Shown: piece after piece, positions 1 through 64,000 of the stretch
How the letters are laid out: each line of letters begins with the position of its first letter
Numbering within the stretch: the first letter of the stretch is position 1
Source of the DNA: Candidatus Scalinduaceae bacterium
GTDB taxonomy: Bacteria > Planctomycetota > Brocadiia > Brocadiales > Scalinduaceae
Assembly (NCBI GenBank): GCA_046759445.1
Contig: JBHICG010000010.1
Span: 1 to 64,000 of the forward strand
Direction: 5' to 3'
DNA length: 64,000 bases
Translations under genes and position numbers: made by a program
The notes under the pieces: generated by a model
The model's input: the letters and a program-made list of their open reading frames with translations, nothing else
The model's database searches: none
What the model was told of the DNA's origin: nothing

Positions 1-1
1 T

Positions 2-184
2 ATATGTTGGGAGTCCTGTATTAATGTCACGGGCATGAAGATGCACCATGTTAACCCCCATATCTGCTACTTCGTTTACCTGTTCAACAATCTCTTCAGG
101 AGTTAGAGGTACCTTGGAAGTTATCTCTTTTGTTGGAATCATTCCTGTTGGAGTGAAATTTAAGATAAAATTGTCTTTATTCAT
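2..184 (-). CDS. 3-keto-5-aminohexanoate cleavage enzyme (BKACE/DUF849) family protein, N-terminal part, runs off the window edge
   Basis: Not in ORF track; my translation from ATG at 184: MNKDNFILNFTPTGMIPTKEITSKVPLTPEEIVEQVNEVADMGVNMVHLHARDINTGLPTY, with the family's PTG...P.TPEEI...HLHARD signature. Confidence 0.85.
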   Translation of the reverse strand, partial: MNKDNFILNFTPTGMIPTKEITSKVPLTPEEIVEQVNEVADMGVNMVHLHARDINTGLPTY

Positions 185-501
185 TTTAAACCTTCTAATT
201 TCTTTTTCCTAATATATGGAAAGTTTTCTAGTTCAATCTTGTTGTTACTTAAACTTTTGAAAAGTTTGTAAAATGAGATAAATCAAAAATAGAAGAAAAG
301 ATTCTAGGAATGTTTATAAAAGCTGTTATCTTTTCCTTACTACTTCTCCTATTTTAAAACTTTAATTGTGTTTTATTGCAAAAACAAATATAAGTTATCT
401 AGTCTTATTATCGTCACAATTCTCAATAGTTTTACCTATAAGCTTTAAGTAGTTTAAATAACAAATGTTATGTTCAAAATAACACGTCCATTGATACAGC
501 C

Positions 502-2406
502 CTAATCCATTGTAATAATTTCTTTTTGTCTAACCTTTTTGTCCGCATATTTTAAATGCCAGAGTTCCAGGCACAACAAAGCCCAGATTTGGTCACTGAA
601 ATTGTGCTGACCGTTATTGTGTTCTTTCAAAAGGGTTTCAACATAGGATAAGTTAAAATATCCCCTTTCTTTTGCAGTGGAAGACAATAGTATGTCAGCA
701 GCAAACTCTTTTAACTGGCTTCGAAACCAGGCATCCTTTGGAATAGCAAACCCCTTCTTTTTGCGGTCAATTATATTTTGGGGAAGCATACCTCTTGCCA
801 TTTCTTTAAGTATGTTTTTGGTACGGCCATTAGGCATTTTGTAACGGTTAGGAATGGTTCCGGCAAATTCCACAATTCTATAATCAAGCAAAGGCGCCCT
901 GGTTTCAAGAGAAACAGCCATACTGGCACGGTCAACTTTTGTCAGAATCGTGTCAGGCAAATACATTTTTATGTCTGCATACTGTCTCCTGCTTGTATTT
1001 GATACTCTGTCAAACTCATTAAAGTAATTTCTGAGCCAGTCCAAAGGCATATTACAATTGTTGACCTCCTGTCTGAATTCCTCGGAATAAAGGAGTGATT
1101 TCTTTTCAATATCAAAATAATTGATTTTGCTAGCATAATAATCAAACGCATTTCCTGAGGCAGATTTTATCAAATTAGCCCCTTTAAAGCCGGATGGTAA
1201 ACAGTCTGCCAGTTTGTGAATCATGTTTAATCTGAGCGCTTCTGGTACTGCCTGAATCGCTTTTGCAAGTGGAAGATCAATATATCTGGTGTACCCTGCA
1301 AAAAGTTCATCTCCTCCATCCCCTGATAGGGCTACTGTAACCTCCGAACGTGCTAGCTTTGAAACGTAATACGTGGGTACAACACTAGAATCTGCAAAAG
1401 GTTCATCAAAAAACCAAACTAGTTCGGGAAGTAGTTGTGTCATTTCAGGATTTACAATTAGTTCATAGTGATTCGTTCCCAATAAATCAGCAACCTCTCT
1501 GGCAAAAGGAAGCTCACTGTAGTCTCTCTCCTCAAACCCGATAGTAAAGGTCTTAATATCCTTGACTCCGAGTTGTGTCATTGCAGCAACAATAGTACTA
1601 GAATCAACGCCTCCACTCAAAAATGCACCAAGTGGAACATCACTGATTAAACGCCTTTTTACTGAATCAAAAAAGAGTTCTCTCAATGTTTCAATATAAA
1701 ATCTTTCACCTTTATCCTCGTTAACCTTGCCGAAATCCAGATTCCAATACGACGAAATATCAATTGTTCGATTTTTATATACCAAGATATGGCCAGCAGG
1801 AAGTTTGCAGACATTTTCAAAAATGGAAAATTCTCCAGGTACACAGCCAAAAGTCAAGTAGCAGTCCACGGCTTTCAGGTTAACCTTTCTCTGAAAATCA
1901 GGAACAAAAAGCATGGATTTCAGTTCTGAAGTAAAAATCAGTTTCTCTCCATCAAATGCGTAATATAGCGGTTTCTTGCCAACCCTGTCTCGTCCCAATA
2001 CCAGTTGCTTTCTACCGGCATCCCAGATAGCGATAGTGAACATTCCATTTAAGCGACTGAAACAATCTGTTCCATATTCTTCGTAAAGATGCACAATCAC
2101 TTCCGTGTCGCTATGTGTATAAAAAGTATGTCCTTTCTCGATCAACTCTTTCCTGAGTTCTGGAAAATTGTATATTTCACCATTAAAAACTATCCATATG
2201 GTTTTGTCCTCGTTATGAATCGGTTGATGCCCTGTTACCAAGTCTATAATACTTAAACGGCGCATGCCCAGGCCAACGTTGTTAGATAAATATACCCCTT
2301 CATCATCAGGCCCACGATGAGCGATTGCTTCGCACATCTTATGTATAACATCACCTGAAACCTGTTCAGAGCCATTACAATGTAGAATACCGACAATGCC
2401 GCACAT
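502..2406 (-). CDS. asnB: Asparagine synthase-like glutamine amidotransferase (glycan amidation type), paralog 1
   Basis: N-terminal MCGIVG (Ntn Cys), HRGPD, RLSIIDL, FNGEIYN, FLSGGVDSS, SGDGGDELFAGY, KKGF. Confidence 0.92.
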   Translation of the reverse strand: MCGIVGILHCNGSEQVSGDVIHKMCEAIAHRGPDDEGVYLSNNVGLGMRRLSIIDLVTGHQPIHNEDKTIWIVFNGEIYNFPELRKELIEKGHTFYTHSDTEVIVHLYEEYGTDCFSRLNGMFTIAIWDAGRKQLVLGRDRVGKKPLYYAFDGEKLIFTSELKSMLFVPDFQRKVNLKAVDCYLTFGCVPGEFSIFENVCKLPAGHILVYKNRTIDISSYWNLDFGKVNEDKGERFYIETLRELFFDSVKRRLISDVPLGAFLSGGVDSSTIVAAMTQLGVKDIKTFTIGFEERDYSELPFAREVADLLGTNHYELIVNPEMTQLLPELVWFFDEPFADSSVVPTYYVSKLARSEVTVALSGDGGDELFAGYTRYIDLPLAKAIQAVPEALRLNMIHKLADCLPSGFKGANLIKSASGNAFDYYASKINYFDIEKKSLLYSEEFRQEVNNCNMPLDWLRNYFNEFDRVSNTSRRQYADIKMYLPDTILTKVDRASMAVSLETRAPLLDYRIVEFAGTIPNRYKMPNGRTKNILKEMARGMLPQNIIDRKKKGFAIPKDAWFRSQLKEFAADILLSSTAKERGYFNLSYVETLLKEHNNGQHNFSDQIWALLCLELWHLKYADKKVRQKEIITMD

Positions 2407-2632
2407 TTCAAATATTTCCGTAACTACTTAGTCCAAAAAGTACACGAAAGCTCACGAAAAAGGTTAACGAATCTAAAATATTTTATGAAGACTAAAGTTA
2501 CACGTTTATTGACGCATGTTTTAATGTATATGTGTATATAAAGAAATGGGATGTGGCCTTTTAGAGGCTGGGTATTTTAGGAATTTTAATTTGTGTCAAC
2601 TGCGTAATCTATACGGTCGTGAAGCGACAGAG

Positions 2633-2658
2633 TACCACGGTCTTTTAGTCCGTGGGTA
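2633..2658. repeat. Imperfect palindrome resembling an IS200/IS605-type terminal hairpin, no transposase nearby
   Basis: TACCACGG-TCTTTTAG-TCCGTGGGTA in intergenic DNA. Confidence 0.4.
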
Positions 2659-2690
2659 TCTACAGATTGATTATGTTATATCTATTTTCT

Positions 2691-3728
2691 TTACCTGCGC
2701 TTATTTACAAACAAACCGACTGACAGAATCACAATAATGACACCATTAAAAAGCAGGATACCTATTCTTGCACCAAAAGCTGGAAGCTCTTGTTTAAAGT
2801 AAAAGGCCGGCGTCTTTTCATCAACCCAGTTTACATAATAGTTCTTGGTTTCTCTATTTGAAGTATGCACATTATCACCATTTTCTAAAAAATCATTACG
2901 AAAAATCACTTGAAAGTGCTGAAAGTAGTTTTTTAATGATACCCTGGGGAAGAAATATTTATCATTAAACGTTTCTAGTTTATATAGTTTTCCCTCCTTA
3001 ACGACATCTACATCTCCAGTTTTACCGTTGACATAAGCCTTGTGGACTTCCAATGCAGAAGCAGGTTGACCTTTATATAAATAATATATATTAATAGTCG
3101 GGTCAAAAAGAATCCATTTTCTTAATTCAGGCAACCAGACTTCCACGGCATAATGTCCCAGATAATCTGAGTCTCCATCAGGTGCTGTTTGAAAATGAAT
3201 AAGCCGAGCATTTCTTCCCAAACTTAGGCATGCTGTCATCATGGCTTTTGAGATTGAACCGCACCAGAACTTTCCCCCTTTCAAAACAGTTTTTACCAGA
3301 TCAAAATAGGTATTGTAGTTCCGGTTCGCCGATTTAAATTCTTTTTTCGATGCATATTCTGTTTTTTCATGAATATGATTCATCAATCGCAATACCAGTT
3401 CGTAATCATCTTGATAATCTTCAATTGCTGGGTAAACTTGATCTTTAACCCACTTTAATTCGTATGTACTTGGACTTTCAAATATGAAAGGAATAGATAA
3501 ACCTGCTTTAACAACTTTCCACTTTTTGGGACAATCTATGCAATCTTCATCATCATAGCTCACCGACCAATAAACGTCACCTATTTTCTCAGTATCAATC
3601 CTGACATCCTTACCGAACGGAGTACTCCCAAATTTACATGCCAAAAAGATTTCAACAGCCGTCAATCCAACAACAACCACAATACTGAAAAACCAATAAC
3701 GTTTGATAACAATGAAAAAATAGTTCAT
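2691..3728 (-). CDS. Membrane-anchored transglutaminase-like protein
   Basis: Cys-His-Asp-like triad context FWCGSIS...GHYAVEVW...WILFDP; hydrophobic N- and C-terminal segments. Confidence 0.75.
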   Translation of the reverse strand: MNYFFIVIKRYWFFSIVVVVGLTAVEIFLACKFGSTPFGKDVRIDTEKIGDVYWSVSYDDEDCIDCPKKWKVVKAGLSIPFIFESPSTYELKWVKDQVYPAIEDYQDDYELVLRLMNHIHEKTEYASKKEFKSANRNYNTYFDLVKTVLKGGKFWCGSISKAMMTACLSLGRNARLIHFQTAPDGDSDYLGHYAVEVWLPELRKWILFDPTINIYYLYKGQPASALEVHKAYVNGKTGDVDVVKEGKLYKLETFNDKYFFPRVSLKNYFQHFQVIFRNDFLENGDNVHTSNRETKNYYVNWVDEKTPAFYFKQELPAFGARIGILLFNGVIIVILSVGLFVNKRR

Positions 3729-3786
3729 TCTGGTCTTATTAGAACTTAGCTCGCCTAACTAACAATTGAAATGGATTCTCGATCCC

Positions 3787-5133
3787 CTATATTCCGTAAA
3801 ACCGTGTCAAATTTATATAAGTAAAAATTATAAACATGATAGTCCGAAAAGGTACCTCCCATTTTACAGGAATAATTGGTTCTTCGGGCTCTGGTTGTTT
3901 CTCCGTGACTCGTTGATGTTCTCTTAAAATTATACCTTTTAAACAGTAAGCAAGGCACACAATCGTATAAAACTCTAAGTCGTAGCCACGGTTTGAGAAT
4001 TGCCCGGCAACAAAGAGCCCAACCAGTGTAATCCCTAATCCATCTACCAAGTACCTCAGATGATTAAGATCTTGGTTTTGCTTGCAGAATTTTCTCATTT
4101 TCCATATATCTCGCACACTTAGCCAGACAATTACTAAAAACAATCCCAATCCTACCATTCCCATCTCGGCACCTATCTGCAGTGTCATATTATGAAGTTT
4201 TGCTGTACCACCAACCCTTTTTTGCTCCTCAGGTGTAGCGTATTTCAGAAAATTTGAACCTGACTCTCCTGAACCCACTCCAAAAATTGGGTTTGTAGAT
4301 AACATCCGAAGTCCTGCCGACCAGAGGGCCAACCTCTGTCCACCCGTACCGCGCTGCTCCATATCGACAGAAACAGTTCTAAATCTTTCCCAGTGAACGT
4401 CAGAAACTCTCGTAAACAAAATAAACATAATTGGGATTACAAATAAAAGAACCTTCTTTGTTCTTAAATTGTTTAAAACCAGAATAATAAGAACTACACC
4501 TAAACCAAGGTATGTCCCCCTTGAGTTGGTGCCTGCGATACTTAACACAATAAGCATTAGGTAGCAGATAGCTTCTGCCTTTCGCAGTATACCTCTTTCA
4601 ACCATCACAAACGTTCCCAAGAATCCTATAGCTCCTAAAAGGCTATAGCCAAAAAAATTCTTATTTTCATAATAGGGAGCCACAACACCTTGATATCGAG
4701 ATACAAAGGCAAGATCGGCATAAGCAATAATTATTATCCAAATGAGAAATTTAAACTTCCACTTTGTATCTATCGCATTTGTAACCAAAAAAAGAAATAT
4801 AACAATCTTTAAAAAACTTTCTATTTCTTCACCTTGCCATGGTTCAAGTCCGTTGACAATTCTTGAGAGAAACATCCATCCAAATAATGATGCTATAAGG
4901 ATAACTTGAGGCGCAAATTTCATTTTCCCTCTATTGATAAATATAGTAGAAATCAGGGCAATTAATGGGGTTATGGTGAGTGGCTTTAGAAATCTCAAAG
5001 ACACGAATAGTATCTTATTATACATAAGAGCAAAGTAGAGATAGAAATAGAAAACTCCATAAGAAGGTCTTTTTACAGAGAAAATCCAGATTAAAAAAGT
5101 GATTAATATGATAAATATCTCTTGTTTACTCAT
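3787..5133 (-). CDS. O-antigen ligase / Wzy polymerase family membrane protein
   Basis: Polytopic; TNSRGTYLG, RLALWSAGLRM..NPIFGVG, LHNMTLQIGAEMGMVG motifs. Confidence 0.85.
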   Translation of the reverse strand: MSKQEIFIILITFLIWIFSVKRPSYGVFYFYLYFALMYNKILFVSLRFLKPLTITPLIALISTIFINRGKMKFAPQVILIASLFGWMFLSRIVNGLEPWQGEEIESFLKIVIFLFLVTNAIDTKWKFKFLIWIIIIAYADLAFVSRYQGVVAPYYENKNFFGYSLLGAIGFLGTFVMVERGILRKAEAICYLMLIVLSIAGTNSRGTYLGLGVVLIILVLNNLRTKKVLLFVIPIMFILFTRVSDVHWERFRTVSVDMEQRGTGGQRLALWSAGLRMLSTNPIFGVGSGESGSNFLKYATPEEQKRVGGTAKLHNMTLQIGAEMGMVGLGLFLVIVWLSVRDIWKMRKFCKQNQDLNHLRYLVDGLGITLVGLFVAGQFSNRGYDLEFYTIVCLAYCLKGIILREHQRVTEKQPEPEEPIIPVKWEVPFRTIMFIIFTYINLTRFYGI

Positions 5134-6166
5134 ACGTTTTCATACCATCCTTTCTTGCCTTTCTGGCAACAACCACCATTGAATCTCCATAACCAAGCAA
5201 TTTTGCAAGTGGATAGATTGTGATAACCATCCACAGGCAGAATTCATGCATCAACAATCTTGGTAGTTTTCTCACTGGGAAAAAAGCTTTTATCGATACA
5301 TGGTTATTATCAAGCTTAGTAGTTTCATTCGACCAGGTTTCGTGACCATGGTTTTTTGTTGTTTTATTATTTCTTCTTCTCAATACATTAATAATCGAAT
5401 TCTCTAATTCTCCCACGGTGTAAGGCCTAAAAATTTCAAAATTTCTTGAGTCAATCCATTCAAAACCTGCCTTTTTAAGTGTCTTGCGTAATGTCCTTTT
5501 AGAAAACTGGAACACATGGCCTGGGGGAGTAGGATGCTCCCAAGCGCTTATAGTTTTACATAATAGATAAAAAGTTAATCTGGGAAAAAGACCATTAACG
5601 TTTGGCGTTGAGATTACAACAAGTCCATTGTCTTTTACCACCCTGGCAACCTCTTTAAGTGTAGAAATGGGATTCGGCATATGCTCAATACTATCAAATA
5701 ATGTTACGGCATCAAAATATTGGTCTGGAAAATCAATCCTATTTCCCGCTTGGATTTTCACCCGGTCACCATAACTCATTTGGTTCTTTTCTACCAGGTT
5801 ACAGTTGACATCACTGCCATAAGGAGTCCAGCCTTCTTTAGCTACCATTCCCAAAAAAATACCTGTTGAACACCCTAAATCAAAGATATTTTCTATATCC
5901 CTTTTATGTTTTTTGAGTAGGTTGATAGCTTTTTTGAATTTCTTTATTTTGTGGACATCATGTTCCTCTTCTCTCTGACTGACAGTGATTCTTTCAACAG
6001 TTGAGTTTGCAGATACATTGTACAGCTCAGCAAGCTCATCCTCACCTAAACGGGGGTTTAGATAGACTAAACCACATCCATTGCACTGAACAACATTGAA
6101 AGAAATTTTTTTAACTAACAAATGCGTATCGTCCATGTTGCAAATGATGCAGTTAACATGTTCCAT
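5126..6166 (-). CDS. Class I SAM-dependent methyltransferase with N-terminal Cys-rich Zn-binding region
   Basis: CIIC...CNGCGLVYLNPR; FDLGCSTG; FDSIEHMPNP. Confidence 0.85.
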   Translation of the reverse strand: MEHVNCIICNMDDTHLLVKKISFNVVQCNGCGLVYLNPRLGEDELAELYNVSANSTVERITVSQREEEHDVHKIKKFKKAINLLKKHKRDIENIFDLGCSTGIFLGMVAKEGWTPYGSDVNCNLVEKNQMSYGDRVKIQAGNRIDFPDQYFDAVTLFDSIEHMPNPISTLKEVARVVKDNGLVVISTPNVNGLFPRLTFYLLCKTISAWEHPTPPGHVFQFSKRTLRKTLKKAGFEWIDSRNFEIFRPYTVGELENSIINVLRRRNNKTTKNHGHETWSNETTKLDNNHVSIKAFFPVRKLPRLLMHEFCLWMVITIYPLAKLLGYGDSMVVVARKARKDGMKTYE

Positions 6167-6279
6167 TTGTTAATTCTATTAGCCTTTCTATTAATACTCT
6201 TAATTTATCACCACTTTTCAAAATATATATTTCTTTTTCCACATTGTATTAAAGAGAACAATGATCAACTTCTCATCAT

Positions 6280-7812
6280 TTAGCACAGATACTTCTTCAA
6301 GACCTTACCTAAAGGACTCTTGGGAATCTCTTTCCGAAACTCAACAATCCTTGGTATCTTAAAATCAGATATCTTACCCTCGCAAAAATCTACAATCTCT
6401 CTTTCATTACACTGACCATTAGGAATGACTACTGCTTTTATAATATCCTCACCGTAATGGTTCTTTACCCCTACCACAACAACCTCTTCTACTTTAGGAT
6501 GTGTGACCAGGAGCATTTCTATCTCCGATGGGTCCACTTTATTACCTCCTGTATTAATAAAAAGTGTCTTCCTACCGGTGATATAGAGATTTCCGCTATT
6601 ATCTTTTTTCCCCAGATCCCCAGGGAAAAAATAACCATCCCGAAAGGATTCCCTGTTGAGTGCTTCCAATCCTGAATAACCCATGATCATAGCAGGACTT
6701 CTAATGCCCATATTACCTGTCTCATCAGGTGGTAAAACCTCACCATTCATACCAAAGATCTCTACCTCCACATTCTTCATTGGTAAACCAACAGATTCTA
6801 CAGTCTTTGAAATATTCTCATCCAGATTTATTGATACAGAGCCAGTCTCCGTTGAACCATATAGCTGCCTAACAGATACTCCATATTTCTCATAGAATTT
6901 CTGAAATGTCCTATGCGGTAAAGGAGCGCCAGCCGAAAAACAAAGTCTTAAGGAAGAAAGTGTTATCTCATCTCTTAAAGGAGTGTCGGCTAACATATTG
7001 AACATAAAAGGTACTCCCGGGAAAACAGTAATCTGCTCTTCCTGGATTGTTTTTAATATTCTACGGCGGTTAAAATCCTCTAAAATAACAAGAGTAGCTC
7101 CGGCATAAGTTGATGCTAGCATACAATTCCCAAGGCCATGTGCATGAAACAAAGGTACTACGCATAGGATTTTGTCATTACCAGTCATATTAACGCTAGT
7201 GCAAAATTGTTCTGCTTCAGATATAAGATTAAAGTGAGTGCGAATAATCCTTTTGGGTTGTCCTGTAGAGCCTGAGGAGTACTGACAAAGGACTTCACTT
7301 TGTGGCGACAAGTTCCTTGTTCCATTCAAAGAGAAATTCTCTTTAATTAAGCTCATATATGAAAATGACTCATCTTCTCCATCAGGGACGCCAATGATGG
7401 TACACTCTTTGTCAGCAATAAAAGACGTAATTTCTTTAATCAAAGGAATTATCTGCCTTGATGCAATAATTATCTTAGGCTTAGAGTCCCTTATATAATC
7501 AGTAAGCTCTTGCTCTTTATACTGAACATTTAGTGGAACCGCTACGGCCTCCACCTTAGCTATTGCAAAAAAACTTATGATAAATTCTGGAGAGTTCTTA
7601 AGCAGTAATACTACTCGATCACCCCATTGAATTCCTAGGGAGATCATACCTCCAGCTAATCTGCGAATATTATCATACAAATCGGCATAGGTGATTTTCT
7701 TGTCACCGTGAATAATAGCAATCTTATTAGGATGCCTATCACCATGTTCAGAAATCCATTGCGGAAGTACCTTATCCTCCATCTTATCCATTTTTATTAA
7801 GTTTATCTCCAC
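6280..7812 (-). CDS. Class I adenylate-forming acyl/aryl-AMP ligase
   Basis: YSSGSTGQPK P-loop, YGSTETG, GDLG, GRK..INTGGNKV, PKSPLGKVLK; adjacent to ACP; true start may be a downstream Met. Confidence 0.9.
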   Translation of the reverse strand: MEINLIKMDKMEDKVLPQWISEHGDRHPNKIAIIHGDKKITYADLYDNIRRLAGGMISLGIQWGDRVVLLLKNSPEFIISFFAIAKVEAVAVPLNVQYKEQELTDYIRDSKPKIIIASRQIIPLIKEITSFIADKECTIIGVPDGEDESFSYMSLIKENFSLNGTRNLSPQSEVLCQYSSGSTGQPKRIIRTHFNLISEAEQFCTSVNMTGNDKILCVVPLFHAHGLGNCMLASTYAGATLVILEDFNRRRILKTIQEEQITVFPGVPFMFNMLADTPLRDEITLSSLRLCFSAGAPLPHRTFQKFYEKYGVSVRQLYGSTETGSVSINLDENISKTVESVGLPMKNVEVEIFGMNGEVLPPDETGNMGIRSPAMIMGYSGLEALNRESFRDGYFFPGDLGKKDNSGNLYITGRKTLFINTGGNKVDPSEIEMLLVTHPKVEEVVVVGVKNHYGEDIIKAVVIPNGQCNEREIVDFCEGKISDFKIPRIVEFRKEIPKSPLGKVLKKYLC

Positions 7813-7897
7813 TAGGGTTGGTACGCCATAAAACGATAAATCATGCTATAATTTGCATTACACTTAAGGGAAATTTAACCATTCATCTTTCTAAGGT

Positions 7898-8164
7898 CTA
7901 CTCATAATTTAATTCCTTGCTGACGTACTTAGCTAAATTTCCTATATTCTCGAAATATTCAATACGCAGTTTAGATTCATCAATAAAGATGTTAAACTCC
8001 TCTTCTAACCCGATCACCAATTCTTGAAGGGCAATTGAATCCAGCCCAAGCCCCTTCCCAATAAGTGGTGTACTTCTTGATATCTTTCGAACATCAACAC
8101 ATAGTTTTAGCCTATCAGTAATTACTTTCTTTATCCTTTCTTCAATGTTGGTTGATGTTTTCAT
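7898..8164 (-). CDS. Acyl carrier protein
   Basis: 88 aa; GLGLDSIALQELVIGLEEEFNI phosphopantetheine Ser motif; GGGGG SD-like stretch upstream. Confidence 0.9.
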   Translation of the reverse strand: MKTSTNIEERIKKVITDRLKLCVDVRKISRSTPLIGKGLGLDSIALQELVIGLEEEFNIFIDESKLRIEYFENIGNLAKYVSKELNYE

Positions 8165-8190
8165 GGAAAAACCCCCTTATCTTGATGTTA

Positions 8191-8772
8191 CTATAAGATC
8201 TCCATACCATTTTCTGGAAACTTTTCAGTGATTAACATAATAGGCAAGTGATTTGCAATTACTCTATAAGTCCTGAAGATTAGAAAATCATCCTTTTCTA
8301 TATTGAAATCATCTGCTAGATCATGAGCTTTTTCTTTGCCGCAATCCAAGATCTCACGGAATGTTTCTAAACGATTCTCCAAAAGTAATAGACCAATGGG
8401 CTTGTTGCTGTTTAATAAACCATCTCTTATATTTTCTTCCAGCCTGTCAGGGACTATTATAGAATCACCATAGAGATGATTTTTTTGACTTAATTTTCCA
8501 CGTAAGAATATCCTTCTCTGCATAACATTACACTCTTTTTTTATCTCTAAAGAGGGGATGTCATGATCTAGGATAAAATGATCCTGAAATATCTTTATTA
8601 CCTTCATTCTTTCCCAAAAAACAGCTTCTAGCATCTCAGTCACCATGCCATCTGTAGTTAGAAGAACACGCTGAAAAGAAGTGAGATCACGTGGATTTAT
8701 GGGGCTACGCTTTAAGGTCTGCTGAAGATCGAGGCGTAACAGATTGTTGTTTTTAGCAGTAGTAATGCTCAT
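8191..8772 (-). CDS. Chorismate pyruvate-lyase family protein (DUF98/Rv2949c-like; 4-hydroxybenzoate synthase)
   Basis: QRVLLTTDGMVTEMLEA, KPIGLLLLENRLETFREI, RTYRV..PIMLITEKFP; start moved to ATG 8772 behind a GGAGG RBS (ORF track starts at 8799). Confidence 0.8.
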   Translation of the reverse strand: MSITTAKNNNLLRLDLQQTLKRSPINPRDLTSFQRVLLTTDGMVTEMLEAVFWERMKVIKIFQDHFILDHDIPSLEIKKECNVMQRRIFLRGKLSQKNHLYGDSIIVPDRLEENIRDGLLNSNKPIGLLLLENRLETFREILDCGKEKAHDLADDFNIEKDDFLIFRTYRVIANHLPIMLITEKFPENGMEIL

Positions 8773-8834
8773 AATTAATTCCCTCCTATCAAATCCCAAT
8801 TCGATTAAGGTTATGTAAATATTCCATACGTTGA

Positions 8835-9764
8835 TTAAGCAGTAATTAATCTACTAATCTGGTTATTTTTAATCCTATAATTTTCAAAGCCATATTGCTG
8901 TACAAGCCATTTCACCGTTTTATCTATTACGTTTTTTTCAGCTTTTATAGATGTAAATGTATGATGACTGTTAGGCACTATATAATATTCACAAGAGTGT
9001 ATTTTGCCTTCAGATAGCTCCTTGAATTTGACCTCGAATTCCTCTTTTGGGATAATATCTCTTTCTCCGTATACAAAGAGACCCTTTCGTTTGGAGGAGA
9101 GAAAGGCGTCAAAAGCCTCAAAAAATTCTCTATGCCTTTCATCTTCTCTTTTTTTACTTCCTGCAATCAAAATCCAAAGGACTTTGTAAATTGAAAATAG
9201 ATTACTATCACTTTTACCTGAAAGAAATTTTCTCCAGGAGTTAGCATTAAGTGTCTTTTTCATCCATCCCCTCAAACGACCATTGGCCGTTACTTTACTC
9301 ATCGCTTCACTGCCAGGTAGTATCGACCCCGAAATCTTCTGCGAGTCAGTAATGATGGGAAGTGACCATGAAACAATGGAATCTACCCTTTTGTCCTTTG
9401 CCGCAGTCATCAAGGCATTCCTCGCACCAGCACAAGTTCCTAAAAGTACTACCCTTTCAATCTTTTCTTCTTTTGTGAGAAAATCTATGGCCCTTAACGT
9501 ATCTTCAGTATCAAATAGATCAAAATTGACATCTTCAATCTCTCCTTCGCTGTCTCCTATCCCAGGGAAATCTATCCTTAAAGCGGAAAACCCTAACCGA
9601 CTTAATCTTCTTGCGGTTTTTACATAAATCCTGTGGGGGCCTACCCTGTATTGAAGTCCAGCGTTCAAAAAGATAACCCCAACCTTTTTGCTATTATTCT
9701 CGGCATTGTGCAGGATACCAAAGATATTTTTCCCTCTACTTTGAAAATGTACGGGTCTTTCCAT
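8835..9764 (-). CDS. Alpha/beta hydrolase, exosortase A system-associated hydrolase 1-like (Cys at nucleophile elbow)
   Basis: GLQYRVGPHRIYV, RIDFPGIGDSEG, LLGTCAGA, HHTF; start taken at MERPV (9764). Confidence 0.8.
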   Translation of the reverse strand: MERPVHFQSRGKNIFGILHNAENNSKKVGVIFLNAGLQYRVGPHRIYVKTARRLSRLGFSALRIDFPGIGDSEGEIEDVNFDLFDTEDTLRAIDFLTKEEKIERVVLLGTCAGARNALMTAAKDKRVDSIVSWSLPIITDSQKISGSILPGSEAMSKVTANGRLRGWMKKTLNANSWRKFLSGKSDSNLFSIYKVLWILIAGSKKREDERHREFFEAFDAFLSSKRKGLFVYGERDIIPKEEFEVKFKELSEGKIHSCEYYIVPNSHHTFTSIKAEKNVIDKTVKWLVQQYGFENYRIKNNQISRLITA

Positions 9765-9787
9765 TTCTAAAGGTGCTACCTCTATTA

Positions 9788-10612
9788 CTAATTTTCTGTT
9801 ATACATTTTAAAGTCTCTGTATATAACTGCACGGGGAAATACCACTCATAAAGAAATTGTGAATCCCAAAAAACTTTATCATTAACGATCTTCATCTCAC
9901 ATAAAGTTTCCTTCATCTTGTAAGCTTCCAAGAGAGTTTCATATGATCTGTATAATCTAGGTCTACTCTTTATTGTGCAAATGAGAACTGAACCTCTAAA
10001 ATTTGACACCTTAGCCTTTGTAATTAAACAAATTTCTAAGAGTTGCTCATAGACCTGTCGTGTTAGGTAATGACCTTCTATATCGACTAAGCCTTTAGAT
10101 TGCAGCTCCTCAATAATTTTTTCCCGAGATGTTGGAGAGAGTTTGTTGAATAATTTTGACATAACCACTTTTCTGAATAGCTCATCAAGATAATCTTTGC
10201 CATTAATGATGGGAGACCATAAAATGAGCTTTTCTATTCTGTTATCACGTTCAGCTGCCAGGGCTGCAACCGTCCCGCCAAATCTTAGACCTAGCAAACT
10301 TATTTTTTCAATGTTTAGCTGTGTCTTTAAAAGATCAATAGCCTTTATGGTATCAGCAATCTGAGTTTCTACAGTAGCATCTTCGAAGTCTCCTTGACTA
10401 TCCCCATACCCAAAACAGTCGAAGCGTAAGACGTAAAACCCCTTATCACATAGTTCTCTGGCAAACTTGACTAACACTCTATAGCTTTGCTGTTTCTCAT
10501 CACCATAAGGGTGACAAAAAATTATTCCTTTCCTTTCTCTGCTATTTTTTGGATTGTGTAAAATAGCAAATAGTCTTTTGCCTTCATTTTCAAAGTAAAA
10601 TGCCTTTTCCAC
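9788..10612 (-). CDS. Alpha/beta hydrolase-fold protein, exosortase A system-associated hydrolase 2-like (Arg at nucleophile elbow)
   Basis: CHPYGDEK, RFDCFGYGDSQGDF, LLGLRFGG, LILWSPIING. Confidence 0.8.
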   Translation of the reverse strand: MEKAFYFENEGKRLFAILHNPKNSRERKGIIFCHPYGDEKQQSYRVLVKFARELCDKGFYVLRFDCFGYGDSQGDFEDATVETQIADTIKAIDLLKTQLNIEKISLLGLRFGGTVAALAAERDNRIEKLILWSPIINGKDYLDELFRKVVMSKLFNKLSPTSREKIIEELQSKGLVDIEGHYLTRQVYEQLLEICLITKAKVSNFRGSVLICTIKSRPRLYRSYETLLEAYKMKETLCEMKIVNDKVFWDSQFLYEWYFPVQLYTETLKCITEN

Positions 10613-10720
10613 CTGATTCTCTTTATCTTTTCACACTTTTTATAAAAAATATGGAACTTAACTAGTTTATCGGATTATTTCTGAACATTATTAGTAATAT
10701 TTAAGCTCGTGATTGATGTC

Positions 10721-12121
10721 CTAGACTTGAACGTGAAAAGCCGTTGCGGGTAAGAGCTTTGAATCTTTTTCCAATCCTTCCTTCATTTTTCCCATCCGGC
10801 GAGCTACCAGTAGGGCCATCTCGAGAGATTGCTCATAGTTTAGCCGCGGATCCACCTGGGTCTTGTAGGCCTCGGTAAGGTTCTTTTCCGTTATCCCTCT
10901 TATACCACCGATACACTCAGTAACGTTATCCCCAGTAAGCTCAAAATGGACACCGCCTAAATAAGAGCTTTCCTCGTGGTGAATTTCAAAGGCCTGCTCT
11001 AGCTCGCCGAGTATATTCTCGAAGTTACGGGTCTTGATTCCTTCACTGGTAATTTCTGAGTTTCCGTGCATAGGATCACAGCACCACAGTACTACCCTTC
11101 CTGCCTTCTTGACGGCTCGGATCAAAGGTGGTAAGTGATCGATAATCTTATTGACTCCAAAACGATAAATCAGAGTCAGACGCCCTGCTTCATTACGAGG
11201 ATTCAAAATCTCTGTTAACGCTATGAGCTCATCTGGAGTGATAGTGGGCCCTATCTTCACTCCGATAGGGTTCTCTATGCCACGAAAGTACTCAACGTGG
11301 GCACCGTCAAGAGCACGGGTTCGATCACCAATCCAGGGAAAATGTGTGGAGAGGTTGTACCAGCCTGGGCTGTGGGGAACCTGGCGCGTTTGAGCCTGCT
11401 CGTACAAAAGGTGTAGTCCCTCATGGCTGCTGTAAAAGTCTAACCGGTTTATTTCCCCAATGGGGGCGTTTGTAATCGTTTCCATAAATTTAATGGATTC
11501 ACCGATGTTTTTGACTATCCGCTGATATTCTCTTGCCTGGGGAGATTGCTTTACGAATCTCATATTCCAGTACTCGGCATGGTGCAAATCGGCAAATCCT
11601 CCGTCCACGAGAGACCTGATAAAGTTCAACGTTAATGCTGCCCGCTCATACCCTCGAAGGAGTCGTTCTGGTTTAGGAACACGGTCAGCTTCTGTGAATT
11701 TAATGCCGTTAATCATATCTCCCCTATAGCTCGGGAGAGTCACACCATCACGAGTCTCCATGTTAGCAGAGCGTGGCTTCGCATATTGACCAGCGAAACG
11801 CCCCACTCGAATCACCCTCTTCTTGCTTCCATGCATTAGAATGAGACACATCTGAAGAAGAATCTTGAGTGTGCTTGCAATGCGGGAAGACTCACAGTCT
11901 TCAAAGCTTTCCGAGCAATCTCCACCCTGTAGAAGGAAGCTCTTCTCCCTAGTTGCCTCGGCAAGTTGTTTCTTGAGGGCTTTAACTTCCCAGCTTGTTA
12001 CAAGAGGTGGCAACCTGGAAAGTTGTTTTAAGACCTTGTTGAGAACGTCCTTATCCGCGTATGTGGGTTGCTGGACTGATAATTTATTCTGCCAGGATGT
12101 TGGAGACCAATCGTTCTGCAT
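10721..12121 (-). CDS. Class II 3-deoxy-D-arabino-heptulosonate 7-phosphate (DAHP) synthase
   Basis: WSPTSW, LLQGGDCSESF, GRFAGQYAKPRS, LPSYRGD, WIGDRT, CDPMHGN, GGVHFELTG, DPRLN; start taken at MQNDW. Confidence 0.93.
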   Translation of the reverse strand: MQNDWSPTSWQNKLSVQQPTYADKDVLNKVLKQLSRLPPLVTSWEVKALKKQLAEATREKSFLLQGGDCSESFEDCESSRIASTLKILLQMCLILMHGSKKRVIRVGRFAGQYAKPRSANMETRDGVTLPSYRGDMINGIKFTEADRVPKPERLLRGYERAALTLNFIRSLVDGGFADLHHAEYWNMRFVKQSPQAREYQRIVKNIGESIKFMETITNAPIGEINRLDFYSSHEGLHLLYEQAQTRQVPHSPGWYNLSTHFPWIGDRTRALDGAHVEYFRGIENPIGVKIGPTITPDELIALTEILNPRNEAGRLTLIYRFGVNKIIDHLPPLIRAVKKAGRVVLWCCDPMHGNSEITSEGIKTRNFENILGELEQAFEIHHEESSYLGGVHFELTGDNVTECIGGIRGITEKNLTEAYKTQVDPRLNYEQSLEMALLVARRMGKMKEGLEKDSKLLPATAFHVQV

Positions 12122-12421
12122 GTAAATATGTTTTGTTTTTTTTATCAATATAATAAAATATCTTTAAGAATTGTTTTACAAATAATATGCCGTAACAAAT
12201 CTTATCGGGGTGTATAAAAACAGATGGAGGTGCATTGCTTATTTTAAGCATATTGCTAAGTTCTGTTCCGTTCCATGAAACATGATTAGGCAATAAAGAT
12301 GCTAAACTCTTCTTCAAATTTCCATCTACCAGTTTATGAAAACCAACGAAACCAATCTCCCCTCCCAACAAGTAGTGTACTTCTTAATATTTTCCTAACA
12401 TTTACGCATAGATATAGTCTC

Positions 12422-13756
12422 TCAATAATCACATGACTTTCCACCAATGTCAGGAAATTCTAAATATGTTCTAGGTATTGAAATGCTGGTTTTACCTTTT
12501 TCATCAGGTTGATTGATCTGAATTTTAGCAATTTTGTTTCCATCAAGACGAATAATAGTCTTTTCGGGATGGTTTGTATAAAAGGTTATACCTTGTAATT
12601 GTTCTAAAGTCGGAACAAAGTTTCCATCAACCTCATCTTTGACATAGAGAATGTCGATCACAAAAATGTCATCTTTACAGGTAACTCGCCAAACTAAATT
12701 TTTGTTCACTAAATGAGAGGTTAGTAATCTGGTAGTTGTAGTCACATAAATATCCCCCTTATAGTACCGATCTGCCAGATCTCTTAATACCCTTTTAGAG
12801 CCGTCAGGAATAATGTCTGTACATCCATTACTCTTACGTCCCATGTGTACATAGACTATTGAGCTTCCACTTATTTTTATAAGTTTCTTTAACTTATCTG
12901 GAGCTAATGTCGCTTCTAAAGAAGCTGCATCATCATTAAACCAATCACCATAGCGCTGAAAACAATAAACCTTATCACCACTGGTAAACGTCTTTACGAA
13001 AATCAGAGGATTTTTAAATAAAATTTCCAGTTGTTTCCTTTTCTTCGAAAGAAATGACTCTCTTGCAAGAAAGCGCTGTGGTACATAATTGAACACGAAA
13101 TACAACAGGTAATTGGGGATAAGCCATTTGCGGTTCGAACTATCTGAAATGAGTTCCCACCATCCTATTTTTCTATTCTGACCAAGCACAGATGTGACAA
13201 CCATTGGCCAATAGAAACGTATCCCAAATTTCTTGCTCAAATCGGTGTGATATTCTACAATTTTTGTTGCAACACCATCTCCAATAGATCGCTCCTTCAT
13301 ACCACCGAGGTAGTTGATATTTTGGAAATTATGCATGTCACCATGGTCTGTCCAAGTCTGAACTCGCATCTCTTTACTTTCCAGCTCAACAATAGCTCTT
13401 TCTGCATAATCTCTATGAAATCCCCCATACTGATTAAAGTTGCCATAGGTATGTAAACAGTCCAAGTACCCTGCTTTGACTAACCTTCTAATGGCTTCAG
13501 CATAGGGTGTTTGTTCATTGCTCAATCCATTGAAGTAGGTAAACGCATCACTTACGTCTGAGTTAACAGAATACATCCAAAATGAATCCCCAATCTCTAA
13601 TCCTAAACCCTGTCCCAAAGAGGTTTCTTCATTCGTGTTGAGAAAGCGGTGGATTTCAATAAATTCTTCGAATGAGTAGCCGTCAAGATCATTGCAAAGC
13701 GTAAGTGCTGCCTTAAATGGATATGGGAACTTCCTTAAAGAAATATTACATTTCAC
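12422..13756 (-). CDS. Hypothetical protein, possibly a divergent polysaccharide deacetylase-like metalloenzyme
   Basis: LRKFPYPFKAALTLCNDLD, LDCLHTYG, WTDHG, YVHMG; GTG start at 13756 with GGAG RBS overlapping the asnB end. Confidence 0.55.
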   Translation of the reverse strand: MKCNISLRKFPYPFKAALTLCNDLDGYSFEEFIEIHRFLNTNEETSLGQGLGLEIGDSFWMYSVNSDVSDAFTYFNGLSNEQTPYAEAIRRLVKAGYLDCLHTYGNFNQYGGFHRDYAERAIVELESKEMRVQTWTDHGDMHNFQNINYLGGMKERSIGDGVATKIVEYHTDLSKKFGIRFYWPMVVTSVLGQNRKIGWWELISDSSNRKWLIPNYLLYFVFNYVPQRFLARESFLSKKRKQLEILFKNPLIFVKTFTSGDKVYCFQRYGDWFNDDAASLEATLAPDKLKKLIKISGSSIVYVHMGRKSNGCTDIIPDGSKRVLRDLADRYYKGDIYVTTTTRLLTSHLVNKNLVWRVTCKDDIFVIDILYVKDEVDGNFVPTLEQLQGITFYTNHPEKTIIRLDGNKIAKIQINQPDEKGKTSISIPRTYLEFPDIGGKSCDY

Positions 13757-15683
13757 AACTAATCTCCATTTTGTTTGTCTGTCTACTATCAACAGGTTTG
13801 TCCTCAAACATCGGTACCCAATTATCCTTATCCAAAAAGATTCGGTGCCAGATTTCCACATTTAGCATCTGCCATAGTAAGTGCTGTCTGTTTCTTCGCC
13901 CTTCAACATGCTGATACACGCATCTTCTAACTATATCTGGATTGAATACTCCCCTGTCTAAACATTTTTCATCAAGTAATATTTTTTGTAGAAAATCCTT
14001 TAATCCATCTTTAAACCATTTTGCAATAGGCGTTGGAAACCCCATTTTCGGTTGCCCGTAAACCTCACTCGGCAGTTTTTCCCGCATAGCCTCTTTGACA
14101 ATATGCTTTAATTCGTAATTTTTTAATTTCTCTTCAAATGGAATGGAAAGCGCAAAGTCGACCATTTCGTTGTCACAGATCGGTAACCGCGCCTCTATGG
14201 AGTGTGCCATACCTACTTTATCTTCTACAATAAACAGAGCAGGTAAATATGTCTTTAAGTATAAGTATTGAACACGATCTAAAATACTCTCTGGCGCTTG
14301 GCCAAGAAGTGAATATAATGTATCCATAGGATCATAATCAGCCATTTCTTTTTGCAATTCATATCCCAATATCGACTTCCATTTCTTGTGATTAAGACTC
14401 AAATTCATTCCTAAACCCATTTCTGGCCGTATGAGTGGAATTAAAATGTTCACGATGGCGGCTTTCCACTCCCCTGGCTTCAAATTTTGTAACAGTGTTA
14501 TTAAGCGCAAAGGGTTGCTGTGAATCAAAGAACTAAAGTAGTGCATCTTGTAAAGCGGATACCCACAAAACAATTCGTCACCGCCATGTCCTGTCAGGAC
14601 GACTTTGACGTGCCTTGAAACAAGACGAGAAACATGGTATTGGGGAAAAACACCTGAGCCTACCCTTGGCTCATCAAGGTGAAAGATTATATCAAATATA
14701 CTCGCTTCGAAATCCGACTCACTGATATTAATATGATAATTCTTGGCACCAATATTTTCTGCAACAGCCTTAGCAGCGACCCGTTCATCAAATGCCTGGC
14801 CTTCTTCAAAATAACCTGTAAATGTGTCTAATAACCCACCATTTAATTCAGCAGCATATGTTGCAACAGAGGAGGAATCAAATCCCCCGGAGAGATATGC
14901 CCCGAGTGGCACATCACTCATCAAATGTCGTTTAACCGACGCCTTTAAAATAGCGCGGAATGTTTGTATATAGTCTTGATGGTCCAGAAACAGTTTCTTT
15001 TTAAATGAGGGCTGCCAATAGCAACCCATTTCCAGTTGTCCCTCACTAATGGTTAAGGTGTGCCCCGGGAGCAGTTTCTTGATCGAATCGAAAAAGGTCT
15101 TATCATCCAACAAATTCTGAAAGACCAGATAATCGCTTAAAGAGGCTGGGTTTAATCTCCTTTTCGCTCGGGCGTTAACCAATATGGCCTTGATCTCCGA
15201 GGCAAAAGTCAGCCGTTGTCTATCATGGTCCCAATGGTAGTAAAGTGGCTTAATTCCTAACCGATCTCTTGCAAGGAAGATAGTTTGAGTGTTCTGCTCC
15301 CAGATAGCAAACGCAAACATGCCATTGAATTTCTTTACACAATCGATACCATATTCTTCATAACTATGTAAGATCACCTCTGTATCTGTCTTTGTGCTAA
15401 ATCGGTGTCCTTTTGTTAAAAGGTCTGTGCGTAGATCCTTGTAATTATAAAGTTCGCCATTATAAACAATAACACATGAGCCATCTTCGTTGTATATAGG
15501 CTGTTGACCCGTGAATAGATCAATGATGCTGAGTCTTTTGTGGCCAAGGGCGACTCCAGGCTTTTCAAAATAACCCTCATCATCAGGTCCTCTATGGTGA
15601 AGCAATGCATTCATTTGTTTTACTTCATCCAATAAAGACCCTTTTTTGAAATTTGGATCATAAATCCCACATATACCGCACAT
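13746..15683 (-). CDS. asnB: Asparagine synthase-like glutamine amidotransferase, paralog 2
   Basis: MCGICG at 15683, HRGPD, RLSIIDL, YLSGGFDSS, GHGGDELF, KMGFPTP. Confidence 0.92.
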   Translation of the reverse strand: MCGICGIYDPNFKKGSLLDEVKQMNALLHHRGPDDEGYFEKPGVALGHKRLSIIDLFTGQQPIYNEDGSCVIVYNGELYNYKDLRTDLLTKGHRFSTKTDTEVILHSYEEYGIDCVKKFNGMFAFAIWEQNTQTIFLARDRLGIKPLYYHWDHDRQRLTFASEIKAILVNARAKRRLNPASLSDYLVFQNLLDDKTFFDSIKKLLPGHTLTISEGQLEMGCYWQPSFKKKLFLDHQDYIQTFRAILKASVKRHLMSDVPLGAYLSGGFDSSSVATYAAELNGGLLDTFTGYFEEGQAFDERVAAKAVAENIGAKNYHINISESDFEASIFDIIFHLDEPRVGSGVFPQYHVSRLVSRHVKVVLTGHGGDELFCGYPLYKMHYFSSLIHSNPLRLITLLQNLKPGEWKAAIVNILIPLIRPEMGLGMNLSLNHKKWKSILGYELQKEMADYDPMDTLYSLLGQAPESILDRVQYLYLKTYLPALFIVEDKVGMAHSIEARLPICDNEMVDFALSIPFEEKLKNYELKHIVKEAMREKLPSEVYGQPKMGFPTPIAKWFKDGLKDFLQKILLDEKCLDRGVFNPDIVRRCVYQHVEGRRNRQHLLWQMLNVEIWHRIFLDKDNWVPMFEDKPVDSRQTNKMEISCEM

Positions 15684-15687
15684 AGAC

Positions 15688-16926
15688 TCAATTATGTTTA
15701 TTATTGTAAGAAGAGATAACTTCCTGATAAATCTCAATCAATCTTTTTGCATTCTCAGACCAGGATGCATGAGAGCGCAAAAATTGCAATGCCGTATTTC
15801 CCATCCTTTGACGCATTTCTTTGTCTTCAATTAGCACATTCACTGCCTGGATAATCCCTGCAATATCTTTCTTCTTCACCAGAAAACCAGTTTTACCATT
15901 CCTGATAATCTCTGGAATCCCTCCTACTGCTGTCGCAACCACTGGTTTCGCACAGGCCATGGTTTCTAAAACTGCATTGGGAACACCCTCATAATGGCTA
16001 GGGAATATCATGATGTCCCCGGCTTTAACCCATTGCGAAACCTCTTCATGGGGTACAAAGCCTGTCAAATGAACTGCATCTTTTAATCCTAGTTCATCAA
16101 TACGTTCATAAAAAACTTTTTCATCCTTTCCACTACCAATCATTAAAAGATGAATCTTATCCGCCCAACGCTTTCTAAGATGACCGTATACTTCCAAGAG
16201 TTCAAAGATTCCTTTATTTTCCTCTAACGCCCCCAACAGAAATAGAATAATCTTTTCTTGTGGCAACCCAAGTTTTTCACGCAATATTATCTTTTCTATA
16301 TCGTCTGCAGGCTGAAACCGTTCAAGATCACAACCATTGTAAACCACACTAATCTCTGATGCAACTCGAGGCTCCAATTCGCCAGCGACACTGGCGAGAT
16401 CTGCACTGACAGTCACTAATTTGTCACACTCCCTTAACACCTTGCGCGTGGCTATCATGGAAAATTTGCCGTAGAATGGATAGACGTTTAGATCTCCTCT
16501 AGAGACACAGAGACATGGAACCCTAAATTCCCTTGCCAACCATAAAGCTGCAAAACCATCGGGAACAATGGTATTGGCATGTATTATTTGAAAAGGAAAC
16601 TTTTTATATATTTGTCTTACAAGTCTAGCTATACCTGTAAATAAGGCAATGCCTGACCAACTAAAATTTATGTTTCCAGGTAATTCCAGGTGAGGAGGAT
16701 AATATACATTCACACCATCGTAAATAGAAACTAATGGAGTCAATCCGTACATTTTCCATTTTTTTTTAAACCATAATACTCTTGGTGCCCATGGGATTGA
16801 TGAAATCACTTTTATATCGGCCCCTTCTTTCAATAAGTATTTTACTTGCAAATGAGCAAAGATACCTGATGTTTTAACGTACGGTTTAGGATAAAGGGTG
16901 GATAATATCAAAACCTTAATCGTCAT
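15688..16926 (-). CDS. Glycosyltransferase family 4 (TuaC-like)
   Basis: VLILSTLYP, VVYNGCD, FPSHYEGVPNAVLETMACAKPVV. Confidence 0.88.
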   Translation of the reverse strand: MTIKVLILSTLYPKPYVKTSGIFAHLQVKYLLKEGADIKVISSIPWAPRVLWFKKKWKMYGLTPLVSIYDGVNVYYPPHLELPGNINFSWSGIALFTGIARLVRQIYKKFPFQIIHANTIVPDGFAALWLAREFRVPCLCVSRGDLNVYPFYGKFSMIATRKVLRECDKLVTVSADLASVAGELEPRVASEISVVYNGCDLERFQPADDIEKIILREKLGLPQEKIILFLLGALEENKGIFELLEVYGHLRKRWADKIHLLMIGSGKDEKVFYERIDELGLKDAVHLTGFVPHEEVSQWVKAGDIMIFPSHYEGVPNAVLETMACAKPVVATAVGGIPEIIRNGKTGFLVKKKDIAGIIQAVNVLIEDKEMRQRMGNTALQFLRSHASWSENAKRLIEIYQEVISSYNNKHN

Positions 16927-16996
16927 AACAACTCGGAATTTCTATCATTCCTTTGTTCTTTGTTCCATTTGCATAGTTAAAAGCAATACTCAGCTC

Positions 16997-18181
16997 TTAC
17001 TGTTTCGTACCTATAACCCCTACACCAATCTCAGGCTTTATTTTAAGGTCTATTGCCTTTGCATCGGATAAATTTAATTTTTTATACCAATCCACGACCT
17101 CTTTAGTTGTATGGGTGTAGCGATATTTGGGAGAAAAAGTATCAAATAAAACAAGGGCTTCTTCTCTTCTAGTAAAATCCGCCTTAACCCACCTCCCTTT
17201 TAGTAACCAGATCATCTTACGTATAACCAAGAAAAAAGGTACAAGACTATAAACGAGTCGGTAGAGCTCTTCCAAATACATGCGAGTTGTTACTGTCCTA
17301 ATAATCTCAAGAGGAATTTCAATAATCTGAGATCTTTTCTTATATAGTAAGATGTAATATTTTCCACCTTTTTTTAAGATGGGAATTAGGCTCTTAAATG
17401 CTTTGTAAGTATCTGGTGTATGATGAAGAACACCTGAGGAATATATATGATCAAAAAAATCATGCCTGAAAGGTGGATAAAAAACATTACCTTGTACAAA
17501 ATGGACAAGTGGGGATTGTTTCCCTGCAAAGGTATGTTTTTTTTCAATAGCTCTAATTGGACTTGTACTTTGATCCATTCCAAACATCTCCTGACCGTAG
17601 GTACTCACTGCACACGTAAACTTCCCATTCCCACATCCTCCGTCTAAAATCTTCTTACCTCTTAGTTCATCAGCGGATAATTGAAATTCGTGCAAGAAAT
17701 GATCAACCCTATCCTTTACTTCCAAACCCCAGGTACGGTCCTCATATTCAAACTGTTGCCATTGAATGCTAAAACTCTGCTCTGTTCTTTTAAAATATGC
17801 TATTTTCCCCTCAACCTCACTTTTAGATTCATTTTCGTAATCATTTAAAAATTTAATAAGCTTTTCATGATAACGTAATCTAAATGCATGATTAGAATTA
17901 AAGGAATCAAGTAAGAGTCTTGGTAGCCTTTGAAATACCGGATATTTTTGCCCACATTCACATAATAACAACCCATCAATAATTTCTACCTTAAAACACT
18001 CATCACAATCTGATGCTGAAATATTAACAGGGCTACTGTTTTTATAGTTGCAGTAGTTTATACATTTCACACTTGAGATTAGGCCGTTTGCTACTTTTTC
18101 TTTTTCTGACGTAAAAACTATTAGTTGTAAATTTCCTCTACATTTTGGACAAACTAAGGCATCCATTAATCTATGTTTCAT
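16997..18181 (-). CDS. SAM-dependent methyltransferase with N-terminal Trm112-like Zn-ribbon
   Basis: LVCPKCRGNL...LLCECGQKYPV; ILDGGCGNG; GVLHHTPD. Confidence 0.85.
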   Translation of the reverse strand: MKHRLMDALVCPKCRGNLQLIVFTSEKEKVANGLISSVKCINYCNYKNSSPVNISASDCDECFKVEIIDGLLLCECGQKYPVFQRLPRLLLDSFNSNHAFRLRYHEKLIKFLNDYENESKSEVEGKIAYFKRTEQSFSIQWQQFEYEDRTWGLEVKDRVDHFLHEFQLSADELRGKKILDGGCGNGKFTCAVSTYGQEMFGMDQSTSPIRAIEKKHTFAGKQSPLVHFVQGNVFYPPFRHDFFDHIYSSGVLHHTPDTYKAFKSLIPILKKGGKYYILLYKKRSQIIEIPLEIIRTVTTRMYLEELYRLVYSLVPFFLVIRKMIWLLKGRWVKADFTRREEALVLFDTFSPKYRYTHTTKEVVDWYKKLNLSDAKAIDLKIKPEIGVGVIGTKQ

Positions 18182-18385
18182 ATGCCCCCCCCGTTACACA
18201 ATATTTAATATATCTAATTTGAACGTTAAGCCTTAAAATAGTCTAAATTATTCGAGTTGTCGATCCTACCTATTTTAGTCTTCCTTGATTTTATTAAATT
18301 ATATATTGGTTACATAAATACTCGTAAAATCACAGATATTTATATTTTGATTTCTACAGACTATTAATAGTACTGATCTCATCTT

Positions 18386-19486
18386 CTAAACAATAATCCA
18401 TACAATAAGAGCCAAAATCATTGTTACTACTACGCCTAATACGATGGCAATGAGAGAATTGGCTCTCCCGCGTAAAGGATAACGGCAAGCCCTTAAACAA
18501 GTACGAAATATCCCTGAGGTTGGAATTGTAGCTAAACCAGGTAAAAGGTTTTTGTCAGAAGTTATCTTTTGATAGTATTCTTCTATTCCTATTACTTCAA
18601 ATCCGTCTTGTTCATTAATGTATCGAAGAAGTTCTTCAAATTTTTTTAGATCGTGATAGTTGGGTTTAAAGTTCTTCCGATCTTTCCCAAAATGGACAAA
18701 ACTAAAACTATGCATCAATAGATTAACAAAAGGAAGACCAGATTTTTTCGCACTGTTTAATACAAACTTCAACTCAGCCAAACTGTTTGTATTAATATCG
18801 AAAGCTCTCTTTGGTTTAATATTGCCAATTTTGAATTGATTGAATACAGTAACTGGAATTTCCAATACCCCATTAAATTCACTTACACCGTTGAGTTTGA
18901 ACTTTGAAGGGTTAAGCCTGGAATATCGGCCAAAAAGAAAGGTACTATCTACCTTGATATCATTTTCTCTTAGAGCATGTATTGTTTCCTCATTCGCCCC
19001 AAATCCCCCTGCCCGATGCGCTAGCGGATATCGTCCTATACATTTATAAATAACCTCCTTACCCTCCCTTATCAATTCTATCTGTTTTTCAAGGGGGTAT
19101 CCCCACATGAAACGGTGGTCGTAATTCCAATTGGGGTGAGTGTGAAGTTGAACCTCATGTCCACGTTGATTAATTTCTTTGCAGACCCTCTTAATCGGTT
19201 CTAAACCCATTCGTCTATATTCATATACACTTACGAAAAAAGTCATAGTCGCATTAATTCTATCCGCTAGGTCCATCATCCTATGGATACCATACTCGCT
19301 ACCATTGATACGGCAGTAAACCATCTGCTCAAGAGAAATAATTCGGCCTTGATGAATATCTGCCTCTGTGTCCACCGTAAGCAGCACGTAGGTTTTTGAT
19401 TCAGATTGCTTTTCTCTGCTTACTTTTTTCACGTCTAATTTTAAACTAAAAGTTTTTAAGGTTTTGTTACCTCTCCATAAATGCAT
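18386..19486 (-). CDS. Polysaccharide deacetylase family protein
   Basis: LLTVDTE, TFFV, GHEVQLHTHP, HRAGGF, EIPVT, LMHSFSF; C-terminal TM segment. Confidence 0.8.
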   Translation of the reverse strand: MHLWRGNKTLKTFSLKLDVKKVSREKQSESKTYVLLTVDTEADIHQGRIISLEQMVYCRINGSEYGIHRMMDLADRINATMTFFVSVYEYRRMGLEPIKRVCKEINQRGHEVQLHTHPNWNYDHRFMWGYPLEKQIELIREGKEVIYKCIGRYPLAHRAGGFGANEETIHALRENDIKVDSTFLFGRYSRLNPSKFKLNGVSEFNGVLEIPVTVFNQFKIGNIKPKRAFDINTNSLAELKFVLNSAKKSGLPFVNLLMHSFSFVHFGKDRKNFKPNYHDLKKFEELLRYINEQDGFEVIGIEEYYQKITSDKNLLPGLATIPTSGIFRTCLRACRYPLRGRANSLIAIVLGVVVTMILALIVWIIV

Positions 19487-19630
19487 TCTCAGTGTTACAT
19501 GCCATTTTCTAGATCATTAACTAAAACGAACGTATAGAATTAGGTATCAATCATCCATATAATTTTGAGCGAATGAAACTAAGTTCTTTGTGTTTATCTT
19601 TAATACCATTTTCTATAGATTCACATTAAA

Positions 19631-19980
19631 TAGGTGCAGCTCTGCCCTCTCAGTTACATTGAAAGGTGTAACATATGGACAGACAATACATTATACTTTT
19701 TGTTAAAACAACTTAAGGGCGTTAGAAGCTCGTGCTATAAGATTACTCGCAAATCTTTTGCCCACAATCTGGCAATTTTATTAGGTCAAATTGTAAAAAA
19801 ACATAACTTATGTACACATAACTAATTATGAATATGGGGGAAATGCTTAGTTACTTTTTCTACGTCGTTTCATGTTTATAAAAATCAACATTTCCTTCTC
19901 TTATATTTTGTAACACATTGATATCTAAGGAGATAAGGATATTCAGCAAAAGCTGACATTATGTTGATTTTTTAGAATTT
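19631..19980 (-). promoter_or_regulatory. Conserved regulatory cassette copy A (enhancer-like sites, IHF-like site, sigma-54 promoter, hairpin/ops-like leader)
   Basis: Homologous to 35236-35730 and 56644-57105. Minus strand TGGGCAAAAGATTTGCG (GG-N10-GC) 19748-19764; TGT-N12-ACA 19873-19890; TATCAATGTGTTA (IHF consensus) 19911-19923; leader motif 19631-19675. Confidence 0.8.
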
Positions 19981-19991
19981 ATGGTATGACA

Positions 19992-20018
19992 ATTCGCTCC
20001 GCCTGTGTCGGGGCGAAT
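19992..20018. terminator. GC-rich hairpin just past the GT4 stop; possible terminator or REP separating units B and A
   Basis: ATTCGCTCC-N9-GGGGCGAAT; no clear U-tract. Confidence 0.3.
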
Positions 20019-20024
20019 GGGGAG

Positions 20025-21182
20025 TTAAAGGTCTTCTATATGCCTCTGTCCATTATAAACAGCACGATAAAAATTCTCATACCGTTCAATCATTCTATGG
20101 AGGCTCATGTTCTCTTTGATATGTTGGTATGCCCTATCTGCAATCTGATTGCTCAATTCTTTATCACTGGCAAGTCTTAATACAGCATCCACTAGAGAGA
20201 CTTTATCGTTGTTCTTAAAAAGAAGCCCGATATGTCCATCCAGCAGAACCTCTTTATTCCCTTGAATGTTGGAAGCAATAACAGGTACTTTTGCAGCCAT
20301 TGCTTCTAATACTGCATTGGGCATTCCCTCGCCGTAAGATGATGGGAAAAGAAACAGATCAAAGACATTTAGTAATTTATTGATCTCTTTTATTACGCCA
20401 GGAAAATGGACTTTACCTAACAATCCCAGGTTTTGAGTAAGTGTTTTAAGTTCACTTTCCTGTTCTCCCTTGCCTACCAAAATGAGTCTTGCAAAAGGAA
20501 TCTTGTGACTGAGCTCATTCATCGCCTTAATAGCAAGTGAAAGATTCTTTTTATGACTAAACCCAGCTACAATACCTATTATATAATCACTGTCTGCAAA
20601 TCCGTATTGCTTACGCAAGTGTCGCTTTTTAACTATATCCATAGGGTAATACTTTTCTGTATCTACACCGTTAGGAATTATTGTTATATTCTTGGGATCC
20701 AAATGAATGTATTCAACAAGCTTTTCTTTGAATGTCATAGAGTTTGTCATAAAATTATCAGTAATATGTTTAAAGAGTTTTCTTAAAAAGAGTTTGCCTT
20801 TCTCGTTAGTTTCATAATTTAGGATTATTTCACTATGATCACTGTATGCAATCTTACAATGTTTACTAAACTTGCTAACCAAACATCCCCAAAAATAGCT
20901 TGTAAAATTTCTGAAATGAACAATGTCTGGTTTTGCCTCATTAACAAGTTTATAAAAGGTGTAAAAATTCCTTAAATTAATGCCAGGTCTACGGTCCATG
21001 AGGTAAAGTGTGACATCCTTTTTTATCTCTACTGCTCTTGGGCCATACATTTCCATACAGATAACTGATGATTCAAATTCTTTACGAGAAAGTCCATTAA
21101 TCAATTCAAGTACAATCTTCTCTGTCCCCCCCCAGTAATCAAAAGCCAAAACTACATGCAGAATCTTTATTTTTTGTTTCAT
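20025..21182 (-). CDS. Glycosyltransferase family 4
   Basis: MKQKIKILHVV (start 21182), GGTEK, IPNGVD, FPSSYGEGMPNAVLEAMAA. Confidence 0.88.
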   Translation of the reverse strand: MKQKIKILHVVLAFDYWGGTEKIVLELINGLSRKEFESSVICMEMYGPRAVEIKKDVTLYLMDRRPGINLRNFYTFYKLVNEAKPDIVHFRNFTSYFWGCLVSKFSKHCKIAYSDHSEIILNYETNEKGKLFLRKLFKHITDNFMTNSMTFKEKLVEYIHLDPKNITIIPNGVDTEKYYPMDIVKKRHLRKQYGFADSDYIIGIVAGFSHKKNLSLAIKAMNELSHKIPFARLILVGKGEQESELKTLTQNLGLLGKVHFPGVIKEINKLLNVFDLFLFPSSYGEGMPNAVLEAMAAKVPVIASNIQGNKEVLLDGHIGLLFKNNDKVSLVDAVLRLASDKELSNQIADRAYQHIKENMSLHRMIERYENFYRAVYNGQRHIEDL

Positions 21183-21376
21183 GTTTTTTTCAATACTTAC
21201 AACAAATGGCCCCGTACTCCAAACCTGCCAGACCCACAAATGCATATGCCTTGCATCGTCAATACCTGTCTCGAAGGAATTTCTTTTATGCATCCTCCGC
21301 CCAGTATACTCATTCGGCCTCTTGAGTTATCTCTTCCATCTCTGTAACGGTTTCATATCTTATTTCTCCCAGCAGG

Positions 21377-22402
21377 TCAATCCGGATTTTTGAAAGCAAT
21401 AACATGGTAATTGGTAGTAAAAAAACGAAAAAAACAATTGATGAACGTTAAAAGAAAAGGAATTTGTTTAATAACCTTCCTTTTAAAATCTGTACCACGA
21501 GCGCTTAAATCAACAAACGGTCCTGTCAAAACAAAATCTTTACTAAAGTTATTACGGACAAGACATTGAAGATCAATCAGAGAAAGTAATCGAACAGTTG
21601 TATAATTGACTCTTTTCATTATCTGCACATATCGATTCATCCAGGCACGGGGCATAAAACCTACAAGTCTAACTTTTACGTGCGGTTCTGGTGTAAATAG
21701 GTTGTATCTATTCGGAGAATTAAAATAAAACCCCCCACCTTTTTTAAGTACTCTCTTGACCTCTTCCACAAATAGTTCCTGCCCTGGCAGGATATGCTCT
21801 ATCACATCAGTAGCATTAACAAAATCAAACAGTTCAGCACGTAGCGGTAAATGTCTAGCATCTGCACATACTAATTTAAGATTCGATATTCGATTTTCTT
21901 CAAGAAATTTACTCCCAATAATCAAATCAACAAGGGAATAGTCAACTGCTATTCCTTTTTTAAAACCCTTCATGATCCAGGGAACTGTCGTGCCTGAACC
22001 ACAACCAATGTCTAAAAATACTTCTTTCCTGGAAAACGTTCTTCCGCAATCTTCCAGTAATTTATTAATCTGGAATAAGCGCTGGGTTCCCTTTTGTTCA
22101 TAAGATAGTTCAAATGCCTTTTGCTGTTCACATAAATTGCTTGTACATCTCTTGCTCAAGCTATAACGGATCTCTATTAATTGTTTGAAGGAGGCTATAT
22201 CGTAGGATGATATGAGCGCATCTCTGATCTTCATTTCTTGTCGAGAAGGTCGGAAATCTGGATTAACTCCACGAAAGTCTGGTACACCTACATACAAGGG
22301 GAAGGTCAAGTTACAAGAAGGGCAATACCTGGCATCTTTTATTTCTGAAAGTGGGCCACGGCATTTCGGACAGACTAATATATTATTTAGAAGTTCTGTC
22401 AA
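21377..22402 (-). CDS. SAM-dependent methyltransferase with Trm112-like N-terminus
   Basis: LVCPKCRGPL..YCPSC..FP...GVPDF; FLDIGCGSG; DVIEH. Confidence 0.85.
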   Translation of the reverse strand: MTELLNNILVCPKCRGPLSEIKDARYCPSCNLTFPLYVGVPDFRGVNPDFRPSRQEMKIRDALISSYDIASFKQLIEIRYSLSKRCTSNLCEQQKAFELSYEQKGTQRLFQINKLLEDCGRTFSRKEVFLDIGCGSGTTVPWIMKGFKKGIAVDYSLVDLIIGSKFLEENRISNLKLVCADARHLPLRAELFDFVNATDVIEHILPGQELFVEEVKRVLKKGGGFYFNSPNRYNLFTPEPHVKVRLVGFMPRAWMNRYVQIMKRVNYTTVRLLSLIDLQCLVRNNFSKDFVLTGPFVDLSARGTDFKRKVIKQIPFLLTFINCFFRFFTTNYHVIAFKNPD

Positions 22403-22550
22403 TTTCGTTATTAATTTTTTTCACTATCGTTTAAATTAACCGCCAATAATTAACTTGTTTACAGGATTAATTGGATTAAGAGGATTTATTATCTTTTGTA
22501 TTTTTCCTGCTTTATCTTATAAATCCTTATCTATAAATAGAAACTTTAGA

Positions 22551-23504
22551 CTATAAATATTTGAAATAATCAATCGTTTTCTTCAAACCCTGCTCCAAAG
22601 GAATATTTGGATTCCAGTTTAATCTATTCCTTGCAAGGCTTATATCAGGTTTTCGCTGAACCGGGTCATCCTGTGGCAAAGGTCTAAAGACAATTTTAGA
22701 TTTTGAACTCGTTAATTTGATTACTTTATGTGCAAGTTCAAGAATATTGAATTCATGAGGGTTGCCAAGATTAACTGGACCGGTAAAGTCATCGGGCGAG
22801 TTCATCAGCTTTACAAGTCCATCAATCAGTTCATCCACATAACAGAAACTCCTCGTCTGTTTTCCATCACCAAAGATTGTAATTTCCCCTCCCATTAAGG
22901 CTTGCATAATGAAACTGCTCACCACACGTCCATCTTTTGGATGCATTCTTGGTCCATATGTATTGAATATCCTTGCAACTTTTATTAACAATTTGTGTTG
23001 GCGGTAGTAGTCAAAAAATAGTGTCTCTGCACACCGCTTGCCCTCGTCATAACAAGACCGTATTCCTACAGGATTTACGTTGCCCCAGTAACTCTCTGGT
23101 TGTGGATGGACATTTGGATCTCCATAAACTTCAGAGGTTGATGCCTGAAGGATTTTTGCCTTTAAGCGTTTGGCAAGTCCGAGCATATTAATAGAACCAT
23201 GAATCGAGGTTTTTGTGGTTTGAACGGGATCGAATTGGTAATGGATTGGGGAGGCTGGACACGCAAGGTTATAAATTTCATCGACTTCAACATATAAAGG
23301 AAAACAGATATCGTGTCTCATCACCTCAAAGAGGGGGTTTGAAAGAAATTGTGCGATATTTGAACGACGACCAGTGTAAAAATTATCTACACACAAGACT
23401 TCGTGTCCTTCACTTAGTAATCTCTCGCATAAGTGTGAACCCAAAAAACCAGCACCTCCAGAGACAAGAATACGTTTATTAGAAAATTGTTTCATACCAA
23501 GCAA
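22551..23504 (-). CDS. uxs: UDP-glucuronic acid decarboxylase (UDP-xylose synthase)
   Basis: [60 protein letters not shown]. Confidence 0.92.
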
Positions 23505-23552
23505 ATCAGATATAGTGTCTATTTCAGCTTTTTCTGTATAGTTCCATGAAGC

Positions 23553-25028
23553 TTATTTTGCTCTTAGCACCTGAAGTGTTGTCCATCTGCATATGAGGTC
23601 CCAATCACTTTTTGTGAAAAAATTAAAAATTCTCATTATAAAAATATAAACACAAAAATATAATAATGCAGACGTAACTAAAATCGATAAAGTAGAAAGG
23701 CTTGCGAAACTTAAAGGAAATACCATTATTCCTACTATTAATGAACTCAACAATGGATAAAATAACCTCTTAATAGGGATTAAATCCGAAAGAGATACTT
23801 TCAAATGTATTTTGGTTTGCCATAGCATGAAACCTGATCCTGCCAATTCTCCAATTACTATTGCTATTGCGGGGCCAGTCATGCCCATAATCCTTTCAAA
23901 AGCAATACCTAAGACTACACTTAAGATTAAGGATATACTAACTGCTATAAAAATTTGTTTAGTTTTCCCAACCGCCTGCAAAATAGTTCTGTAAGCAACA
24001 ATTCTAAAAGGTAATAAAACCAAATATATACGAAATATCGAAACGCTATCAAGATAATCTGATGTAAATAATAATGTAATAATCTGTTCAGCAAAAATAA
24101 ATGTAAATATAAAAAGTGGGAAAAAGACTAGAGCCACCTTTCTAATAGATTCATGCCATAGATGCAAGATACTTGATTTCCTGTCTTCCTTTTGATATTC
24201 AACTATCCTGGGAATCATTAGTTTATTTAGAGTATACGGCATAAGGGCAATAAATGGTAATTCAAAAGCGCCTCTAGAGTAGATCGCAAAATTCACAGGA
24301 TTATAAAAAAATGCAATTATAAATTGATCTATGTATTTTCTCATAACTCCTACAATGAGAGATGCCCCTAGAGGGTAGGAATAAAAGAACTGAGCCTTAA
24401 TGGAGGGCAAGTCAAAAAGTTTAGGCATTCCACCCTCGAGACTGGACAATACATAAACTACAATTATAAACTTTATTATATAAACGGTTAACATAAACAT
24501 TAAGATAATTTTAAGATCTTTACCTAATATAAGAGGAATAATAACAAATAAAAAATTAAATATCGCTGTACCAGCATTTAAGAAAGAGGCAAAGTGGGTT
24601 CTATCGAGGGCAACAAGGGTCGCCTGAGTACACTTGCTGGGTATTAGGAACAAGAAGAAAAGGCTGAATATCCATGAGTAATGTAAAATATCCGGGTTGT
24701 TAAATCCTGCAGTTATCCAAAACCTTAATAAATAGCATATAATAGCAGCAATTAAGCCTAATAAAGATAAAGCAATAAAGACCTGAAATGCTAACTGTTT
24801 TTTTTCTCGACGAGTAGAGGCCCTGGGTATAAAATAAGAAAGACTTTGTGGCAATCCAATAGCAATTGTTGTTGATACTAAAACAGCAATAAGCATGATT
24901 TGACGGAATGTTCCATAGTCATACTTTGTTAGATATCTCACCATAAGCATACCCGTAACTAATTGCAAGAAGGAGCCAATAAAATTGCTTCCCATATAAA
25001 CAATAACTTTGTCTGAAAATTTCTTCAT
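23553..25028 (-). CDS. wzx: Oligosaccharide flippase (Wzx/MOP family)
   Basis: 491 aa polytopic protein; VRYLTKYDYGTF, FAIYSRG, typical Wzx layout. Confidence 0.8.
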   Translation of the reverse strand: MKKFSDKVIVYMGSNFIGSFLQLVTGMLMVRYLTKYDYGTFRQIMLIAVLVSTTIAIGLPQSLSYFIPRASTRREKKQLAFQVFIALSLLGLIAAIICYLLRFWITAGFNNPDILHYSWIFSLFFLFLIPSKCTQATLVALDRTHFASFLNAGTAIFNFLFVIIPLILGKDLKIILMFMLTVYIIKFIIVVYVLSSLEGGMPKLFDLPSIKAQFFYSYPLGASLIVGVMRKYIDQFIIAFFYNPVNFAIYSRGAFELPFIALMPYTLNKLMIPRIVEYQKEDRKSSILHLWHESIRKVALVFFPLFIFTFIFAEQIITLLFTSDYLDSVSIFRIYLVLLPFRIVAYRTILQAVGKTKQIFIAVSISLILSVVLGIAFERIMGMTGPAIAIVIGELAGSGFMLWQTKIHLKVSLSDLIPIKRLFYPLLSSLIVGIMVFPLSFASLSTLSILVTSALLYFCVYIFIMRIFNFFTKSDWDLICRWTTLQVLRAK

Positions 25029-25114
25029 AATCCCTTTTTTTTAGCCAAAAATCTCCACTAATTAACTCGAATTAGAACAAGTTAAAAGTCTAAAGAGTCA
25101 ACTCCTTTTTCTTC

Positions 25115-26308
25115 CTAATTTTTGATAGGGCGTGAATGGTAATTCATCGCTATATTTGCCCTATTATTTACAATTTTATCGTAAACACCTAAAAGGGTCT
25201 TCTCCGCATTAGACCAGTTGTACTTATTAATACCCGCCTGGTGGGCATTATCTTTATAAGTATTAATTAACCTTACATTCCGCAACCTTTTGAATGCATC
25301 CAACAGCGTCTCTTTGCTGAACTTATTAAGGCTAATACCACACTTCTCTTCCTTTACAATCCTGGCAATCTCTCCATTATTGCAGGTCAGTATTGCCTTA
25401 CCAGCAGCCAATGCCTCAAAAAGTTTATTGGGAGCACTATATTTATTATTACCCAAATTATTCTTCAAACCATAATAAATTACATCTGAAACCGATGTTA
25501 TCAAAGGGATTTTGTCAGGTACCGTATATCCTAAATATCGTATATTATCTGCATTTTTAATTGCTTCTGAAATCTTATCTTCCAACGGTCCTTTGCCACC
25601 TATAACTAAAAAAACCCCTTTTTCTGAACGAACAGCTTCGATAAGTGTCAATAAACCCCTTGAGAAAAGAAGATATCCAACAAAGGATATAATCAAACTA
25701 TTTTCGGGAATGCCTAATTCCTTTCTTGCATTCTTGATTTCTGCCTCTGAAAATCGGAAATCTTCGAGCCTCTTCCAATTGCCTATAACTATAGTTCTTC
25801 TTGCTCCACGCCGTCCGTATTCTTCTTCCAATATAGAGCCTACGGTTATTAATAAATCAATCCGTTTTATAAGGAATCGCTCAATTCGGGCAATTGTCCA
25901 TTTTATCAAGGGGTGCACATTATCGGCGAGCATTTCATGATAACTTTCATGGGCATCAAAGATAACGGGAATTTTTAATCTTTTCCCTAACCAATACCCT
26001 AAAGGTAATGTATTAAAATCATGGGCATGGATCACGTCTGGTGTTTTAATTAGTGCACGTTTATATGCTTCTTTCCAGAATCTCCATAAATATCTCAATT
26101 GGGATGAGCCACGTCCATAGGAAGAACTCACAAATATCCGCTCTATTTGTATACCGTCAATATCTTCATGTTCCTTATATTTCACATCACGGTCCCAGCA
26201 TAATATGGTTACTAAATATCCTGCTTCTACAAGAGACCTGGCTTCATTATGCACTCTCGGATCTGGGTCAAAACCATTGGGGAGAAGCATAAGGATTTTT
26301 TTCTTCAT
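25115..26308 (-). CDS. Glycosyltransferase family 4
   Basis: DPRVHNEARSL, IHAHDF, FDAHE, PNKLFEALAAGK; start taken at MKKKIL. Confidence 0.88.
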   Translation of the reverse strand: MKKKILMLLPNGFDPDPRVHNEARSLVEAGYLVTILCWDRDVKYKEHEDIDGIQIERIFVSSSYGRGSSQLRYLWRFWKEAYKRALIKTPDVIHAHDFNTLPLGYWLGKRLKIPVIFDAHESYHEMLADNVHPLIKWTIARIERFLIKRIDLLITVGSILEEEYGRRGARRTIVIGNWKRLEDFRFSEAEIKNARKELGIPENSLIISFVGYLLFSRGLLTLIEAVRSEKGVFLVIGGKGPLEDKISEAIKNADNIRYLGYTVPDKIPLITSVSDVIYYGLKNNLGNNKYSAPNKLFEALAAGKAILTCNNGEIARIVKEEKCGISLNKFSKETLLDAFKRLRNVRLINTYKDNAHQAGINKYNWSNAEKTLLGVYDKIVNNRANIAMNYHSRPIKN

Positions 26309-26411
26309 TTTTTTTTTCTTTAAATGCAAAACGATTATATTTTCTAAATCTGTGTTCATGCCACTTGATGATGAGTTCTTAATTATGATTCATCAGCGTA
26401 TTATTTTAAGA

Positions 26412-28442
26412 TCAGGAATCTTCAACCATTTTTGTTATATTACTTGGAAGCTTTTTTTCTATTCTATACAGGTCCATAATAAATCGGTATTTACCTTTTT
26501 CCTTGGTTGGGCAAACCATAAACTTTTCGATAAGACTTAGTTTGGCACCTGATAAATATTCCGGTAAAGGATACCAACGCCCATCTTTAAATCGCCTGAT
26601 TAAGGCAAAATCAGGTCGAAATCTTTCTACTGGATCTTCATTCATTCCTAATAAAGTAGGGACGGCATATGCATCAGTTTCAATCATTAGGGTATCCGCT
26701 ACCCCACCAATGACAGTAGAATCAGAGTTTACATATTCTCTTAACTTCTTTGAGGTGTCAATCATGGTAAAGGACATATCTTTTGCATAGGATAAATAAC
26801 TATATCCATTAACCAAAAAAAATAATACCCCTATTATTGTAACTACATTTCTGGACAACATTAGCTCAAAATCATATACCATTTGCTTTTTTCTAATTAC
26901 CATGTACATGTAAACTATTAAAGTTATGAACAATAATATAAAAGCCGTTATCAAAATGGCACTTCCAAAATACATACCTTCTTCAACTCCTGTGGTGATA
27001 TTAAGTTTTCTTGAAATCTGAACAATCCAATGTGTTAAGGTCAGGTGGGTAAAAAAGAAAGCAAAAGAGAAGAGGATTAAAAACTGTTTCGTTATATAGA
27101 TAATTTGGGATTTTGATTTTTTGACCATAAAAAAAAGTGACGTAATGAACATAATAACACATGATATCAAACCTGATTGGGCTAGGTTCACATGCAATCC
27201 CAGTCCTACGAGATTCAGAATTTTATTGATGGTCATCATCCCATGAGGTAACAGAAAATATATTGGTATCAGTAGCAATAAATATGACATCCATTGAAAA
27301 TACCAAAACCCATCTTTTCCCCTATAACCGTCATACAAGGCCTTTAGAGAAATACAGCGTACTTCCAATAAAACCTTTGCCGCAAGAATACTCATGGGAG
27401 GAATTAATATAATATATCGTCTATCCGGTTGGAAATGCATAACAGCTATAAAAACACTACCTACAATGAACCAGCTTATTGTCGTAAACTCCAGGGAAGG
27501 CAAATTGGTGAGCAAAGATTGAGGGCTATTTTTTATTGAACATAAAATATGAAGAACGAATATTAAAGATAATGTAACTAAAATAGGTGTCTGGCCAAAG
27601 ATAGGACTTGTTGGAAAGATTGATATATTTCTCAATAACTCAAGCGAACTACTTGAGAGTTGACCAGAATATATCATAGGGTTCGCAGAAGATGACACAC
27701 CAAATAAAAATCCACTTATTAAATGCCAAAAAAGCAAAAGTGGTATGCTCCCAAATATAAAATATACAATCGCAAATTTGTCATTCCCCTTTTTATCCTT
27801 TCGTTGAAAATAATTTTCAAATAAGTATAAAACAAGTATTATAGGAGCAATGACTATACCGTTTGCCTTTGTAAGATAAGCCAAAGACATAGAAAGTCCT
27901 GAAAACAGGTAAAACCATTTATTGTCTTTTCCTTTCTGCCAAAGATAGAGAGTTAAAACAATGAATAATGTTATCATAGTTTCCTGTAAGGCAAGTCTAT
28001 GATATGTCGTAAACACAAAGCAAAAACCCGCAAGACCGGCAGTAAGAAGAGCGCCCCTTCTATCCCATCCACTTTTCACAAAAAGATATAGTAATATTAT
28101 AGTCAGAGACCCAGAGACTGCTGAAACCAGACGGGCCTGCGCAAGGCCTGTGCCAAATAGATTAAAAGAAACATACGAGCCAAGATGGTGAAGAGGAGAG
28201 TTAATGACATTTCTATGATCGTCCATGATCCACTTATCAAATAACACTTTGTTGCGAGCGTTTCTCGTTTTCCATCCCTCATCAGTGAAAAAATGAGCAT
28301 GCGTGTCTGGAGGTGGGTCTGCGCTCAGAAAAGCAAATCTCACAATAAAAATTAAAAAGAATAATAAGAATACAAAGGCCTTCTTATTACTCCATGATTT
28401 CAGCATTGTAAGAAGTTTTTCAGGATTTATCATTAATTTCAC
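26412..28442 (-). CDS. ArnT/PMT-like (GT-C, GT39/83) membrane glycosyltransferase
   Basis: Polytopic; FTDEG, ARLVSAVSG, RLALQE, LAYLTK, RRYIILIPP. Confidence 0.75.
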   Translation of the reverse strand: MKLMINPEKLLTMLKSWSNKKAFVFLLFFLIFIVRFAFLSADPPPDTHAHFFTDEGWKTRNARNKVLFDKWIMDDHRNVINSPLHHLGSYVSFNLFGTGLAQARLVSAVSGSLTIILLYLFVKSGWDRRGALLTAGLAGFCFVFTTYHRLALQETMITLFIVLTLYLWQKGKDNKWFYLFSGLSMSLAYLTKANGIVIAPIILVLYLFENYFQRKDKKGNDKFAIVYFIFGSIPLLLFWHLISGFLFGVSSSANPMIYSGQLSSSSLELLRNISIFPTSPIFGQTPILVTLSLIFVLHILCSIKNSPQSLLTNLPSLEFTTISWFIVGSVFIAVMHFQPDRRYIILIPPMSILAAKVLLEVRCISLKALYDGYRGKDGFWYFQWMSYLLLLIPIYFLLPHGMMTINKILNLVGLGLHVNLAQSGLISCVIMFITSLFFMVKKSKSQIIYITKQFLILFSFAFFFTHLTLTHWIVQISRKLNITTGVEEGMYFGSAILITAFILLFITLIVYMYMVIRKKQMVYDFELMLSRNVVTIIGVLFFLVNGYSYLSYAKDMSFTMIDTSKKLREYVNSDSTVIGGVADTLMIETDAYAVPTLLGMNEDPVERFRPDFALIRRFKDGRWYPLPEYLSGAKLSLIEKFMVCPTKEKGKYRFIMDLYRIEKKLPSNITKMVEDS

Positions 28443-28466
28443 ACCTTGAATCCTTTTACTTAGGCA

Positions 28467-29666
28467 TTATCTAGCTGGCGTCCATATTTTATCCCTTTTA
28501 CCAATAATACACTTAAAAATGCCTGTTAGCACTGCCAGATTAATCACACAAAAATAATATGGAATAAAAAATACTTTAACTCTGGGCAATTTTGCTTTGT
28601 CCATAAAATATCCAAAGAAAGCCAAGATGTAGAATAATAATTGTAATTGAAAGGTTGTGTAATAGAATTTATCTTCCAAAAGTAGAAGATTTGACATAAA
28701 AACTATTATCATAAAGACAGGCGCTAACCATCTAAGAATTTTATGGGAAAAAAGTTCGAAAGAATACCTGGGGTATCGAAACGGATTTAAAACCCTCCTC
28801 ATATGTGATAGGCCAAAAATTGCCCTTGTTACTACCCTGCATCTCATTTTAAATTCTTCTTTTTGACTTTTTGAAGTTTTCTCTATTGAAATAGCCTCTG
28901 ATTCCATTATAGAGCGAAAACCGTTATGACAAACTTTTGCTGTTTTCAAAGAACTGCCAAAATTCTCACTATTAGTAATAAGTCTCAGGGGTGCTATAAA
29001 ATCACTTATATAATCTTCATCAAAAGGAGTATAAAGGCTTCGCCGCATAGAATATATACAACCCGCTGCGCCAATAACTGAACCAATATCACTTTCCATC
29101 CGCTTGATCCAGCTCTCGTATTTCCAGTATAAAGATCCTCCTTCGCCAACTCCAGAATTCGTTTCATTTGTATAAATTACTTCGCCTGTTACAAAACCTA
29201 TTTTCTTATCATTATAGTTTCTAACTAGCTTTTTTATAGCGTTAGATTTGTACATCGTTGGAGCATCAGAAAATACAAGGATTTCGCCTTTCGCAATAGA
29301 AACTGCATTATTTTGTGCTGCAGTCTTGCCTTTTCTTTCTGATAATCTGGCGAGCCTTACGCCCTTATCTTCATATTCTTTAACAATTTTATCCGTTTCA
29401 TCTGTCGAACAATCCGATGCGACTATTACCTCCATCTTATCTTTTGGATAGTCAATATTTAAAGAATCTTCAATTTTCCTCCTTATATTTTTTTCTTCAT
29501 TATATGCAGCTATTATAAGAGATACACTTGGTGTAATGTCTTTTTTATCGATAGGTTTTTTAAAGAAAACACGCAATAACCATAAGATAAGGGGATAGAC
29601 AAAATATGTATATATAATTGGAGATATAGAGATAACAAATATTATTTCAGCCATATAAATCCGCAT
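28467..29666 (-). CDS. Glycosyltransferase family 2
   Basis: VSLIIAAYNEE, SDCSTD, GKTAAQN, FSDA, YWKYE, SHKILRW. Confidence 0.88.
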   Translation of the reverse strand: MRIYMAEIIFVISISPIIYTYFVYPLILWLLRVFFKKPIDKKDITPSVSLIIAAYNEEKNIRRKIEDSLNIDYPKDKMEVIVASDCSTDETDKIVKEYEDKGVRLARLSERKGKTAAQNNAVSIAKGEILVFSDAPTMYKSNAIKKLVRNYNDKKIGFVTGEVIYTNETNSGVGEGGSLYWKYESWIKRMESDIGSVIGAAGCIYSMRRSLYTPFDEDYISDFIAPLRLITNSENFGSSLKTAKVCHNGFRSIMESEAISIEKTSKSQKEEFKMRCRVVTRAIFGLSHMRRVLNPFRYPRYSFELFSHKILRWLAPVFMIIVFMSNLLLLEDKFYYTTFQLQLLFYILAFFGYFMDKAKLPRVKVFFIPYYFCVINLAVLTGIFKCIIGKRDKIWTPAR

Positions 29667-29721
29667 TGTGAAATGTTATTCTTTGTACTTAATAAGTTAA
29701 GCCTTAGTAGTCTTATATTAT

Positions 29722-29935
29722 GTCGGGTAAAGAACCCGACCTGCCTGTGCCGTAAGCACCTTTCCGCGTGCAAAACGCACAGGCAGGCTCGTAAAAATAC
29801 GATGTATTCGTAGAGCGACTTCCCATACCGGTAACAAGTCAAGCTTCAGCAACACTTTCATACACCCCTCTAAAAGAGGGGCCAAGGAGATATATATCTA
29901 CACCACCCCCCTTAATCCCCTCTTTCTAGAGGGGA
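29722..29935. repeat. Cluster of REP-like palindromes
   Basis: GTCGGGT-N5-ACCCGAC (29722-29740); CCTGCCTGTGC...GCACAGGCAGG (29740-29787); CCCCTC-TAAAA-GAGGGG (29865-29881); TCCCCTCT-TTCT-AGAGGGGA (29916-29935). Confidence 0.65.
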
Positions 29936-29966
29936 AACTATTATTGAAATTTCTATACAATCAAGT

Positions 29967-30626
29967 TCACACCTTGTCACAAAAAACCACTACACAATAT
30001 AGCTTCCCTACCCTACCTATGCTGTACTTTTTTATACCCGCCGCTTCCATCAAAGATTTTAGTCTGCGCTTTGTATAAAAATAGACATCACACTTCTTCA
30101 AGGTTAGGCGAACTTTTCTAAGAGGCGCCCTCCAGGTAAAAAATCTTGGGAAGGAGAGAATAAGTTTGTCATTTGTTAATCCTCGCATTTTTTTTATAAT
30201 TGGTAGTGGTTCCTTGATATAATCAAAAAGTCCAATCCCAATAGTCACATCAAACTTTGAGTTTGTTTTAAATTCGAGTAGATCAGTCTGGAAAAAATCG
30301 CAACTTTTCACCACATTGTTATCCCTTGCATACTTTTGAGATGAATGTATCATATTTTCAGAAATATCTAGACCAACAACATGTTCTGCCGCTCTTTTAG
30401 CAAATTCAACAGAATATAGACCGGTCCCACACCCAACATCTAAAAAGGTCTTGCCCTTGATAGGCTTGGAGTTTTCAATTGTGAACTCAAACCTTTGATA
30501 CATATCCTTCCTGAAGATCTTATCCAACAAGACTTGAAACTTTGATTTTTTGTGTGTATAGATTGAGTCAAAAGCTCTATTCTCAGAATCCCAAAATTTT
30601 CTTTGCATTTCAATTTCGTAATTCAC
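29967..30626 (-). CDS. Class I SAM-dependent methyltransferase
   Basis: FLDVGCGTG, GLDISENM, GLFDY. Confidence 0.85.
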   Translation of the reverse strand: MNYEIEMQRKFWDSENRAFDSIYTHKKSKFQVLLDKIFRKDMYQRFEFTIENSKPIKGKTFLDVGCGTGLYSVEFAKRAAEHVVGLDISENMIHSSQKYARDNNVVKSCDFFQTDLLEFKTNSKFDVTIGIGLFDYIKEPLPIIKKMRGLTNDKLILSFPRFFTWRAPLRKVRLTLKKCDVYFYTKRRLKSLMEAAGIKKYSIGRVGKLYCVVVFCDKV

Positions 30627-31441
30627 AGTTTAAGTACCTCCTTTATTGTAGTAAATTCAAAATCGTCTAGTAACCATTCCAGCCTTTCCTCTGTTTTTTT
30701 CAAGTTATAATAATGTCTGAACTTTTTCATAAAGGAAAGGCCTATCCGAGGCAAATCCGGATCCACTTCCCAAGGATGTAGATAAAAGACCACTGGTCTT
30801 CCATAGTTATTACATTTTCTTATACCGTATCTGGTAAAAAAATAAGGAAATACCCTGAAATACCCACCACCACTGCATGGCACGTTCTCACCGAATACAT
30901 TAAAACAGCTCAAAGGGAATTCCCAAAGGCCATCCTGTACTTTGTACGGGCCTTCTGGAACATCTGGTACGCCGTAATCAGGATGATATTTTACGGGGAA
31001 AATAGAGGAGTCGTATTTTATCTTTTGTTTTTTTAAAACGTCAAAAGCCCAAAAGGTAGCCCTGGTAATTGAAAATGAGGGAGCTCTAAAACCGATTATC
31101 TCCTGATCCGTGTACCTCCCTATAGTTTCAATTGACTTGCAAAGGTCTTTTTCGAATTCCTGAGGAGTTATCTTGGTTAATAAGGAATGGGAATAGCCAT
31201 GTGTTGCAATCTCATGGCCTTCGCTACTTATTTTCACGACAATTTCTGGGTAACGATCTGCTATCCAACCCAAAACAAAAAATGTTGCCTTAACCCCTTT
31301 ACTACTCAAAATTGACAATATCTTGAATGTATTTCGCCTTATTCTCGACTCACACTGTTCCCACTTCTTAACATCTATTATCTCACTAATATTGTTAGCA
31401 CAAAACCAATCCTCGACATCTATAGAAATAGCATTTTTCAT
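30623..31441 (-). CDS. Polysaccharide deacetylase, XrtA/PEP-CTERM system-associated type (DUF3473)
   Basis: NAISIDVEDWF, ATFFVLGWIA, GHEIATHGYSH, GFRAPSFSI, GGGYFR, FYLHPWEVDP. Confidence 0.88.
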   Translation of the reverse strand: MKNAISIDVEDWFCANNISEIIDVKKWEQCESRIRRNTFKILSILSSKGVKATFFVLGWIADRYPEIVVKISSEGHEIATHGYSHSLLTKITPQEFEKDLCKSIETIGRYTDQEIIGFRAPSFSITRATFWAFDVLKKQKIKYDSSIFPVKYHPDYGVPDVPEGPYKVQDGLWEFPLSCFNVFGENVPCSGGGYFRVFPYFFTRYGIRKCNNYGRPVVFYLHPWEVDPDLPRIGLSFMKKFRHYYNLKKTEERLEWLLDDFEFTTIKEVLKL

Positions 31442-32742
31442 AAGTTCAAAGAATTGCCTGCTGAATTTAATAAAATATCAATTATTCTACCACTTGCGTT
31501 ACCTTCACCATAAAAATCATTACAATTGACTATATCGTTATTTATGTTATTTACGACTTGAAAAGGTGGTGCTTTGTCTTCTTTATTCCTGTCAACAATT
31601 GCGTTACAATATTTAACAATCTTATTTGTATTCGCACCTGCAAGAATGTTCCAACCACTTTTCACAGTTTCTACCCATTCCGTTTCATCCCGTAAGGTAA
31701 TGCATGGGGTTTTAAAGAAATATGCCTCCTTTTGCATACCACCAGAATCGGTTGCTATAGCCATGGCATGTTTTTCCAAAAGGATTATATCGAGATAACC
31801 AAACGGTTCAGATATATCAAATGCTACTTTAATATTATGCTGTTGGATAATCTTTTGTGTACGAGGGTGTAAGGGCAAAATTATTTTTATACCTTTATCA
31901 CTTAAATAATTGAGAGCTTCCAATATACTGTTTAAACGACTTATATCATCTGTGTTTTCAGCACGATGAATTGTGCATAAAACATAAGGAACAATAGAAT
32001 TTGCATTGTATCGTAATTTTAGATTCTCAAGATTTTGAGATTTTTTCTCTGCAACACCAAGATAATATAATGCCGTGTCATACATTACATCACCTGTATT
32101 AGCAACTATATGAATAGACTTTTTATTTGAAAAATCCAATATACTATTTTTCTCGTTCTTTATGCCTTCCTTTTGTAAATTTTTCACAGCAACTTCAGTA
32201 GGGCACAGCAAAATATCAGATAATTCATCACTAACTATCCTGTTAACTTCCTCAGGCATCCGTCTGTTGTAACTCCTCAAACCTGCCTCAACATGAACTA
32301 TGACAGGACGTAATGCCTTTTTAACAAATTGATGATAAAATTCTCTTTGATTCTTTTTGCTATTTAAATCGTATCTTACTTTGCATGCAGCCAATGCACC
32401 GGCAATCGTTGAATTAGTATCGCCATACAATAAAACAATATCAGGGTATTCTTCATATATTACCTGTTCGATTCTTGAGAGCATATCACTTGTCTGAACA
32501 GCATGAGACGCAGAGCCTACTTCCAGATTATAATCAGGTCTTGGTATTTCTAAATCATCAAAAAATATTTTAGACATATTTTCGTCATAATGTTGCCCTG
32601 TATGTACTATAACCTCCTTGATCAATATCTCTAGGCCTGGATTATTATTATAATTTTTTATAGCTCTTGAGATTGCGGACGCTTTAATAAACTGTGGACG
32701 GGCACCAATAATGGTAAGTATTTTTAAGATTGCATGTTGCAT
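31438..32742 (-). CDS. wecB: UDP-N-acetylglucosamine 2-epimerase (non-hydrolysing; WecB/WbpI-like)
   Basis: IIGARPQFIK, HTGQHYD, YGDTNST, HVEAGLRS, PEEVNR, TDSGGMQKEA, RDETEW. Confidence 0.9.
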   Translation of the reverse strand: MQHAILKILTIIGARPQFIKASAISRAIKNYNNNPGLEILIKEVIVHTGQHYDENMSKIFFDDLEIPRPDYNLEVGSASHAVQTSDMLSRIEQVIYEEYPDIVLLYGDTNSTIAGALAACKVRYDLNSKKNQREFYHQFVKKALRPVIVHVEAGLRSYNRRMPEEVNRIVSDELSDILLCPTEVAVKNLQKEGIKNEKNSILDFSNKKSIHIVANTGDVMYDTALYYLGVAEKKSQNLENLKLRYNANSIVPYVLCTIHRAENTDDISRLNSILEALNYLSDKGIKIILPLHPRTQKIIQQHNIKVAFDISEPFGYLDIILLEKHAMAIATDSGGMQKEAYFFKTPCITLRDETEWVETVKSGWNILAGANTNKIVKYCNAIVDRNKEDKAPPFQVVNNINNDIVNCNDFYGEGNASGRIIDILLNSAGNSLNL

Positions 32743-32756
32743 AACTTCAGTATATA

Positions 32757-33728
32757 TTACACTCTCTCGTTTGTTAAATATTCTTCTATGTTATACTCTT
32801 TAATATCCCTGGCATGGGTAAAAATTATTATCTCTCCAACTAGGCCAATAGACAAGGTCTGGATACCTAAAACCATTAATATGACCCCCAGCAGCAAAAG
32901 GGGTCTGTCTGCTATTCCACCAAATCCTAAAATTTTGTAAAAAGAAAGGTAACCGTTTATAATACCTCCTACTCCAAACAATGCTATTCCTATTAATCCA
33001 AAAAAGCGAAGTGGCTTCATGGTAAATTTTGATATAAAAAATACTGTCAGTATATCAAGCAAGCGACGGATATATGTTCCTGAACCTACTAATCTTATAG
33101 TAGTATCTTCTATTCTTTGTCTTGCTTTCACTTCCTTTATCTTAAAACCATGTTTATGTGCCAATATTGGTATAAACCTGTGCAAATCTCCGTATAGTTG
33201 AATTTCATCAAAGACCTTTTTCTTCATGCCTTTAAGTCCGCAGCTAATATCATGAAAATGTGTTGAGGTTATTTTCGACATTATCCAGTGAAAAATTAAA
33301 GATTGAAGCCTATTCAATTTTGAATCAATTCTTGGATAGCGCCTGGTTAATACAAGGTCATAGCCATTATTCAATTTATTCCAAATGGTATTTATGGTTT
33401 CTGGTTCTACCTGGAAATATGATGCTAGAGTAAAAATATAATCCCCCTGAGCCTTTTCAGCTCCAACAGATAGCGCAATCGATTCACCAAAGTTTTTAAC
33501 AAGCTTAATGATTTTTATGGATGGATGCCTAGTTTTCAACTTTTTTAAATCCTCAAATGCTTCAAAGAACCCTCCATCTACTACAAAAATAAATTCATAG
33601 GATTTGTCGAGTTTATCAAACGCTGATGAGTACTCGGAATATAGTTTGTGAAAGTTATCGTATCGTTCTACTACTGGAACAATAACTGAGATATCGATAC
33701 CCTTATTATCAGTCATAATCTTTTCCAA
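32757..33728 (-). CDS. GT2 polyprenol-phosphate glycosyltransferase-like protein lacking the DxD motif
   Basis: Clear paralog of 34117-35067 (LYGDLHRFIP, KPLRFFG), but VVDGG / TLASYFQ replace VDDGS / SMDGDLQ. Confidence 0.75.
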   Translation of the reverse strand: MEKIMTDNKGIDISVIVPVVERYDNFHKLYSEYSSAFDKLDKSYEFIFVVDGGFFEAFEDLKKLKTRHPSIKIIKLVKNFGESIALSVGAEKAQGDYIFTLASYFQVEPETINTIWNKLNNGYDLVLTRRYPRIDSKLNRLQSLIFHWIMSKITSTHFHDISCGLKGMKKKVFDEIQLYGDLHRFIPILAHKHGFKIKEVKARQRIEDTTIRLVGSGTYIRRLLDILTVFFISKFTMKPLRFFGLIGIALFGVGGIINGYLSFYKILGFGGIADRPLLLLGVILMVLGIQTLSIGLVGEIIIFTHARDIKEYNIEEYLTNERV

Positions 33729-33780
33729 TTAATTCAAGTAAGTTTTTCAGCAATTAGTAAGAGTCAATTAATTTGCAACG

Positions 33781-34089
33781 TTCCGGGTTGCGAGTTAAAT
33801 AGAAAAATCTAAATGGAAAAATAATAATTAAAACTATTTTTGTCTTAGTTTCTTTTGTACGGTAATAATTGATTGGCCTATAATGGTACTTAACTTTTCC
33901 GCTTCATTAAGTATATCTTTTAACTTATTGGCAGGAATTAATTTTATGTGTCACTCCCGAAAAACAACCTACCTGGTTAGTAAACAAAGAATTTGACCCT
34001 GACTTTCGTCAGGACATGTTTACATCGTTCGTTGTGCCACAGAAAGACATGAGAGTTTAACACGTAACCCGAAACTCGCAACTAGCAAC
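33781..34089. repeat. Inverted degenerate heptamer repeats bracketing the four-helix-bundle remnant
   Basis: TTCCGGG-TTGCGAG-TT (33781-33796) versus AACACGT-AACCCGA-AACTCGC-AACTAGC-AAC (34059-34089); perfect 10-bp IR GTTGCGAGTT/AACTCGCAAC. Confidence 0.6.
33834..33950 (-). pseudogene. C-terminal remnant of a four-helix-bundle protein gene
   Basis: My translation HIKLIPANKLKDILNEAEKLSTIIGQSIITVQKKLRQK*; no start; flanked by inverted heptamer-type repeats. Confidence 0.5.
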
Positions 34090-34116
34090 CATAAATCCAT
34101 TTATGTCCTTTAATTT

Positions 34117-35067
34117 TTACAACACCTCAATTGCTACCTTTTTAACTATATCTTTCTGCTTAAAATCACCAGTCTTAAGGACCATTTCGCTAAGCATGCC
34201 TAACAGTATCATATGTACAAAAAGAAAAATAAACAAAAAGGATATTGAAGGGAAGATTATGGGAAATGAACTAAAAATAAATGGATTTAAATATAAATTT
34301 ATTGAGAATAACATAAACATAGTTCCCATTATTAGAAAGGGAAGACTCAACATTCCAAACAAGAGGCTGGGCTTTGTTGAAAATCCAACCAACATCTTTA
34401 CCGTAAATATATCAAGAAAGACTTTCCATATTCTTGATAGCCCATATTTACTAGTTCCAAATTTTCTAGCATGATGGTTAACTACAATTTCAGTATACTT
34501 TATTCCTACAATGGACGTCATTGCAGGGATAAAACGATGCATCTCGGAATATAATCTGATTTTCTTTATAGTTGCACTCCGGTACGCCTTCAAAGAACAG
34601 CCGTTATCGTGAATCTTTACACCAGTAACTTGCCCAATCAACCGATTGGCAATTTTTGAAGGAATCTTACGAGAGACTAATTTATCTTTCCGATTCTTTC
34701 TCCATCCGCATACTATGTCGTAACCTTCTTCAATCTTTTCAAGAAATTTAGGTATATCTTTTGGGTCATTTTGTAAGTCTCCATCCATGCTTACGACAGT
34801 TCTACCCTTTGCATGATCAAAACCCGCTTGCATGGCAGGGGTTTGGCCATAATTTTTTCTAAATTTTATCACCTTCAGATAAGGGTCTTTTTCATGGATG
34901 GTCTTAGCTCGTTCAAAGGTTTCATCACTACTTCCATCATCAACGAAGATGATTTCGTAACTCCTGTTTAAGCCCTTCATCACTTCGGTTATAGAATCAT
35001 AAAGACGGATGATACTTTCCTCTTCGTTGTAAAGAGGAACCACGACTGAAATATCTATTTCAGGCAT
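34117..35067 (-). CDS. GT2 polyprenol-phosphate glycosyltransferase (ArnC/DPM-like)
   Basis: SVVVPLYNEE, FVDDGSSD, RKNYGQT, SMDGDLQNDP, LYSEMHRFIP; two C-terminal TMs. Confidence 0.9.
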   Translation of the reverse strand: MPEIDISVVVPLYNEEESIIRLYDSITEVMKGLNRSYEIIFVDDGSSDETFERAKTIHEKDPYLKVIKFRKNYGQTPAMQAGFDHAKGRTVVSMDGDLQNDPKDIPKFLEKIEEGYDIVCGWRKNRKDKLVSRKIPSKIANRLIGQVTGVKIHDNGCSLKAYRSATIKKIRLYSEMHRFIPAMTSIVGIKYTEIVVNHHARKFGTSKYGLSRIWKVFLDIFTVKMLVGFSTKPSLLFGMLSLPFLIMGTMFMLFSINLYLNPFIFSSFPIIFPSISFLFIFLFVHMILLGMLSEMVLKTGDFKQKDIVKKVAIEVL

Positions 35068-35235
35068 ATTAACCCTCGATTGAAAAATAGTAGATATATG
35101 AAACTTGACATATATGGTTTCATAAATTTATTTAGTCAAGTCTTAAAATACTCTATTGTTTTCTTAAAACCCTTATTCAAAGTTTTTATATAATATGTAA
35201 ATTTGATATAACTTCTAATATTTGTTTACTTTAAG

Positions 35236-35730
35236 TGGGCGTAGCTCCGCCCTCTAAGTTACATCTTAGGATGTAACTTACAGGATGATTTCATCTAAAT
35301 AATATCTTATCGGCTGAGCGAGTCATTCAGACATATGCCGTAAAATGTCGCAGAACTCAGAACACAAATTTCATATAACAGTTACGATTACAAGGCTCGT
35401 TTTGTGCGTTGCTTTATAGTTGCATAATGTGGATTGATTTCAATATTGTCTTGTTATAAACATATTTAACTGCTAAAAATTGGAATTATAAGTTTATTCG
35501 CAAATGTTTTGCCCAAGATCTGGCAATTTTGTAAAGATAAACTTTAAAATATATAACTTATGCACACATAACTAATTATGAATATAATGAAATACCTGAT
35601 TATTTTCCAAATGTCATCTGATGTTTACAAAAATCAACACTTCTTTTTTTAACTTTCATAACACATTGCTAATGCAAGAGATAAGAATATCCAACAAAAG
35701 CTGACAGAATGTTACCTTTTTGAATATTTT
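35236..35730 (-). promoter_or_regulatory. Conserved regulatory cassette copy B
   Basis: Minus strand TGGGCAAAACATTTGCG 35499-35515; TGT-N12-ACA 35622-35639; leader with perfect TAAGTTACATC-N4-GATGTAACTTA hairpin followed by GAGGGCGGAGCTACGCCC, 35236-35280. Confidence 0.8.
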
Positions 35731-36327
35731 TGAATATTTGGAATTAGCATTTAGGTGGGAATCACTTTTAGGAGAAATGTCTAAGACTTAATAACTCATA
35801 ATATTGGATAATAAATCGCTAACGGTCATGTGATTTCGAGCTTTGAAATGAGGATTTTGGATTTATATTCTTTACTCAACAATTCGATATATGCAATCAG
35901 CAATTTAAATGAATACGTTAATAAAAACCTGTTCCTGGTTCAGAAATTTTTATCAACAGGATTTCTCTAATTTCGGTGTGGGTTACGGTTAGGATTACCA
36001 ACTCGACAAGCATTCTGGCGCGGGAGGTCGGTGTAATATCGGGTTCCCGTCCGAACCGGTCTAGCCAGGGGTTAAAGCAAAAAGTAACCAACTACTTAAT
36101 CCATTGACCAAACATGCCTCTTGTTAAGTCGTTAGGTTAAGATAAAGATGCAAAATAGTACATGTTTTTGTTCTGGCTTGTTTAGGTTAGGCTTAAGATA
36201 AGTCACTTTATTCCGTCAAAGAAAGCTTCAGATAAAGTTGGTAATTCGCTCTGTGGGATTACCCAATGGGATAAAGCTAAATGAGGGGTGATACAGTTTT
36301 ACCTGTAAGACTGGTCTAGCCGCCATC

Positions 36328-38469
36328 TCATGGCATCAAAAACAATCCTGTTGGAGGTGGTGGCGGGGTTGTGTCGGGAGCTGAACCTGTTTCTTGCCCT
36401 ACTATCATAACTGTATACATAGGTCCACTACCTTCATTACCACCAAGCGTAATTTCACCTGCTTGAAAACCCTTGACAAATAGACTAAATGAAACATTAG
36501 TTATGTTGACATCTTCACCAGTGTCAACGAACGATGTCAACCATGATGGTTTTGCAGTAATTTTATTAGCATGAGCCACATACACTTTAACATCCTGATT
36601 CACGTCAAAGGAAAGGAATGAGTTACCGCTAGAGACTTTATCATCATTGGCCGTCTTGATATACAGGGCTCCTTCTACTAGAGCAGGTACATTACTATAT
36701 ATGTATGTTCGGTCTATGTAGGCAAGTTCTCCATTGTGGATTCCACTCTGGACAACCTCGTATTGCTTATTACTGGCTACGGCTAGGTTACTTATTACTA
36801 ATTGAGATACAAATGTGTAGTTCTTAGTGGTATTGGGAGCAATCACATTGGGGACGCTTGCTTGGTCTTTTACGTTGTTGATGGTTAATGTATAAGAAAG
36901 TCCTTCTGTATGCGGACTTGTGGTTAGAGTTACGGTTTTTAAATCAGAAGAAAGTGTTGCAGATGAAATAATGATACTATTGTCAATATTGTAATTAGCC
37001 ACACTTGTCGCGCTTGTTTGTTCTACGGCTTCGCTTAAAGCTACAATAACTTGTGTAGGATCACTGCTTGCAGTCGCAGAAATTATTGTCGGTGGGGTTG
37101 TGTCTAAAAAGGTTGTTTCTGAAACCGAAGTGCTCTTTATTCCCTCAAGTCCTGCTCCATTTACGGCTGAGACCTCGTAAGCATATGTGGTGCCCTCACT
37201 AAGTTCTGTGTCTGAAAAAGAGGTTGTGGTGGACTGTCCGACGTTTACGCTGTCTCTGTAAATCTTATAGTTACTGATACCTGATTCAGTATCATTTGCT
37301 CCCTGCCAGGAAAGATCAATCTGGTTCTCACTTTGGGCAGCAGCGTTCAGGTTTTGAGGAGTTGAGGGGGGGGTGGGATCAGAAACTGCAGATACTACAA
37401 AGCTTCCCTTTACTGTATTCCATGAGTCAGAACTACCAATGCCTGTAAAAATAATCGTAAAATCCTTTCCATCTGCACTCAACCACTTGTTGGAAAAATT
37501 CCAGAAAAAGGCACTACTGAAGCCTCCCCAGTTATCATAATATCCAACTGTCGTCCATGGTCCCCATGGCTCTGGAGCATCAAAGATGCCGAGATTGCCG
37601 TCAAAAGTGTCCGTGTGTTCTGTGGAAAGAAGGTAGCGCTTCAAACCGGCATTATAGCTGACGCTGACAGTCCAGCCAACGCCATTTAGATCCTCAAAAA
37701 CGGGCTTGCGGGCGGAGAGGTTGCTCGTCCAGACAGGATTTCCATTTCTATCGAGCTCTACAAAGAACTCATACGCATTTTTGTTCATAATTTGGTCTTT
37801 TGGAACTCGCGCTAAGTCAATCTGTCCCGGCTTGAATACCTTGAAACTCCCGACATCGGCATGGATGAAATAACTATAAACATAATTGTCGCGTGCACCG
37901 GCGTAATCCCTACCATAATTCAAAAAAGTACCAGAAACTAGATTGAGAGAAGGAGGAAAATCCCAGTTGGCTTTTGTCCACGTAGCCCCATGATCAGTGG
38001 ACATAGCTAGCTTGGCATGAGTGCTATCCATCTGGCGCAGCCACATGTATAGAATACCATCGATGGAGAGAATCCCATAACTTTTTCCTCCAAACTGAGC
38101 AGGGTTCTCAGGGCTTTTGCCTCCCCATACGTTGAAACCTTTATAGCTTGTGCTTGAGCCTTCTATTCTGGCCACACCAAGACTGACTCTGCCGCTAGTA
38201 TTCGAGCCACCGAAGCCCCCTCCGTCTCCCCAAGAGGTATACTGATGATTGTCATCTGCCCATGTTATTGGCCAGTTATCACTTCCTGATGCTTTCTCAA
38301 TGTGCGAAGAAAAGTTCCATACGATATCAGACACGATAGGACTTGGAGGATATGGTGAATCCAAGGCAAAAACATCTTTTATATTATGCATGGTAGTAAA
38401 TATCACGCTTATTATAAAAATCAATTTAAAAAATCTTGTAAATTTTATGAAAGCATAATATTGTGACAT
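36328..38469 (-). CDS. Secreted multidomain protein: DUF4185-like N-terminal domain, fibronectin type III, Ig-like and C-terminal beta domains
   Basis: Signal-like N-terminus; GSDNWPITWADD..WGDGGGFGG; DAPEPWGPWTTV; Fn3 PSTPQNL..IDLSW..YKIYRD..YAYEVSAVN. Confidence 0.7.
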   Translation of the reverse strand: MSQYYAFIKFTRFFKLIFIISVIFTTMHNIKDVFALDSPYPPSPIVSDIVWNFSSHIEKASGSDNWPITWADDNHQYTSWGDGGGFGGSNTSGRVSLGVARIEGSSTSYKGFNVWGGKSPENPAQFGGKSYGILSIDGILYMWLRQMDSTHAKLAMSTDHGATWTKANWDFPPSLNLVSGTFLNYGRDYAGARDNYVYSYFIHADVGSFKVFKPGQIDLARVPKDQIMNKNAYEFFVELDRNGNPVWTSNLSARKPVFEDLNGVGWTVSVSYNAGLKRYLLSTEHTDTFDGNLGIFDAPEPWGPWTTVGYYDNWGGFSSAFFWNFSNKWLSADGKDFTIIFTGIGSSDSWNTVKGSFVVSAVSDPTPPSTPQNLNAAAQSENQIDLSWQGANDTESGISNYKIYRDSVNVGQSTTTSFSDTELSEGTTYAYEVSAVNGAGLEGIKSTSVSETTFLDTTPPTIISATASSDPTQVIVALSEAVEQTSATSVANYNIDNSIIISSATLSSDLKTVTLTTSPHTEGLSYTLTINNVKDQASVPNVIAPNTTKNYTFVSQLVISNLAVASNKQYEVVQSGIHNGELAYIDRTYIYSNVPALVEGALYIKTANDDKVSSGNSFLSFDVNQDVKVYVAHANKITAKPSWLTSFVDTGEDVNITNVSFSLFVKGFQAGEITLGGNEGSGPMYTVMIVGQETGSAPDTTPPPPPTGLFLMP

Positions 38470-38693
38470 AAACGTATCTCCTCTAATTTACCTTATTTAA
38501 ATTTTTTTGATAGATCAAATCTGTCTCGTACCTAAAATACTAAAGCAATCATTTAAAAACAGTTTTTCAAATTACAACTTCACTAAACGACAGAAGGAAC
38601 AACTGAATCGTATAGTTGATTTTTACTAATTATAATTTGTTTCGGAACAAAAAAATAACGAATATCAAATAATCAAAACTTTTTGAATGATTT

Positions 38694-38870
38694 CGCAAAG
38701 GAAATGCCAAAGAATTGGTTATTTTGTAAATAGTTGATATAAAATAAAAATGATACCAATGGTAGGCTTTGATATTGTAACTTTTAGAACTTTTTCCACC
38801 AAAAACAATTATTTTGATAAAAGATTAAAAAATGTATTCATACAATTAATTGTGTATAATATTGATACAC
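38694..38870 (-). promoter_or_regulatory. Separate sigma-54 promoter with IHF site and upstream palindrome, serving 36328-38469
   Basis: Minus strand TTGGCATTTCCTTTGCG 38694-38710; TATCAACTATTTA 38727-38739; GTGTAT-N7-ATACAC 38852-38870. Confidence 0.7.
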
Positions 38871-39628
38871 TTAAAAGTAATAATTAACTACATAGCCAAA
38901 GAGGAGCATTTTTTAAAATTATGCGGCGCTATGTTGTGTTGTTAAATTTAACTATAGAACTTATTTCATTTTACGTTGGCATAGATTTACTGTCACTAAA
39001 ATTAACATGAATGGTAATGTGATGATAAAGCTCAAGAAAAATTACATACAAATTATTAATTGAAAATACCCCATCCAGCAATTGCCCAATAGTAGCATTA
39101 TCTAATTCAGAGTGCATAATAGGAGGTAATATTGGGTAGGGTGAAATATAATATTCACAACTCAATGGGTAAAAAAGTGGTATTCCTAGTGGAGGCCTTC
39201 CATTGATGGACATATAGTCTAAGAACAAATGAGAACAATAAAGGCTAAAATAGAGGAAGAAATCTCTCTTTATATGTTGTTTTCCTTTGCAGTTAAAAAT
39301 TAATGCTAAAATAATGGAAAATAAGATCCTATTCTAAGACTATGACTAATTCCATGGTGGAATAAATTCGGTTTTCCCATTAATATTCCTTGAATGAAAT
39401 CAAGTTCGGGTGCACTTGCAATGAGGCAAAGAGGATTATTGTTCGTATTTCATTATCTACAAGTGTTTTAGATATGAATGATGCTATAATATAACACCAG
39501 GGAGTGTCCGAAAGGTGATGACAATTTATGTAATTCCAGTACTTTAAAAATATTTGTCTTATAGCTTTAGATATTTCGGTATATATGATTTCCTTAATAG
39601 CTTCACAATATATATAAGTCAAAGTAAA

Positions 39629-39658
39629 TATCCCCGCCTAAAATGACGGGGTATTCAC
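39629..39658. repeat. IS200/IS605-end-like imperfect hairpin; may also act as terminator after the serine hydrolase
   Basis: ATCCCCGCC-TAAAAT-GACGGGGTATTCAC. Confidence 0.4.
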
Positions 39659-39684
39659 GTTATGTTTTTCATAAATACAATCAG

Positions 39685-40917
39685 TTAATCTATCTTTACA
39701 ATTGATTCCATGACCGGATTAAAAATGTATTCATAATTACCATTCATAAAATAATCGTTCTTTAGCCTTGGCCAACCTATTATTTTAAAAAAGTACTTCT
39801 TAATTTGAGTTAATATCTCCTGATTAAGCGATCCTCCATTCCGTACAACGATTAAATTTAAACTTGGAACCACGAGGAGAACCTGATTTCCGGCACCGGC
39901 TCCAACAAAAGCGTCTGGAGGAACGGATGGCCATATCCTATCATAATTTACCCACCAACAGATTCCCGAAGCAGGCCTGGGTTCACCAGGTATTCGCTCA
40001 GGTATTGGCGTATCAGCATAAGTAGTTATCTTCTCAACCCAAATGGGATCAACAAGCTGTCGTCCCTCCCAGTTCCCTTTCCTGAGCATAAAACGACCAA
40101 TACGAGCTATTGCCCTCGGAGTAAAAGAACTCCCACTATAAATAGCATAAAGTTTTAAACCATCAACAATATATGATCTACCATAACCTATGGTCCAATC
40201 AGTTTCCTTTACTCCAATGGGAGACAGAATTCTCTCTTTTAGTAGATTATATATATCATCTTGTGGTTCATCCTGCAGACTAGCAGTAATAGCATAACCT
40301 AGCATTGCATATCCAGGCCCACTATACGCATAGCTAGTACCTGGTTCGAACATAACTGGTGCATAATCACGCGCAATTGAAAATGGGTCAGGATTTCGTT
40401 TCCAAAATTTTTCCTGCCATCCATCAACACTCACGTAGGATTTATCTGTAGGTTTTCCGTGTGAGATTCCAGATGAATTTGTTGCCAAATGCTTAATTGT
40501 AATCTTTGATTTTTGAGAGTCATGTCTCCATTGTGGAATATATTTACATGCTAGATCATCAATCTCCATCAAACCGTCATTCAAAGCTACAAGTAAAGAC
40601 AATCCTCCCACTGAGGATTTTGCCAAAGAAGCTGTATGGTGCTTTTTCTCCTTACTATAACCCTCTGCATATCGTTCAAAAACAATATAGTCATTTCGAA
40701 TGATGACCAACGCATGCGTTCTCTTTTTCTTGAGTGTATGCCACATATTATCCAGCTTCTCTAAAGACATACCCTGGCTTTCTGGTAATGCTTTCTTCCA
40801 TTCAAATTCACTCTGACTTGCCGAAGCACTAACTAGGCATGTGTAAAAAAGATTCGAAAAAAGTAAAATAATTATTGCTGAAAATTGGTTTACATTAATC
40901 ATTATAAATCTTTTCAT
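39685..40917 (-). CDS. Secreted serine hydrolase, beta-lactamase/class C-like family
   Basis: Signal peptide; PESQGMS, SxxK (ASLAKS), TIKHLAT, PGTSYAYS, GAGNQ..VVPSLNLIVVR. Confidence 0.85.
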   Translation of the reverse strand: MKRFIMINVNQFSAIIILLFSNLFYTCLVSASASQSEFEWKKALPESQGMSLEKLDNMWHTLKKKRTHALVIIRNDYIVFERYAEGYSKEKKHHTASLAKSSVGGLSLLVALNDGLMEIDDLACKYIPQWRHDSQKSKITIKHLATNSSGISHGKPTDKSYVSVDGWQEKFWKRNPDPFSIARDYAPVMFEPGTSYAYSGPGYAMLGYAITASLQDEPQDDIYNLLKERILSPIGVKETDWTIGYGRSYIVDGLKLYAIYSGSSFTPRAIARIGRFMLRKGNWEGRQLVDPIWVEKITTYADTPIPERIPGEPRPASGICWWVNYDRIWPSVPPDAFVGAGAGNQVLLVVPSLNLIVVRNGGSLNQEILTQIKKYFFKIIGWPRLKNDYFMNGNYEYIFNPVMESIVKID

Positions 40918-40972
40918 TTAATGTCCAAAGGTGATAATTTAATTAATTAATTCCTGTTTTTCCAAAAACTAT

Positions 40973-42907
40973 TTATTTTGAAACCAAATGAGCTTGTGAA
41001 TAAAGGATGTCCTTAATAGATTCTTTACTTTTTTTTTCAATATACATTCGGTACCATATTTCTGAATTACAAAGTAGCCATAATCTGTTGCCATGATCTA
41101 CCTTTTTATTAAGATGTTCATTAAGCAAAAGATTTATTGCGGTTTGGTTTAGATAACCATCACGAACCAACCTGGAATTATTCAAAAATGTTTTGTATAA
41201 AAGCCTGAATTCGTCTGCCAATAGGTACGTGAGAGGGGAAGAAAATCCTTGTTTTTTCTTCTTTATCAATGCCGGCGGAAGGTATTTTTTTGCCAACTCA
41301 ACCTGTATGTATCTTAATTTTTTACGTCTCACCTTAAACCGGGGAGGTATCGAGGCACAGAATTCCGCTAGCTTATGGTCAAGGAAAGGCGAACGCGCCT
41401 CCAGGCCATGTGCCATCGTCATCCTATCCAGGATCATAACCGGGTGGTCCGGCATTCGGACCATGCTATCTGAATAAAGCATCTTATCGATAAGTTCAGT
41501 TGCATTTTGACTATTGAAAAAATCCTTTATACATCCCTCGGGATCAAAGATCCCTACATTTCCTTGAAACTTCTCAGTATAAAGGCTGCTTTTAAAACTA
41601 TCCGAAAAATAAAAATAACTCAGGCTTTTTGAGTAGCGCTCCCCACCCTTATATAAGGACATCTGTTGCATCCATCTTAGTTTATGACTGAAGCTTCTAT
41701 ACCAGAAACCTTCAGGTACAAGATTCATTAACTTTCCAAGAACATGTTTACGAACATAATCAGGTATAAGGGCATAGTATGATACTAAATCGTTCCCATA
41801 ATAGCGGTCATAACCTCCGAATAGCTCATCTCCACCATCGCCTCCTAATACAACCTTCACTTCCTTCCTGGCCAATTCAGAAATATAATACATGCAAACA
41901 GAAAGGGGATCGGAAGGCTCATCGAGATGCCAAACTAATTCCGGAAGTGTTTGGACTAATGATGGATTAATTGTTAACTCACGATGCTCTGTCATGTATT
42001 TATCTGATAGCATCCTGGCATATGGGAGTTCACTATAATTTTCATAGGGCACATCACCGGAAAAGGTCTTTATCGGTTTTCCACTTATTTGACTCATCAT
42101 TGCCACTACGAGGCTGGAATCCATTCCACCACTCAAAAAAGCCCCAACGGGCACATCACTTACCAAATGATACTTGACAGTGGAAATAAGCTGGTTTTCT
42201 AACTCTTCCAGAATAGAATCAAAATCACCATTTAGCTTTGGTCCATATTTTAAACTCCAGTACCGCTTAATAAATATTTTACCGTTTTGGAATGTAAGGA
42301 AATGACCAGGTGGAAGCTTTCTGATTCTGCGGAACATAGAACGTGGAGGGGTAATAATGCGAATCGTCAGATATTCATATAAGGCGTTGCAGTCGAGTTC
42401 TCTCAATTCAGGCTTTAAAGCCAGTAAAGCTTTTATTTCAGAGGCAAAAGCAAAGATGTTTCCATCATGATAATAGTAAAGTGGCTTTTGCCCAAGATGG
42501 TCTCTTGCCATAAATAGTTTTTTCTTTCTATTATCATATACGGCAAAGGCAAACATACCGCGCAAATATTTGAGGCAAGCTTCTTCTTTATCTTCATAAA
42601 GATGCAAAATTACCTCTGTATCGCTTTTAGTCTTGAACTGATGCTTTTCTTCCAGTCCTTCTCTAATTTCCAAATAATTATATATCTCACCGTTTAGGGT
42701 AATCCAAAGTGTATCGTCTTCATTAGACATAGGTTGTCGCCCATTGGCAAGGTCTATAATAGAGAGTCTCCTATGGCCAAATCCAACATTTTGATTTATA
42801 CAGACTCCTTGGTCATCCGGCCCCCTGTGTACAAGAGCAGAAACCATACGTTGAAGTTCTTCCTCTCTAACACATTCAGGATCTATCTTACCGCAAATTC
42901 CGCACAT
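40973..42907 (-). CDS. asnB: Asparagine synthase-like glutamine amidotransferase, paralog 3
   Basis: MCGICG, HRGPD, RRLSIIDL, FLSGGMDSS, GGDGGDELFGGY, KKQGF. Confidence 0.92.
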   Translation of the reverse strand: MCGICGKIDPECVREEELQRMVSALVHRGPDDQGVCINQNVGFGHRRLSIIDLANGRQPMSNEDDTLWITLNGEIYNYLEIREGLEEKHQFKTKSDTEVILHLYEDKEEACLKYLRGMFAFAVYDNRKKKLFMARDHLGQKPLYYYHDGNIFAFASEIKALLALKPELRELDCNALYEYLTIRIITPPRSMFRRIRKLPPGHFLTFQNGKIFIKRYWSLKYGPKLNGDFDSILEELENQLISTVKYHLVSDVPVGAFLSGGMDSSLVVAMMSQISGKPIKTFSGDVPYENYSELPYARMLSDKYMTEHRELTINPSLVQTLPELVWHLDEPSDPLSVCMYYISELARKEVKVVLGGDGGDELFGGYDRYYGNDLVSYYALIPDYVRKHVLGKLMNLVPEGFWYRSFSHKLRWMQQMSLYKGGERYSKSLSYFYFSDSFKSSLYTEKFQGNVGIFDPEGCIKDFFNSQNATELIDKMLYSDSMVRMPDHPVMILDRMTMAHGLEARSPFLDHKLAEFCASIPPRFKVRRKKLRYIQVELAKKYLPPALIKKKKQGFSSPLTYLLADEFRLLYKTFLNNSRLVRDGYLNQTAINLLLNEHLNKKVDHGNRLWLLCNSEIWYRMYIEKKSKESIKDILYSQAHLVSK

Positions 42908-43011
42908 ATCTTTTTTTTATATTGAAAAACATAATAAATTTTATCAATATTAGCTTCTGAATGTATTTTATCCATTAATTTTACACATTTGTAAACAGTG
43001 TATTCATCTGG

Positions 43012-43944
43012 TCATAAAGCATCTTCTTTCAATTTAACAATCTTTAAGGAATGTTTATCTCTTAAATAGAAAATGCCACCGATCAAACTGATGGGAACTA
43101 CTAACGCCCTATTAAACAGCATGAACATCAAGGCATGTTCATATTCCAAACCATATTTCCCAATTACATAAACAAAAGCCCCATCCATCACCCCAATACC
43201 GTTAATTGAGACAGGTAATAACGCCACAAAATTGCTTATCATTACGGCTACAACAAGTTTGAAAATTGAAATATCCGCACCGAGCGCACGGATTAAAACA
43301 ATCATCCAAGCTAAAGTAAAAACATGAAAAAAAAATGAAATTAGTACAACCTGTAAAGTTTTTGCAGGCTCATAACAATAATCTCCCAGGTGTTCCATAC
43401 ATTGTTTAAGTTTCCACAAGAACCTAATATTTGTAAGCAACCTCGGCATTACTCTTGACAAAACTATAACACATGCAATTGACGTAATCATGGTTATTAC
43501 TAAAAATGCCAATACAACCCAAGGCAACAAGTTACTAGTAATGCCTTGTAAGCATATTACAATATAACCTATAGACCCAAGTATTACCAAAGCCCAGATA
43601 CCCGTTATACGTTCCATGAACACGGCTATTAGGGCTCCAGCCCTGAAGTGAGAATTTTGTAACGTTTTATATATTCGGTATGCATCCCCCCCTATATTGG
43701 TGGGAAGAAAATTGTTGAAAAATACAGAAGTAAAATAGTATTTGTGAAGAACCAAGAAACTGAAATGGTTCTTATGTATTGATAATAATACCTTCCATTT
43801 GAAAGTGCTTATCGTAACACAAAAAACCATACAGAAAAAAACAATTATAATTAAAAATATATTAGAGTTTTGCAAGGTATACCAGATACGACTCCAGTCA
43901 CCTTTCCAAATAATAAATGTACAAAGCGTTATAGTAACAATCAT
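43012..43944 (-). CDS. Lysylphosphatidylglycerol synthase TM-domain / flippase-like membrane protein (UPF0104)
   Basis: KWKVLL, FFNNFLPTNIGGDAYR, ERITG, LPVSINGIGV. Confidence 0.85.
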   Translation of the reverse strand: MIVTITLCTFIIWKGDWSRIWYTLQNSNIFLIIIVFFCMVFCVTISTFKWKVLLSIHKNHFSFLVLHKYYFTSVFFNNFLPTNIGGDAYRIYKTLQNSHFRAGALIAVFMERITGIWALVILGSIGYIVICLQGITSNLLPWVVLAFLVITMITSIACVIVLSRVMPRLLTNIRFLWKLKQCMEHLGDYCYEPAKTLQVVLISFFFHVFTLAWMIVLIRALGADISIFKLVVAVMISNFVALLPVSINGIGVMDGAFVYVIGKYGLEYEHALMFMLFNRALVVPISLIGGIFYLRDKHSLKIVKLKEDAL

Positions 43945-44163
43945 TTTGATTGCTAAATATATGGTCTTCTTAATCTCTGTTTCCTTTTAAAAGAAATGTA
44001 TTCAAAATAAGTTAATACCTAATTTTGTTAATGTCTCCGGGGAACGTTAACGGCAAAATCTCATCTCAGAGAATAGCTACCATTAAATCCCTTCAGAAAC
44101 AACGGTTACTTAGACCATAATCCTTATTTCTCACAAATCCATTTGTTCTTAATGAAATAGATA

Positions 44164-44460
44164 TTAACACAGAACAAAGCATACATATCCATCCCGTGCA
44201 CCTTTGTAATCTTTACCAAAGTTTAAGAAAGTGTTTACCGTAAATGCACGATCATCTTCCATGAATTTCCATTCTGCTTCATTCCACTCTTGAGCGTAGT
44301 TTCTTGAGTAGTAAAGCTGGCAATGGCCTCCCCTTACATTTTCTGGCATAACCCACATATAAAGTACACCAGAAATTACAGGACTTGGAGGATACGGTGG
44401 TTTTTCTTTTGAGCACTCTTGAAATGATAGACTAGTTGCTAATAAAACTATAAATACCAA
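44164..44460 (-). pseudogene. Internally deleted, truncated paralog of the DUF4185-like domain of 36328-38469
   Basis: PYPPSPVIS|GVLYMWV...FLNFGKDYKGARDGYV aligns to PYPPSPIVS...GILYMWL...FLNYGRDYAGARDNYV with about 90 aa missing. Confidence 0.7.
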
Positions 44461-44704
44461 ACGGTACTCTACAACTATTTATTGCGTTACGAGTGAGTTC
44501 GTAACCAATAAAATTATCCTGATTCAGCACATAAATTCTTATTATTTCCAAATCCCCTTGATTATAGCTAATCTTAAGTCTGAAACTGAATCTTCCTTCG
44601 TCTTTTCTTCAACGCATGGGAACCACCGTTGTCCAGAATGAAACCTACATAAATACTAATAAAATTACGATGGTTTATCCTTTTAGCCCTAATGGGGGGA
44701 TTAA

Positions 44705-46423
44705 CTATTTGTAGGTCTTTGATATCCTGTTTTTGATTCTACGTAATATCTTCTTTAATCTAGAATCATGCAAAGGAACCACTTCTCTTATTTTCTTCAA
44801 AAGATCCTGAGAAAGATCATTTTCTCTTTCTCCTTTCCTGGCAAAGCCTGTAGCCCAACGAATAGTTGAATTAATCTTATATTGAACTGAAAAATCATTT
44901 CGCCCTTTATTCTTTAACAACGCAATAAGTTTATTAGCATAATCCTTAAGTTTTTCTTCCTGAGAAAGATCATCAGGTACTTCAACGCAAAAAAGGCCTT
45001 CTCCTTGATGGCGCGAGCTAACCTTATATGGAATAAAAGACCAACCATATTTCCACAAACCCAGCTCGTCTGGTAAAAACTGTATCTTGTAGCTTAAATT
45101 GGAAGACGATCCTATTATGATATGAATTTTTCCTGATGGTGCGATTGCCACCATTTCTGGAAGTTGTTTTTCGCGTGGACCAGGAGATATCCATCCTTCA
45201 AGTAGATTAACTGCAAATTTATCACCTAACTTAATACAATTAGGCATTGCAAGTTTAATCTGTGACCATTCCCAGGGTCTAACAAGTGGCTTATCCAATC
45301 GTTCCCAATTATTCTGTGGTAAATCACCTGTTTTGCCCCCCCGCACCCAAACATGTGGAGATATTTTTTCCGTATCATTTAAAACAGTAGCAGTCAAAAG
45401 TACCTCATTATCGTAGTGTTTAATAACCGGCAACAAACACTTCTTGCCAGATTCAATAGTAAATTCTTTCTCAAAACTCATGTATGGATATGGAAATTCG
45501 ATTTCCATTGAAAGCTTAGGTCTTCTTGAAAATGCATCTTTAATACTACCAAAATCAGATGTTTCCAAAGCCATTTCAGTACCATAACAATCTTCTTCCT
45601 GATCATCTAGTTTTAGTAACAAATCCAACGACCTGTCTTTATGAAGGCATTCTTCCACATATATCCGAAGACTTTCACTACTAAGTATAACTTCCTTGTC
45701 ATCACTGTCAATTATTCCTACTGCCAATGGTGCAACTGTGTCTGGTATGAGGGCACCTGGTGCGGGCCAAGACAGTTGGCCAGCTCGCTCTTCATTCCAA
45801 GAAACTTCTCCTAGCGCTGCTCTTGAGAAGTTATCCTTCTTTACTCCACCCAGACCTTCTCCCCACCCTGAACTGATAGGATACGCATAAAGATGCAATG
45901 GGAGTTTTTTATTACTTTGGGTTTTTAGAGGTGAATTCTTTTCAAACGTTTCCACCCAAAAAACCAAGCCAGCATTTTTCACGAAAGCCTTCTCTGGTAT
46001 CTCTGGTAAGAACCAACGGACTAAGCTCCTTTTAAGTTCTAGCTCACCTCCGGATGCACCGTTATAACGACGGCCAACTCGCATGTGGTACATTTTTCCT
46101 TGGTTAAATAGATATTTAGTCCTACCGTCCAGGTAACCTCGTATATCCGTATCCTCTACGGTATAGCTCGGACTTTGTAGATCATAATGCACTACTCTTG
46201 CAGAATGTTTCCCGATAGCATTATTTTCTTCAAGATTAATAATGTCTATATTAACATAGCCTGAACGTTGGATATCCAATCGTGATATTTGTTGAATACG
46301 CTCTGACGATTGAGTTTGATCAGGCAAGTTGGATTTTGAACATCCAACTACCAAGAACAGAGCTCCTAAACAAATCAATTTGGCAAAAAGGTTTAATAAC
46401 AAATGAAATCGTTTTGTACGCAT
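44705..46423 (-). CDS. Hypothetical lipoprotein with DNRLRE-like N-terminal domain
   Basis: Lipobox LVVGC; EDT.I...RSLVRW.L.EIP...SSGWGEG...VSWN...WPAPG...RRPKL pattern. Confidence 0.55.
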   Translation of the reverse strand: MRTKRFHLLLNLFAKLICLGALFLVVGCSKSNLPDQTQSSERIQQISRLDIQRSGYVNIDIINLEENNAIGKHSARVVHYDLQSPSYTVEDTDIRGYLDGRTKYLFNQGKMYHMRVGRRYNGASGGELELKRSLVRWFLPEIPEKAFVKNAGLVFWVETFEKNSPLKTQSNKKLPLHLYAYPISSGWGEGLGGVKKDNFSRAALGEVSWNEERAGQLSWPAPGALIPDTVAPLAVGIIDSDDKEVILSSESLRIYVEECLHKDRSLDLLLKLDDQEEDCYGTEMALETSDFGSIKDAFSRRPKLSMEIEFPYPYMSFEKEFTIESGKKCLLPVIKHYDNEVLLTATVLNDTEKISPHVWVRGGKTGDLPQNNWERLDKPLVRPWEWSQIKLAMPNCIKLGDKFAVNLLEGWISPGPREKQLPEMVAIAPSGKIHIIIGSSSNLSYKIQFLPDELGLWKYGWSFIPYKVSSRHQGEGLFCVEVPDDLSQEEKLKDYANKLIALLKNKGRNDFSVQYKINSTIRWATGFARKGERENDLSQDLLKKIREVVPLHDSRLKKILRRIKNRISKTYK

Positions 46424-46649
46424 ATTGTAATTTTAATATGTTTGTTAGGGAATTATTTACTTTGTAATATTGTTACAACAAATTATTTTAGAATCACAAG
46501 TTGTAAATTTTCATAATTTATGACATATCATTTCACATCTGTATATCGTACAATTTAAAATGAATAATATATTAATTATTTTTGTGAGATGATAAAAAAA
46601 AGCCCCTAAATTAATCATTTTTTTTGTATCCAAGAATTCATTTATGGTA

Positions 46650-48452
46650 TCAGCTACTTACACTTCCCCTCCGATTGAGTTTAGATTGAAATTTATTTTT
46701 ATCAACTCTTCGCTCAATAGGATTCGGGTTTTTCGCGATATAATTACCAATTGCTAGAAAGTCCAAATGTCCCAGCTTAAATGCCCTAATAGCATCATAC
46801 GGAGTGCAGACAATCGGCTCCTCGTGCATATTGAAACTGGTATTTATCAATAGTGGCAATCCGGTCATTTTGTAGTATTCTGCCAGTATCCCATACATGC
46901 TGGGATTGTCTTTCTCTGTAACCAATTGCGGCCTTGCGGTATTATCAATGTGAACAACCCCAGGACAAGATTTTGCCATCCACTCGGTACAATCAAATGT
47001 AATTGTCATAAATCTCGCTGTATTCTCAGCCCCTTTGAGATTCTTGAAACATTTATGAGCATCTTCCGCCATTACTACTGGCGCAAATGGCATAAATTCA
47101 GTTCTTTTCAAGGCATCGTTCATCCAGTAATTAACAGTAGGATCGTTTGGCTGATAAAGAATAGTCCTGTTACCAAGCGCCCTTGGACCATACTCCATTT
47201 TCCCATTGAACCTTGCTACCACAGAACCTCCTGCTAAAAGACGAGCAATTTCATGCTCAACCTCGTCATAACGCGTTGCTCCCACATCCTGTTTCTCAAG
47301 CTCTTGGCAAATTTCCTCGTCACTAAACTCTTGACCTAAATAAACGTGCTCCATTGTATCAAAATCAGGATCGTATGTTGCTCCTGAATGATTATAGTAC
47401 AGGGCCAGGGCTGCTCCGACAGGCATTCCTTCGTCCGACATCCCTGGGTGAACAAAAACGGATTGAACACCGGGTATTTCATGAACACGTTGGTTTATTT
47501 TTACATTAGCAAATATACCTCCTGCAAGAGCTATATTATAGTGGTTCGTCTTTTCCAGCCAGTGTTTGACAATGTCGACTACCATATCCTCTGTATAAAT
47601 TTGCATGCTGGCGGCTAAATTACTATGGCTAAAATCCTTTGGAAGTAAGCGCTTAAACTCCTTAAGCGCTGAGAGGAAAAATACGTTAGCTACATTTTTT
47701 ACAGTACCATTTTGACTAACCATTATTTTTTTAAGTAACGGTATATATTCAGGCTTTCCATAGGCTGCCAAACCAGTTATTTTCCCCTCATGTTTTCCCG
47801 CCTTATATCCACAAAGTTGTGTTACGTATGAATAAAAACAACCCAAGGAATCAAAACTTGAAATATTAATCGATTCTTTGAATTCTCCATTGACTACATC
47901 GTAAATCCTTCCAGATCTTCCGTCTCCACCACCATCGATTGAAACAACAGTAGCATCTCTATATCCACTGGTATAATAAGCAGACGTAATATGACAGAAG
48001 TGGTGATCAATAAAATGAACCGGACACTCAAAACCAAATTCCTTACGTAATATTCTTTTTAATTCCTTTCGTCTCTTGATAAAAGCCGGTTGCCGCAAGG
48101 TGTAATAGATTTTGTCCAGGAAAGGGAAATGCGTACGATATTTACTTATATAAGAACTAAGTGCAAAAAGTTTTTTCTTGAATTTAGTTCGATGCGAATC
48201 ACCAAACCAACCATCCTTATAGTCTTTATAATTACCAATAAAATGTTGATTCTTACTTGCAATGGCTATAGCATCTATTTCTGACGGAGAAATTCTATGA
48301 GTCTTAAGTATCATTTTGATAGATTCGCGTGGCACACCAAACACCATTTTCTCACGAACAATACGCTCATCAGTAATAGCCGCAATCAGTTTTCCATCAC
48401 GAACGAGTGCAGAACCACAGCTGACATGATCACCTATACCTAATATTTGCAT
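46650..48452 (-). CDS. Carbamoyltransferase (NodU/CmcH family)
   Basis: ILGI, DERIVREK, DHHFCH, IDGGGD, EGKITGLAAYG, MEYGPRALGNR, FMPFAP, VVHIDNTARPQ, INTSFNMHEEPIVC. Confidence 0.92.
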   Translation of the reverse strand: MQILGIGDHVSCGSALVRDGKLIAAITDERIVREKMVFGVPRESIKMILKTHRISPSEIDAIAIASKNQHFIGNYKDYKDGWFGDSHRTKFKKKLFALSSYISKYRTHFPFLDKIYYTLRQPAFIKRRKELKRILRKEFGFECPVHFIDHHFCHITSAYYTSGYRDATVVSIDGGGDGRSGRIYDVVNGEFKESINISSFDSLGCFYSYVTQLCGYKAGKHEGKITGLAAYGKPEYIPLLKKIMVSQNGTVKNVANVFFLSALKEFKRLLPKDFSHSNLAASMQIYTEDMVVDIVKHWLEKTNHYNIALAGGIFANVKINQRVHEIPGVQSVFVHPGMSDEGMPVGAALALYYNHSGATYDPDFDTMEHVYLGQEFSDEEICQELEKQDVGATRYDEVEHEIARLLAGGSVVARFNGKMEYGPRALGNRTILYQPNDPTVNYWMNDALKRTEFMPFAPVVMAEDAHKCFKNLKGAENTARFMTITFDCTEWMAKSCPGVVHIDNTARPQLVTEKDNPSMYGILAEYYKMTGLPLLINTSFNMHEEPIVCTPYDAIRAFKLGHLDFLAIGNYIAKNPNPIERRVDKNKFQSKLNRRGSVSS

Positions 48453-48598
48453 AACGTTAAATTATAAATGGTAAAATACTTCAGATAGTCAACCTTGACA
48501 CTAGAACCTTGCTAATGCTCTTTAAGTTATCTGCTGACAAAATAATTATAAGAAATTGAGAGGTTGAAACCTTCGGATTGTTAATAATATTCAGTAGT

Positions 48599-49777
48599 TT
48601 ATTTATGGCAATTTAAACTTTGGCATGCCAATTCATATAAGAGATTGTATTTAATTGTACAAGCTTCTATTAAATAATTTTCAACATAAATGTTGTTGAA
48701 TTGACTCATCTGCATCCTTAATTCTAAATTTTCACTTAAATCTCTAATACACGAAGTAAATTTATTTATATCTCCAGTCTGAATTAAAAATCCTGTTTTA
48801 TTATCAATAAGAAAATCAACTTGTCCGCCTTTATTATAACTAACAACTGGAAGGCCGGAAGCCATAGCTTCAAGAAATACAATACCAAATCCTTCGTGTT
48901 GACTAGAAGAAACATAAATATCTGAAATATTAAGTAACTGAAATTTTTCTTCATCTGTAACATTTCCAAAGAAGAAAATTCTGTCTGAAACATTTAATTT
49001 CTTGCTCAAAGATTCCAATTTAGGCTTTTCAGGTCCATCCCCAATAATTACCAGTTTCAAATTCGGACAATTTATAGACTTTACAACATTAATTAAATCC
49101 TGAACAGACTTTCGTGAAACCAATCTTCCTACTGTTACTAATAAAATATCATTTAATTTGAAACCATAGTCCTGTCTTTTTTTTATATTACAGACAGGCT
49201 TTTCTATGCCAAGATGAATAATATCTATTTTTTTCGAGATATTATAATAATCAATGGCTCTTTTCATAATATCTGAAGATAAAGCGACAACTTTATCTGA
49301 GTCTTCAATCATTTTCTTTACAGTATAATGAAGAAATGGAGTCCTATGCGGAGAAAGCTTTTTACTCGGATCAAATATATCTCCACCTAAAATAGAAAGA
49401 ATATGCGGTATTTTAAACTTTTTTGCAAGAATAAGGCCTGCTGGAGCAGAAGGAATAGCAAACATAGAGTGCACAATGTCGAATTTTCTTTTTCTTTGCA
49501 ATCTATAACCTACTAGCAAGCAAGCAGGAAAAAATGAAAGCATAGAAATAATTGTTGCAGCATTTTTATCGCCCCGCATAAAAATAGGTACACGGAAAAT
49601 CTCTACATTGTTGTCAATTTCATATGATTTCTGATTATTAAATTTGGAAGTTATAACAGAAACATTGTTATTTTTACATAGTTGTTCTGCAAGCGATTTA
49701 CAAAAAACACCGCCACCACCCCCAAAAGGTGGATATTCATAATTTATTATTAGAATATTCATATTTGAAAGTTTCAC
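48599..49777 (-). CDS. Glycosyltransferase family 4
   Basis: NYEYPPFGGGGG, VGRLVSRK, HEGFGIVFLEAMASGLPVV. Confidence 0.9.
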   Translation of the reverse strand: MKLSNMNILIINYEYPPFGGGGGVFCKSLAEQLCKNNNVSVITSKFNNQKSYEIDNNVEIFRVPIFMRGDKNAATIISMLSFFPACLLVGYRLQRKRKFDIVHSMFAIPSAPAGLILAKKFKIPHILSILGGDIFDPSKKLSPHRTPFLHYTVKKMIEDSDKVVALSSDIMKRAIDYYNISKKIDIIHLGIEKPVCNIKKRQDYGFKLNDILLVTVGRLVSRKSVQDLINVVKSINCPNLKLVIIGDGPEKPKLESLSKKLNVSDRIFFFGNVTDEEKFQLLNISDIYVSSSQHEGFGIVFLEAMASGLPVVSYNKGGQVDFLIDNKTGFLIQTGDINKFTSCIRDLSENLELRMQMSQFNNIYVENYLIEACTIKYNLLYELACQSLNCHK

Positions 49778-49837
49778 TAATCCTTTTAAAACATCAATTA
49801 TTACATAGTTTCTACTGCAGAAAAGAAGATAGAATTC

Positions 49838-50818
49838 CTATTTTGTTATTTCTTTGCATAAATTTAAATCGTTATCTACCATTTCTTTTATTAGGCTTTC
49901 AAATGATATATTATAATTCCAGCCTAATACATTTCTTGCCTTTGTAGTATTACCCTGTAAAAGTTGAACTTCTGATGGCCTATAAAAAGTGTCATCTATT
50001 TCTAAATATTTATATGGGTCAAGCCCCACATAATCAAATGCAATCTCTAAGAATTTCTTTACTGTATGACATTCCCCTGTAGCTACAACATAATCATCAG
50101 GATTATCCTGTTGCAACATCATCCACATTACCTTTACATATTCCTTTGCATGTCCCCAATCACGCTTAGCCTCTAAATTCCCCAATTTTATTTTTTTTTC
50201 GATACCTAATTTAATTTTTGCAACATGTGACGATATTTTACGTGTAACAAACTCAAACCCACGTCTTGGTGACTCATGATTAAAAAGTATTCCACTTAAT
50301 GCAAACATATTATATGCTTCTCTGTAATTTTTTGTGAGGTAAAAACCAGAAACTTTTGAAATGCCGTATGGTGAACGTGGATTAAAAGGAGTTTCTTCGT
50401 CCTGTGGTGCTTCTTTTACGTTACCGAACATTTCACTTGATGCTGCGAAATAAAATTTACATTCAGGCGCCCTTTGCTTTAAAGCAGATAATATGTAATG
50501 TGTCCCATTTACATTTGAATTAATAGTTGAGAATTCATCCTCAAAAGAATAACTAACAAAACTTTGTGCTGCTAAATGGTAACATTCATCCGGCTTAACC
50601 ACTTCTACTACATTAAACAAGCTAGCATAGCTTTCCATTGAAGCGGCATGCAAAATAATTTTATCAATTAAATGATTTATTCTCCATAGACGATGTTCAG
50701 GGTTTTCAAGGGCTATTCTTCTCACAATACCATGAACTTTATATCCTTTTTCTAATAAGTATTCGGCAAGATATGAACCATCCTGCCCTGTAATACCAGT
50801 TATCAATGCCGTTTTCAT
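49838..50818 (-). CDS. gmd: GDP-mannose 4,6-dehydratase
   Basis: ALITGITGQDGSYLAE, LAAQSFV, PRSPYG, GILFNHESPRRG, FVTRKI, LGNLEAKRDWG. Confidence 0.95.
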   Translation of the reverse strand: MKTALITGITGQDGSYLAEYLLEKGYKVHGIVRRIALENPEHRLWRINHLIDKIILHAASMESYASLFNVVEVVKPDECYHLAAQSFVSYSFEDEFSTINSNVNGTHYILSALKQRAPECKFYFAASSEMFGNVKEAPQDEETPFNPRSPYGISKVSGFYLTKNYREAYNMFALSGILFNHESPRRGFEFVTRKISSHVAKIKLGIEKKIKLGNLEAKRDWGHAKEYVKVMWMMLQQDNPDDYVVATGECHTVKKFLEIAFDYVGLDPYKYLEIDDTFYRPSEVQLLQGNTTKARNVLGWNYNISFESLIKEMVDNDLNLCKEITK

Positions 50819-50956
50819 ATTTTAATACTCCCGATAAGTTTAAATTTTCAAATATATTTTATGTTAGCGTAAATGTTCTTGTTTATTTACTCAACTTTAA
50901 GCCATTTTCTAAAAAGCAGTTACCATAAGTCATAGCTAATAATATTAATGTAGATA

Positions 50957-52693
50957 TTACTTTTTTCTTCCAATTGCGGCTATTTTCTTTGTGAAAAGCT
51001 TATTTGATTTGCCATATAACATAAAACTAACTTTGAAGAATAATGTGAACATAGCAGTCAGAAATTTACCAACATAGTTCATGGGATTTTTGCGAAATAC
51101 ATACAGATTAAGTGGAATAACCTCAACATCGTCGAAATTAGAATAATTCAAAATTTGCCTTAGTGAATATTCAGTAAGTGTATTGTAATGATCGAAATTT
51201 TGAGCGAGGGCCTCTATTCCTGTTATTGGGTTTCCCCCATTTAGAGAATGAATTATTACTACTCCATCTTGCCTGAGACTATTCCAACAAAGTCCAAGAA
51301 ACACCAACATCTCGTCTTTTGTTAGGTGATTTATTTCTTGTTCACAAAATATAAGATCAAATTGTTCTTTGTTGTTTTCCAAAAATGGAAACGATTCTTC
51401 TACTCTGCAATTCAGGTTTTTTTTTGTAGCATATTCCACTTTTTCAGGATCTAAATCGATTCCCAGTGCATTTGTGTAACCGTATTTTTTTAACAAATTC
51501 AAAAAATATCCATATCCACAACTTATAAAAAGTATATTGCTTCTTTTATCCGTAGGAACATATTTCAGATAATTGGCCTTATAAAATTCACCAAAAGTAT
51601 AATACCCCTTTTCAATATCTTCTGGCGCCTCCCAAAAGGAGTCAAATGGCTCCATTTTGGCCGTGAGCTTTGTTCCTGTTATCATTTTAAGTCTCCCTAC
51701 TGTAGACTGTAGCAGATTTGTTTCTTTATACCAGTTAACGGTTCTCGACACACCTTGACGGAAACTAAGTTTTGGTGTAAATTTCAAAGAATTTGAAGCA
51801 TTTTTCCATGATAAAACAAAACTCTTTTTAAAGAAATCCATTCTCCTTCGGTGAATGGGGGGCTGAATACCACACGGTCTTAGTATTTTTTCAATAACTG
51901 TTGCCAATACAAGCATTGGCAACAAAGGTATTCTAATTTTTGGTATACTAGTGTCCAGTTGTTCTGCAATTATGGCAACCATGTCATTGGTCGAAATAGC
52001 CTCTTTTCCAGCGAGTAAAAAAACTTTTCCAATTGCTTTTTCAACCGTAATCGCCAGAAAAAAACCTTCAATTAAGTCGTCAACAAATATAAGATGATGC
52101 ATATTTTTCCCATTACCAATCATAAAAAATCTACTTTTTTTCATTGCCTTGAATAACTTTAGAAGCCTTCTATCTCCCGGCCCATACACTTCCGGAAAAC
52201 GGATTACTACCACTGGTAGTTTATCTTTATAAGATAGTACGACTTTTTCACCTTCTAATTTTGTTATACCATAAATATTATCAGGCTTGCATGGAGACTG
52301 TTCATTAATTAAGCCTTGCATACTTCCATAAACGCCAATCGTACTGCCATGTACAAATCGTTTCACACCAGCATTTACGCTAGCTTCGAGGATATTTTCT
52401 GTTCCCTTAACGTTTACATCCCAAAATCTCTGGTCAGGAACATTCATCTCGTGCTGTGCTGCTGCAAGGTGAAAAACAACATCGATCCCTTTTAACAATT
52501 CCAATAAAATATCTCTATCGGTAATAGACGCCAAATTCACTTCAGCACCTTTTTCTTCTATTAGTTTCTTGTTTTCTGACTCTGCGATAGTATTCTCTTG
52601 TCCTAAAACCCTAACTGAATAACCTTTTTCAAGACATTTTATAGCTAGTTGAGAACCAATAAATCCTGTACCACCTGTAATTAATATTTTCAT
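50957..52693 (-). CDS. NAD-dependent epimerase/dehydratase fused in frame to a class I methyltransferase
   Basis: N-part ITGGTGFIG, YGITK; C-part ISCGYG, EQEINHL; internal GGGAG RBS plus ATG at 51685. Confidence 0.8.
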   Translation of the reverse strand: MKILITGGTGFIGSQLAIKCLEKGYSVRVLGQENTIAESENKKLIEEKGAEVNLASITDRDILLELLKGIDVVFHLAAAQHEMNVPDQRFWDVNVKGTENILEASVNAGVKRFVHGSTIGVYGSMQGLINEQSPCKPDNIYGITKLEGEKVVLSYKDKLPVVVIRFPEVYGPGDRRLLKLFKAMKKSRFFMIGNGKNMHHLIFVDDLIEGFFLAITVEKAIGKVFLLAGKEAISTNDMVAIIAEQLDTSIPKIRIPLLPMLVLATVIEKILRPCGIQPPIHRRRMDFFKKSFVLSWKNASNSLKFTPKLSFRQGVSRTVNWYKETNLLQSTVGRLKMITGTKLTAKMEPFDSFWEAPEDIEKGYYTFGEFYKANYLKYVPTDKRSNILFISCGYGYFLNLLKKYGYTNALGIDLDPEKVEYATKKNLNCRVEESFPFLENNKEQFDLIFCEQEINHLTKDEMLVFLGLCWNSLRQDGVVIIHSLNGGNPITGIEALAQNFDHYNTLTEYSLRQILNYSNFDDVEVIPLNLYVFRKNPMNYVGKFLTAMFTLFFKVSFMLYGKSNKLFTKKIAAIGRKK

Positions 52694-52826
52694 CTACTTT
52701 CTCAATATTGTTTTGCCATACAAGAACACAGACATCAAAAACATCTATAATAACAATCTTTACTCTTTCTCTGTGTCTTGAGTGATCAGTCTTTATCTTT
52801 TTTATAAAGGTATTACCATCACTTGC

Positions 52827-54554
52827 TTAGCAAACTCGAACGTGTTCTGCCTTTATCAATGACCTGCCATTTTTTAAAAATCCAAGCCTTTGGAAAGTAA
52901 CACTTACTTCTTCGAGTTCAGCCTGAGTTTTTTCATCATCCCAACCCAATTCTTCAGCAATCAACTCGGCACAAGTTCTTAAGGCTTCTCCTCCAGGGTC
53001 TCCGCCAGTACCAAGGTCTGTTCTACGAAATACTACATCTGCCAGTTTCTGAGCCATTTCTTCTCTAACCGCGTGTATAATTTCAGCTTTTATGACAGTT
53101 GAATCTCCTACGTTTTCGACCCACACTGGATTCTCCTTGATATACTTCAAAACTTCTTGATATTTTGAACCATAATTATGAACCAAAGGACGCATTTCTT
53201 TGGACGATAAAGATGAAGGACCTTTTTCAATAGCTCTATTAAGGAAATCATCAAAGCAATCTATTTGACCACCATAAATAGGCGTTACTGACGTTTTAGA
53301 TTTCGTTATCCTATTTTCTATTTTTTCAAAAATAAGATCAATTGCCCTCTCTGCCTTACCTCTAGCTGTTGTGGCTCGAACTCCCATGAGAGTAACAAGT
53401 CCTTCTATATTGTGTTCTTTCTTGTGATCAATAAGTCGAGAACGCTTTCCAAAACTTATTTTTGTTGTCTCCTGTTTGCTTTCCTCACCAAACAGAGTAA
53501 GACCCGTAAGTATCATAGAAACATCTTTTAGTTTAAGCGCAAAACCAGGACAAGCTTCATTGACTTCATCGATGAAACCTTGAAGCTCTTCTTCGGTGAC
53601 TGATACCTCCTCTGGTATTCGGTTAAAAACCACATGCCAAACACCAATAAGAGTACTGCATCGCCATGGTGCCACAAAGATGTGGCGGCCACCTCTATCC
53701 AAAACAGCATCTGCATCTTTAGTTTTTAAAGGGGTTGCAAAACCATAATTATTAGACAACTTACGCGGAATAACAAAAGCCAGGTCTCTAGAATAGATAG
53801 GTTTGGGATCCAATTGAATGCCAAGCGTTTTTTCAAGTAGTAGATGTGACCATGCACCGGCTGTGTTAAGCACTGCTTTACTGCGAATTTCTAATTGATC
53901 TCCTGCCAGTATGTCTCTGGCTACAACACCTATAACTCTATTTTCTTTTTTAAGAAACCTGGTAACTTCCAAATAGTTTGCAGCTTCAGCACCGGCACCT
54001 ACAGCAGATCTTAGAAAAGACATAGCTAGGCGTGGCGGATTATACATCTGACCATCAAAGAAAACAGCCCCACCTGTGAGGCCATTTTCACAAAGGTCTG
54101 GAAATAGCTGTAAAATTTCCCGCCGTGATATAAAGTGTCCCCTTGGGATTCGTCTTTTTGGATCTGATATTCCAAAGTTACGATCCAGAGTTAATAAATC
54201 ATATACAACAAAACCTACTCTTAGAAATTCCTTACCCTTTATTCCATGTCCATAAGTAGGAATGACTATGGGTAATGGTCGTACAAGATGAGGAGCGATA
54301 TGTAAAAGTGCAGATCGTTCACGAGATGATTCACGTATCCGGCACAGGTCAGCATGTTGAAGATAACGTATGCCACCATGGACCATTTTTAAATGATTTG
54401 CAGATGTGGCGTGACAAAAATCATTTTTTTCTACTATGGCAACCGATAGTCCACGTAATGCTGCATCCCATGCGGCACAAACTCCAAAGATTCCTCCACC
54501 CACAATCACAAGGTCATATTCCTTCTCAACTAATTCTTGAATGTGTCTCTTCAT
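52827..54554 (-). CDS. FAD-dependent glycerol-3-phosphate dehydrogenase/oxidase family protein
   Basis: DLVIVGGGIFG, ATSANHLKMVHGGIRYL, APHLVRPLP, EEMAQKLADVVFRRTDLG. Confidence 0.88.
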   Translation of the reverse strand: MKRHIQELVEKEYDLVIVGGGIFGVCAAWDAALRGLSVAIVEKNDFCHATSANHLKMVHGGIRYLQHADLCRIRESSRERSALLHIAPHLVRPLPIVIPTYGHGIKGKEFLRVGFVVYDLLTLDRNFGISDPKRRIPRGHFISRREILQLFPDLCENGLTGGAVFFDGQMYNPPRLAMSFLRSAVGAGAEAANYLEVTRFLKKENRVIGVVARDILAGDQLEIRSKAVLNTAGAWSHLLLEKTLGIQLDPKPIYSRDLAFVIPRKLSNNYGFATPLKTKDADAVLDRGGRHIFVAPWRCSTLIGVWHVVFNRIPEEVSVTEEELQGFIDEVNEACPGFALKLKDVSMILTGLTLFGEESKQETTKISFGKRSRLIDHKKEHNIEGLVTLMGVRATTARGKAERAIDLIFEKIENRITKSKTSVTPIYGGQIDCFDDFLNRAIEKGPSSLSSKEMRPLVHNYGSKYQEVLKYIKENPVWVENVGDSTVIKAEIIHAVREEMAQKLADVVFRRTDLGTGGDPGGEALRTCAELIAEELGWDDEKTQAELEEVSVTFQRLGFLKNGRSLIKAEHVRVC

Positions 54555-54639
54555 AGTTGTTTCTTATACAATCGTTCTAAATGATTTTGCTATCATTCGT
54601 ACAAGCATTGCAGTTTGTAAAATAAATATTTGTTAAAAC

Positions 54640-55240
54640 CGAATGATGGCGGATATCTTAATATTCAAACATTATTCTATTAAGTAAAATGATGTAATCT
54701 TGGTACATGCCAAAATGATGGGCGGGCACTATTGTCTCCTATAAAAAGATAGGGGGAGTAATATCTTTTTTGAGTCTTTCTCTTTTAAAAAACCGTTTGC
54801 CAACTCCCAAGCGAGCACCGTAATTGTTTGTTTATCAAAAAGCCTCTTGACATCATTTTCGATTGGGAGTCTATCTTCAATTTTTTGATTTGATGCGATT
54901 GATAACACTTCAAGATTTTCTTTGGTAACAATCTGCCTTCCTGCCATGATATAGCAAAGCGTCTTGTTATTTTTTTTAGTATTAAAGAACAATCTTCTGA
55001 AGTGGTTTCAAATAAGTAATCAGATTTTTGTCCAACTATGGCTTTCTTTTTAAATTGAGAAAAATAATCATTCTGCTTTCCTTCACTAAATAATAGTATT
55101 TTTGTAAATTTATCACCATTTGGATATATAGCATGGAACATTGTGTCCATATTTTTCATTGCGGCATCAAAGAACTTATCAGGATCATAGCAACTATAAA
55201 AATGAACATGCCCATCTACTATCAACTTTGTTTCTGCCAT
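54640..55240 (-). pseudogene. Frameshifted metal-dependent hydrolase (PHP/amidohydrolase-like)
   Basis: VDGHVHFY start; reading continues in shifting frames as AGRQIVTKENLEVL, AW(G)VGKRFFKR, YLFIGDNSARPSFW; shifts at short homopolymers (T8 54970-54977, C3 54806-54808). Confidence 0.7.
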
Positions 55241-55288
55241 TTAAAATGCTTAAGCTAAAGTAACTATTATTTTCTAATAAGATTCTTG

Positions 55289-56227
55289 CTATTTACGGAA
55301 GACAAAAACAAGACCCCCCAAGAGGCTGATAGCCGTCACCATTAAAAACCAGGAGATAGATAGACTGAGCGCCTTAGAGTGCGTAACACCGACTTGTGCA
55401 AATAGATAAACATTGATCCCTTCCCTGACACCAAGTCCATTTATTGAGATTGGCAGCATAGATATGACGGTTATTATTGGAAAGAAAAAGAAAAAATAAC
55501 TCCATGGAACTGTAATATCCAACGCATTGGACAAGATTATATACACAAAAATATTCATAACCTGAATAATAATAGACAATAGAACTGCGTTAAGAAAAGA
55601 ACTCTTGTGATTTTCATATTTTCCAAATGTTTCGAAAATCTCAAAAATAGCCTTTTTTATTTTTTCAATCTTGAGCTTACTGACTAGATTAATGGTTAGG
55701 TTTTTAACATGACTATTTATTACAATGATAGTTCCTGCAATGAAAGTTGCTGTTATCCCTAATATTAAAATTTTAACAAGGTAGTCTTCCGGCAAAGAAT
55801 AGATAAATATGAGGGATACCAGTCCAATCAAAAGCAATGCAGCGAGGCCAGTATATCTTTCAAGAAACACTGTAGTAATTGATTCTTTACCTTTTTTGGA
55901 GTATCTATAAAGGTCATACCCCTTTACTGCATCACCTCCGATAGAACCGGGAAGGAAATTGTTGAAGAACATACCTACAAGATAGAAAGAAAAAAGTCTT
56001 AGAGTCGTAACCCTAATGTTGTGGGCCACTAGTAATACTTTCCAACGCAATGAACTAAGGTATTGAGCTACAATATAAAGCATCGCACATAATAGACATA
56101 GCTTGAGGTCGATAGACACAAATGTTTGTGAAAACATATCTAAGCCGGTTTTCTTTAATAAGAAAGCAAGTATACTTATACTAATAAGTAATTTTATTAG
56201 GATAAAGGTCTTTTTTTTATGGAACAT
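55289..56227 (-). CDS. Lysylphosphatidylglycerol synthase TM-domain / flippase-like membrane protein (UPF0104), paralog 2
   Basis: RWKVLL, FFNNFLPGSIGGDAVK, ERYTG, LPISINGLGVREG. Confidence 0.85.
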   Translation of the reverse strand: MFHKKKTFILIKLLISISILAFLLKKTGLDMFSQTFVSIDLKLCLLCAMLYIVAQYLSSLRWKVLLVAHNIRVTTLRLFSFYLVGMFFNNFLPGSIGGDAVKGYDLYRYSKKGKESITTVFLERYTGLAALLLIGLVSLIFIYSLPEDYLVKILILGITATFIAGTIIVINSHVKNLTINLVSKLKIEKIKKAIFEIFETFGKYENHKSSFLNAVLLSIIIQVMNIFVYIILSNALDITVPWSYFFFFFPIITVISMLPISINGLGVREGINVYLFAQVGVTHSKALSLSISWFLMVTAISLLGGLVFVFRK

Positions 56228-56229
56228 AC

Positions 56230-56472
56230 AATAACCTCGATTCCAAATTGGTCAAGAATATACATTTCTCAAGTGATCCACCAATACTCTCATCTCCGTC
56301 TGGAACAACACAGTGCCAATAACATCCTAAACCAAAATATGCCAGCCGGTGAAACAAGTGACCTCCCAATAAAACCTGCTGCTCCTGTTACCAAGATAGT
56401 TTTACCCTGAAGGTCTTGAAAACTTTCTGGCAGAGGTGTATAGCTATTTATTTTTTGAGACGCTTTTATCAT
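56230..56472 (-). pseudogene. Remnant of NAD-dependent epimerase/dehydratase
   Basis: GKTILVTGAAGFIGRSLV, continuing after two +1 shifts as HRLAYFGL / DVIGTVL, then lost. Confidence 0.7.
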
Positions 56473-56643
56473 CGCAATTTATTTTTTGTAGCTATCAATT
56501 TTATTATTTTTTTCATTCTTAATTCTGTCACTCCACTTCTCTCTCTCATACGATTTAACAGAAATAACATCCAAAAACTTACCTCACATTTTCTCTAATT
56601 TATATACACAATTACTTATGTAATTTAATAGATTCTCATTATA

Positions 56644-57105
56644 TGGGCATAGCTCCGCCCTCTCAGTTACATTGGAAGATATAACATAGTAATGATTTTC
56701 ATTTTGAAAAGACTTTTCGTCACAGATTCACTTCGTTAACTATTAAACATCTGACGAGAAATAAAAGAAATAAACATATTCTTATTTCTTTGCAACCTGC
56801 TACCATAAAAGTTTCATTATCGCTTTTGTTAAAAACGACTTAAGCAAGTCAAAAACGGAAAGGATATATGATTTAACGCAAATATTTTGCCCAAATCTGA
56901 CAAGTTTCTGAAAGCAAATTGTAAAATATACAACCTATGAACACATAAGTAATTACGAATAAATGAAAAACAACTATTTTTTCCCAATGTAAATCTATGT
57001 TTATAAAAACCAACACTTTTTCTCTGAAAATTTCATAACATATTAATAATCAAGGCGATAGGAATATTCAAAGAAAGCTAACAATATGTTGTTATTTTAG
57101 AATTT
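56644..57105 (-). promoter_or_regulatory. Conserved regulatory cassette copy C
   Basis: Minus strand TGGGCAAAATATTTGCG 56877-56893; TGT-N12-ACA 56998-57015; leader motif 56644-56688. Confidence 0.8.
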
Positions 57106-57320
57106 ATATTGGCCCTTATGTAAAGCTAAATTTATGGTTTTAAGCTCAAGTGTGAATGAACTGCTATATCAAGTCATTTGTTAAAAGTGAACATTTTAAC
57201 CTACATCATATTTAAAAGCATTTTTTTGGGAGTTATTTGAATCGTGTCTGTTTTTGGTTTGTATACCACAAATTATATTGGTATAATTTGCGTTTTATAT
57301 TAACAAAAATATAATAGATT

Positions 57321-57650
57321 ATGGTCACTCAAAGAAGAGTTTATCCCAGAGTTGACGTAAATATCACTCTCAGTCAATTAGGAAATGCCGTAAATATTTC
57401 TGAGGGAGGTATGTGTGTTATTGTTGATAACCCCATACCCGTTGGCCATATGATTAATCTTGATTTGTTTCTACCCAATTCATCTGTTGATGACGTAAAA
57501 GAACCATTAGATCAAGTAAAGCTTGAGGGAATTGTAGTTTGGAGTAAACACTCTGAGTTATTAGACAAACACGAAGTAGGAATTAAATTCACTGATCAAC
57601 ATCTTTATAATAGAGAAAAAGTAAAAACCTTTATTGAAAAATACACATAA
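57321..57650 (+). CDS. Single-domain PilZ protein (putative c-di-GMP receptor)
   Basis: QRRVYPR (RxxxR), NISEGG ((D/N)xSxxG), EVGIKF. Confidence 0.85.
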   Translation: MVTQRRVYPRVDVNITLSQLGNAVNISEGGMCVIVDNPIPVGHMINLDLFLPNSSVDDVKEPLDQVKLEGIVVWSKHSELLDKHEVGIKFTDQHLYNREKVKTFIEKYT

Positions 57651-57664
57651 AGACTTTATAAATC

Positions 57665-58972
57665 TTATTTCCTTCCAACAGATGAGTACAAGAAACCAAG
57701 CTTCCTAACGTAACCAGGTTCATAAACGTTTCTCAAATCGATTAATACGGGCTCTTTTAGGAGTTTTTTAATTCTTTTCATATCCAACATTCTGAACTGG
57801 TTCCACTCTGTTGCAATGACTAGCGCATTTGAGCCTTTAGCTACTTCGTAAGCGTCTTTACAATAATTCACTTTATTACTATTGAAAATAGTTTTTGCCG
57901 TACCTAAAGCCTCCGGATCATATGCCCTTATCTTTGAACCACGTTTTATGAGGATTTTTGCCATTTCAATTGCAGGTGATTCGCGAATGTCGTCAGTATT
58001 TGGTTTAAAGGAAAGACCAAGGATACCTATTGTCTTGCCTCTAAGACTACCAATTGATTTTTTTATCTTATCTATCATCATGATTCTTTGTTGTTGGTTA
58101 ACCTCGATAACTGACTTTATAATTTTCAATTCATAATTGTTATTCTTTGCCATCTGAGCTAACGCCCTTGTATCTTTAGGAAAACATGAACCTCCAAAAC
58201 CAGGACCAGGATGCAAAAATTTAGAACCTATCCGATTGTCCAGTCCCATTCCTTTTGCCACCATATGCACGTCTGCACCCACCCTCTCACACAGGTTTGC
58301 AATCTCATTAATGAACGAAATCTTTGTTGCTAAAAATGCATTTGATGCATACTTTATCATTTCAGCAGTCTCTATGTTTGTTATCAAAAATGGCGTCTCA
58401 ATCAGGTAGAGTGGCCTATACAAATCCTTCAGTATGGCTATAGCTTGTTCACTTGAAGTACCAATTACAACTCTATTAGGCCTTAAAAAATCTTCAATAG
58501 CTGAACCTTCCCTAAGGAATTCAGGATTTGACGCAACATCAAAATTAATCTTAGCCTTTTGATACTTCTTTATAATTTCTTCAATCATTTTTCCCGTGCC
58601 AACTGGAACCGTACTCTTGGTTACAATCACCTTATAGCCGTCCATGGTTTTTGCAGTCTGTTTTGAAACTTCTTTTATATATTGCAGGTCTGAATCGCCG
58701 TTTTGTTTTGGAGGAGTCCCCACTGCAATGAATATGACGAGTGCATTCTTAACCCCTTCTTCTACATGTGCGGAAAATGAAAGCCTCTCCTGCCTCACAT
58801 TTTTAAGAATCAACTCTTGTAACCCGGGCTCGTATATTGGCGTTTCTCCCTTGCTTAACCTGTCTATCTTATCTCTGTCCTTGTCAACACATGTAACATT
58901 AAGGCCAAACTCAGCAAAACAGGCTCCTGTTACAAGACCTACATATCCGGATCCAATTATACATATGTTCAT
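57665..58972 (-). CDS. ugd: UDP-glucose 6-dehydrogenase
   Basis: IIGSGYVGL, KSTVPVGT, NPEFLREG, KYASNAFLA, GFGGSCFPKD, FKPNTDDIRES. Confidence 0.95.
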   Translation of the reverse strand: MNICIIGSGYVGLVTGACFAEFGLNVTCVDKDRDKIDRLSKGETPIYEPGLQELILKNVRQERLSFSAHVEEGVKNALVIFIAVGTPPKQNGDSDLQYIKEVSKQTAKTMDGYKVIVTKSTVPVGTGKMIEEIIKKYQKAKINFDVASNPEFLREGSAIEDFLRPNRVVIGTSSEQAIAILKDLYRPLYLIETPFLITNIETAEMIKYASNAFLATKISFINEIANLCERVGADVHMVAKGMGLDNRIGSKFLHPGPGFGGSCFPKDTRALAQMAKNNNYELKIIKSVIEVNQQQRIMMIDKIKKSIGSLRGKTIGILGLSFKPNTDDIRESPAIEMAKILIKRGSKIRAYDPEALGTAKTIFNSNKVNYCKDAYEVAKGSNALVIATEWNQFRMLDMKRIKKLLKEPVLIDLRNVYEPGYVRKLGFLYSSVGRK

Positions 58973-59223
58973 TTCTTAAATATAGAGGCCATAATATAGA
59001 TGTGAAAAAAATTAATAAGTACTAATGGTATTGGGATGTGTTAAGTCTTTTAATGAATTTAGTGTATTCTATGTTTAAGTAATTTTATAAAATTTGAAAT
59101 CAAGACTGGAAATCATGGAGCAAATAATTAACACAAGATGTGTCTACATTGTACCAACTTTATATTTGTAATCAATCCCCCAGAAATAGAAAAGCTAAAG
59201 GCATAAAGATACGGTCTAATTTG

Positions 59224-60291
59224 CTATGAGTGACCATTTGTATAACTATAATTTTCACCCATAGAGAACTCACCTCTATTCATTACACAGCCTATGATTT
59301 TACAATCTTTCAGCGTATCAACCGCTCGTTTTACTACATCTTTTTTTGTTTTCTTACTATTAACAATAAAAACAACTCCATCTGATAATGGAGCTAAAAC
59401 TGGCATGTCAGGAAATGTAAGAACAGGCGGAGCATCAATTATTATATAATCAAATCGCTCTCTCAAGTAGGATACAAGTTGTTTCATTTTGTCTGACGCT
59501 AATAGTTCACACACATTTGATGGCTTGTCACCTATAGGAAACATCGTAAAATTAGGTAGTAGACCGTTGTAAGATACGTCCTTAATTTCCGCCTCCCCAG
59601 AAAGGTACTTTTCCAAGCCTTTGCCAGGTTCAAACCCAAGCAATTTGTGAGCCATGTGTTTTCTAAAATCACAATTTACAAAAGCTATCTTACTCTTTTT
59701 ATCGTTACACAACGTAATTGCGGTGTTCAAGGCAACTAAGCTCTTTCCTTCATTCTCAGAAGCACTTGTGAATACAATTACCTTACACATATTTCTTTTC
59801 CGTATATTGTTTAGTGATACCTGTAGATTTCGAAAATGGACCATTACGGGTCCTTCCCATGTTTGCTTTCCAATAAAGTCATAATATGCCACTACACGTT
59901 CGTCCACATTATAGCTATCAACTTTTGTAGAAGGACACACTTCTTCTGTTTTCATTTCTCCGCCATAAATTTCCTCTGTTGATGTGATAATATCAAAATT
60001 ATCCGCTTTATGAGGTTCATAAGGATCGTCACCTTTAGTAAGATCATACATAAAGGCAGTTTCTTTTACTTTCTTTTCAATAGCAGAAGTAATATGGCTA
60101 TCGTGTTTTTTCGAGTTTATGTAAGGTTCATTTATTTGATTATTTATCGACAAATAGTCATTTATGTTATCATCTTTGCCTGTGGCTTTTGGAGAAACAT
60201 TATCTTTTTTATTTCCATCAATAGGAATAGAAGCCTGAATCTTATTCACACTCTTTTTAACTTTTTTTAATGCTTTTTCTATTTTGGACAT
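59224..60291 (-). CDS. CpsD/CapB-family (Wzc-like) tyrosine kinase, stand-alone
   Basis: MSKIEKAL N-terminus, TSASENEGKS Walker A, CDFRK, IIIDAPP, C-terminal NYSY. Confidence 0.85.
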   Translation of the reverse strand: MSKIEKALKKVKKSVNKIQASIPIDGNKKDNVSPKATGKDDNINDYLSINNQINEPYINSKKHDSHITSAIEKKVKETAFMYDLTKGDDPYEPHKADNFDIITSTEEIYGGEMKTEEVCPSTKVDSYNVDERVVAYYDFIGKQTWEGPVMVHFRNLQVSLNNIRKRNMCKVIVFTSASENEGKSLVALNTAITLCNDKKSKIAFVNCDFRKHMAHKLLGFEPGKGLEKYLSGEAEIKDVSYNGLLPNFTMFPIGDKPSNVCELLASDKMKQLVSYLRERFDYIIIDAPPVLTFPDMPVLAPLSDGVVFIVNSKKTKKDVVKRAVDTLKDCKIIGCVMNRGEFSMGENYSYTNGHS

Positions 60292-60372
60292 TTTAATACT
60301 CCTAATTAAATGTTAATGATAAGGTAAAAATTGTCATGAAGTAATGGACATGTAGTCACTATTTTTTGTGTC

Positions 60373-61191
60373 TTAACAAGGTTCTTCCACCAACCCACCT
60401 ATCACTTCTTTAACAGTATGTTCATCCAGCGGTCTTTTTTCTTCAACAAAACCCGCTAAAAGTGCGGCATCACAGGCTATGTTAATAAGACGTGGTATCC
60501 CATTAGAATACAAGTATATTTCATTACAAGCAGGTTGTGTAAACACTGGAACGCCATTTGCGCCGGCAATTTTTAACCTATGATTTATATATTCCTCTGT
60601 ATCATCCTTGCTCAGGGGAGTTAAATGACAGGCTACCGATATCCTTTGCCTTAATTGTTTAAACCTTGGCAATAAAAAGATTTCTTTTAATTCAGGTTGA
60701 CCAACAAAAACTATTTGAAGGAGCTTTTGTTTATCAGTTTCTAAATTAGATAGCATGCGTATTTCTTCCAATACGGGCATCTCAATATTCTGTGATTCAT
60801 CAAAGATAACAACGACAGGATAATTTTGTTTTGATTGATCTACGAGAAAATTGTGGAATTTGCTTAATAACACCTCCTTTGAATCATTTGCTTCTAACTC
60901 TATTACCGAAAGATCGTGAAGCAACATTCTTAAAAGCTGCTCGAATGTTGCTTTTGGATTTACGATAAATGATGATTTGACCTTATTCTTATTTTTCGCC
61001 AAAATACTTTTCAATAGGGTCGTCTTACCACTGCCAATCTCACCCGTAAGTTGAATAATCCCTTTTCTTGACTCCAGGCCATACTTTAAGTATGCCATCG
61101 CCTTTTGATGAGCCTTGCTTAAAAACAGAAAATCAGGATCTGGTGTCAGATTAAATGGTATTTCCCTTAAACCGTAAAATTCTTTGTACAT
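60373..61191 (-). CDS. ExeA/GspA-like AAA ATPase (XrtA/PEP-CTERM system-associated type)
   Basis: MYKEFYGLREIPFNLTPDPDFLF, GEIGSGKTT, DESQN, LQIVFVGQPEL, GIPRLINIACD. Confidence 0.9.
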   Translation of the reverse strand: MYKEFYGLREIPFNLTPDPDFLFLSKAHQKAMAYLKYGLESRKGIIQLTGEIGSGKTTLLKSILAKNKNKVKSSFIVNPKATFEQLLRMLLHDLSVIELEANDSKEVLLSKFHNFLVDQSKQNYPVVVIFDESQNIEMPVLEEIRMLSNLETDKQKLLQIVFVGQPELKEIFLLPRFKQLRQRISVACHLTPLSKDDTEEYINHRLKIAGANGVPVFTQPACNEIYLYSNGIPRLINIACDAALLAGFVEEKRPLDEHTVKEVIGGLVEEPC

Positions 61192-61196
61192 AATAA

Positions 61197-62789
61197 TTAC
61201 TTCACCAATTTGATTACCTTTGTAACATTATCATTAACAACAACTTTAACAGGTTGTACAACAAAACTGACCACTATTGCAGTAATGACTAACACCGTCA
61301 GTATACTAGCCAGCACTAACCTCTTCTTAACCTTCCTTTTCCTATCCATTTTGGTTAAGATTGTAGGAATCATTCCTAACGCTGGAATCTGTAAGTATTG
61401 CTGAACCTCACCTATTGTTTTGAATCTTTGATCTATTCTTTCTAATCCAAGAACCAGCCCAATTCCAAGGCCAAGGCCAGTAATCAATCCCATACCCAAT
61501 ACCCTCATCTTATATACTTTTATGGGTTTATCAGATTTCCTAGCATGTTCAAGTATTTTGAATGGATCACCCCTTTTATCAAGAGATATGTTTTTCGCAA
61601 GTACGGCCTTTGACCTTTGTAAAACTCGCTGCTCATATATTTGTTTGTTAACGTCATAATCCTTTTGTAATTCATAAAATTCCTGATTATAACCTGGTAT
61701 GTCTTTAATCGATTCTTTAAGACTGGCCACCAAATTTTCGGCTTCTTCTCGACGGCTTTGCAATGATCTTAGTTGAAGCTGCAAATCGAATTCTCTTTCA
61801 ACCAAATTTTCATACCTAGGATTATATGCAATCATTCCTCCTTCGGTAACACCCTTCTCAACCTCCCTTTCTAAGGCTTCTTTTAACTGCTCAAGTTCTT
61901 TTTGCCTCAGTACAATGTCAGGGTGATCATCATAATACTTTACACTCAACATCTCGATTTCTATTTCTAGATGTATTATCTCATTATTTAGACTACTTAT
62001 TTTGGGAGTAATTATCTCGACTCCTTCAACTTCGCCTTCCTTTTCTTTACGCTCCTGAAAAAAACTAATCCGCTCATTTAATACCGCTATTTCTCTATTA
62101 ATATCAGTAATTTCGCTTTCAGCAGTAGACATTCTAGATAGCTTGCTGTTTTCACTTCCAGGAAGTTCATTAAGGTGTTCTCCCTCAAACTTACGAAGCT
62201 TTGCTTCAGATTCATCTAAAGTTCTTTTTAGTCTTTTTATATCTTCGTCTATAAAAGTCAAAGTTTCATCCGCCTCAGTCTGTGCTAATTTTTTATAGTG
62301 TACCATGAAGTTTGATACTAAACCTTCTACAATTCTAGAATTCATTTCAGGATTTGGTCCGATATAGGATACCGAAACTACATTCCTGCGCCTATTATCT
62401 AATGATAATGTTGTATTATTTACTATTGAGTTATACTTCCCCTCTAAGGCGCTCGTGTCATTTTCTGCCAACCCTTTATTGAGCCCTAATGTTCTGATAA
62501 CCTCAACCACATTTTCCCAACCCAGCATTCTTTCTTGAATAGTACGCAATATTTTCCGCGCATCACTTCTAGTACCACTTATATGATTACCACTCTGTGC
62601 CAATACATCCGCAAGAAGCTTAGACCTTTCTACATATAAAACGCATCTTGATTCATAAACGTCTCTTAGATTAATGGCATTATAAGTCGCACCAATGCTA
62701 AATATTATTGTTGGAATAATCCAAAACCACTTCCGCCTTAAAAGGGGTTTTATAAATATTTGCAGATCAAATGTTTTTTTTTCTTCCAT
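61197..62789 (-). CDS. Polysaccharide chain-length determinant (Wzz/GumC-like co-polymerase)
   Basis: N-terminal TM, long coiled coil, YYDDHPDIV, C-terminal TMs, LQIPALGMIP. Confidence 0.85.
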   Translation of the reverse strand: MEEKKTFDLQIFIKPLLRRKWFWIIPTIIFSIGATYNAINLRDVYESRCVLYVERSKLLADVLAQSGNHISGTRSDARKILRTIQERMLGWENVVEVIRTLGLNKGLAENDTSALEGKYNSIVNNTTLSLDNRRRNVVSVSYIGPNPEMNSRIVEGLVSNFMVHYKKLAQTEADETLTFIDEDIKRLKRTLDESEAKLRKFEGEHLNELPGSENSKLSRMSTAESEITDINREIAVLNERISFFQERKEKEGEVEGVEIITPKISSLNNEIIHLEIEIEMLSVKYYDDHPDIVLRQKELEQLKEALEREVEKGVTEGGMIAYNPRYENLVEREFDLQLQLRSLQSRREEAENLVASLKESIKDIPGYNQEFYELQKDYDVNKQIYEQRVLQRSKAVLAKNISLDKRGDPFKILEHARKSDKPIKVYKMRVLGMGLITGLGLGIGLVLGLERIDQRFKTIGEVQQYLQIPALGMIPTILTKMDRKRKVKKRLVLASILTVLVITAIVVSFVVQPVKVVVNDNVTKVIKLVK

Positions 62790-62903
62790 TAGTCTATTCC
62801 TCTATTTTAAATTATAATTATAAAGTATTCATCTCTTACAAGTGAAAATATTACAATAATTTCAGAAATCCTTTTTAAAGCAGCAATATTTAAAACTTGG
62901 ACC

Positions 62904-62921
62904 CCCCCCTGCTAAGGGGGG
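62904..62921. repeat. REP-like poly-C/poly-G hairpin
   Basis: CCCCCCT-GCTA-AGGGGGG; same style as 29916-29935. Confidence 0.55.
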
Positions 62922-63087
62922 CTACCTCCTCCCTGCAGGAAGGATTCCAATGCTTCTTTTCGTTTTAAGCCTTCATACCTCGAAGAATGAAAAACCCATT
63001 TTCTGATCAAATAAGCATACATGAAATCTTCGAAGAAACTAGTTTATCTTATTATCGTCACATATTACATATTCTTTAACATAATTA

Positions 63088-63894
63088 TCATCTACCGCCA
63101 CGCCCACCTCTGCCTCTTGCCTCAGTAGTTCCTATTCTCGTGCCACCAAACCCTAATGTATTATATTCTAAAGATGCCGCCGTACCACCTAGACGTTCTA
63201 TTGGTCGCACAGGGAATAAGAGATCTTGGAATGCAAAACCTATCCTTGCTAAAATTGTAGGAGGAATATATATTATATCATTTGCTTTAAGGACAATATT
63301 CTTTTCCGTCCTCCCTTTTTTAATAATATCATTTAGGTTTAAGACAAGTCTCTGTGGATTCTTAGCAGGATCACGTTCCGCACGTATAACAGTTATCTTT
63401 TTTTCATTAGATGTGCTTGTTAATAAACCTGTCTGGGTAATAGCGTCAAGCACTGTAAGTTCACCCGAAAAAGGAACTGTTACCATGCCAAGTCCATAGC
63501 TATTCACATAAACCTTCTTACTATGGAATCCGAGTATCTGAACAGATATTGACTCCTCTGGAAGTCCTTTGAGATATCTACCTAACAATGCGTGTACCTT
63601 GCTTCGAACTTCTAATGGAGTCAATCCTTCAACATAAACATCGCCTACAAGCGGAATAAAGGTATTTCCATCAGGCCTTATAATAGACCTTGTAGTTAGC
63701 TCTGGATTATCACTTACAACAACTTCGATCACATCTGGAGGTGCAACTGTGTATTTCCCATTTAACATCTCTAATCTATTCTCACTATCATATGAAGCCT
63801 GATACAAATCGGTTGAAAGCTTATCAAATGATGTACATCCTGCATGTAAAAAAATACCCATAAGTGATAAAAGTAAAAATATTTTCTTAATCAT
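63088..63894 (-). CDS. Polysaccharide export lipoprotein (Wza/Poly_export + SLBB)
   Basis: AAGGAGG RBS before ATG 63894; lipobox LHAGC; YTVAPPDVI, IRPDGNTFIPLVGDVYVEGLT, NIVLKANDIIYIP. Confidence 0.88.
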   Translation of the reverse strand: MIKKIFLLLSLMGIFLHAGCTSFDKLSTDLYQASYDSENRLEMLNGKYTVAPPDVIEVVVSDNPELTTRSIIRPDGNTFIPLVGDVYVEGLTPLEVRSKVHALLGRYLKGLPEESISVQILGFHSKKVYVNSYGLGMVTVPFSGELTVLDAITQTGLLTSTSNEKKITVIRAERDPAKNPQRLVLNLNDIIKKGRTEKNIVLKANDIIYIPPTILARIGFAFQDLLFPVRPIERLGGTAASLEYNTLGFGGTRIGTTEARGRGGRGGR

Positions 63895-64000
63895 GGTTTT
63901 CCTCCTTAAAAAATTATGAAAATTTAATTTAAAATGGTTCCACATTGGTGCAAAGTTTACCATGATTAAAATATTTTTACTAATATATTTTGACAAATTC

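Follow-up and report, generated by a model that had tools for sequence, protein, structure and literature searches.

A six-gene module in an EPS locus that may make an aromatic acyl donor and hand it on

In the mycobacterial phenolic glycolipid branch (Rv2949c, FadD22, Pks15/1), a PF01947 lyase stands beside an adenylate-forming enzyme and a carrier. According to a published report (PMC7205293), Rv2949c yields p-hydroxybenzoate (p-HBA), FadD22 adenylates it, and the route leads from chorismate via p-HBA and aroyl-AMP to a carrier thioester. The locus described here shares this logic and its lyase belongs to the family to which Rv2949c gave its name in Pfam. However, its lyase is of a different subfamily, a gene of its own encodes the 88-aa ACP, there is no polyketide synthase as the next step, a Cys/Arg alpha/beta-fold pair comes downstream in the proposed scheme, and the surroundings are those of an EPS locus. 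In the xanthomonadin and arcuflavin clusters, as described in another report (PMC3949708), chorismate-derived 3- or 4-hydroxybenzoate is activated by an AMP ligase of the same cluster. The chorismatase there is of the XanB2 type, a family other than that of the PF01947 lyase. The hydroxybenzoate is then carried on an ACP and serves as the starter of an aryl polyene that a ketosynthase builds, whereas our locus has no ketosynthase. A further relative is the exosortase A (XrtA) set, which presumably also includes a PLP decarboxylase (TIGR03099) and an ACP; we found no experimental work in the literature on its TIGR03098, TIGR03100 and TIGR03101 families. TIGR03100 and TIGR03101 are the best curated families for the two alpha/beta-fold proteins of our locus, hyd1 and hyd2, and the hyd2-then-hyd1 order is the same, but neither they nor the ligase reach the curated cut-offs, and our locus has no PLP decarboxylase, exosortase or PEP-CTERM tail but instead encodes a lyase and a DAHP synthase. 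The replacement of the usual substrate-supplying gene that was proposed originally would be one way to read this.

We analysed a 64-kb stretch of DNA (hereafter the window), in which six co-oriented and closely packed genes, each a real ORF, run on the minus strand from 12121 to 6280 (Table 1). As the original prediction had it, they are contiguous and encode, in transcription order, a class II DAHP synthase, hyd2, hyd1, a PF01947 lyase, an ACP and an AMP ligase; the intergenic distances are 108, −19 (an overlap), 62, 26 and 85 bp, and no terminator-like sites were found between the six genes. The start of hyd1, which gives its 19-bp overlap with hyd2, was set by a 94%-identical relative of 323 aa (P0243). 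The methyltransferase, Wzy/ligase, transglutaminase-like and AsnB genes predicted 3' of the module were all matched by NCBIfam or Pfam, the first two sharing an 8-bp overlap. A scan of 46 large window ORFs with NCBIfam and/or Pfam bore out the claimed absence of a ketosynthase, an NRPS condensation domain and a UbiA-type prenyltransferase, and no PLP decarboxylase was found among them either. By the same scan the host locus is of the XrtA-type EPS kind, with TIGR03006 above its cut-off and TIGR03015, TIGR03007, TIGR03018 and TIGR03027 below theirs; the EPS setting that had been claimed holds, but neither an exosortase gene nor a PEP-CTERM tail was found within the 64 kb. The ORF upstream of the module had no match in Pfam or NCBIfam. 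Its nearest ESM Atlas clusters are annotated 'hypothetical protein' (0.97) and polysaccharide-deacetylase clusters appear only at 0.84–0.86 (TM 0.52–0.58), so that a distant NodB-like fold is possible, as a lead only.

Table 1 Features of the module and its flanks in the window
Feature	Position	Strand	Remarks
AsnB-like protein	502-2406		3' of module
Transglutaminase-core protein	2691-3728		3' of module
Wzy_C / O-glycosylation-ligase-like (PEP_O_lig_1-like) membrane protein	3787-5133	minus	PF04932 79.7 bits; TIGR03097 120, below 188.1
Class I SAM methyltransferase (context)	5126-6166	minus	PF13489 86.6 bits; directly 3' of module; module role putative
ANL (adenylate-forming) enzyme of 510 aa, presumably an aryl-acid:ACP ligase	6280-7812	minus	PF00501, PF13193
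Stand-alone ACP, 88 aa	7898-8164	minus	PF00550; GLDSI phosphopantetheine site
Chorismate-lyase-family protein (PF01947/DUF98, Rv2949c-like), 193 aa	8191-8772	minus	PF01947
hyd1, alpha/beta-fold, Cys-His-Asp triad	8835-9806	minus	Best family TIGR03100; GTCAG ... GERD ... HHTF
hyd2, alpha/beta-fold pseudo-hydrolase	9788-10612	minus	Best family TIGR03101; elbow GLRFG
Class II DAHP synthase, 466 aa from ATG at 12121	10721-12121	minus	First module gene; TIGR01358, PF01474
ORF upstream of module, unnamed family	12422-13861	minus	Context only

The linkage of these genes was surveyed by blastp of the window proteins against 80 lyase loci. The hyd2-hyd1 and lyase-ACP-ligase blocks co-occur in three of them, from the distant lineages Ca. 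Brocadia, Woeseia and Binatia, and the internal order of each block is kept there while the overall order varies by lineage. All five genes are present in the Ca. Brocadia (L003) and Woeseia (L008) loci; the Binatia locus (L011) has the lyase, the ligase, hyd1 and hyd2, and L001, L002, L004, L007 and L013 have the lyase, the ACP and the ligase. This shared recurrence of two internally ordered blocks shows that the arrangement is not chance. It is scarcely credible that the genes are adjacent by accident and share no function: the varying gene order and the lack of the DAHP synthase elsewhere would agree with it, but the joint recurrence in three other lineages, the fusions that exist inside each block (lyase-ACP and hyd2-hyd1), the overlapping gene ends and starts and the terminator-free spacing all speak against it.

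The lyase scored 61.5 bits with PF01947 (gathering score 22). Foldseek with its AF2 model (pLDDT 84.7) gave 2nwi, itself a protein without known function, as the closest solved structure (TMq 0.75) and also retrieved E. coli UbiC (1fw9, E 3.4e-5; 17–20% identity in the structural alignment), which a PDB profile search with the lyase did not reach. The predicted fold matches the DUF98 and UbiC type. Orthology to the cyanobacterial chorismate lyase NF037993 was ruled out (31 bits against a cut-off of 175), and none of 15 members of the lyase subfamily reached that cut-off (30–58 bits); judged by these scores, the subfamily is not orthologous to a characterised chorismate lyase. This distance, and that from UbiC, would suit a pipeline of the same design in which the PF01947 product is another chorismate- or isochorismate-derived acid, such as 3-hydroxybenzoate or salicylate. 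The cyanobacterial PF01947 chorismate lyase, however, yields 4-hydroxybenzoate, and to our knowledge so do all characterised members of the family. The mycobacterial report (PMC7205293) gives the same product for Rv2949c, and we regard a different acid as quite unlikely.

The adjacency of lyase, ACP and ligase spans Planctomycetota, Gammaproteobacteria, Binatia and cyanobacteria. ACP orthologues adjoin the lyase in L001–L004, L007, L008 and L013, in 20/80 loci a ligase 41–69% identical to that of the window is encoded no more than 10 kb from the lyase, and a lyase-ACP fusion protein of 312 aa (P0116) was found. The ACP of the window matches PF00550 (28.6 against 20.8) and has the DSI serine. 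Since the block is conserved across phyla and the fusion exists, its best reading from the sequences is a chorismate-derived aryl-acid branch with ACP loading. The ligase matched PF00501 (289 bits) and PF13193 (54.5 bits). Of the curated families it fits best into a generic one, PRK06187, a subfamily of long-chain fatty-acid CoA ligases (381, below 476); the aryl-acid model TIGR02275 gave 226 against a cut-off of 723, and the best PDB matches were feruloyl-CoA synthetase 8wev, FadD13 and 4CL, with FadD5 also among the neighbours; its best curated and solved relatives are generic fatty-acyl, feruloyl, 4-coumarate and oxalate ligases.

The DAHP synthase exceeded the TIGR01358 cut-off (641.3 against 614.7 bits) and scored 642 bits with PF01474. 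Among solved relatives the full-length type was best (500 bits for 5uxm, as against 252 bits for 6bmc, a short form), and full-length class II enzymes are the primary-metabolism, feedback-regulated type. The enzyme may therefore be a housekeeping one after all. Its gene has a GC3 of 0.497, as compared with 0.23–0.39 in 19 other window genes, and because of this outlier inside the operon it looks more like a compositionally foreign add-on that was acquired than like a native housekeeping gene. The blastp survey found a class II DAHP synthase in none of the 80 lyase loci; the enzyme, which is of class II and encoded by the first gene as predicted, is a lineage-specific addition and a module member in this lineage only. 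A class I DAHP synthase follows lyase and ligase in four cyanobacterial loci (L015, L019, L023 and L034), which ties the lyase to the shikimate pathway by evidence from outside the window; the lyase-linked DAHP synthases come from two unrelated classes, II in the window and I elsewhere. These class I genes, the conserved block and P0116 support the shikimate-to-hydroxybenzoate branch proposed originally, although the lyase is no NF037993 orthologue. The full-length type of the DAHP synthase, together with PRK06187, FadD13 and FadD5 as relatives of the ligase, would fit another scheme, in which ligase, ACP and hyd pair serve a fatty, hydroxy or amino acid while lyase and DAHP synthase act separately, for example in housekeeping aromatic or quinone supply. 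We consider this improbable in view of the conserved lyase-ACP-ligase adjacency, the 20/80 loci with a ligase at least 41% identical, the lyase-ACP fusion and the acquired look of the DAHP synthase gene.

hyd1 and hyd2 are not ordinary hydrolases. In hyd1, aligned with 9pjb, a Cys falls on the catalytic Ser, HTF on the His and D on the Asp; in hyd2 the nucleophile elbow carries an Arg, which aligns with the catalytic Ser of 9pjb and 8b4u, and the catalytic His is missing. The elbow Cys was found in 92 of 103 hyd1 relatives and the elbow Arg in 147 of 151 hyd2 relatives. Fused hyd2-hyd1 proteins made up 38 of 150 representative relatives, with hyd2 as the N-terminal half, in the order of the genes, and the Cys was present in 39/39 of a set comprising the 38 fusion C-domains and hyd1 of the window. 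The substitutions and the fusions are plain from sequence, and the pair is a Cys-His-Asp enzyme with an Arg-elbow pseudo-enzyme, a finding new in this analysis. A heterodimer was predicted (0.91; best control 0.00), that is, hyd1 and hyd2 are predicted to bind each other. As for family labels, PF01947 and PF01474/TIGR01358 pass as proposed, but membership in TIGR03100 (hyd1, 116.8 bits; cut-off 168.45), TIGR03101 (hyd2, 126.5; 202.75) and TIGR03098 (ligase, 238; 592) was rejected, so that the labels 'hydrolase 1' and 'hydrolase 2', and that of an exosortase-type ligase, name the best family match only. Both elbows also occur in fusions that pass the TIGR03100 cut-off (P0381, P0393 and P0469).

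PHA synthase PhaC, Cys thioesterases and dienelactone hydrolase are Cys-nucleophile alpha/beta-fold acyl-transfer enzymes, which combine His and Asp with a G-x-C-x-G elbow and form acyl-thioester enzyme intermediates from thioester donors. The elbow of hyd1 is of the same type, but no specific relationship was detected, and the solved structures nearest to hyd1 are esterases with a Ser nucleophile that act on aromatic acids: for hyd1 and hyd2 alike these are MHETase and the feruloyl, cinnamoyl and chlorogenic acid esterases, in matches covering the N-terminal ~140 residues. This kinship with aromatic-acid esterases also speaks for the proposed transfer. We know of no obligatory Arg-elbow pseudo-enzyme partner in the PhaC, Cys thioesterase or dienelactone hydrolase families. 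Because of the Cys triad of hyd1, the Arg elbow of hyd2, the fusions and the predicted binding, thioester-based acyl transfer fits the pair better than hydrolysis; the role of acyl transferase foreseen for it thus gains support, while the description as hydrolases does not.

Loci lacking the hyd pair have other acyltransferase families by lyase-ACP-ligase, PF03279 in L002 and L007 and PF01553 with PF00198 in L001, which favours a transfer role for the pair. Fused hyd2-hyd1 also occurs without ACP or ligase nearby, outside EPS loci (L081 and L082). Such lipid-type acyltransferases (PF01553, PF03279) and fusions, and the natural-product-like clusters in which the cyanobacterial lyase subfamily is found (NRPS, sulfotransferases, radical SAM, aminotransferases, TPP enzymes), are what one would expect if the module made an aromatic small molecule, free or bound to lipid, such as a pigment precursor, a signal or a membrane compound, with hyd1/hyd2 as an off-loading thioesterase or as an esterifying enzyme for a non-glycan acceptor. 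We take this possibility seriously but think it unlikely, as the window genes are co-oriented and packed between EPS genes with a Wzy_C-type gene two genes downstream, EPS genes also surround L003, L007, L008 and L013, and enzymes that might elongate the acid (ketosynthase, NRPS, prenyltransferase) are absent from the window. An O-methyltransferase of the COMT type (PF00891), which we take to be typically phenol-directed, is linked in 6/80 loci; it lies directly after hyd1 in L003 and follows the lyase in Microcystis loci, and this linkage adds to the support for an aromatic, ACP-bound intermediate. The methyltransferase of the window matches PF13489 instead and is not of this type, so the suggested O-methylation finds backing in other loci but not in its own.

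The reading we favour, with a little less than even confidence, is that the six genes form one sub-operon making an aromatic acyl donor, which is handed to the product of the surrounding EPS locus. Several findings count against it: the hyd pair accompanies the lyase in only 3/80 loci, fused hyd2-hyd1 also occurs away from ACP and ligase, the lyase subfamily is not orthologous to a characterised lyase, the ligase has mainly generic relatives, the DAHP synthase is of the full-length type and of a class absent from the 80 loci, and no element for binding an acceptor or recognising a glycan was found. The DAHP synthase would raise shikimate-pathway flux, and the PF01947 enzyme, by family and fold, would convert chorismate to hydroxybenzoate, most likely 4-hydroxybenzoate. 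The ANL ligase would then adenylate the acid and load it onto the stand-alone ACP, as the conserved adjacency and the lyase-ACP fusion suggest. From the ACP, the aroyl group would move to the Cys of hyd1 by transthioesterification, hyd1 acting in the modelled dimer with hyd2 as a catalytically dead partner whose Arg occupies the nucleophile position, and from there presumably to a product of the locus (glycan, glycoprotein or lipid-linked repeat unit), on which a hydroxyl or an amino group would be acylated. Later O-methylation is possible, although the type of the window methyltransferase gives no indication of it. The proposed combination of aromatic-acid synthesis, carrier loading and a two-part transfer enzyme in a sugar-polymer locus is new to bench study.

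Searches for ORFs and protein families recovered the six genes between 12121 and 6280, in the order that the original prediction had given (Table). The large ORFs of the window are without exception encoded on the minus strand, and transcription thus runs from high to low coordinates; in that direction the module genes are separated by 108, −19, 62, 26 and 85 bp. No terminator-like site was found between them by a terminator scan, which is informative only in this sense because its promoter and terminator counts did not exceed the shuffled expectation. The module is followed, as had been noticed, by a class I methyltransferase, a Wzy_C-type membrane protein, a transglutaminase-core protein and an AsnB-like amidotransferase, and the family searches bore out that the remainder of the window is a single long EPS locus, with an XrtA-type set (export protein, chain-length determinant, ATPase and tyrosine kinase) and an XrtA-system deacetylase (TIGR03006, 343 bits, cut-off 276). 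It also encodes a flippase, several glycosyltransferases of the GT4 and GT2 families, a carbamoyltransferase and sugar-nucleotide enzymes. None of the 46 large ORFs scanned gave a match to a ketosynthase, NRPS condensation domain or UbiA prenyltransferase, in agreement with the earlier reading, and none to a PLP decarboxylase. Families of the XrtA system are thus represented; neither an exosortase domain nor a PEP-CTERM-like tail was found in the 64-kb window, which may hold less than the whole locus.

Genes of the module in order of transcription, with family matches and residues of the alpha/beta-fold pair at the catalytic positions
Gene	Position	Strand	Family match	Catalytic positions
Class II DAHP synthase	10721-12121	-	TIGR01358 641.3 bits, cut-off 614.7 (profile positions 1-440 of 443); PF01474 642 bits	
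hyd2, alpha/beta-fold	9788-10612	-	Best family TIGR03101, 126.5 bits, cut-off 202.75	Elbow GLRFG, Arg at the catalytic Ser position; catalytic His absent
hyd1, alpha/beta-fold	8835-9806	-	Best family TIGR03100, 116.8 bits, cut-off 168.45	Elbow GTCAG, Cys at the catalytic Ser position; His and Asp kept
PF01947 'Rv2949c-like' protein (lyase)	8191-8772	-	PF01947 61.5 bits, gathering score 22	
ACP, 88 aa	7898-8164	-	PF00550 28.6 bits, cut-off 20.8	Ser in D-S-[LI] motif (GLDSI in translation)
ANL ligase, 510 aa	6280-7812	-	PF00501 289.4 bits (N-terminal); PF13193 54.5 bits (C-terminal)	

The two alpha/beta-fold proteins, likened to the 'hydrolase 1' (hyd1) and 'hydrolase 2' (hyd2) of exosortase A systems, are not plain serine hydrolases with a Ser-His-Asp triad and a G-x-S-x-G elbow. 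Aligned with their closest relatives of known structure, 9pjb (an MHETase) and 8b4u (elbow GLSMG), both proteins departed from the motif at the nucleophile, and the substitutions are family traits: the elbow Cys is present in 92 of 103 sequences of the hyd1 family and the elbow Arg in 147 of 151 of the hyd2 family. Judged from these alignments, the pair would consist of one catalytic Cys subunit and a catalytically dead partner with an invariant Arg.

An exhaustive HMMER search of representative proteins showed that hyd2 belongs to a wide family (13,889 representatives at E <= 0.001, 222 at E <= 1e-30), and about a quarter of the best 150 representatives (38) are fusions of 560-685 aa in which hyd2 forms the N-terminus and hyd1 the C-terminus. 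The Cys is present in all 39 sequences when the 38 fusion C-domains are taken together with the window hyd1, and the His in 34 of them. By the curated cut-offs, neither protein is a member of the family that it matches best (Table), and the same holds for their relatives: none of the 18 hyd1 relatives scanned, out of 102 found, reached TIGR03100, and none of the 68 hyd2 relatives scanned, out of 150, reached TIGR03101, the best scoring 198.4. Three fusions among those 68 (P0381, P0393 and P0469) did reach the TIGR03100 cut-off, meaning that the Cys/Arg pattern also occurs in sequences that the curated model accepts as hydrolase 1. A plasmid search for a canonical annotated hydrolase 1/2 locus gave no match for the fusion P0381 and weak matches for hyd2. 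Fused hyd2-hyd1 genes were found in two unannotated regions on megaplasmids of Caballeronia and Methylobacterium (L082, 8767-10746; L081, 8335-10701); the former locus lies among sugar-utilisation genes and the neighbours of the latter match no recognised family. With no ACP or ligase nearby, these two loci imply that the pair is not always linked to an ACP.

Structure prediction supports a hyd1-hyd2 heterodimer. The predicted complex scored 0.91 in each of three runs and the best control 0.00; 116 of 157 solved complexes attain the score mark, as do 2 of 215 mismatched pairs, counts that hold only roughly because the alignments were our own. Contact agreement between the runs is 64% or more and partner pLDDT at least 87. 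In the model, hyd1 contributes to the interface its conserved GPHR loop and residues 266-277, which flank its catalytic His, and each protein contributes its GxGDS loops. By analogy with Cys-dependent alpha/beta-fold transferases, a Cys nucleophile with a dead partner argues for thioester-to-thioester acyl transfer over simple hydrolysis. For hyd1 as well as hyd2, the closest relatives of known structure are aromatic-acid esterases (MHETase, feruloyl, cinnamoyl and chlorogenic acid esterases), a match limited to the N-terminal ~140 residues, and this kinship fits a transferase role. Lyase-ACP-ligase genes without the pair adjoin other acyltransferase families, namely PF03279 (L002, L007) or PF01553 with PF00198 (L001), suggesting that the pair fills a 'transferase slot'.

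Fold and family point to a chorismate lyase for the fourth gene, with the conversion of chorismate to 4-hydroxybenzoate and pyruvate as the putative reaction. Its AF2 model (pLDDT 84.7, pTM 0.80) has the chorismate-lyase/UTRA fold, closest to the DUF98 structure 2nwi (TMq 0.75), and matches E. coli UbiC more distantly (1fw9, E 3.4e-5; 1fw9/1g1b, 3e-5 to 6e-5). We examined orthology to the characterised cyanobacterial chorismate lyase NF037993 and ruled it out (31.4 bits, cut-off 175); all 15 subfamily members tested likewise stayed below this cut-off, at 30-58 bits. A profile search of the PDB started from the lyase alignment did not recover UbiC and thus yielded no alignment of the conserved Arg and Glu residues to its active site. 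It is improbable, but conceivable as a variant of our main reading, that the enzyme makes a chorismate-derived acid of another kind; the name-giving PF01947 member, Rv2949c, makes p-hydroxybenzoate, which FadD22 adenylates (PMC7205293). A COMT-type O-methyltransferase (PF00891) is linked to the lyase in 6 of the 80 other lyase loci compared, directly after hyd1 in one of them from Ca. Brocadia (L003). Such methyltransferases are typically phenol-directed.

The ligase belongs to the ANL adenylate-forming superfamily. Two narrower assignments were rejected: the exosortase A acyl-CoA ligase TIGR03098 (238.2 bits, cut-off 592.35; the generic PRK06187 scored higher, 381 bits) and the DhbE/EntE-type aryl-acid adenylating enzyme TIGR02275 (226.6 bits, cut-off 723.55). 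Against solved structures it scored lower with DhbE, EntE and PchD entries (142-160 bits) than with 4CL and FadD13 types (210-227 bits). That the acyl group handled is non-aromatic we regard as a small possibility.

The lyase-ACP-ligase block is conserved beyond the window, as the gene-neighbourhood survey that had been proposed made clear. Among 1082 candidates, 748 lyase relatives were found at E <= 1e-5, including a lyase-ACP fusion of 312 aa (P0116). A pattern-plus-tblastn scan with one genome per species located 141 relatives, of which the best 80 loci, many ending at contig ends, were kept, and window proteins were compared with all their ORFs by blastp. In 20 of the 80 loci the lyase has, no more than 10 kb away, a ligase 41-69% identical to that of the window, the remaining AMP-binding ORFs being only 21-30% identical, and an ACP stands beside both in seven (L001, L002, L003, L004, L007, L008 and L013). 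Three loci, L003 (Ca. Brocadia), L008 (Woeseia) and L011 (Binatia), have the hyd pair in addition to the lyase block, always hyd2 followed by hyd1. Adjacency by chance would leave such recurrence to coincidence, and we consider it highly improbable. Four loci (L003, L007, L008 and L013) have EPS contexts with flippase, Wza/Wzz, GT4, deacetylase and GDP-mannose genes, and L008 also encodes a PEP-CTERM protein at a distance of 2.6 kb from the module. In most cyanobacterial loci the lyase is found amid natural-product-type genes instead (sulfotransferases, HemN-like radical SAM, class III aminotransferase, TPP enzyme, sulfatase, NRPS). A non-glycan product in place of decoration of the locus polymer has its precedent there and the EPS contexts against it, and appears unlikely for the window.

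Some of these neighbourhoods are of interest in themselves. B12-binding radical SAM pairs accompany lyase-ACP-ligase in Ca. Brocadia and two unclassified MAGs (L003, 15976-20090; L002, 6137-8986), suggesting that these lineages modify the aromatic unit by C-methylation or another radical reaction. In L015, L019, L023 and L034, a ligase, a class I DAHP synthase, a halogenase-like protein, a bicupin and DoxX lie ~0-9 kb 3' of the lyase; this cyanobacterial set looks like an undescribed halogenated aromatic natural-product cluster, and L023, labelled Candidatus Gracilibacteria with a cyanobacterial neighbourhood, may be mis-binned. The Microcystis loci L062, L064 and L080 may represent the aeruginoguanidine cluster. 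This identity stays a lead, since the passages on that cluster in PMC12371840 name sulfatase, sulfotransferases, NRPS and prenyltransferase and no lyase.

The DAHP synthase is closer to the full-length type (5uxm, 453 aa, 500 bits in one stretch), which we take to be the regulated form, than to the short form 6bmc (405 aa, 252 bits in two stretches), presumably of the phenazine type. PhzC-type enzymes are short (~400-aa), feedback-insensitive, cluster-dedicated class II DAHP synthases, and those scores speak against this identity. The gene is a compositional outlier (GC 0.478; GC3 0.497 against 0.23-0.39 in 19 other window genes), suggesting acquisition from a GC-richer donor. Its relatives share 97, 88, 82, 82, 79 and 79% identity and then form a broad plateau at 66-72%. 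Identical 'longest contig' values were found for relatives of the lyase, DAHP synthase and hyd1 (P0010, P0122 and P0250; 23,157 bp), of DAHP synthase and hyd1 (P0126 and P0272; 18,127 bp) and of lyase and hyd1 (54,258, 31,217, 35,982 and 3,611 bp). The matching values are indirect evidence for linkage in near relatives, not proof of synteny; taxa named with the close relatives are Ca. Brocadia, Ca. Scalinduaceae, Ca. Brocadiaceae and Planctomycetota. No class II DAHP synthase was detected near the lyase in the 80 other loci. The class I enzyme that follows lyase and ligase in L015, L019, L023 and L034 is unrelated to it, so the lyase subfamily was joined to the shikimate entry enzyme twice, independently.

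The surrounding EPS locus has further features of its own. Directly upstream of the module, a 479-aa ORF (12422-13861) matches no Pfam or NCBIfam family; in the ESM Atlas it falls into unnamed clusters with weak likeness to NodB/polysaccharide deacetylases (0.84-0.86, TM 0.52-0.58), and a deacetylase activity, if present, could free an amine for N-acylation. L003 and L008, like the window, have a protein of 452-479 aa and unrecognised family next to the module, but these proteins are mutually unrelated (blastp E > 0.8). Three AsnB-like glutamine amidotransferase paralogues (502-2406, 13746-15737 and 40973-42907) have the XrtA/PEP-CTERM amidotransferase TIGR03108 as best family, with 634, 521 and 506 bits against a cut-off of 817. 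Besides the module-adjacent methyltransferase there are five more methyltransferase-domain genes, two of them with an N-terminal Trm112-like zinc-ribbon (16997-18181 and 21377-22402), and this total of at least six points to a heavily methylated product. Two genes for LPG_synthase_TM/flippase-like membrane proteins (43012-43944 and 55289-56227), a NodU-type carbamoyltransferase (46650-48452) and a PMT_2-type glycosyltransferase (26412-28442) point to further modifications of the polymer. The sole family-supported plus-strand ORF, a PilZ-domain protein (57321-57650, 40.2 bits), may be a c-di-GMP input to the locus. A second local GC peak (0.432, 36001-38500) covers a DUF4185 and fn3 ORF (36328-38469), with ~1.2 kb devoid of large ORFs on either side (35067-36328 and 38469-39685).

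Taken as a pathway, the lyase would convert chorismate to hydroxybenzoate, the ligase would activate this as aroyl-AMP and load it as aroyl-S-ACP, and hyd1, bound to hyd2, would take over the aroyl group from the ACP on its Cys and hand it to an acceptor made by the locus. We hold this whole chain tentatively, at a little under an even chance. The module shares its supply-and-load logic with the mycobacterial Rv2949c/FadD22 pair and with xanthomonadin starter units, and is a variant of such systems, not unique to the window. Its hyd pair is related to the exosortase A 'hydrolase 1/2' families but lies below the curated cut-offs, like the ligase. The usual exosortase A arrangement combines the hydrolase 1/2 set with a PLP decarboxylase. 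The terms hydrolase, acyl carrier, decarboxylase, ligase and TIGR03100 do not occur in Haft 2006 (PMC1569441), and our literature search, in line with the original prediction, found no paper on the combination or on the hydrolase pair.

A broader reading makes hyd2/hyd1 a new heterodimeric or fused aroyl-transferase, in which hyd1 would be the Cys-His-Asp catalyst and hyd2 an Arg-elbow pseudo-hydrolase docking the donor or acceptor; hydroxybenzoyl from the ACP would esterify or amidate an exopolysaccharide or glycoprotein, and the exosortase A pair would likewise be an acyltransferase. Jointly, these claims are rather unlikely. The charge, hydrophobicity, gelation and degradation resistance of bacterial exopolysaccharides are controlled by the acyl groups that they carry, and to our knowledge those described are small aliphatic ones; a dedicated route for aromatic acylation would bring new chemistry to EPS and cell-surface glycans. 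If the reading is true, anammox-type Planctomycetota and other environmental bacteria would make extracellular polymers acylated with aromatic groups, which would be relevant for granule- or floc-forming bacteria such as anammox relatives because matrix properties affect wastewater technology. By extension, the exosortase A 'hydrolase 1/2' pair would be an acyltransferase and not a hydrolase, giving a first testable function to a pair annotated for years without experiment.

Follow-up and report, generated by a model that had tools for sequence, protein, structure and literature searches.

The window analysed here, a whole stretch of 64,000 nt from Candidatus Scalinduaceae bacterium, an anammox organism (GCA_046759445.1, contig JBHICG010000010.1, hereafter C10), carries three copies of a duplicated control module that, as we read its motifs, probably couples enhancer-dependent sigma-54 initiation to the loading of UpxY, and that would be portable between loci. 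The homology of the copies, the concentration of their conservation in motifs, the spacing of these motifs, the presence of a downstream element and its confinement to those four copies which stand before long gene blocks are direct readings of the nucleotide sequence. A preliminary description of this DNA had recognised the duplicated sigma-54-type module, which stands, and had placed it in a PEP-CTERM/PrsR system with IHF and TyrR-type sites, which is unsupported or weakly supported. Its account of the sigma-54 half was sound, but it left out the hairpin and opsX-like block lying within the very regions that it delimited, as well as the UpxY paralog, the extra copies and further sigma-54-like sites.

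The three regions (A, B and C) have the same orientation as the genes, all of them on the minus strand, and share 72-78% identity in pairwise blastn comparisons over 219-298 nt (E 1e-32 to 1e-42), bearing out the proposal that they are homologous and co-oriented with the genes. The window does hold three copies of the cassette, as had been proposed, but the genome holds six: of the other three, one stands before glmS, one before a kinase/regulator pair and one before a second polysaccharide operon, on another contig (C5). Homology among the copies comprises a core of ~250 bp and a separate block of ~45 nt, and the leader between them cannot be aligned. When A, B and C are aligned, identity reaches 94% in the promoter, 93% in the proximal box, 89% in an AT-rich block (64% among all six copies), 85% in the IHF-like site, 81% in the second distal site and 78% in a TATCTC block, and falls to only 69% in the first distal site, against 50, 52, 69 and 51% in the spacers; divergence is thus far from uniform across the copies, the motifs being much more alike than the spacers. 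Copy placement differs between close relatives, with evidence of replacement between loci.

In copy A (minus strand, as for all features below), two degenerate 18-bp inverted-repeat sites with centres 21 bp apart occupy 19941..19979 (19941-19958 and 19962-19979, where the two 18-mers quoted previously are indeed found) and are predicted activator sites. They are followed by a weak IHF-consensus match (19911..19923), by the proximal TGTT-N10-AACA site (19873..19890), which is the predicted main enhancer and whose centre is 119 bp from the -24 GG, by the AT-rich block (19805..19834), possibly a site for a bending protein in the enhancer-promoter interval, by a sigma-54-type -24/-12 element (19749..19764; predicted start near 19737), and by the hairpin (19653-19672) and opsX-like element (together 19635..19672), whose core deviates. 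The corresponding parts of copy B are a distal pair of inverted-repeat sites at 35689..35724, a proximal site at 35622..35639 (centre 117 bp from the GG), an AT-rich block at 35555..35584, a -24/-12 element at 35500..35515 (predicted start near 35488) and a hairpin (z -6.4 against shuffles) with opsX-like element at 35240..35277; those of copy C are at 57066..57102, 56998..57015 (centre 115 bp from the GG), 56932..56961, 56878..56893 (predicted start near 56866) and 56648..56685. The three proximal sites are the TGT-N12-ACA boxes reported before; 110, 108 and 106 nt separate them from the GG, and the earlier 111, 109 and 107 are the same distances counted inclusively. The conserved block and the exact GG-N10-GC spacing in all three copies were likewise recovered.

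The copies head blocks of 16.8 kb (C), 15.0 kb (B) and at least 19.5 kb (A), in agreement with the view that the module stands before three long EPS operons. Block A (1..19486) runs off the contig end and includes genes for a glycosyltransferase, amidotransferases, a class II DAHP synthase, a hydrolase pair, a chorismate lyase-like protein, an acyl-CoA ligase and an O-ligase. Block B (20025..35067) encodes glycosyltransferases, WecB, an XrtA-type polysaccharide deacetylase, methyltransferases, a flippase-like protein and an epimerase. Block C (39685..56472) begins with a decayed epimerase fragment (56290-56472), followed by flippase-like, Gmd, glycosyltransferase, carbamoyltransferase-like and amidotransferase genes. 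The cassettes had also been said to partition the cluster: each does head a block, but a separate sigma-54-like site outside any module copy (38694..38709, minus strand) precedes a fibronectin-domain gene (36328-38469) and another lies just past the window end, so that other promoters probably exist beside the three cassettes. Scans for sigma-70 promoters and terminators over positions 1-39000 gave counts equal to shuffle level, and the two metatranscriptomes examined consisted of contigs only (shares 0.09 and 0.07).

The downstream block, a hairpin plus ATGTAACTGAGAGGGCGGAGCT located 90-236 nt below the promoter, is the part of the module best conserved across species. It is present in A, B, C and the C5 copy, each heading 13.7-19.5 kb of polysaccharide genes, and is lacking in the copies before glmS and the kinase/regulator pair. 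Its GCGGAGC core matches the Bacteroides opsX consensus YGCGNAGCR, as given in excerpts of PMC11685472, with flanks G..T here against Y..R in opsX. The GCGNAGC core is intact in B, C and C5 and broken in copy A, which carries an A at a position that is G in 100 of 101 sites, so that the element of copy A may be weakened. At positions left free by the search pattern, T occurs in 92/101 sites and a purine follows in 94/101, which fits a pause. The element was found in 20/132 genomes of the class, including 19 of the 28 of the family (reversed control, 2 matches), and an exact scan returned at least 119 loci from ten or more phyla, where ~2 are expected by our arithmetic. A looser pattern added six genomes, among which G030 is persuasive, with its site 91 nt after upxY. 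A single-mismatch match at C4:107912 and two 12-mer matches (on C43 and C77) were set aside, as they stand without the upstream block.

Consistent with a role in UpxY loading, a upxY-like gene lies within 1.5 kb of the element at 18 of 80 loci, the site being just before it in 12 and just after it in 6. The ORFs downstream of the element belong to polysaccharide families in 21/61 cases, to the NusG family in 2/61 and to toxin-antitoxin, integrase or other families in 15/61, with 17/61 lacking a Pfam match. The genome studied here encodes one stand-alone upxY, on a different contig from the window (C39) and not first in an operon; its product scores 135 with the NF033644 model (cut-off 100) and 80.5 with the RfaH model (cut-off 144.5), and keeps the TRGV of RfaH with R73. 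Rho is encoded too, and no UpxZ was detected in the genome by a search whose control was positive. UpxY exceeds the cut-off in 18 of the 20 element-bearing genomes of the class, against a base rate of 57/132 (39 of these 57 lacking the strict element); one genome has a split UpxY, and none was found in G002 (93% complete), which carries the element. In 35 of 46 further genomes, UpxY is above the cut-off elsewhere in the genome, and 11 have none above it. The UpxY proteins adjoining the element did not form one clade in a quick tree.

One could instead suppose that only the sigma-54 promoter matters and that the downstream block serves as a DNA operator to which a dimeric protein, repressor or activator, binds, UpxY playing no part. 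Each of the four copies does carry an inverted repeat in this block, the promoter half is supported by evidence of its own and UpxY is encoded on a separate contig. However, the arms are spaced by anything from 4 to 22 nt and G-U pairing is kept in variants, unlike what a protein-binding palindrome would display, and the element is strand-specific, adjoins upxY at 18/80 loci and has a core that fits the opsX consensus as excerpted. We consider an operator unlikely and keep to a predicted UpxY-loading site coupled to a sigma-54 promoter.

Concerning the promoter half of the proposed coupled module, the genome encodes RpoN (score 406, cut-off 277) and 14 full-length enhancer-binding proteins outside the window, where the activator gene had been predicted to lie. 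A search for the enhancer-plus-promoter pattern gave 18 matches in 12 of the 132 class genomes (reversed control, 0), 2 of them inside coding sequence. Although the pattern permitted a 31-nt range, the distance from enhancer centre to GG was 115-119 bp in 13 of the 15 matches measured, the remaining two being one helical turn away (105.5 and 126.5 bp). In relatives, glmS, wecB and an XrtA-type deacetylase gene are among the targets; since only blastn and a strict pattern were used, this distribution of the promoter half is a lower bound. The copies are likely sigma-54 enhancer-dependent promoters, each with a predicted start 12 nt below the GC. A strict sigma-54 match lies upstream of the element at 5 of 30 loci, which are from the Scalindua family; most sites of that family are without one, so the coupling is not obligatory. 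Enhancer, promoter and element are all present in G018, in an arrangement that cannot be aligned with the module.

Alternatively, the element may be an UpxY site below 250 bp that are read by another sigma factor or that represent a drifting duplicated leader, in which GG-N10-GC was merely carried by descent. The copies are homologous, hence their shared motifs are partly inherited, their spacers are still 50-69% alike, promoter-like duplicated blocks have been noted at other places in the genome, and the -26 base of the copies is G, where the sigma-54 consensus usually has T. Against this, promoters that cannot be aligned with the module (on C18, in G007 and in genus g27) show the same distance between site and promoter, and across 10 aligned copies the GG and TTTGC never vary, unlike the sequence around them. 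We regard this second alternative as quite unlikely, and retain sigma-54 initiation as the first half of the proposed coupling.

The hairpin raises the question of whether the element might act as a cis-acting RNA, as a protein-binding or processing site used post-transcriptionally rather than as DNA for pausing and loading. A perfect 6-bp pairing of the 5' arm was found in 37/101 sites, with loops of 4-22 nt and with 26 of the 37 relying on G-U pairs, where shuffles gave 5.6 (maximum 16 of 500); hairpin and conserved upstream block occur together in all four copies here, and in B, C and C5 the core can also be covered by another small hairpin. This G-U-rich excess and the covering hairpin would suit an RNA, but the primary sequence (a 22-nt site) is nearly invariant while 64/101 sites lack a perfect hairpin, and the equivalent upstream region of Bacteroides is described as being read as duplex DNA (PMC11685472, in excerpt). 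Furthermore, Rfam gave nothing in the window, nothing credible over copy B at E up to 10, no match to JUMPstart (RF01707) at E up to 10, and one tRNA with no element family over 20 foreign loci. DNA energy folding of the 12-mers of B and C returned no mini-hairpin, which is uninformative either way because sheared G-A pairs are not part of the model. An RNA acting in cis is improbable in our view, and recruitment of UpxY at the DNA level remains the preferred reading. Finally, that the copies are a miniature mobile element, or an assembly artefact, without a regulatory role is largely refuted and most improbable: copy positions do differ between close relatives and two nusG-rplK-rplA operons hint at mixed contigs, but the control region is not a MITE, as no terminal inverted or direct repeat common to the copies was found, every copy is co-oriented with a downstream gene, and A, B and C lie on one contig and are only 72-78% alike.

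As for the activator, our best candidate, put forward tentatively, is a PrsK/PrsR-like pair at C25:14358-17861: the kinase is a membrane protein that aligns end to end with the PrsK model, adjoins the top PrsR-like regulator of the genome and is near-universal in the order (82/91 genomes), yet the search did not find it in two carriers of the enhancer pattern, G007 and G082. A PAS-kinase/regulator pair just past the window (C10:64716-67317) is a doubtful second candidate. Orthologs of its regulator occur in 6 of 27 kin, in every case immediately ahead of wza or ugd, but this regulator was demoted because none was found in enhancer-bearing G018, G082, G084 and G085. The regulator behind copy E, on C8, was rejected, being found in 0 of 91 other genomes. 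Membership in a PEP-CTERM/exosortase/PrsR-type system, as suggested at first, is put in doubt by the absence of an exosortase (PF09721) from this 97% complete genome, with a positive control, by best scores of 424.7 for PrsR (cut-off 502.6) and 93 for PrsK (cut-off 300), and by a proximal site that ends in AAACA, 104-108 nt from the promoter motif; no PEP-CTERM protein was matched, yet the control for that search was silent too. The likeness to a TyrR box, whose consensus is TGTAAA-N6-TTTACA, is one of geometry only: the bases inside the box are different, the genome contains TGT-N12-ACA as such 1748 times, and the two candidate regulators (2 of the 14 activators scored) reach 261 and 279 against 576 with the TyrR model. 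The IHF-like site is perfect in A, as noted before, but in A only, and perfect consensus matches number 380 genome-wide (0.1 per kb); two proteins match IHF models best, yet below the cut-off, and one is HU-like.

We propose that a response-regulator enhancer-binding protein would bind the TGTT-N9/10-AACA sites and loop to the -24/-12 promoter. Having initiated there, RNA polymerase would pause at the opsX-like site, 100-250 nt farther down, where the single UpxY would load and carry transcription to the end of the 15-20 kb polysaccharide blocks. In the paused bubble, the non-template strand may form a GCG-G-AGC mini-hairpin, while ATGTAACTGA would be read as upstream duplex DNA and an optional RNA hairpin might prolong the pause. 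UpxY would work in trans, RfaH-like, opposing Rho, and the module could have spread by copying between loci, recruiting newly gained operons into one regulon.

Several known systems invite comparison, among them the syp locus of Vibrio fischeri with its four promoters. As far as excerpts of the cited sources go, the promoter half by itself is ordinary, with this syp cluster as a precedent: there too, a polysaccharide cluster has several sigma-54 promoters, one enhancer motif and one activator, SypG, which is encoded inside the locus (PMC10162802). The syp motif, TTCTCANNNTGMDWN, differs from TGTT-N10-AACA, and here, unlike in syp, homology between copies extends over the entire 250-bp region, with a predicted antiterminator site after it (PMC10162802). 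PEP-CTERM boxes resemble the proximal site as 17-18-bp sites ending in ACA upstream of a -24/-12 element, sometimes repeated, and XrtA-associated families in the cluster and a PrsK-aligning kinase beside a PrsR-like regulator add to the likeness; however, these boxes end in TTTACA rather than AAACA, have a mean spacer of 63 (32-92) against about 105 nt here, and serve single PEP-CTERM genes with an exosortase, whereas the targets here are biosynthetic operons (PMC1569441, PMC9850573). Putative mobile promoters share homologous non-coding blocks before unrelated genes and replacement between loci, but the present copies are older (60-77% identity against an 80% criterion) and their multi-part anatomy is resolved (PMC3575422).

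Like E. coli RfaH, the UpxY found here is a NusG paralog with a monocistronic gene and a predicted role in trans at several unlinked operons, with a stem-loop before the site as in ops/JUMPstart and the TRGV/R73 signature kept; the core of the element is without the flipped T6 of GCGGTAGC (PMC7593976, PMC7819879, PMC6391919, PMC2864571), and the scores of the protein are those of an UpxY and not of RfaH, with no JUMPstart match. For NusG paralogs besides RfaH, recruitment modes were described as unknown in a 2020 survey (PMC7593976), and a case solved later is that of Bacteroides (PMC11685472). The element and the proposed coupling of sigma-54 to UpxY were not found in Rfam or in the literature searched, which covered few subscription papers. 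Being near-invariant and often beside upxY, the 22-nt site offers a direct substrate for UpxY-family loading tests and a search string for regulons. In anammox bacteria, whose matrix polymers underlie granule formation, it predicts a named circuit (RpoN, a PrsR-like activator and UpxY) for these polymers.

A close likeness is to opsX/UpxY of Bacteroides fragilis, where a leader element with a GCG-N-AGC core precedes polysaccharide operons, with a conserved upstream block, a hairpin ahead and an UpxY-family protein in the genome (PMC11685472, in excerpt). Unlike the operon-specific sites of Bacteroides, one near-invariant site is shared here and reaches ten or more phyla; upxY stands alone without upxZ, whereas there it is first in the operon with upxZ (an upxY-first arrangement that is seen at the 12/80 foreign loci with the element just before the gene); the hairpin is optional and ends at about -16 to -18 (-14 to -16 in an alternative register) against -9 to -16; and the promoter is of sigma-54 type instead of invertible (PMC11685472). 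It is possible, though we hold it doubtful as a whole, that ATGTAACTGA(G/C)NNGGCGGAGCT is a cross-phylum loading signal shared by the UpxY branch, from which the operon-specific opsX sites of Bacteroides diverged and which anammox bacteria fused to a sigma-54 enhancer promoter, yielding a copyable plug-in that would both switch on newly acquired polysaccharide operons and carry their transcription through, with a PrsK/PrsR-like pair, conserved throughout the anammox order, in control.

A preliminary description had proposed that three minus-strand control regions of the window (copies A, B and C, at 19631-19980, 35236-35730 and 56644-57105) are duplicates of one sigma-54 enhancer/promoter module. 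We found these regions to be homologous (72-78% identity over 219-298 nt, E 1e-32 to 1e-42), with every described motif in place, and pairwise alignment showed that divergence is not uniform, conservation being concentrated in the motifs: identity reaches 94% in the promoter, 93% in the proximal TGTT-N10-AACA box, 89% in block d, 85% in the IHF-like site, 81% and 69% in distal sites 2 and 1 and 78% in a TATCTC block, against 50, 52, 69 and 51% in the spacers. Terminal repeats common to the copies were looked for and none was found. Homology, motifs and conservation were thereby confirmed, while the interpretation was supported in part and was incomplete, since it missed an element downstream of the promoter. 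We infer every functional step of the module's action.

The source genome (3.62 Mb, 37% GC, 97% complete) carries three further homologous copies: one on contig C5 that heads a 13.7-kb run of genes for glycosyltransferases and ABC transporters, one on C16 before glmS and one on C8, flanked by a ferritin-like gene on one side and a kinase/regulator pair on the other. A seventh site, before a glycosyltransferase-like gene on C18, has the same box and spacing with spacers that are not alignable. The C8 copy (copy E) has, on the opposite strand and 90 nt from the same box, a second -24/-12-like site (C8:74374, minus strand) that faces the ferritin-like gene, and with its two opposed sites it is possibly a bidirectional enhancer.

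The missed element lies downstream of the -12 C, at a distance of 90, 236 and 206 nt in copies A, B and C, respectively, and reads GTTA(C/T)A-N7/8-TGTAAC, then T(G/T)AGAGGGC(G/A)GAGCT, that is, a hairpin followed by an opsX-like site. A genome search found it four times, in copies A, B, C and the C5 copy, and not in the glmS and C8 copies; the core of copy A carries a substitution unique among 101 de-duplicated sites. The TGTAAC arm has a perfect 6-bp partner upstream in 37 of these 101 sites (5.6 in shuffles; counts inflated by kinship), such a partner being missing in the other 64. Since 26 of the 37 paired sites require G-U pairs, one of the 37 is a double change and the loop varies from 4 to 22 nt, this pairing points to arms that would act as RNA rather than as a protein palindrome. 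Consensus pauses have a pyrimidine-purine step, and two positions that no pattern had fixed, a T (92 of 101 sites) followed by a purine (94), fit it, with a predicted pause register that is uncertain by two bases. The genome encodes Rho, two housekeeping NusG proteins and one NusG paralog of the UpxY type (135 against a cut-off of 100), which stands alone on C39; UpxZ was looked for in this genome and none was found. This UpxY keeps R73 of RfaH and has R in place of K10, two residues named as DNA contacts in the available part of PMC7593976.

We then considered how widely the element is distributed. It was found in 20 of 132 genomes of the class and in 19 of 28 genomes of the family (two matches in a reversed control). 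UpxY scored over the cut-off in 18 of the 20 element-bearing class genomes; G090 has a split UpxY, and a search of G002 found none. Conversely, 39 of 57 UpxY-bearing class genomes lack the strict element. An exact scan of a species collection returned at least 119 loci, when about two would be expected by chance (arithmetic on 19.5 fixed bases). Among the 80 matches listed, record titles name Calditrichota, Bacteroidota, Acidobacteriota, Desulfobacterota and Syntrophales, Nitrospinota, Nitrospirota, Planctomycetota, Auribacterota, Chlorobiaceae, Verrucomicrobiota, Rhodothermales and Clostridia, with many Scalindua records sharing the element. Of these listed loci, 76 fall outside same-strand ORFs of at least 100 aa, and 18 have an upxY-like gene within 1.5 kb (directly after the site in 12, directly before it in 6). 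UpxY was over the cut-off elsewhere in 35 of 46 genomes whose listed locus has no adjacent upxY, a set from which Scalindua-titled and repeat genomes were mostly excluded. Downstream ORFs (61 scanned of 72) comprised 21 of polysaccharide families, 2 of the NusG family, 6 ambiguous, 15 other and 17 with no match.

Turning to the initiation half, RpoN and 14 full-length enhancer-binding proteins are encoded in the genome. A pattern that requires a TGTT-N9/10-AACA box and, at a distance of 90-120 nt, a -24/-12 motif gave 18 matches in 12 of the 132 class genomes and none in a reversed control; two of the nine non-window loci inspected were chance matches inside coding sequence. With these two and one duplicate excluded, the distance from box centre to GG was 115-119 bp in 13 of 15 matches and 105.5 and 126.5 in the remaining two, values that are not independent and form about six groups (four at 115-119, two one turn away); the C5 copy, missed by the pattern, has about 107. 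Such a spacing, at 115-119 or one turn off, is the geometry that a looping enhancer would be expected to have. The IHF site fared less well: a perfect match exists only in copy A, perfect matches occur genome-wide at 0.1 per kb, the site lies upstream of the proximal box and not between box and promoter, and two proteins similar to IHF subunits scored below cut-off. Between 20 and 35 nt downstream of the predicted start, copies A (19705-19716) and C (56832-56843, both minus strand) share a TTAAGT(T/C)GTTTT block, which is conserved in the C5 and G001 copies too.

Genes of the window lie almost throughout on the minus strand and serve polysaccharide synthesis and export, several in XrtA-associated families. 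Two extra sigma-54-like sites, at 38709 and beyond the window at C10:64334, suggest that this cluster may have at least five promoters. Just past the window, a 62-aa MerR-type HTH gene (C10:64043-64334, L206) with its own sigma-54-like site precedes wza, and in three relatives a similar gene follows wza. The sole sizeable plus-strand gene (57321-57650) encodes a stand-alone PilZ-domain protein and is divergent from copy C; in G007 a PilZ-like gene is likewise divergent from the enhancer promoter that precedes wecB. A c-di-GMP link is possible. Copy C is followed first by a short fragment of an epimerase gene (56226-56472, minus), and several short ORFs of block C, including 54785-55240 (minus), resemble broken genes. 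DAHP synthase, a hydrolase pair, a chorismate lyase-like gene and a ligase form one minus-strand cassette (6280-12148), which also holds an unannotated 88-aa carrier-protein-like ORF (7898-8164). A short GC-rich hairpin (29904-29955) with a pile-up of many unrelated RNA contigs looks like a widespread palindromic repeat. Two similar nusG-rplK-rplA operons, on C79 and C105 (L001, L002), may have arisen by duplication, or one of the contigs may belong to a related strain.

As to the activator, membership in the PEP-CTERM/PrsR system, which had been suggested, does not hold: a search of the genome found no exosortase, PrsR and PrsK scored below cut-off, and the PEP-CTERM box in the available part of PMC1569441 differs in motif and spacer. 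For a PAS kinase/regulator pair lying 0.7 kb past the window, orthologs were found in 6 of 27 kin, and every one of them immediately precedes wza or ugd; the regulator of this pair has no ortholog in the box-bearing G018, G082, G084 and G085 (best 44-48%). The regulator at C25:14358-15719 is the only one of the 14 with orthologs in both G018 (76%) and G085 (68%), two incomplete genomes in which its recognition helix is conserved. It is the top PrsR-like match in the genome, and the 705-aa membrane kinase beside it aligns end to end with the PrsK model (93 bits); the pair (C25:14358-17861, L326) adjoins dnaE. Since 82 of the 91 other genomes from this order have this kinase, with G007 and G082 among those where a search did not find it, co-occurrence cannot decide whether this pair is the activator. 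Because of the features of the C25 pair, a PrsR-family activator encoded outside the window is plausible as a matter of resemblance rather than of membership.

The glmS promoters of two same-genus genomes are 68-74% identical to A/B/C in the proximal half, against 53-54% to the glmS copy here; in both, the proximal half also precedes a further gene, and this gene's ortholog in the present genome does not have it. In G002, of the window's genes, only ugd and one epimerase were found in 60 kb around the regulator. Since promoter identity, location and neighbourhood all differ in this way, the module has probably moved or been overwritten between loci, in a manner like that of the putative mobile promoters in the available part of PMC3575422. 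Judged by sequence, the coupling of box, promoter and element occurs in different arrangements as well: in G018 all three stand before an XrtA-type deacetylase, and G004 has box and promoter with a variant element. Since a strict sigma-54 match lies within 700 nt at only 5 of 30 family-level element loci, the element would serve other promoters too.

The promoter half appears ordinary in kind and is predicted to work like the syp promoters under SypG, as far as PMC10162802 was available. Of greater interest is an opsX-type site that different phyla share, together with its packaging alongside a sigma-54 enhancer as a copyable unit. E. coli ops is GCGGTAGC and Bacteroides opsX is YGCGNAGCR; compared with the available part of PMC11685472, where UpxY reads upstream duplex DNA as well, the core found here, GCGGAGC, is of the same type as opsX, and the invariant upstream block stands in the matching place.

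Follow-up and report, generated by a model that had tools for sequence, protein, structure and literature searches.

A conserved leader element ahead of glycan gene runs in an anammox genome: a candidate loading site for a stand-alone UpxY-type NusG paralog

What is the role of a short motif that recurs ahead of long glycan gene runs in a Candidatus Scalinduaceae genome (GCA_046759445.1), in which a hydrazine-synthase-alpha-type match agrees with an anammox bacterium? The window analysed here, 64,000 nucleotides of contig JBHICG010000010.1, carries three 45-nt copies of the motif, all on the minus strand, exactly where a first-pass annotation had placed them; a further full copy on contig C5 and a variant on contig C29 of the same genome had been overlooked. 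Matches to the core pattern number three in the window against 0.06 expected, a count reached in 0 of 100 shuffles, and a weight-matrix scan scored the C5 copy at 58.5 bits, the runner-up, at 15.3 bits, being the reverse strand of copy B. The copies and the gene runs behind the window copies are:

19631–19675, minus strand: element copy A, with the loop variant GCAGAGC
35236–35280, minus strand: element copy B
56644–56688, minus strand: element copy C
C5:66395–66439: fourth full copy (weight-matrix match)
C29:24939–24952, minus strand: variant fifth site
502–19486, minus strand: unit A, 14 co-directional ORFs of at least 100 aa (glycosyltransferase, O-antigen ligase-like protein, amidotransferases, DAHP synthase, AMP ligase)
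20025–35067, minus strand: unit B, 12 co-directional, putatively co-transcribed ORFs of at least 100 aa (glycosyltransferases, flippase, epimerases, deacetylase, methyltransferases)
36328–56227, minus strand: unit C, 12 co-directional ORFs of at least 100 aa (flippase-like protein, epimerases, glycosyltransferase, carbamoyltransferase, amidotransferase); the unit may end at 39685

All five sites of this genome lie on the sense strand ahead of glycan gene runs, the minus strand of the three window copies being the coding strand of the flanking genes and of nearly all long ORFs. The co-directional runs downstream of the four full copies extend over 19.2, 15.2, 20.3 and 13.8 kb, and the C5 copy precedes another glycosyltransferase run; no site was found at the glycan clusters of this genome on C4, C20 and C40. 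Two details of gene content are worth recording. Inside unit A, positions 6280–12148 (minus strand) encode a class II DAHP synthase, a chorismate lyase-like protein, an AMP ligase and hydrolases, accompanied by an 88-aa carrier-protein-like ORF starting at 8164, which suggests that the glycan is decorated with aromatic acyl groups. A 60-aa ORF (56290–56472, minus strand) lies between copy C and the first complete gene; assigned to its family by eye, it opens with an NAD-dependent epimerase-type glycine-rich start, runs into a stop and is likely a gene remnant.

Each window copy follows a sigma-54-type site, and the module around that of unit B was delimited by blastn and alignment:

19749–19763, minus strand: sigma-54-type site of unit A
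35500–35514, minus strand: sigma-54-type −24/−12 site (GG-N10-GC) of unit B, with predicted promoter activity
56878–56892, minus strand: sigma-54-type site of unit C
35487–35725, minus strand: duplicated promoter module of unit B, comprising enhancer-like and AT-rich blocks and the sigma-54-type site

In copies A, B and C, the motif lies 74, 220 and 190 nt from the sigma-54-type GC, in agreement with the earlier estimates of about 75, 220 and 190 nt. A promoter module of about 250–330 bp ending in GG-N10-GC is common to all four full leaders, and the genome encodes rpoN (406 bits). The proposed coupling of the element to sigma-54 promoters therefore stands for this genome (4/4 full leaders) but not as a feature of the element, for which it was rejected: a sigma-54-type site occurs within 300 nt in just 5 of the 105 GTDB copies among the matches listed and, at the level of the order, in 5 of 29 copies, three of them from this genome. 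Moreover, the module also stands ahead of glmS on C16, where the leader is short and the element missing, so that the promoter module can occur without it. The coupling thus appears to be a trait of this genome rather than of the element. The enhancer-like block of the module also occurs, with the element absent, at C16:30234–30312 (glmS) and at C8:74371–74483, ahead of a sensor-kinase-like gene. Scans of positions 18000–37000 gave no signal for either sigma-70 promoters (77 sites against 76 expected) or terminators (14 against 10.6), and the few terminator-like hairpins inside the units were left out of the evidence.

What had been described as a conserved 45-nt, two-stem element is narrower than that: a core of about 24 nt is retained across homologs and the two stems are not. 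The consensus reads TGTAACT-N-A-NNN-GGCG(A/G)AGCT-R-Y-R, and outside about 26 nt conservation drops to background among the 120 GTDB matches listed. In copy B, the core and the stems map as follows, the pause register being taken from alignment with E. coli ops:

35240–35263, minus strand: core, TGTAACT-TAGAG-GGCGGAGCTAC|G, the predicted pause-and-load site
35257–35263, minus strand: TGTAACT, the most invariant half of the core and also the 3' arm of the hairpin
35244–35250, minus strand: GCGGAGC, which fits opsX GCGNAGC; predicted non-template mini-hairpin
35251 and 35250, minus strand: G at −11 and −10 of the predicted pause
35241 (C) and 35240 (G), minus strand: RNA 3' end of the predicted pause and the next base
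35255–35280, minus strand: 11-bp RNA hairpin, a candidate pause hairpin ending at −15
35237–35252, minus strand: second, 5-bp stem, not generally conserved

An independent bracketing of the element comes from a single contig of run X1, which matches the window solely at 35242–35277, its flanks being unrelated; RNA reads were represented by two runs, as contigs only, with a word share of 0.07. Many unrelated contigs match the window only at another place, 29904–29938, a short palindromic repeat with eight look-alikes in the genome at up to six mismatches.

The base pattern of the core resembles that of known pause sites. Among the 120 GTDB matches listed, a pyrimidine occupies −1 in 105, a purine +1 in 108 and both conditions hold in 94, although both positions lie outside the search pattern; together with the guanines at −11 and −10, these bases fit the geometry of the elemental pause. 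The pause position of ops itself is here assumed. According to one of two reviews consulted (PMC7819879, PMC7593976), ops matches the pause consensus. In E. coli K-12, the rfbB leader carries TGTAA, GGCGG and T|G at offsets identical to those of the window copies, and the wza and waaQ leaders match three of the five TGTAA bases. Nevertheless, the element is not ops: the GCGGTAGC hairpin with its loop T does not occur in the window copies, which have GCGGAGC or GCAGAGC and hence a G(A/G)A loop, and TGTAA, which belongs to the 3' arm or the duplex here, lies in the JUMPStart loop in E. coli. The Rfam search called for by the first-pass annotation returned no match in the window at E ≤ 1, JUMPStart (RF01707) included; the same model also misses the ops-bearing relatives L263, L254 and L346, the waaQ leader serving as positive control at 55.2 bits.

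Closer parallels are found in Bacteroides fragilis. In the part of Saba et al. (2024; PMC11685472) available, the description of opsX comprises a pause, an RNA hairpin, a non-template hairpin of sequence YGCGNAGCR and recognition of the upstream duplex; the upstream DNA is contacted near −21 to −24 and −18 to −16, and the pause hairpin ends at about −9 to −16 relative to the pause. The GCGNAGC motif, a conserved upstream duplex, a UpxY-family protein and polysaccharide operons recur here, as does a candidate upstream RNA hairpin. By analogy with that account, TGTAACT, at −23 to −17 relative to the pause, is predicted to serve in recognition of the upstream duplex. The differences, as far as the same portion of the paper goes, are that TGTAACT is absent from its opsA, B, E and F oligos and that the mini-hairpin of the element lies one base further from the predicted pause than in opsX. 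GCGNAGC is present in copies B, C and C5 and absent from copy A, the loop of which breaks GNA. Neither of the two common forms of the putative non-template mini-hairpin folded with the ViennaRNA DNA parameters; folding models deal poorly with sheared-pair GNA triloops.

The element extends well beyond this genome. Among 41 genomes of its own order, a strict pattern was found in 17 (control 2) and a looser one in 22 (control 0), and of 30 loci examined, 26 have a downstream ORF of at least 100 aa, in every case on the motif strand, with none in range for the other four. An exact scan of GTDB returned at least 120 loci in Desulfobacterota, Acidobacteriota, Bacteroidota, Calditrichota, Nitrospirota and others. 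Since about 280 chance matches are estimated for the whole GTDB collection, these loci were examined in context: 116 of the 120 matches listed have a purine at the free loop position, which leaves room for only a few chance matches. The strand bias anticipated earlier is also seen here, the longest downstream ORF being co-directional with the motif at 63 of 72 loci among the matches listed. Sixty-five downstream proteins were scanned out of 80 picked (8 paralog genes, 2 near-duplicates and 5 others were left out): 18 belong to nucleotide-sugar, polysaccharide, export or flippase families, 19 gave nothing at 1e-12, and the remainder included toxin-antitoxin genes, regulators and integrases. In Planctomycetota outside the order, one match each in 4 of 96 genomes against seven control matches amounts to background. 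Viral contigs yielded three pattern matches, and sites were present in all three genomes returned for the genus of G322. At several loci (L083, L093, L107, L108, L122, L126 and L127), the site precedes toxin-antitoxin-type genes, a type II/IV secretion ATPase or integrases, and its targets may extend beyond glycans.

The first-pass annotation had advised looking for an RfaH-, UpxY- or LoaP-like nusG paralog. Three genes of the genome encode NusG-family proteins; two, in ribosomal operons, are of the housekeeping type, and the third stands alone:

C39:29614–30147: stand-alone UpxY-family NusG paralog (NF033644, 135.2 bits against a cut-off of 100)

The same protein falls under the cut-offs of the RfaH model TIGR01955 (80.5 against 144.5 bits) and of the LoaP model NF033641 (62.6 against 125 bits). 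Its gene sits on a contig away from the four target units; Rho is present in the genome and no UpxZ was found in it. In the AlphaFold2 model (pLDDT 88), an NGN domain is followed by a beta C-terminal domain, in contrast to the autoinhibitory alpha-helical C-terminal domain of RfaH, although for a fold-switching family such a model is weak evidence on this point; Foldseek matched NusG, RfaH and Spt5. The TRGV of the paralog aligns with RfaH. The paralog has a D-R-x-K beta-hairpin, unlike the class-1 sequence in the available part of PMC11685472; the UpxY-like proteins encoded next to the site have it too, with R present in 19 of 19 and D in 18, and housekeeping NusG does not. An upstream half-site, possibly decayed, was noticed at C39:30294 (plus strand), about 150 nt past the stop codon of the paralog. 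The two housekeeping nusG-rplK-rplA-rplJ-rplL-rpoB loci (C79:130–678 and C105:4851–5399), whose NusG proteins are 82% identical, reflect either a real duplication or contamination of the bin.

The distribution of the paralog tracks that of the site. In the order, with this genome left out and variant sites counted, 23 genomes have both, 1 has the site only, 3 the paralog only and 13 neither; the site-only genome (G002) is 93% complete, with two sites and one NusG match, and in the three paralog-only genomes (G008, G012 and G021; 85–94% complete) no site was found. Counts in the same sequence are 12, 5, 4 and 79 in the phylum of G041 and 7, 5, 5 and 63 in that of G042, the seed genomes being left out and the paralog being counted above its cut-off. 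The reversed control matched 6 of the 101 genomes in the former phylum and 4 of the 81 in the latter, so that some of the site-only genomes in these two phyla are probably due to chance. Site and paralog thus co-occur in three phyla, even if related genomes are not independent and the Fisher values accordingly overstate the association. Adjacency points the same way: among the matches listed, a UpxY-like gene lies beside the site at 19 of 120 GTDB loci (9 after it and 10 before it) and at 22 of 119 metagenome loci, and in all 41 cases it is on the motif strand.

Variant sites reveal which parts of the core are held constant. A search with the upstream half alone found 25 places in 16 of the 41 genomes of the order, comprising 8 full sites and 17 variants, with one control match; no match came from the 13 genomes without the paralog, which belong to other families of the order. 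For instance, G037 (99% complete) has the paralog and no canonical site at two mismatches; it carries three variant sites, in which the G(A/G)A loop is retained and the stem changed and lengthened. In 13 further variants, including that on C29, the mini-hairpin is missing and T|G stands at an unchanged distance in all; 12 of them carry a G-U-rich upstream stem, with 96% of cells paired. All 17 variants with an altered middle have a pyrimidine at −1. A metagenome scan in which the upstream half and TG were fixed and the eight middle bases left free returned at least 119 loci; among those listed, 67 have GCG-N-AGC, 16 the ops-register GCG-NN-AGY (including L263, an exact ops), 5 the opsX register, 11 the hairpin-less type and 20 other middles, and GCGGTAGC occurs in 3 of the 119. 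Judged from these sequences, the frame is fixed: the middle is exchanged from variant to variant, whereas TGTAAC upstream and the bases typical of a pause are retained. The C29 site, which has the upstream half and the T|G spacing without GCG(A/G)AGC, follows a MarR_EPS-like gene and precedes a glycan run of about 15 kb; its look-alikes follow the same MarR_EPS-like gene in 10 other loci of the family.

Sequence, strand bias, position, ops register, the paralog, co-occurrence and adjacency lead us to infer pausing, binding and antitermination: we consider it quite probable that polymerase pauses at the site (RNA end at 35241 in copy B) and that the UpxY-type paralog is loaded there; the paralog would then suppress premature termination. 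Of the earlier proposal of an ops-like or structured RNA antitermination signal, the ops-like part is thereby upheld by strand bias, ops register and the UpxY paralog, and the structured RNA part is not. A leader RNA with a single or double hairpin, working either on its own or, as has been suggested for LoaP, by recruiting a factor, would account for the strong fold of copy B, in which the perfect 11-bp stem reported earlier was recovered (as was the U-G pair in the 5' arm of copy C) and which, with the 5-bp stem, reaches −24.1 kcal/mol (z −6.0). Folds are weak elsewhere, with z of −1.7 in copy A, −2.1 in copy C and −1.1 in the C5 copy, the hairpins of these three ending at −18 instead of −15. 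Pairing of upstream sequence with TGTAAC also exceeds that in shuffles (0.71 against 0.51 in 29 order-level copies; 0.60 against 0.47 in 116 GTDB copies among the matches listed), albeit modestly (mean z about −0.7 to −0.8), and in the 13 hairpin-less variants an 8-bp stem is paired in 96% of cells, one-sided changes preserving pairing through G-U. Covariation, however, is not above shuffles: for the two stems in fixed register over 30 copies, the value was 0.157 against 0.146, with 71 of 500 shuffles as high, and for the variant hairpin over 13 sites 129 of 500 were as high, neither being significant. In fixed register, just 56% of the cells of helix 1 are paired, only 12 of 29 order-level and 14 of 116 listed GTDB copies have the full second stem, and what is invariant across homologs is sequence, not pairing. 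We regard a structured leader RNA as improbable, and because covariation is not significant we favour a site that acts as DNA, in pausing and recruitment; the stems are lineage-specific, the upstream hairpin being an accessory, candidate pause hairpin rather than a defining feature.

The other readings concern the protein partner. GTTACA-N8-TGTAAC could be a double-stranded operator for a dimeric repressor, such as the nearby MarR-like EPS regulator, an alternative already raised by the first-pass annotation; the N8 palindrome is present in all four full copies of this genome and in 10 of 31 order-level copies, and 24 of the order's 41 genomes have MarR_EPS-like genes, frequently next to the site. 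Yet an exact GTTACA lies upstream in only 9 of the 120 GTDB copies listed, arm-like words being scattered over many spacings: across homologs the left arm is enriched upstream, yet optional and variably spaced. Where the arm deviates, sense-strand G-U pairing is favoured, G-U-compatible variants being enriched and antisense-type ones near background, and the core is asymmetric and strand-biased. MarR_EPS as the cognate factor was rejected, five site-bearing genomes (G001, G004, G007, G009 and G011) having no match to it, and we hold the operator to be very improbable. A pause or attenuation signal without a dedicated paralog, acting through RNA polymerase, NusA or a housekeeping NusG, would suit the retention of pause-type bases even in variants without the mini-hairpin, the sites of G002 with its single NusG match, and the two housekeeping nusG loci of this genome. 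Against it, no site was found in any of the 13 paralog-free genomes, all from other families of the order, and in many phyla the site directly adjoins the paralog gene; such a signal seems unlikely to us.

In the reading that we prefer, a pause site loading the UpxY-type paralog, transcription would start at the upstream sigma-54-type promoter and polymerase would pause 11 nt past the GG (at 35241 in copy B), aided by the upstream RNA hairpin where there is one. GCG(A/G)AGC would fold as a mini-hairpin on the exposed non-template strand, with TGTAACT in the upstream duplex; the paralog would read both, the latter possibly through its basic D-R-x-K beta-hairpin. It would then displace housekeeping NusG, shield the transcript from Rho and carry transcription through 14–20 kb of glycan genes, a single paralog serving all sites in trans in the manner of RfaH. 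Several observations weigh against this reading: the exceptions among genomes (G002, the three with the paralog only and the site-only genomes of the two other phyla), the siteless glycan clusters on C4, C20 and C40, the altered loop of copy A and the 13 variants without a mini-hairpin, the hairpins of copies A, C and C5, whose end at −18 falls short of the range given for opsX, and the small share (18 of 65) of downstream proteins with a clear nucleotide-sugar or polysaccharide match. The leader position before polysaccharide clusters and the single factor in trans recall E. coli JUMPStart/ops and RfaH, and UpxYs without UpxZ may act like RfaH according to the available part of PMC7593976. 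In Bacteroides, sites and UpxYs form locus-specific pairs, with upxY and upxZ as the first genes of the target operon; here one near-invariant site goes with one stand-alone paralog on C39 and no UpxZ, although in other genomes with the element, unlike this one, upxY adjoins the site. LoaP of Bacillus likewise combines a specialized NusG paralog, long operons and a leader hairpin, whereas the present element conserves sequence and not hairpin structure. The element would thus work like ops and opsX while standing outside JUMPStart/ops by sequence and outside the Bacteroides system by gene arrangement.

More tentatively, and as a possibility that we would not yet call probable, the element may be a widespread, possibly ancestral member of a JUMPStart superfamily, in which a fixed frame (the upstream TGTAACT and the pause bases 23 nt later) holds an exchangeable bubble hairpin (a GNA triloop, ops or none) and is read by stand-alone UpxYs through D-R-x-K; E. 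coli ops and Bacteroides opsX would then be derived special cases, and this genome would hold a sigma-54-initiated, trans-acting antitermination regulon. We found no description of the motif in the literature searched, where most subscription papers are missing; the present analysis adds the JUMPStart register, the variant classes that fix the frame, counts of site and paralog together in three phyla and, for one anammox genome, a candidate regulon of five sites, four of them behind sigma-54-type promoters. Beyond RfaH, LoaP and the UpxYs of Bacteroides capsules, the element gives the stand-alone UpxY-type family in several phyla a precisely defined candidate site that can be searched for. A pause base is predicted, and natural variants join ops and opsX in one frame, which makes recruitment directly testable and regulons predictable in uncultured bacteria, and the element points to control of anammox surface glycans at the level of elongation. 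The 6.1-Mb genome G041 (locus L069) contains 16 copies of the site with a single paralog match, a candidate large regulon.
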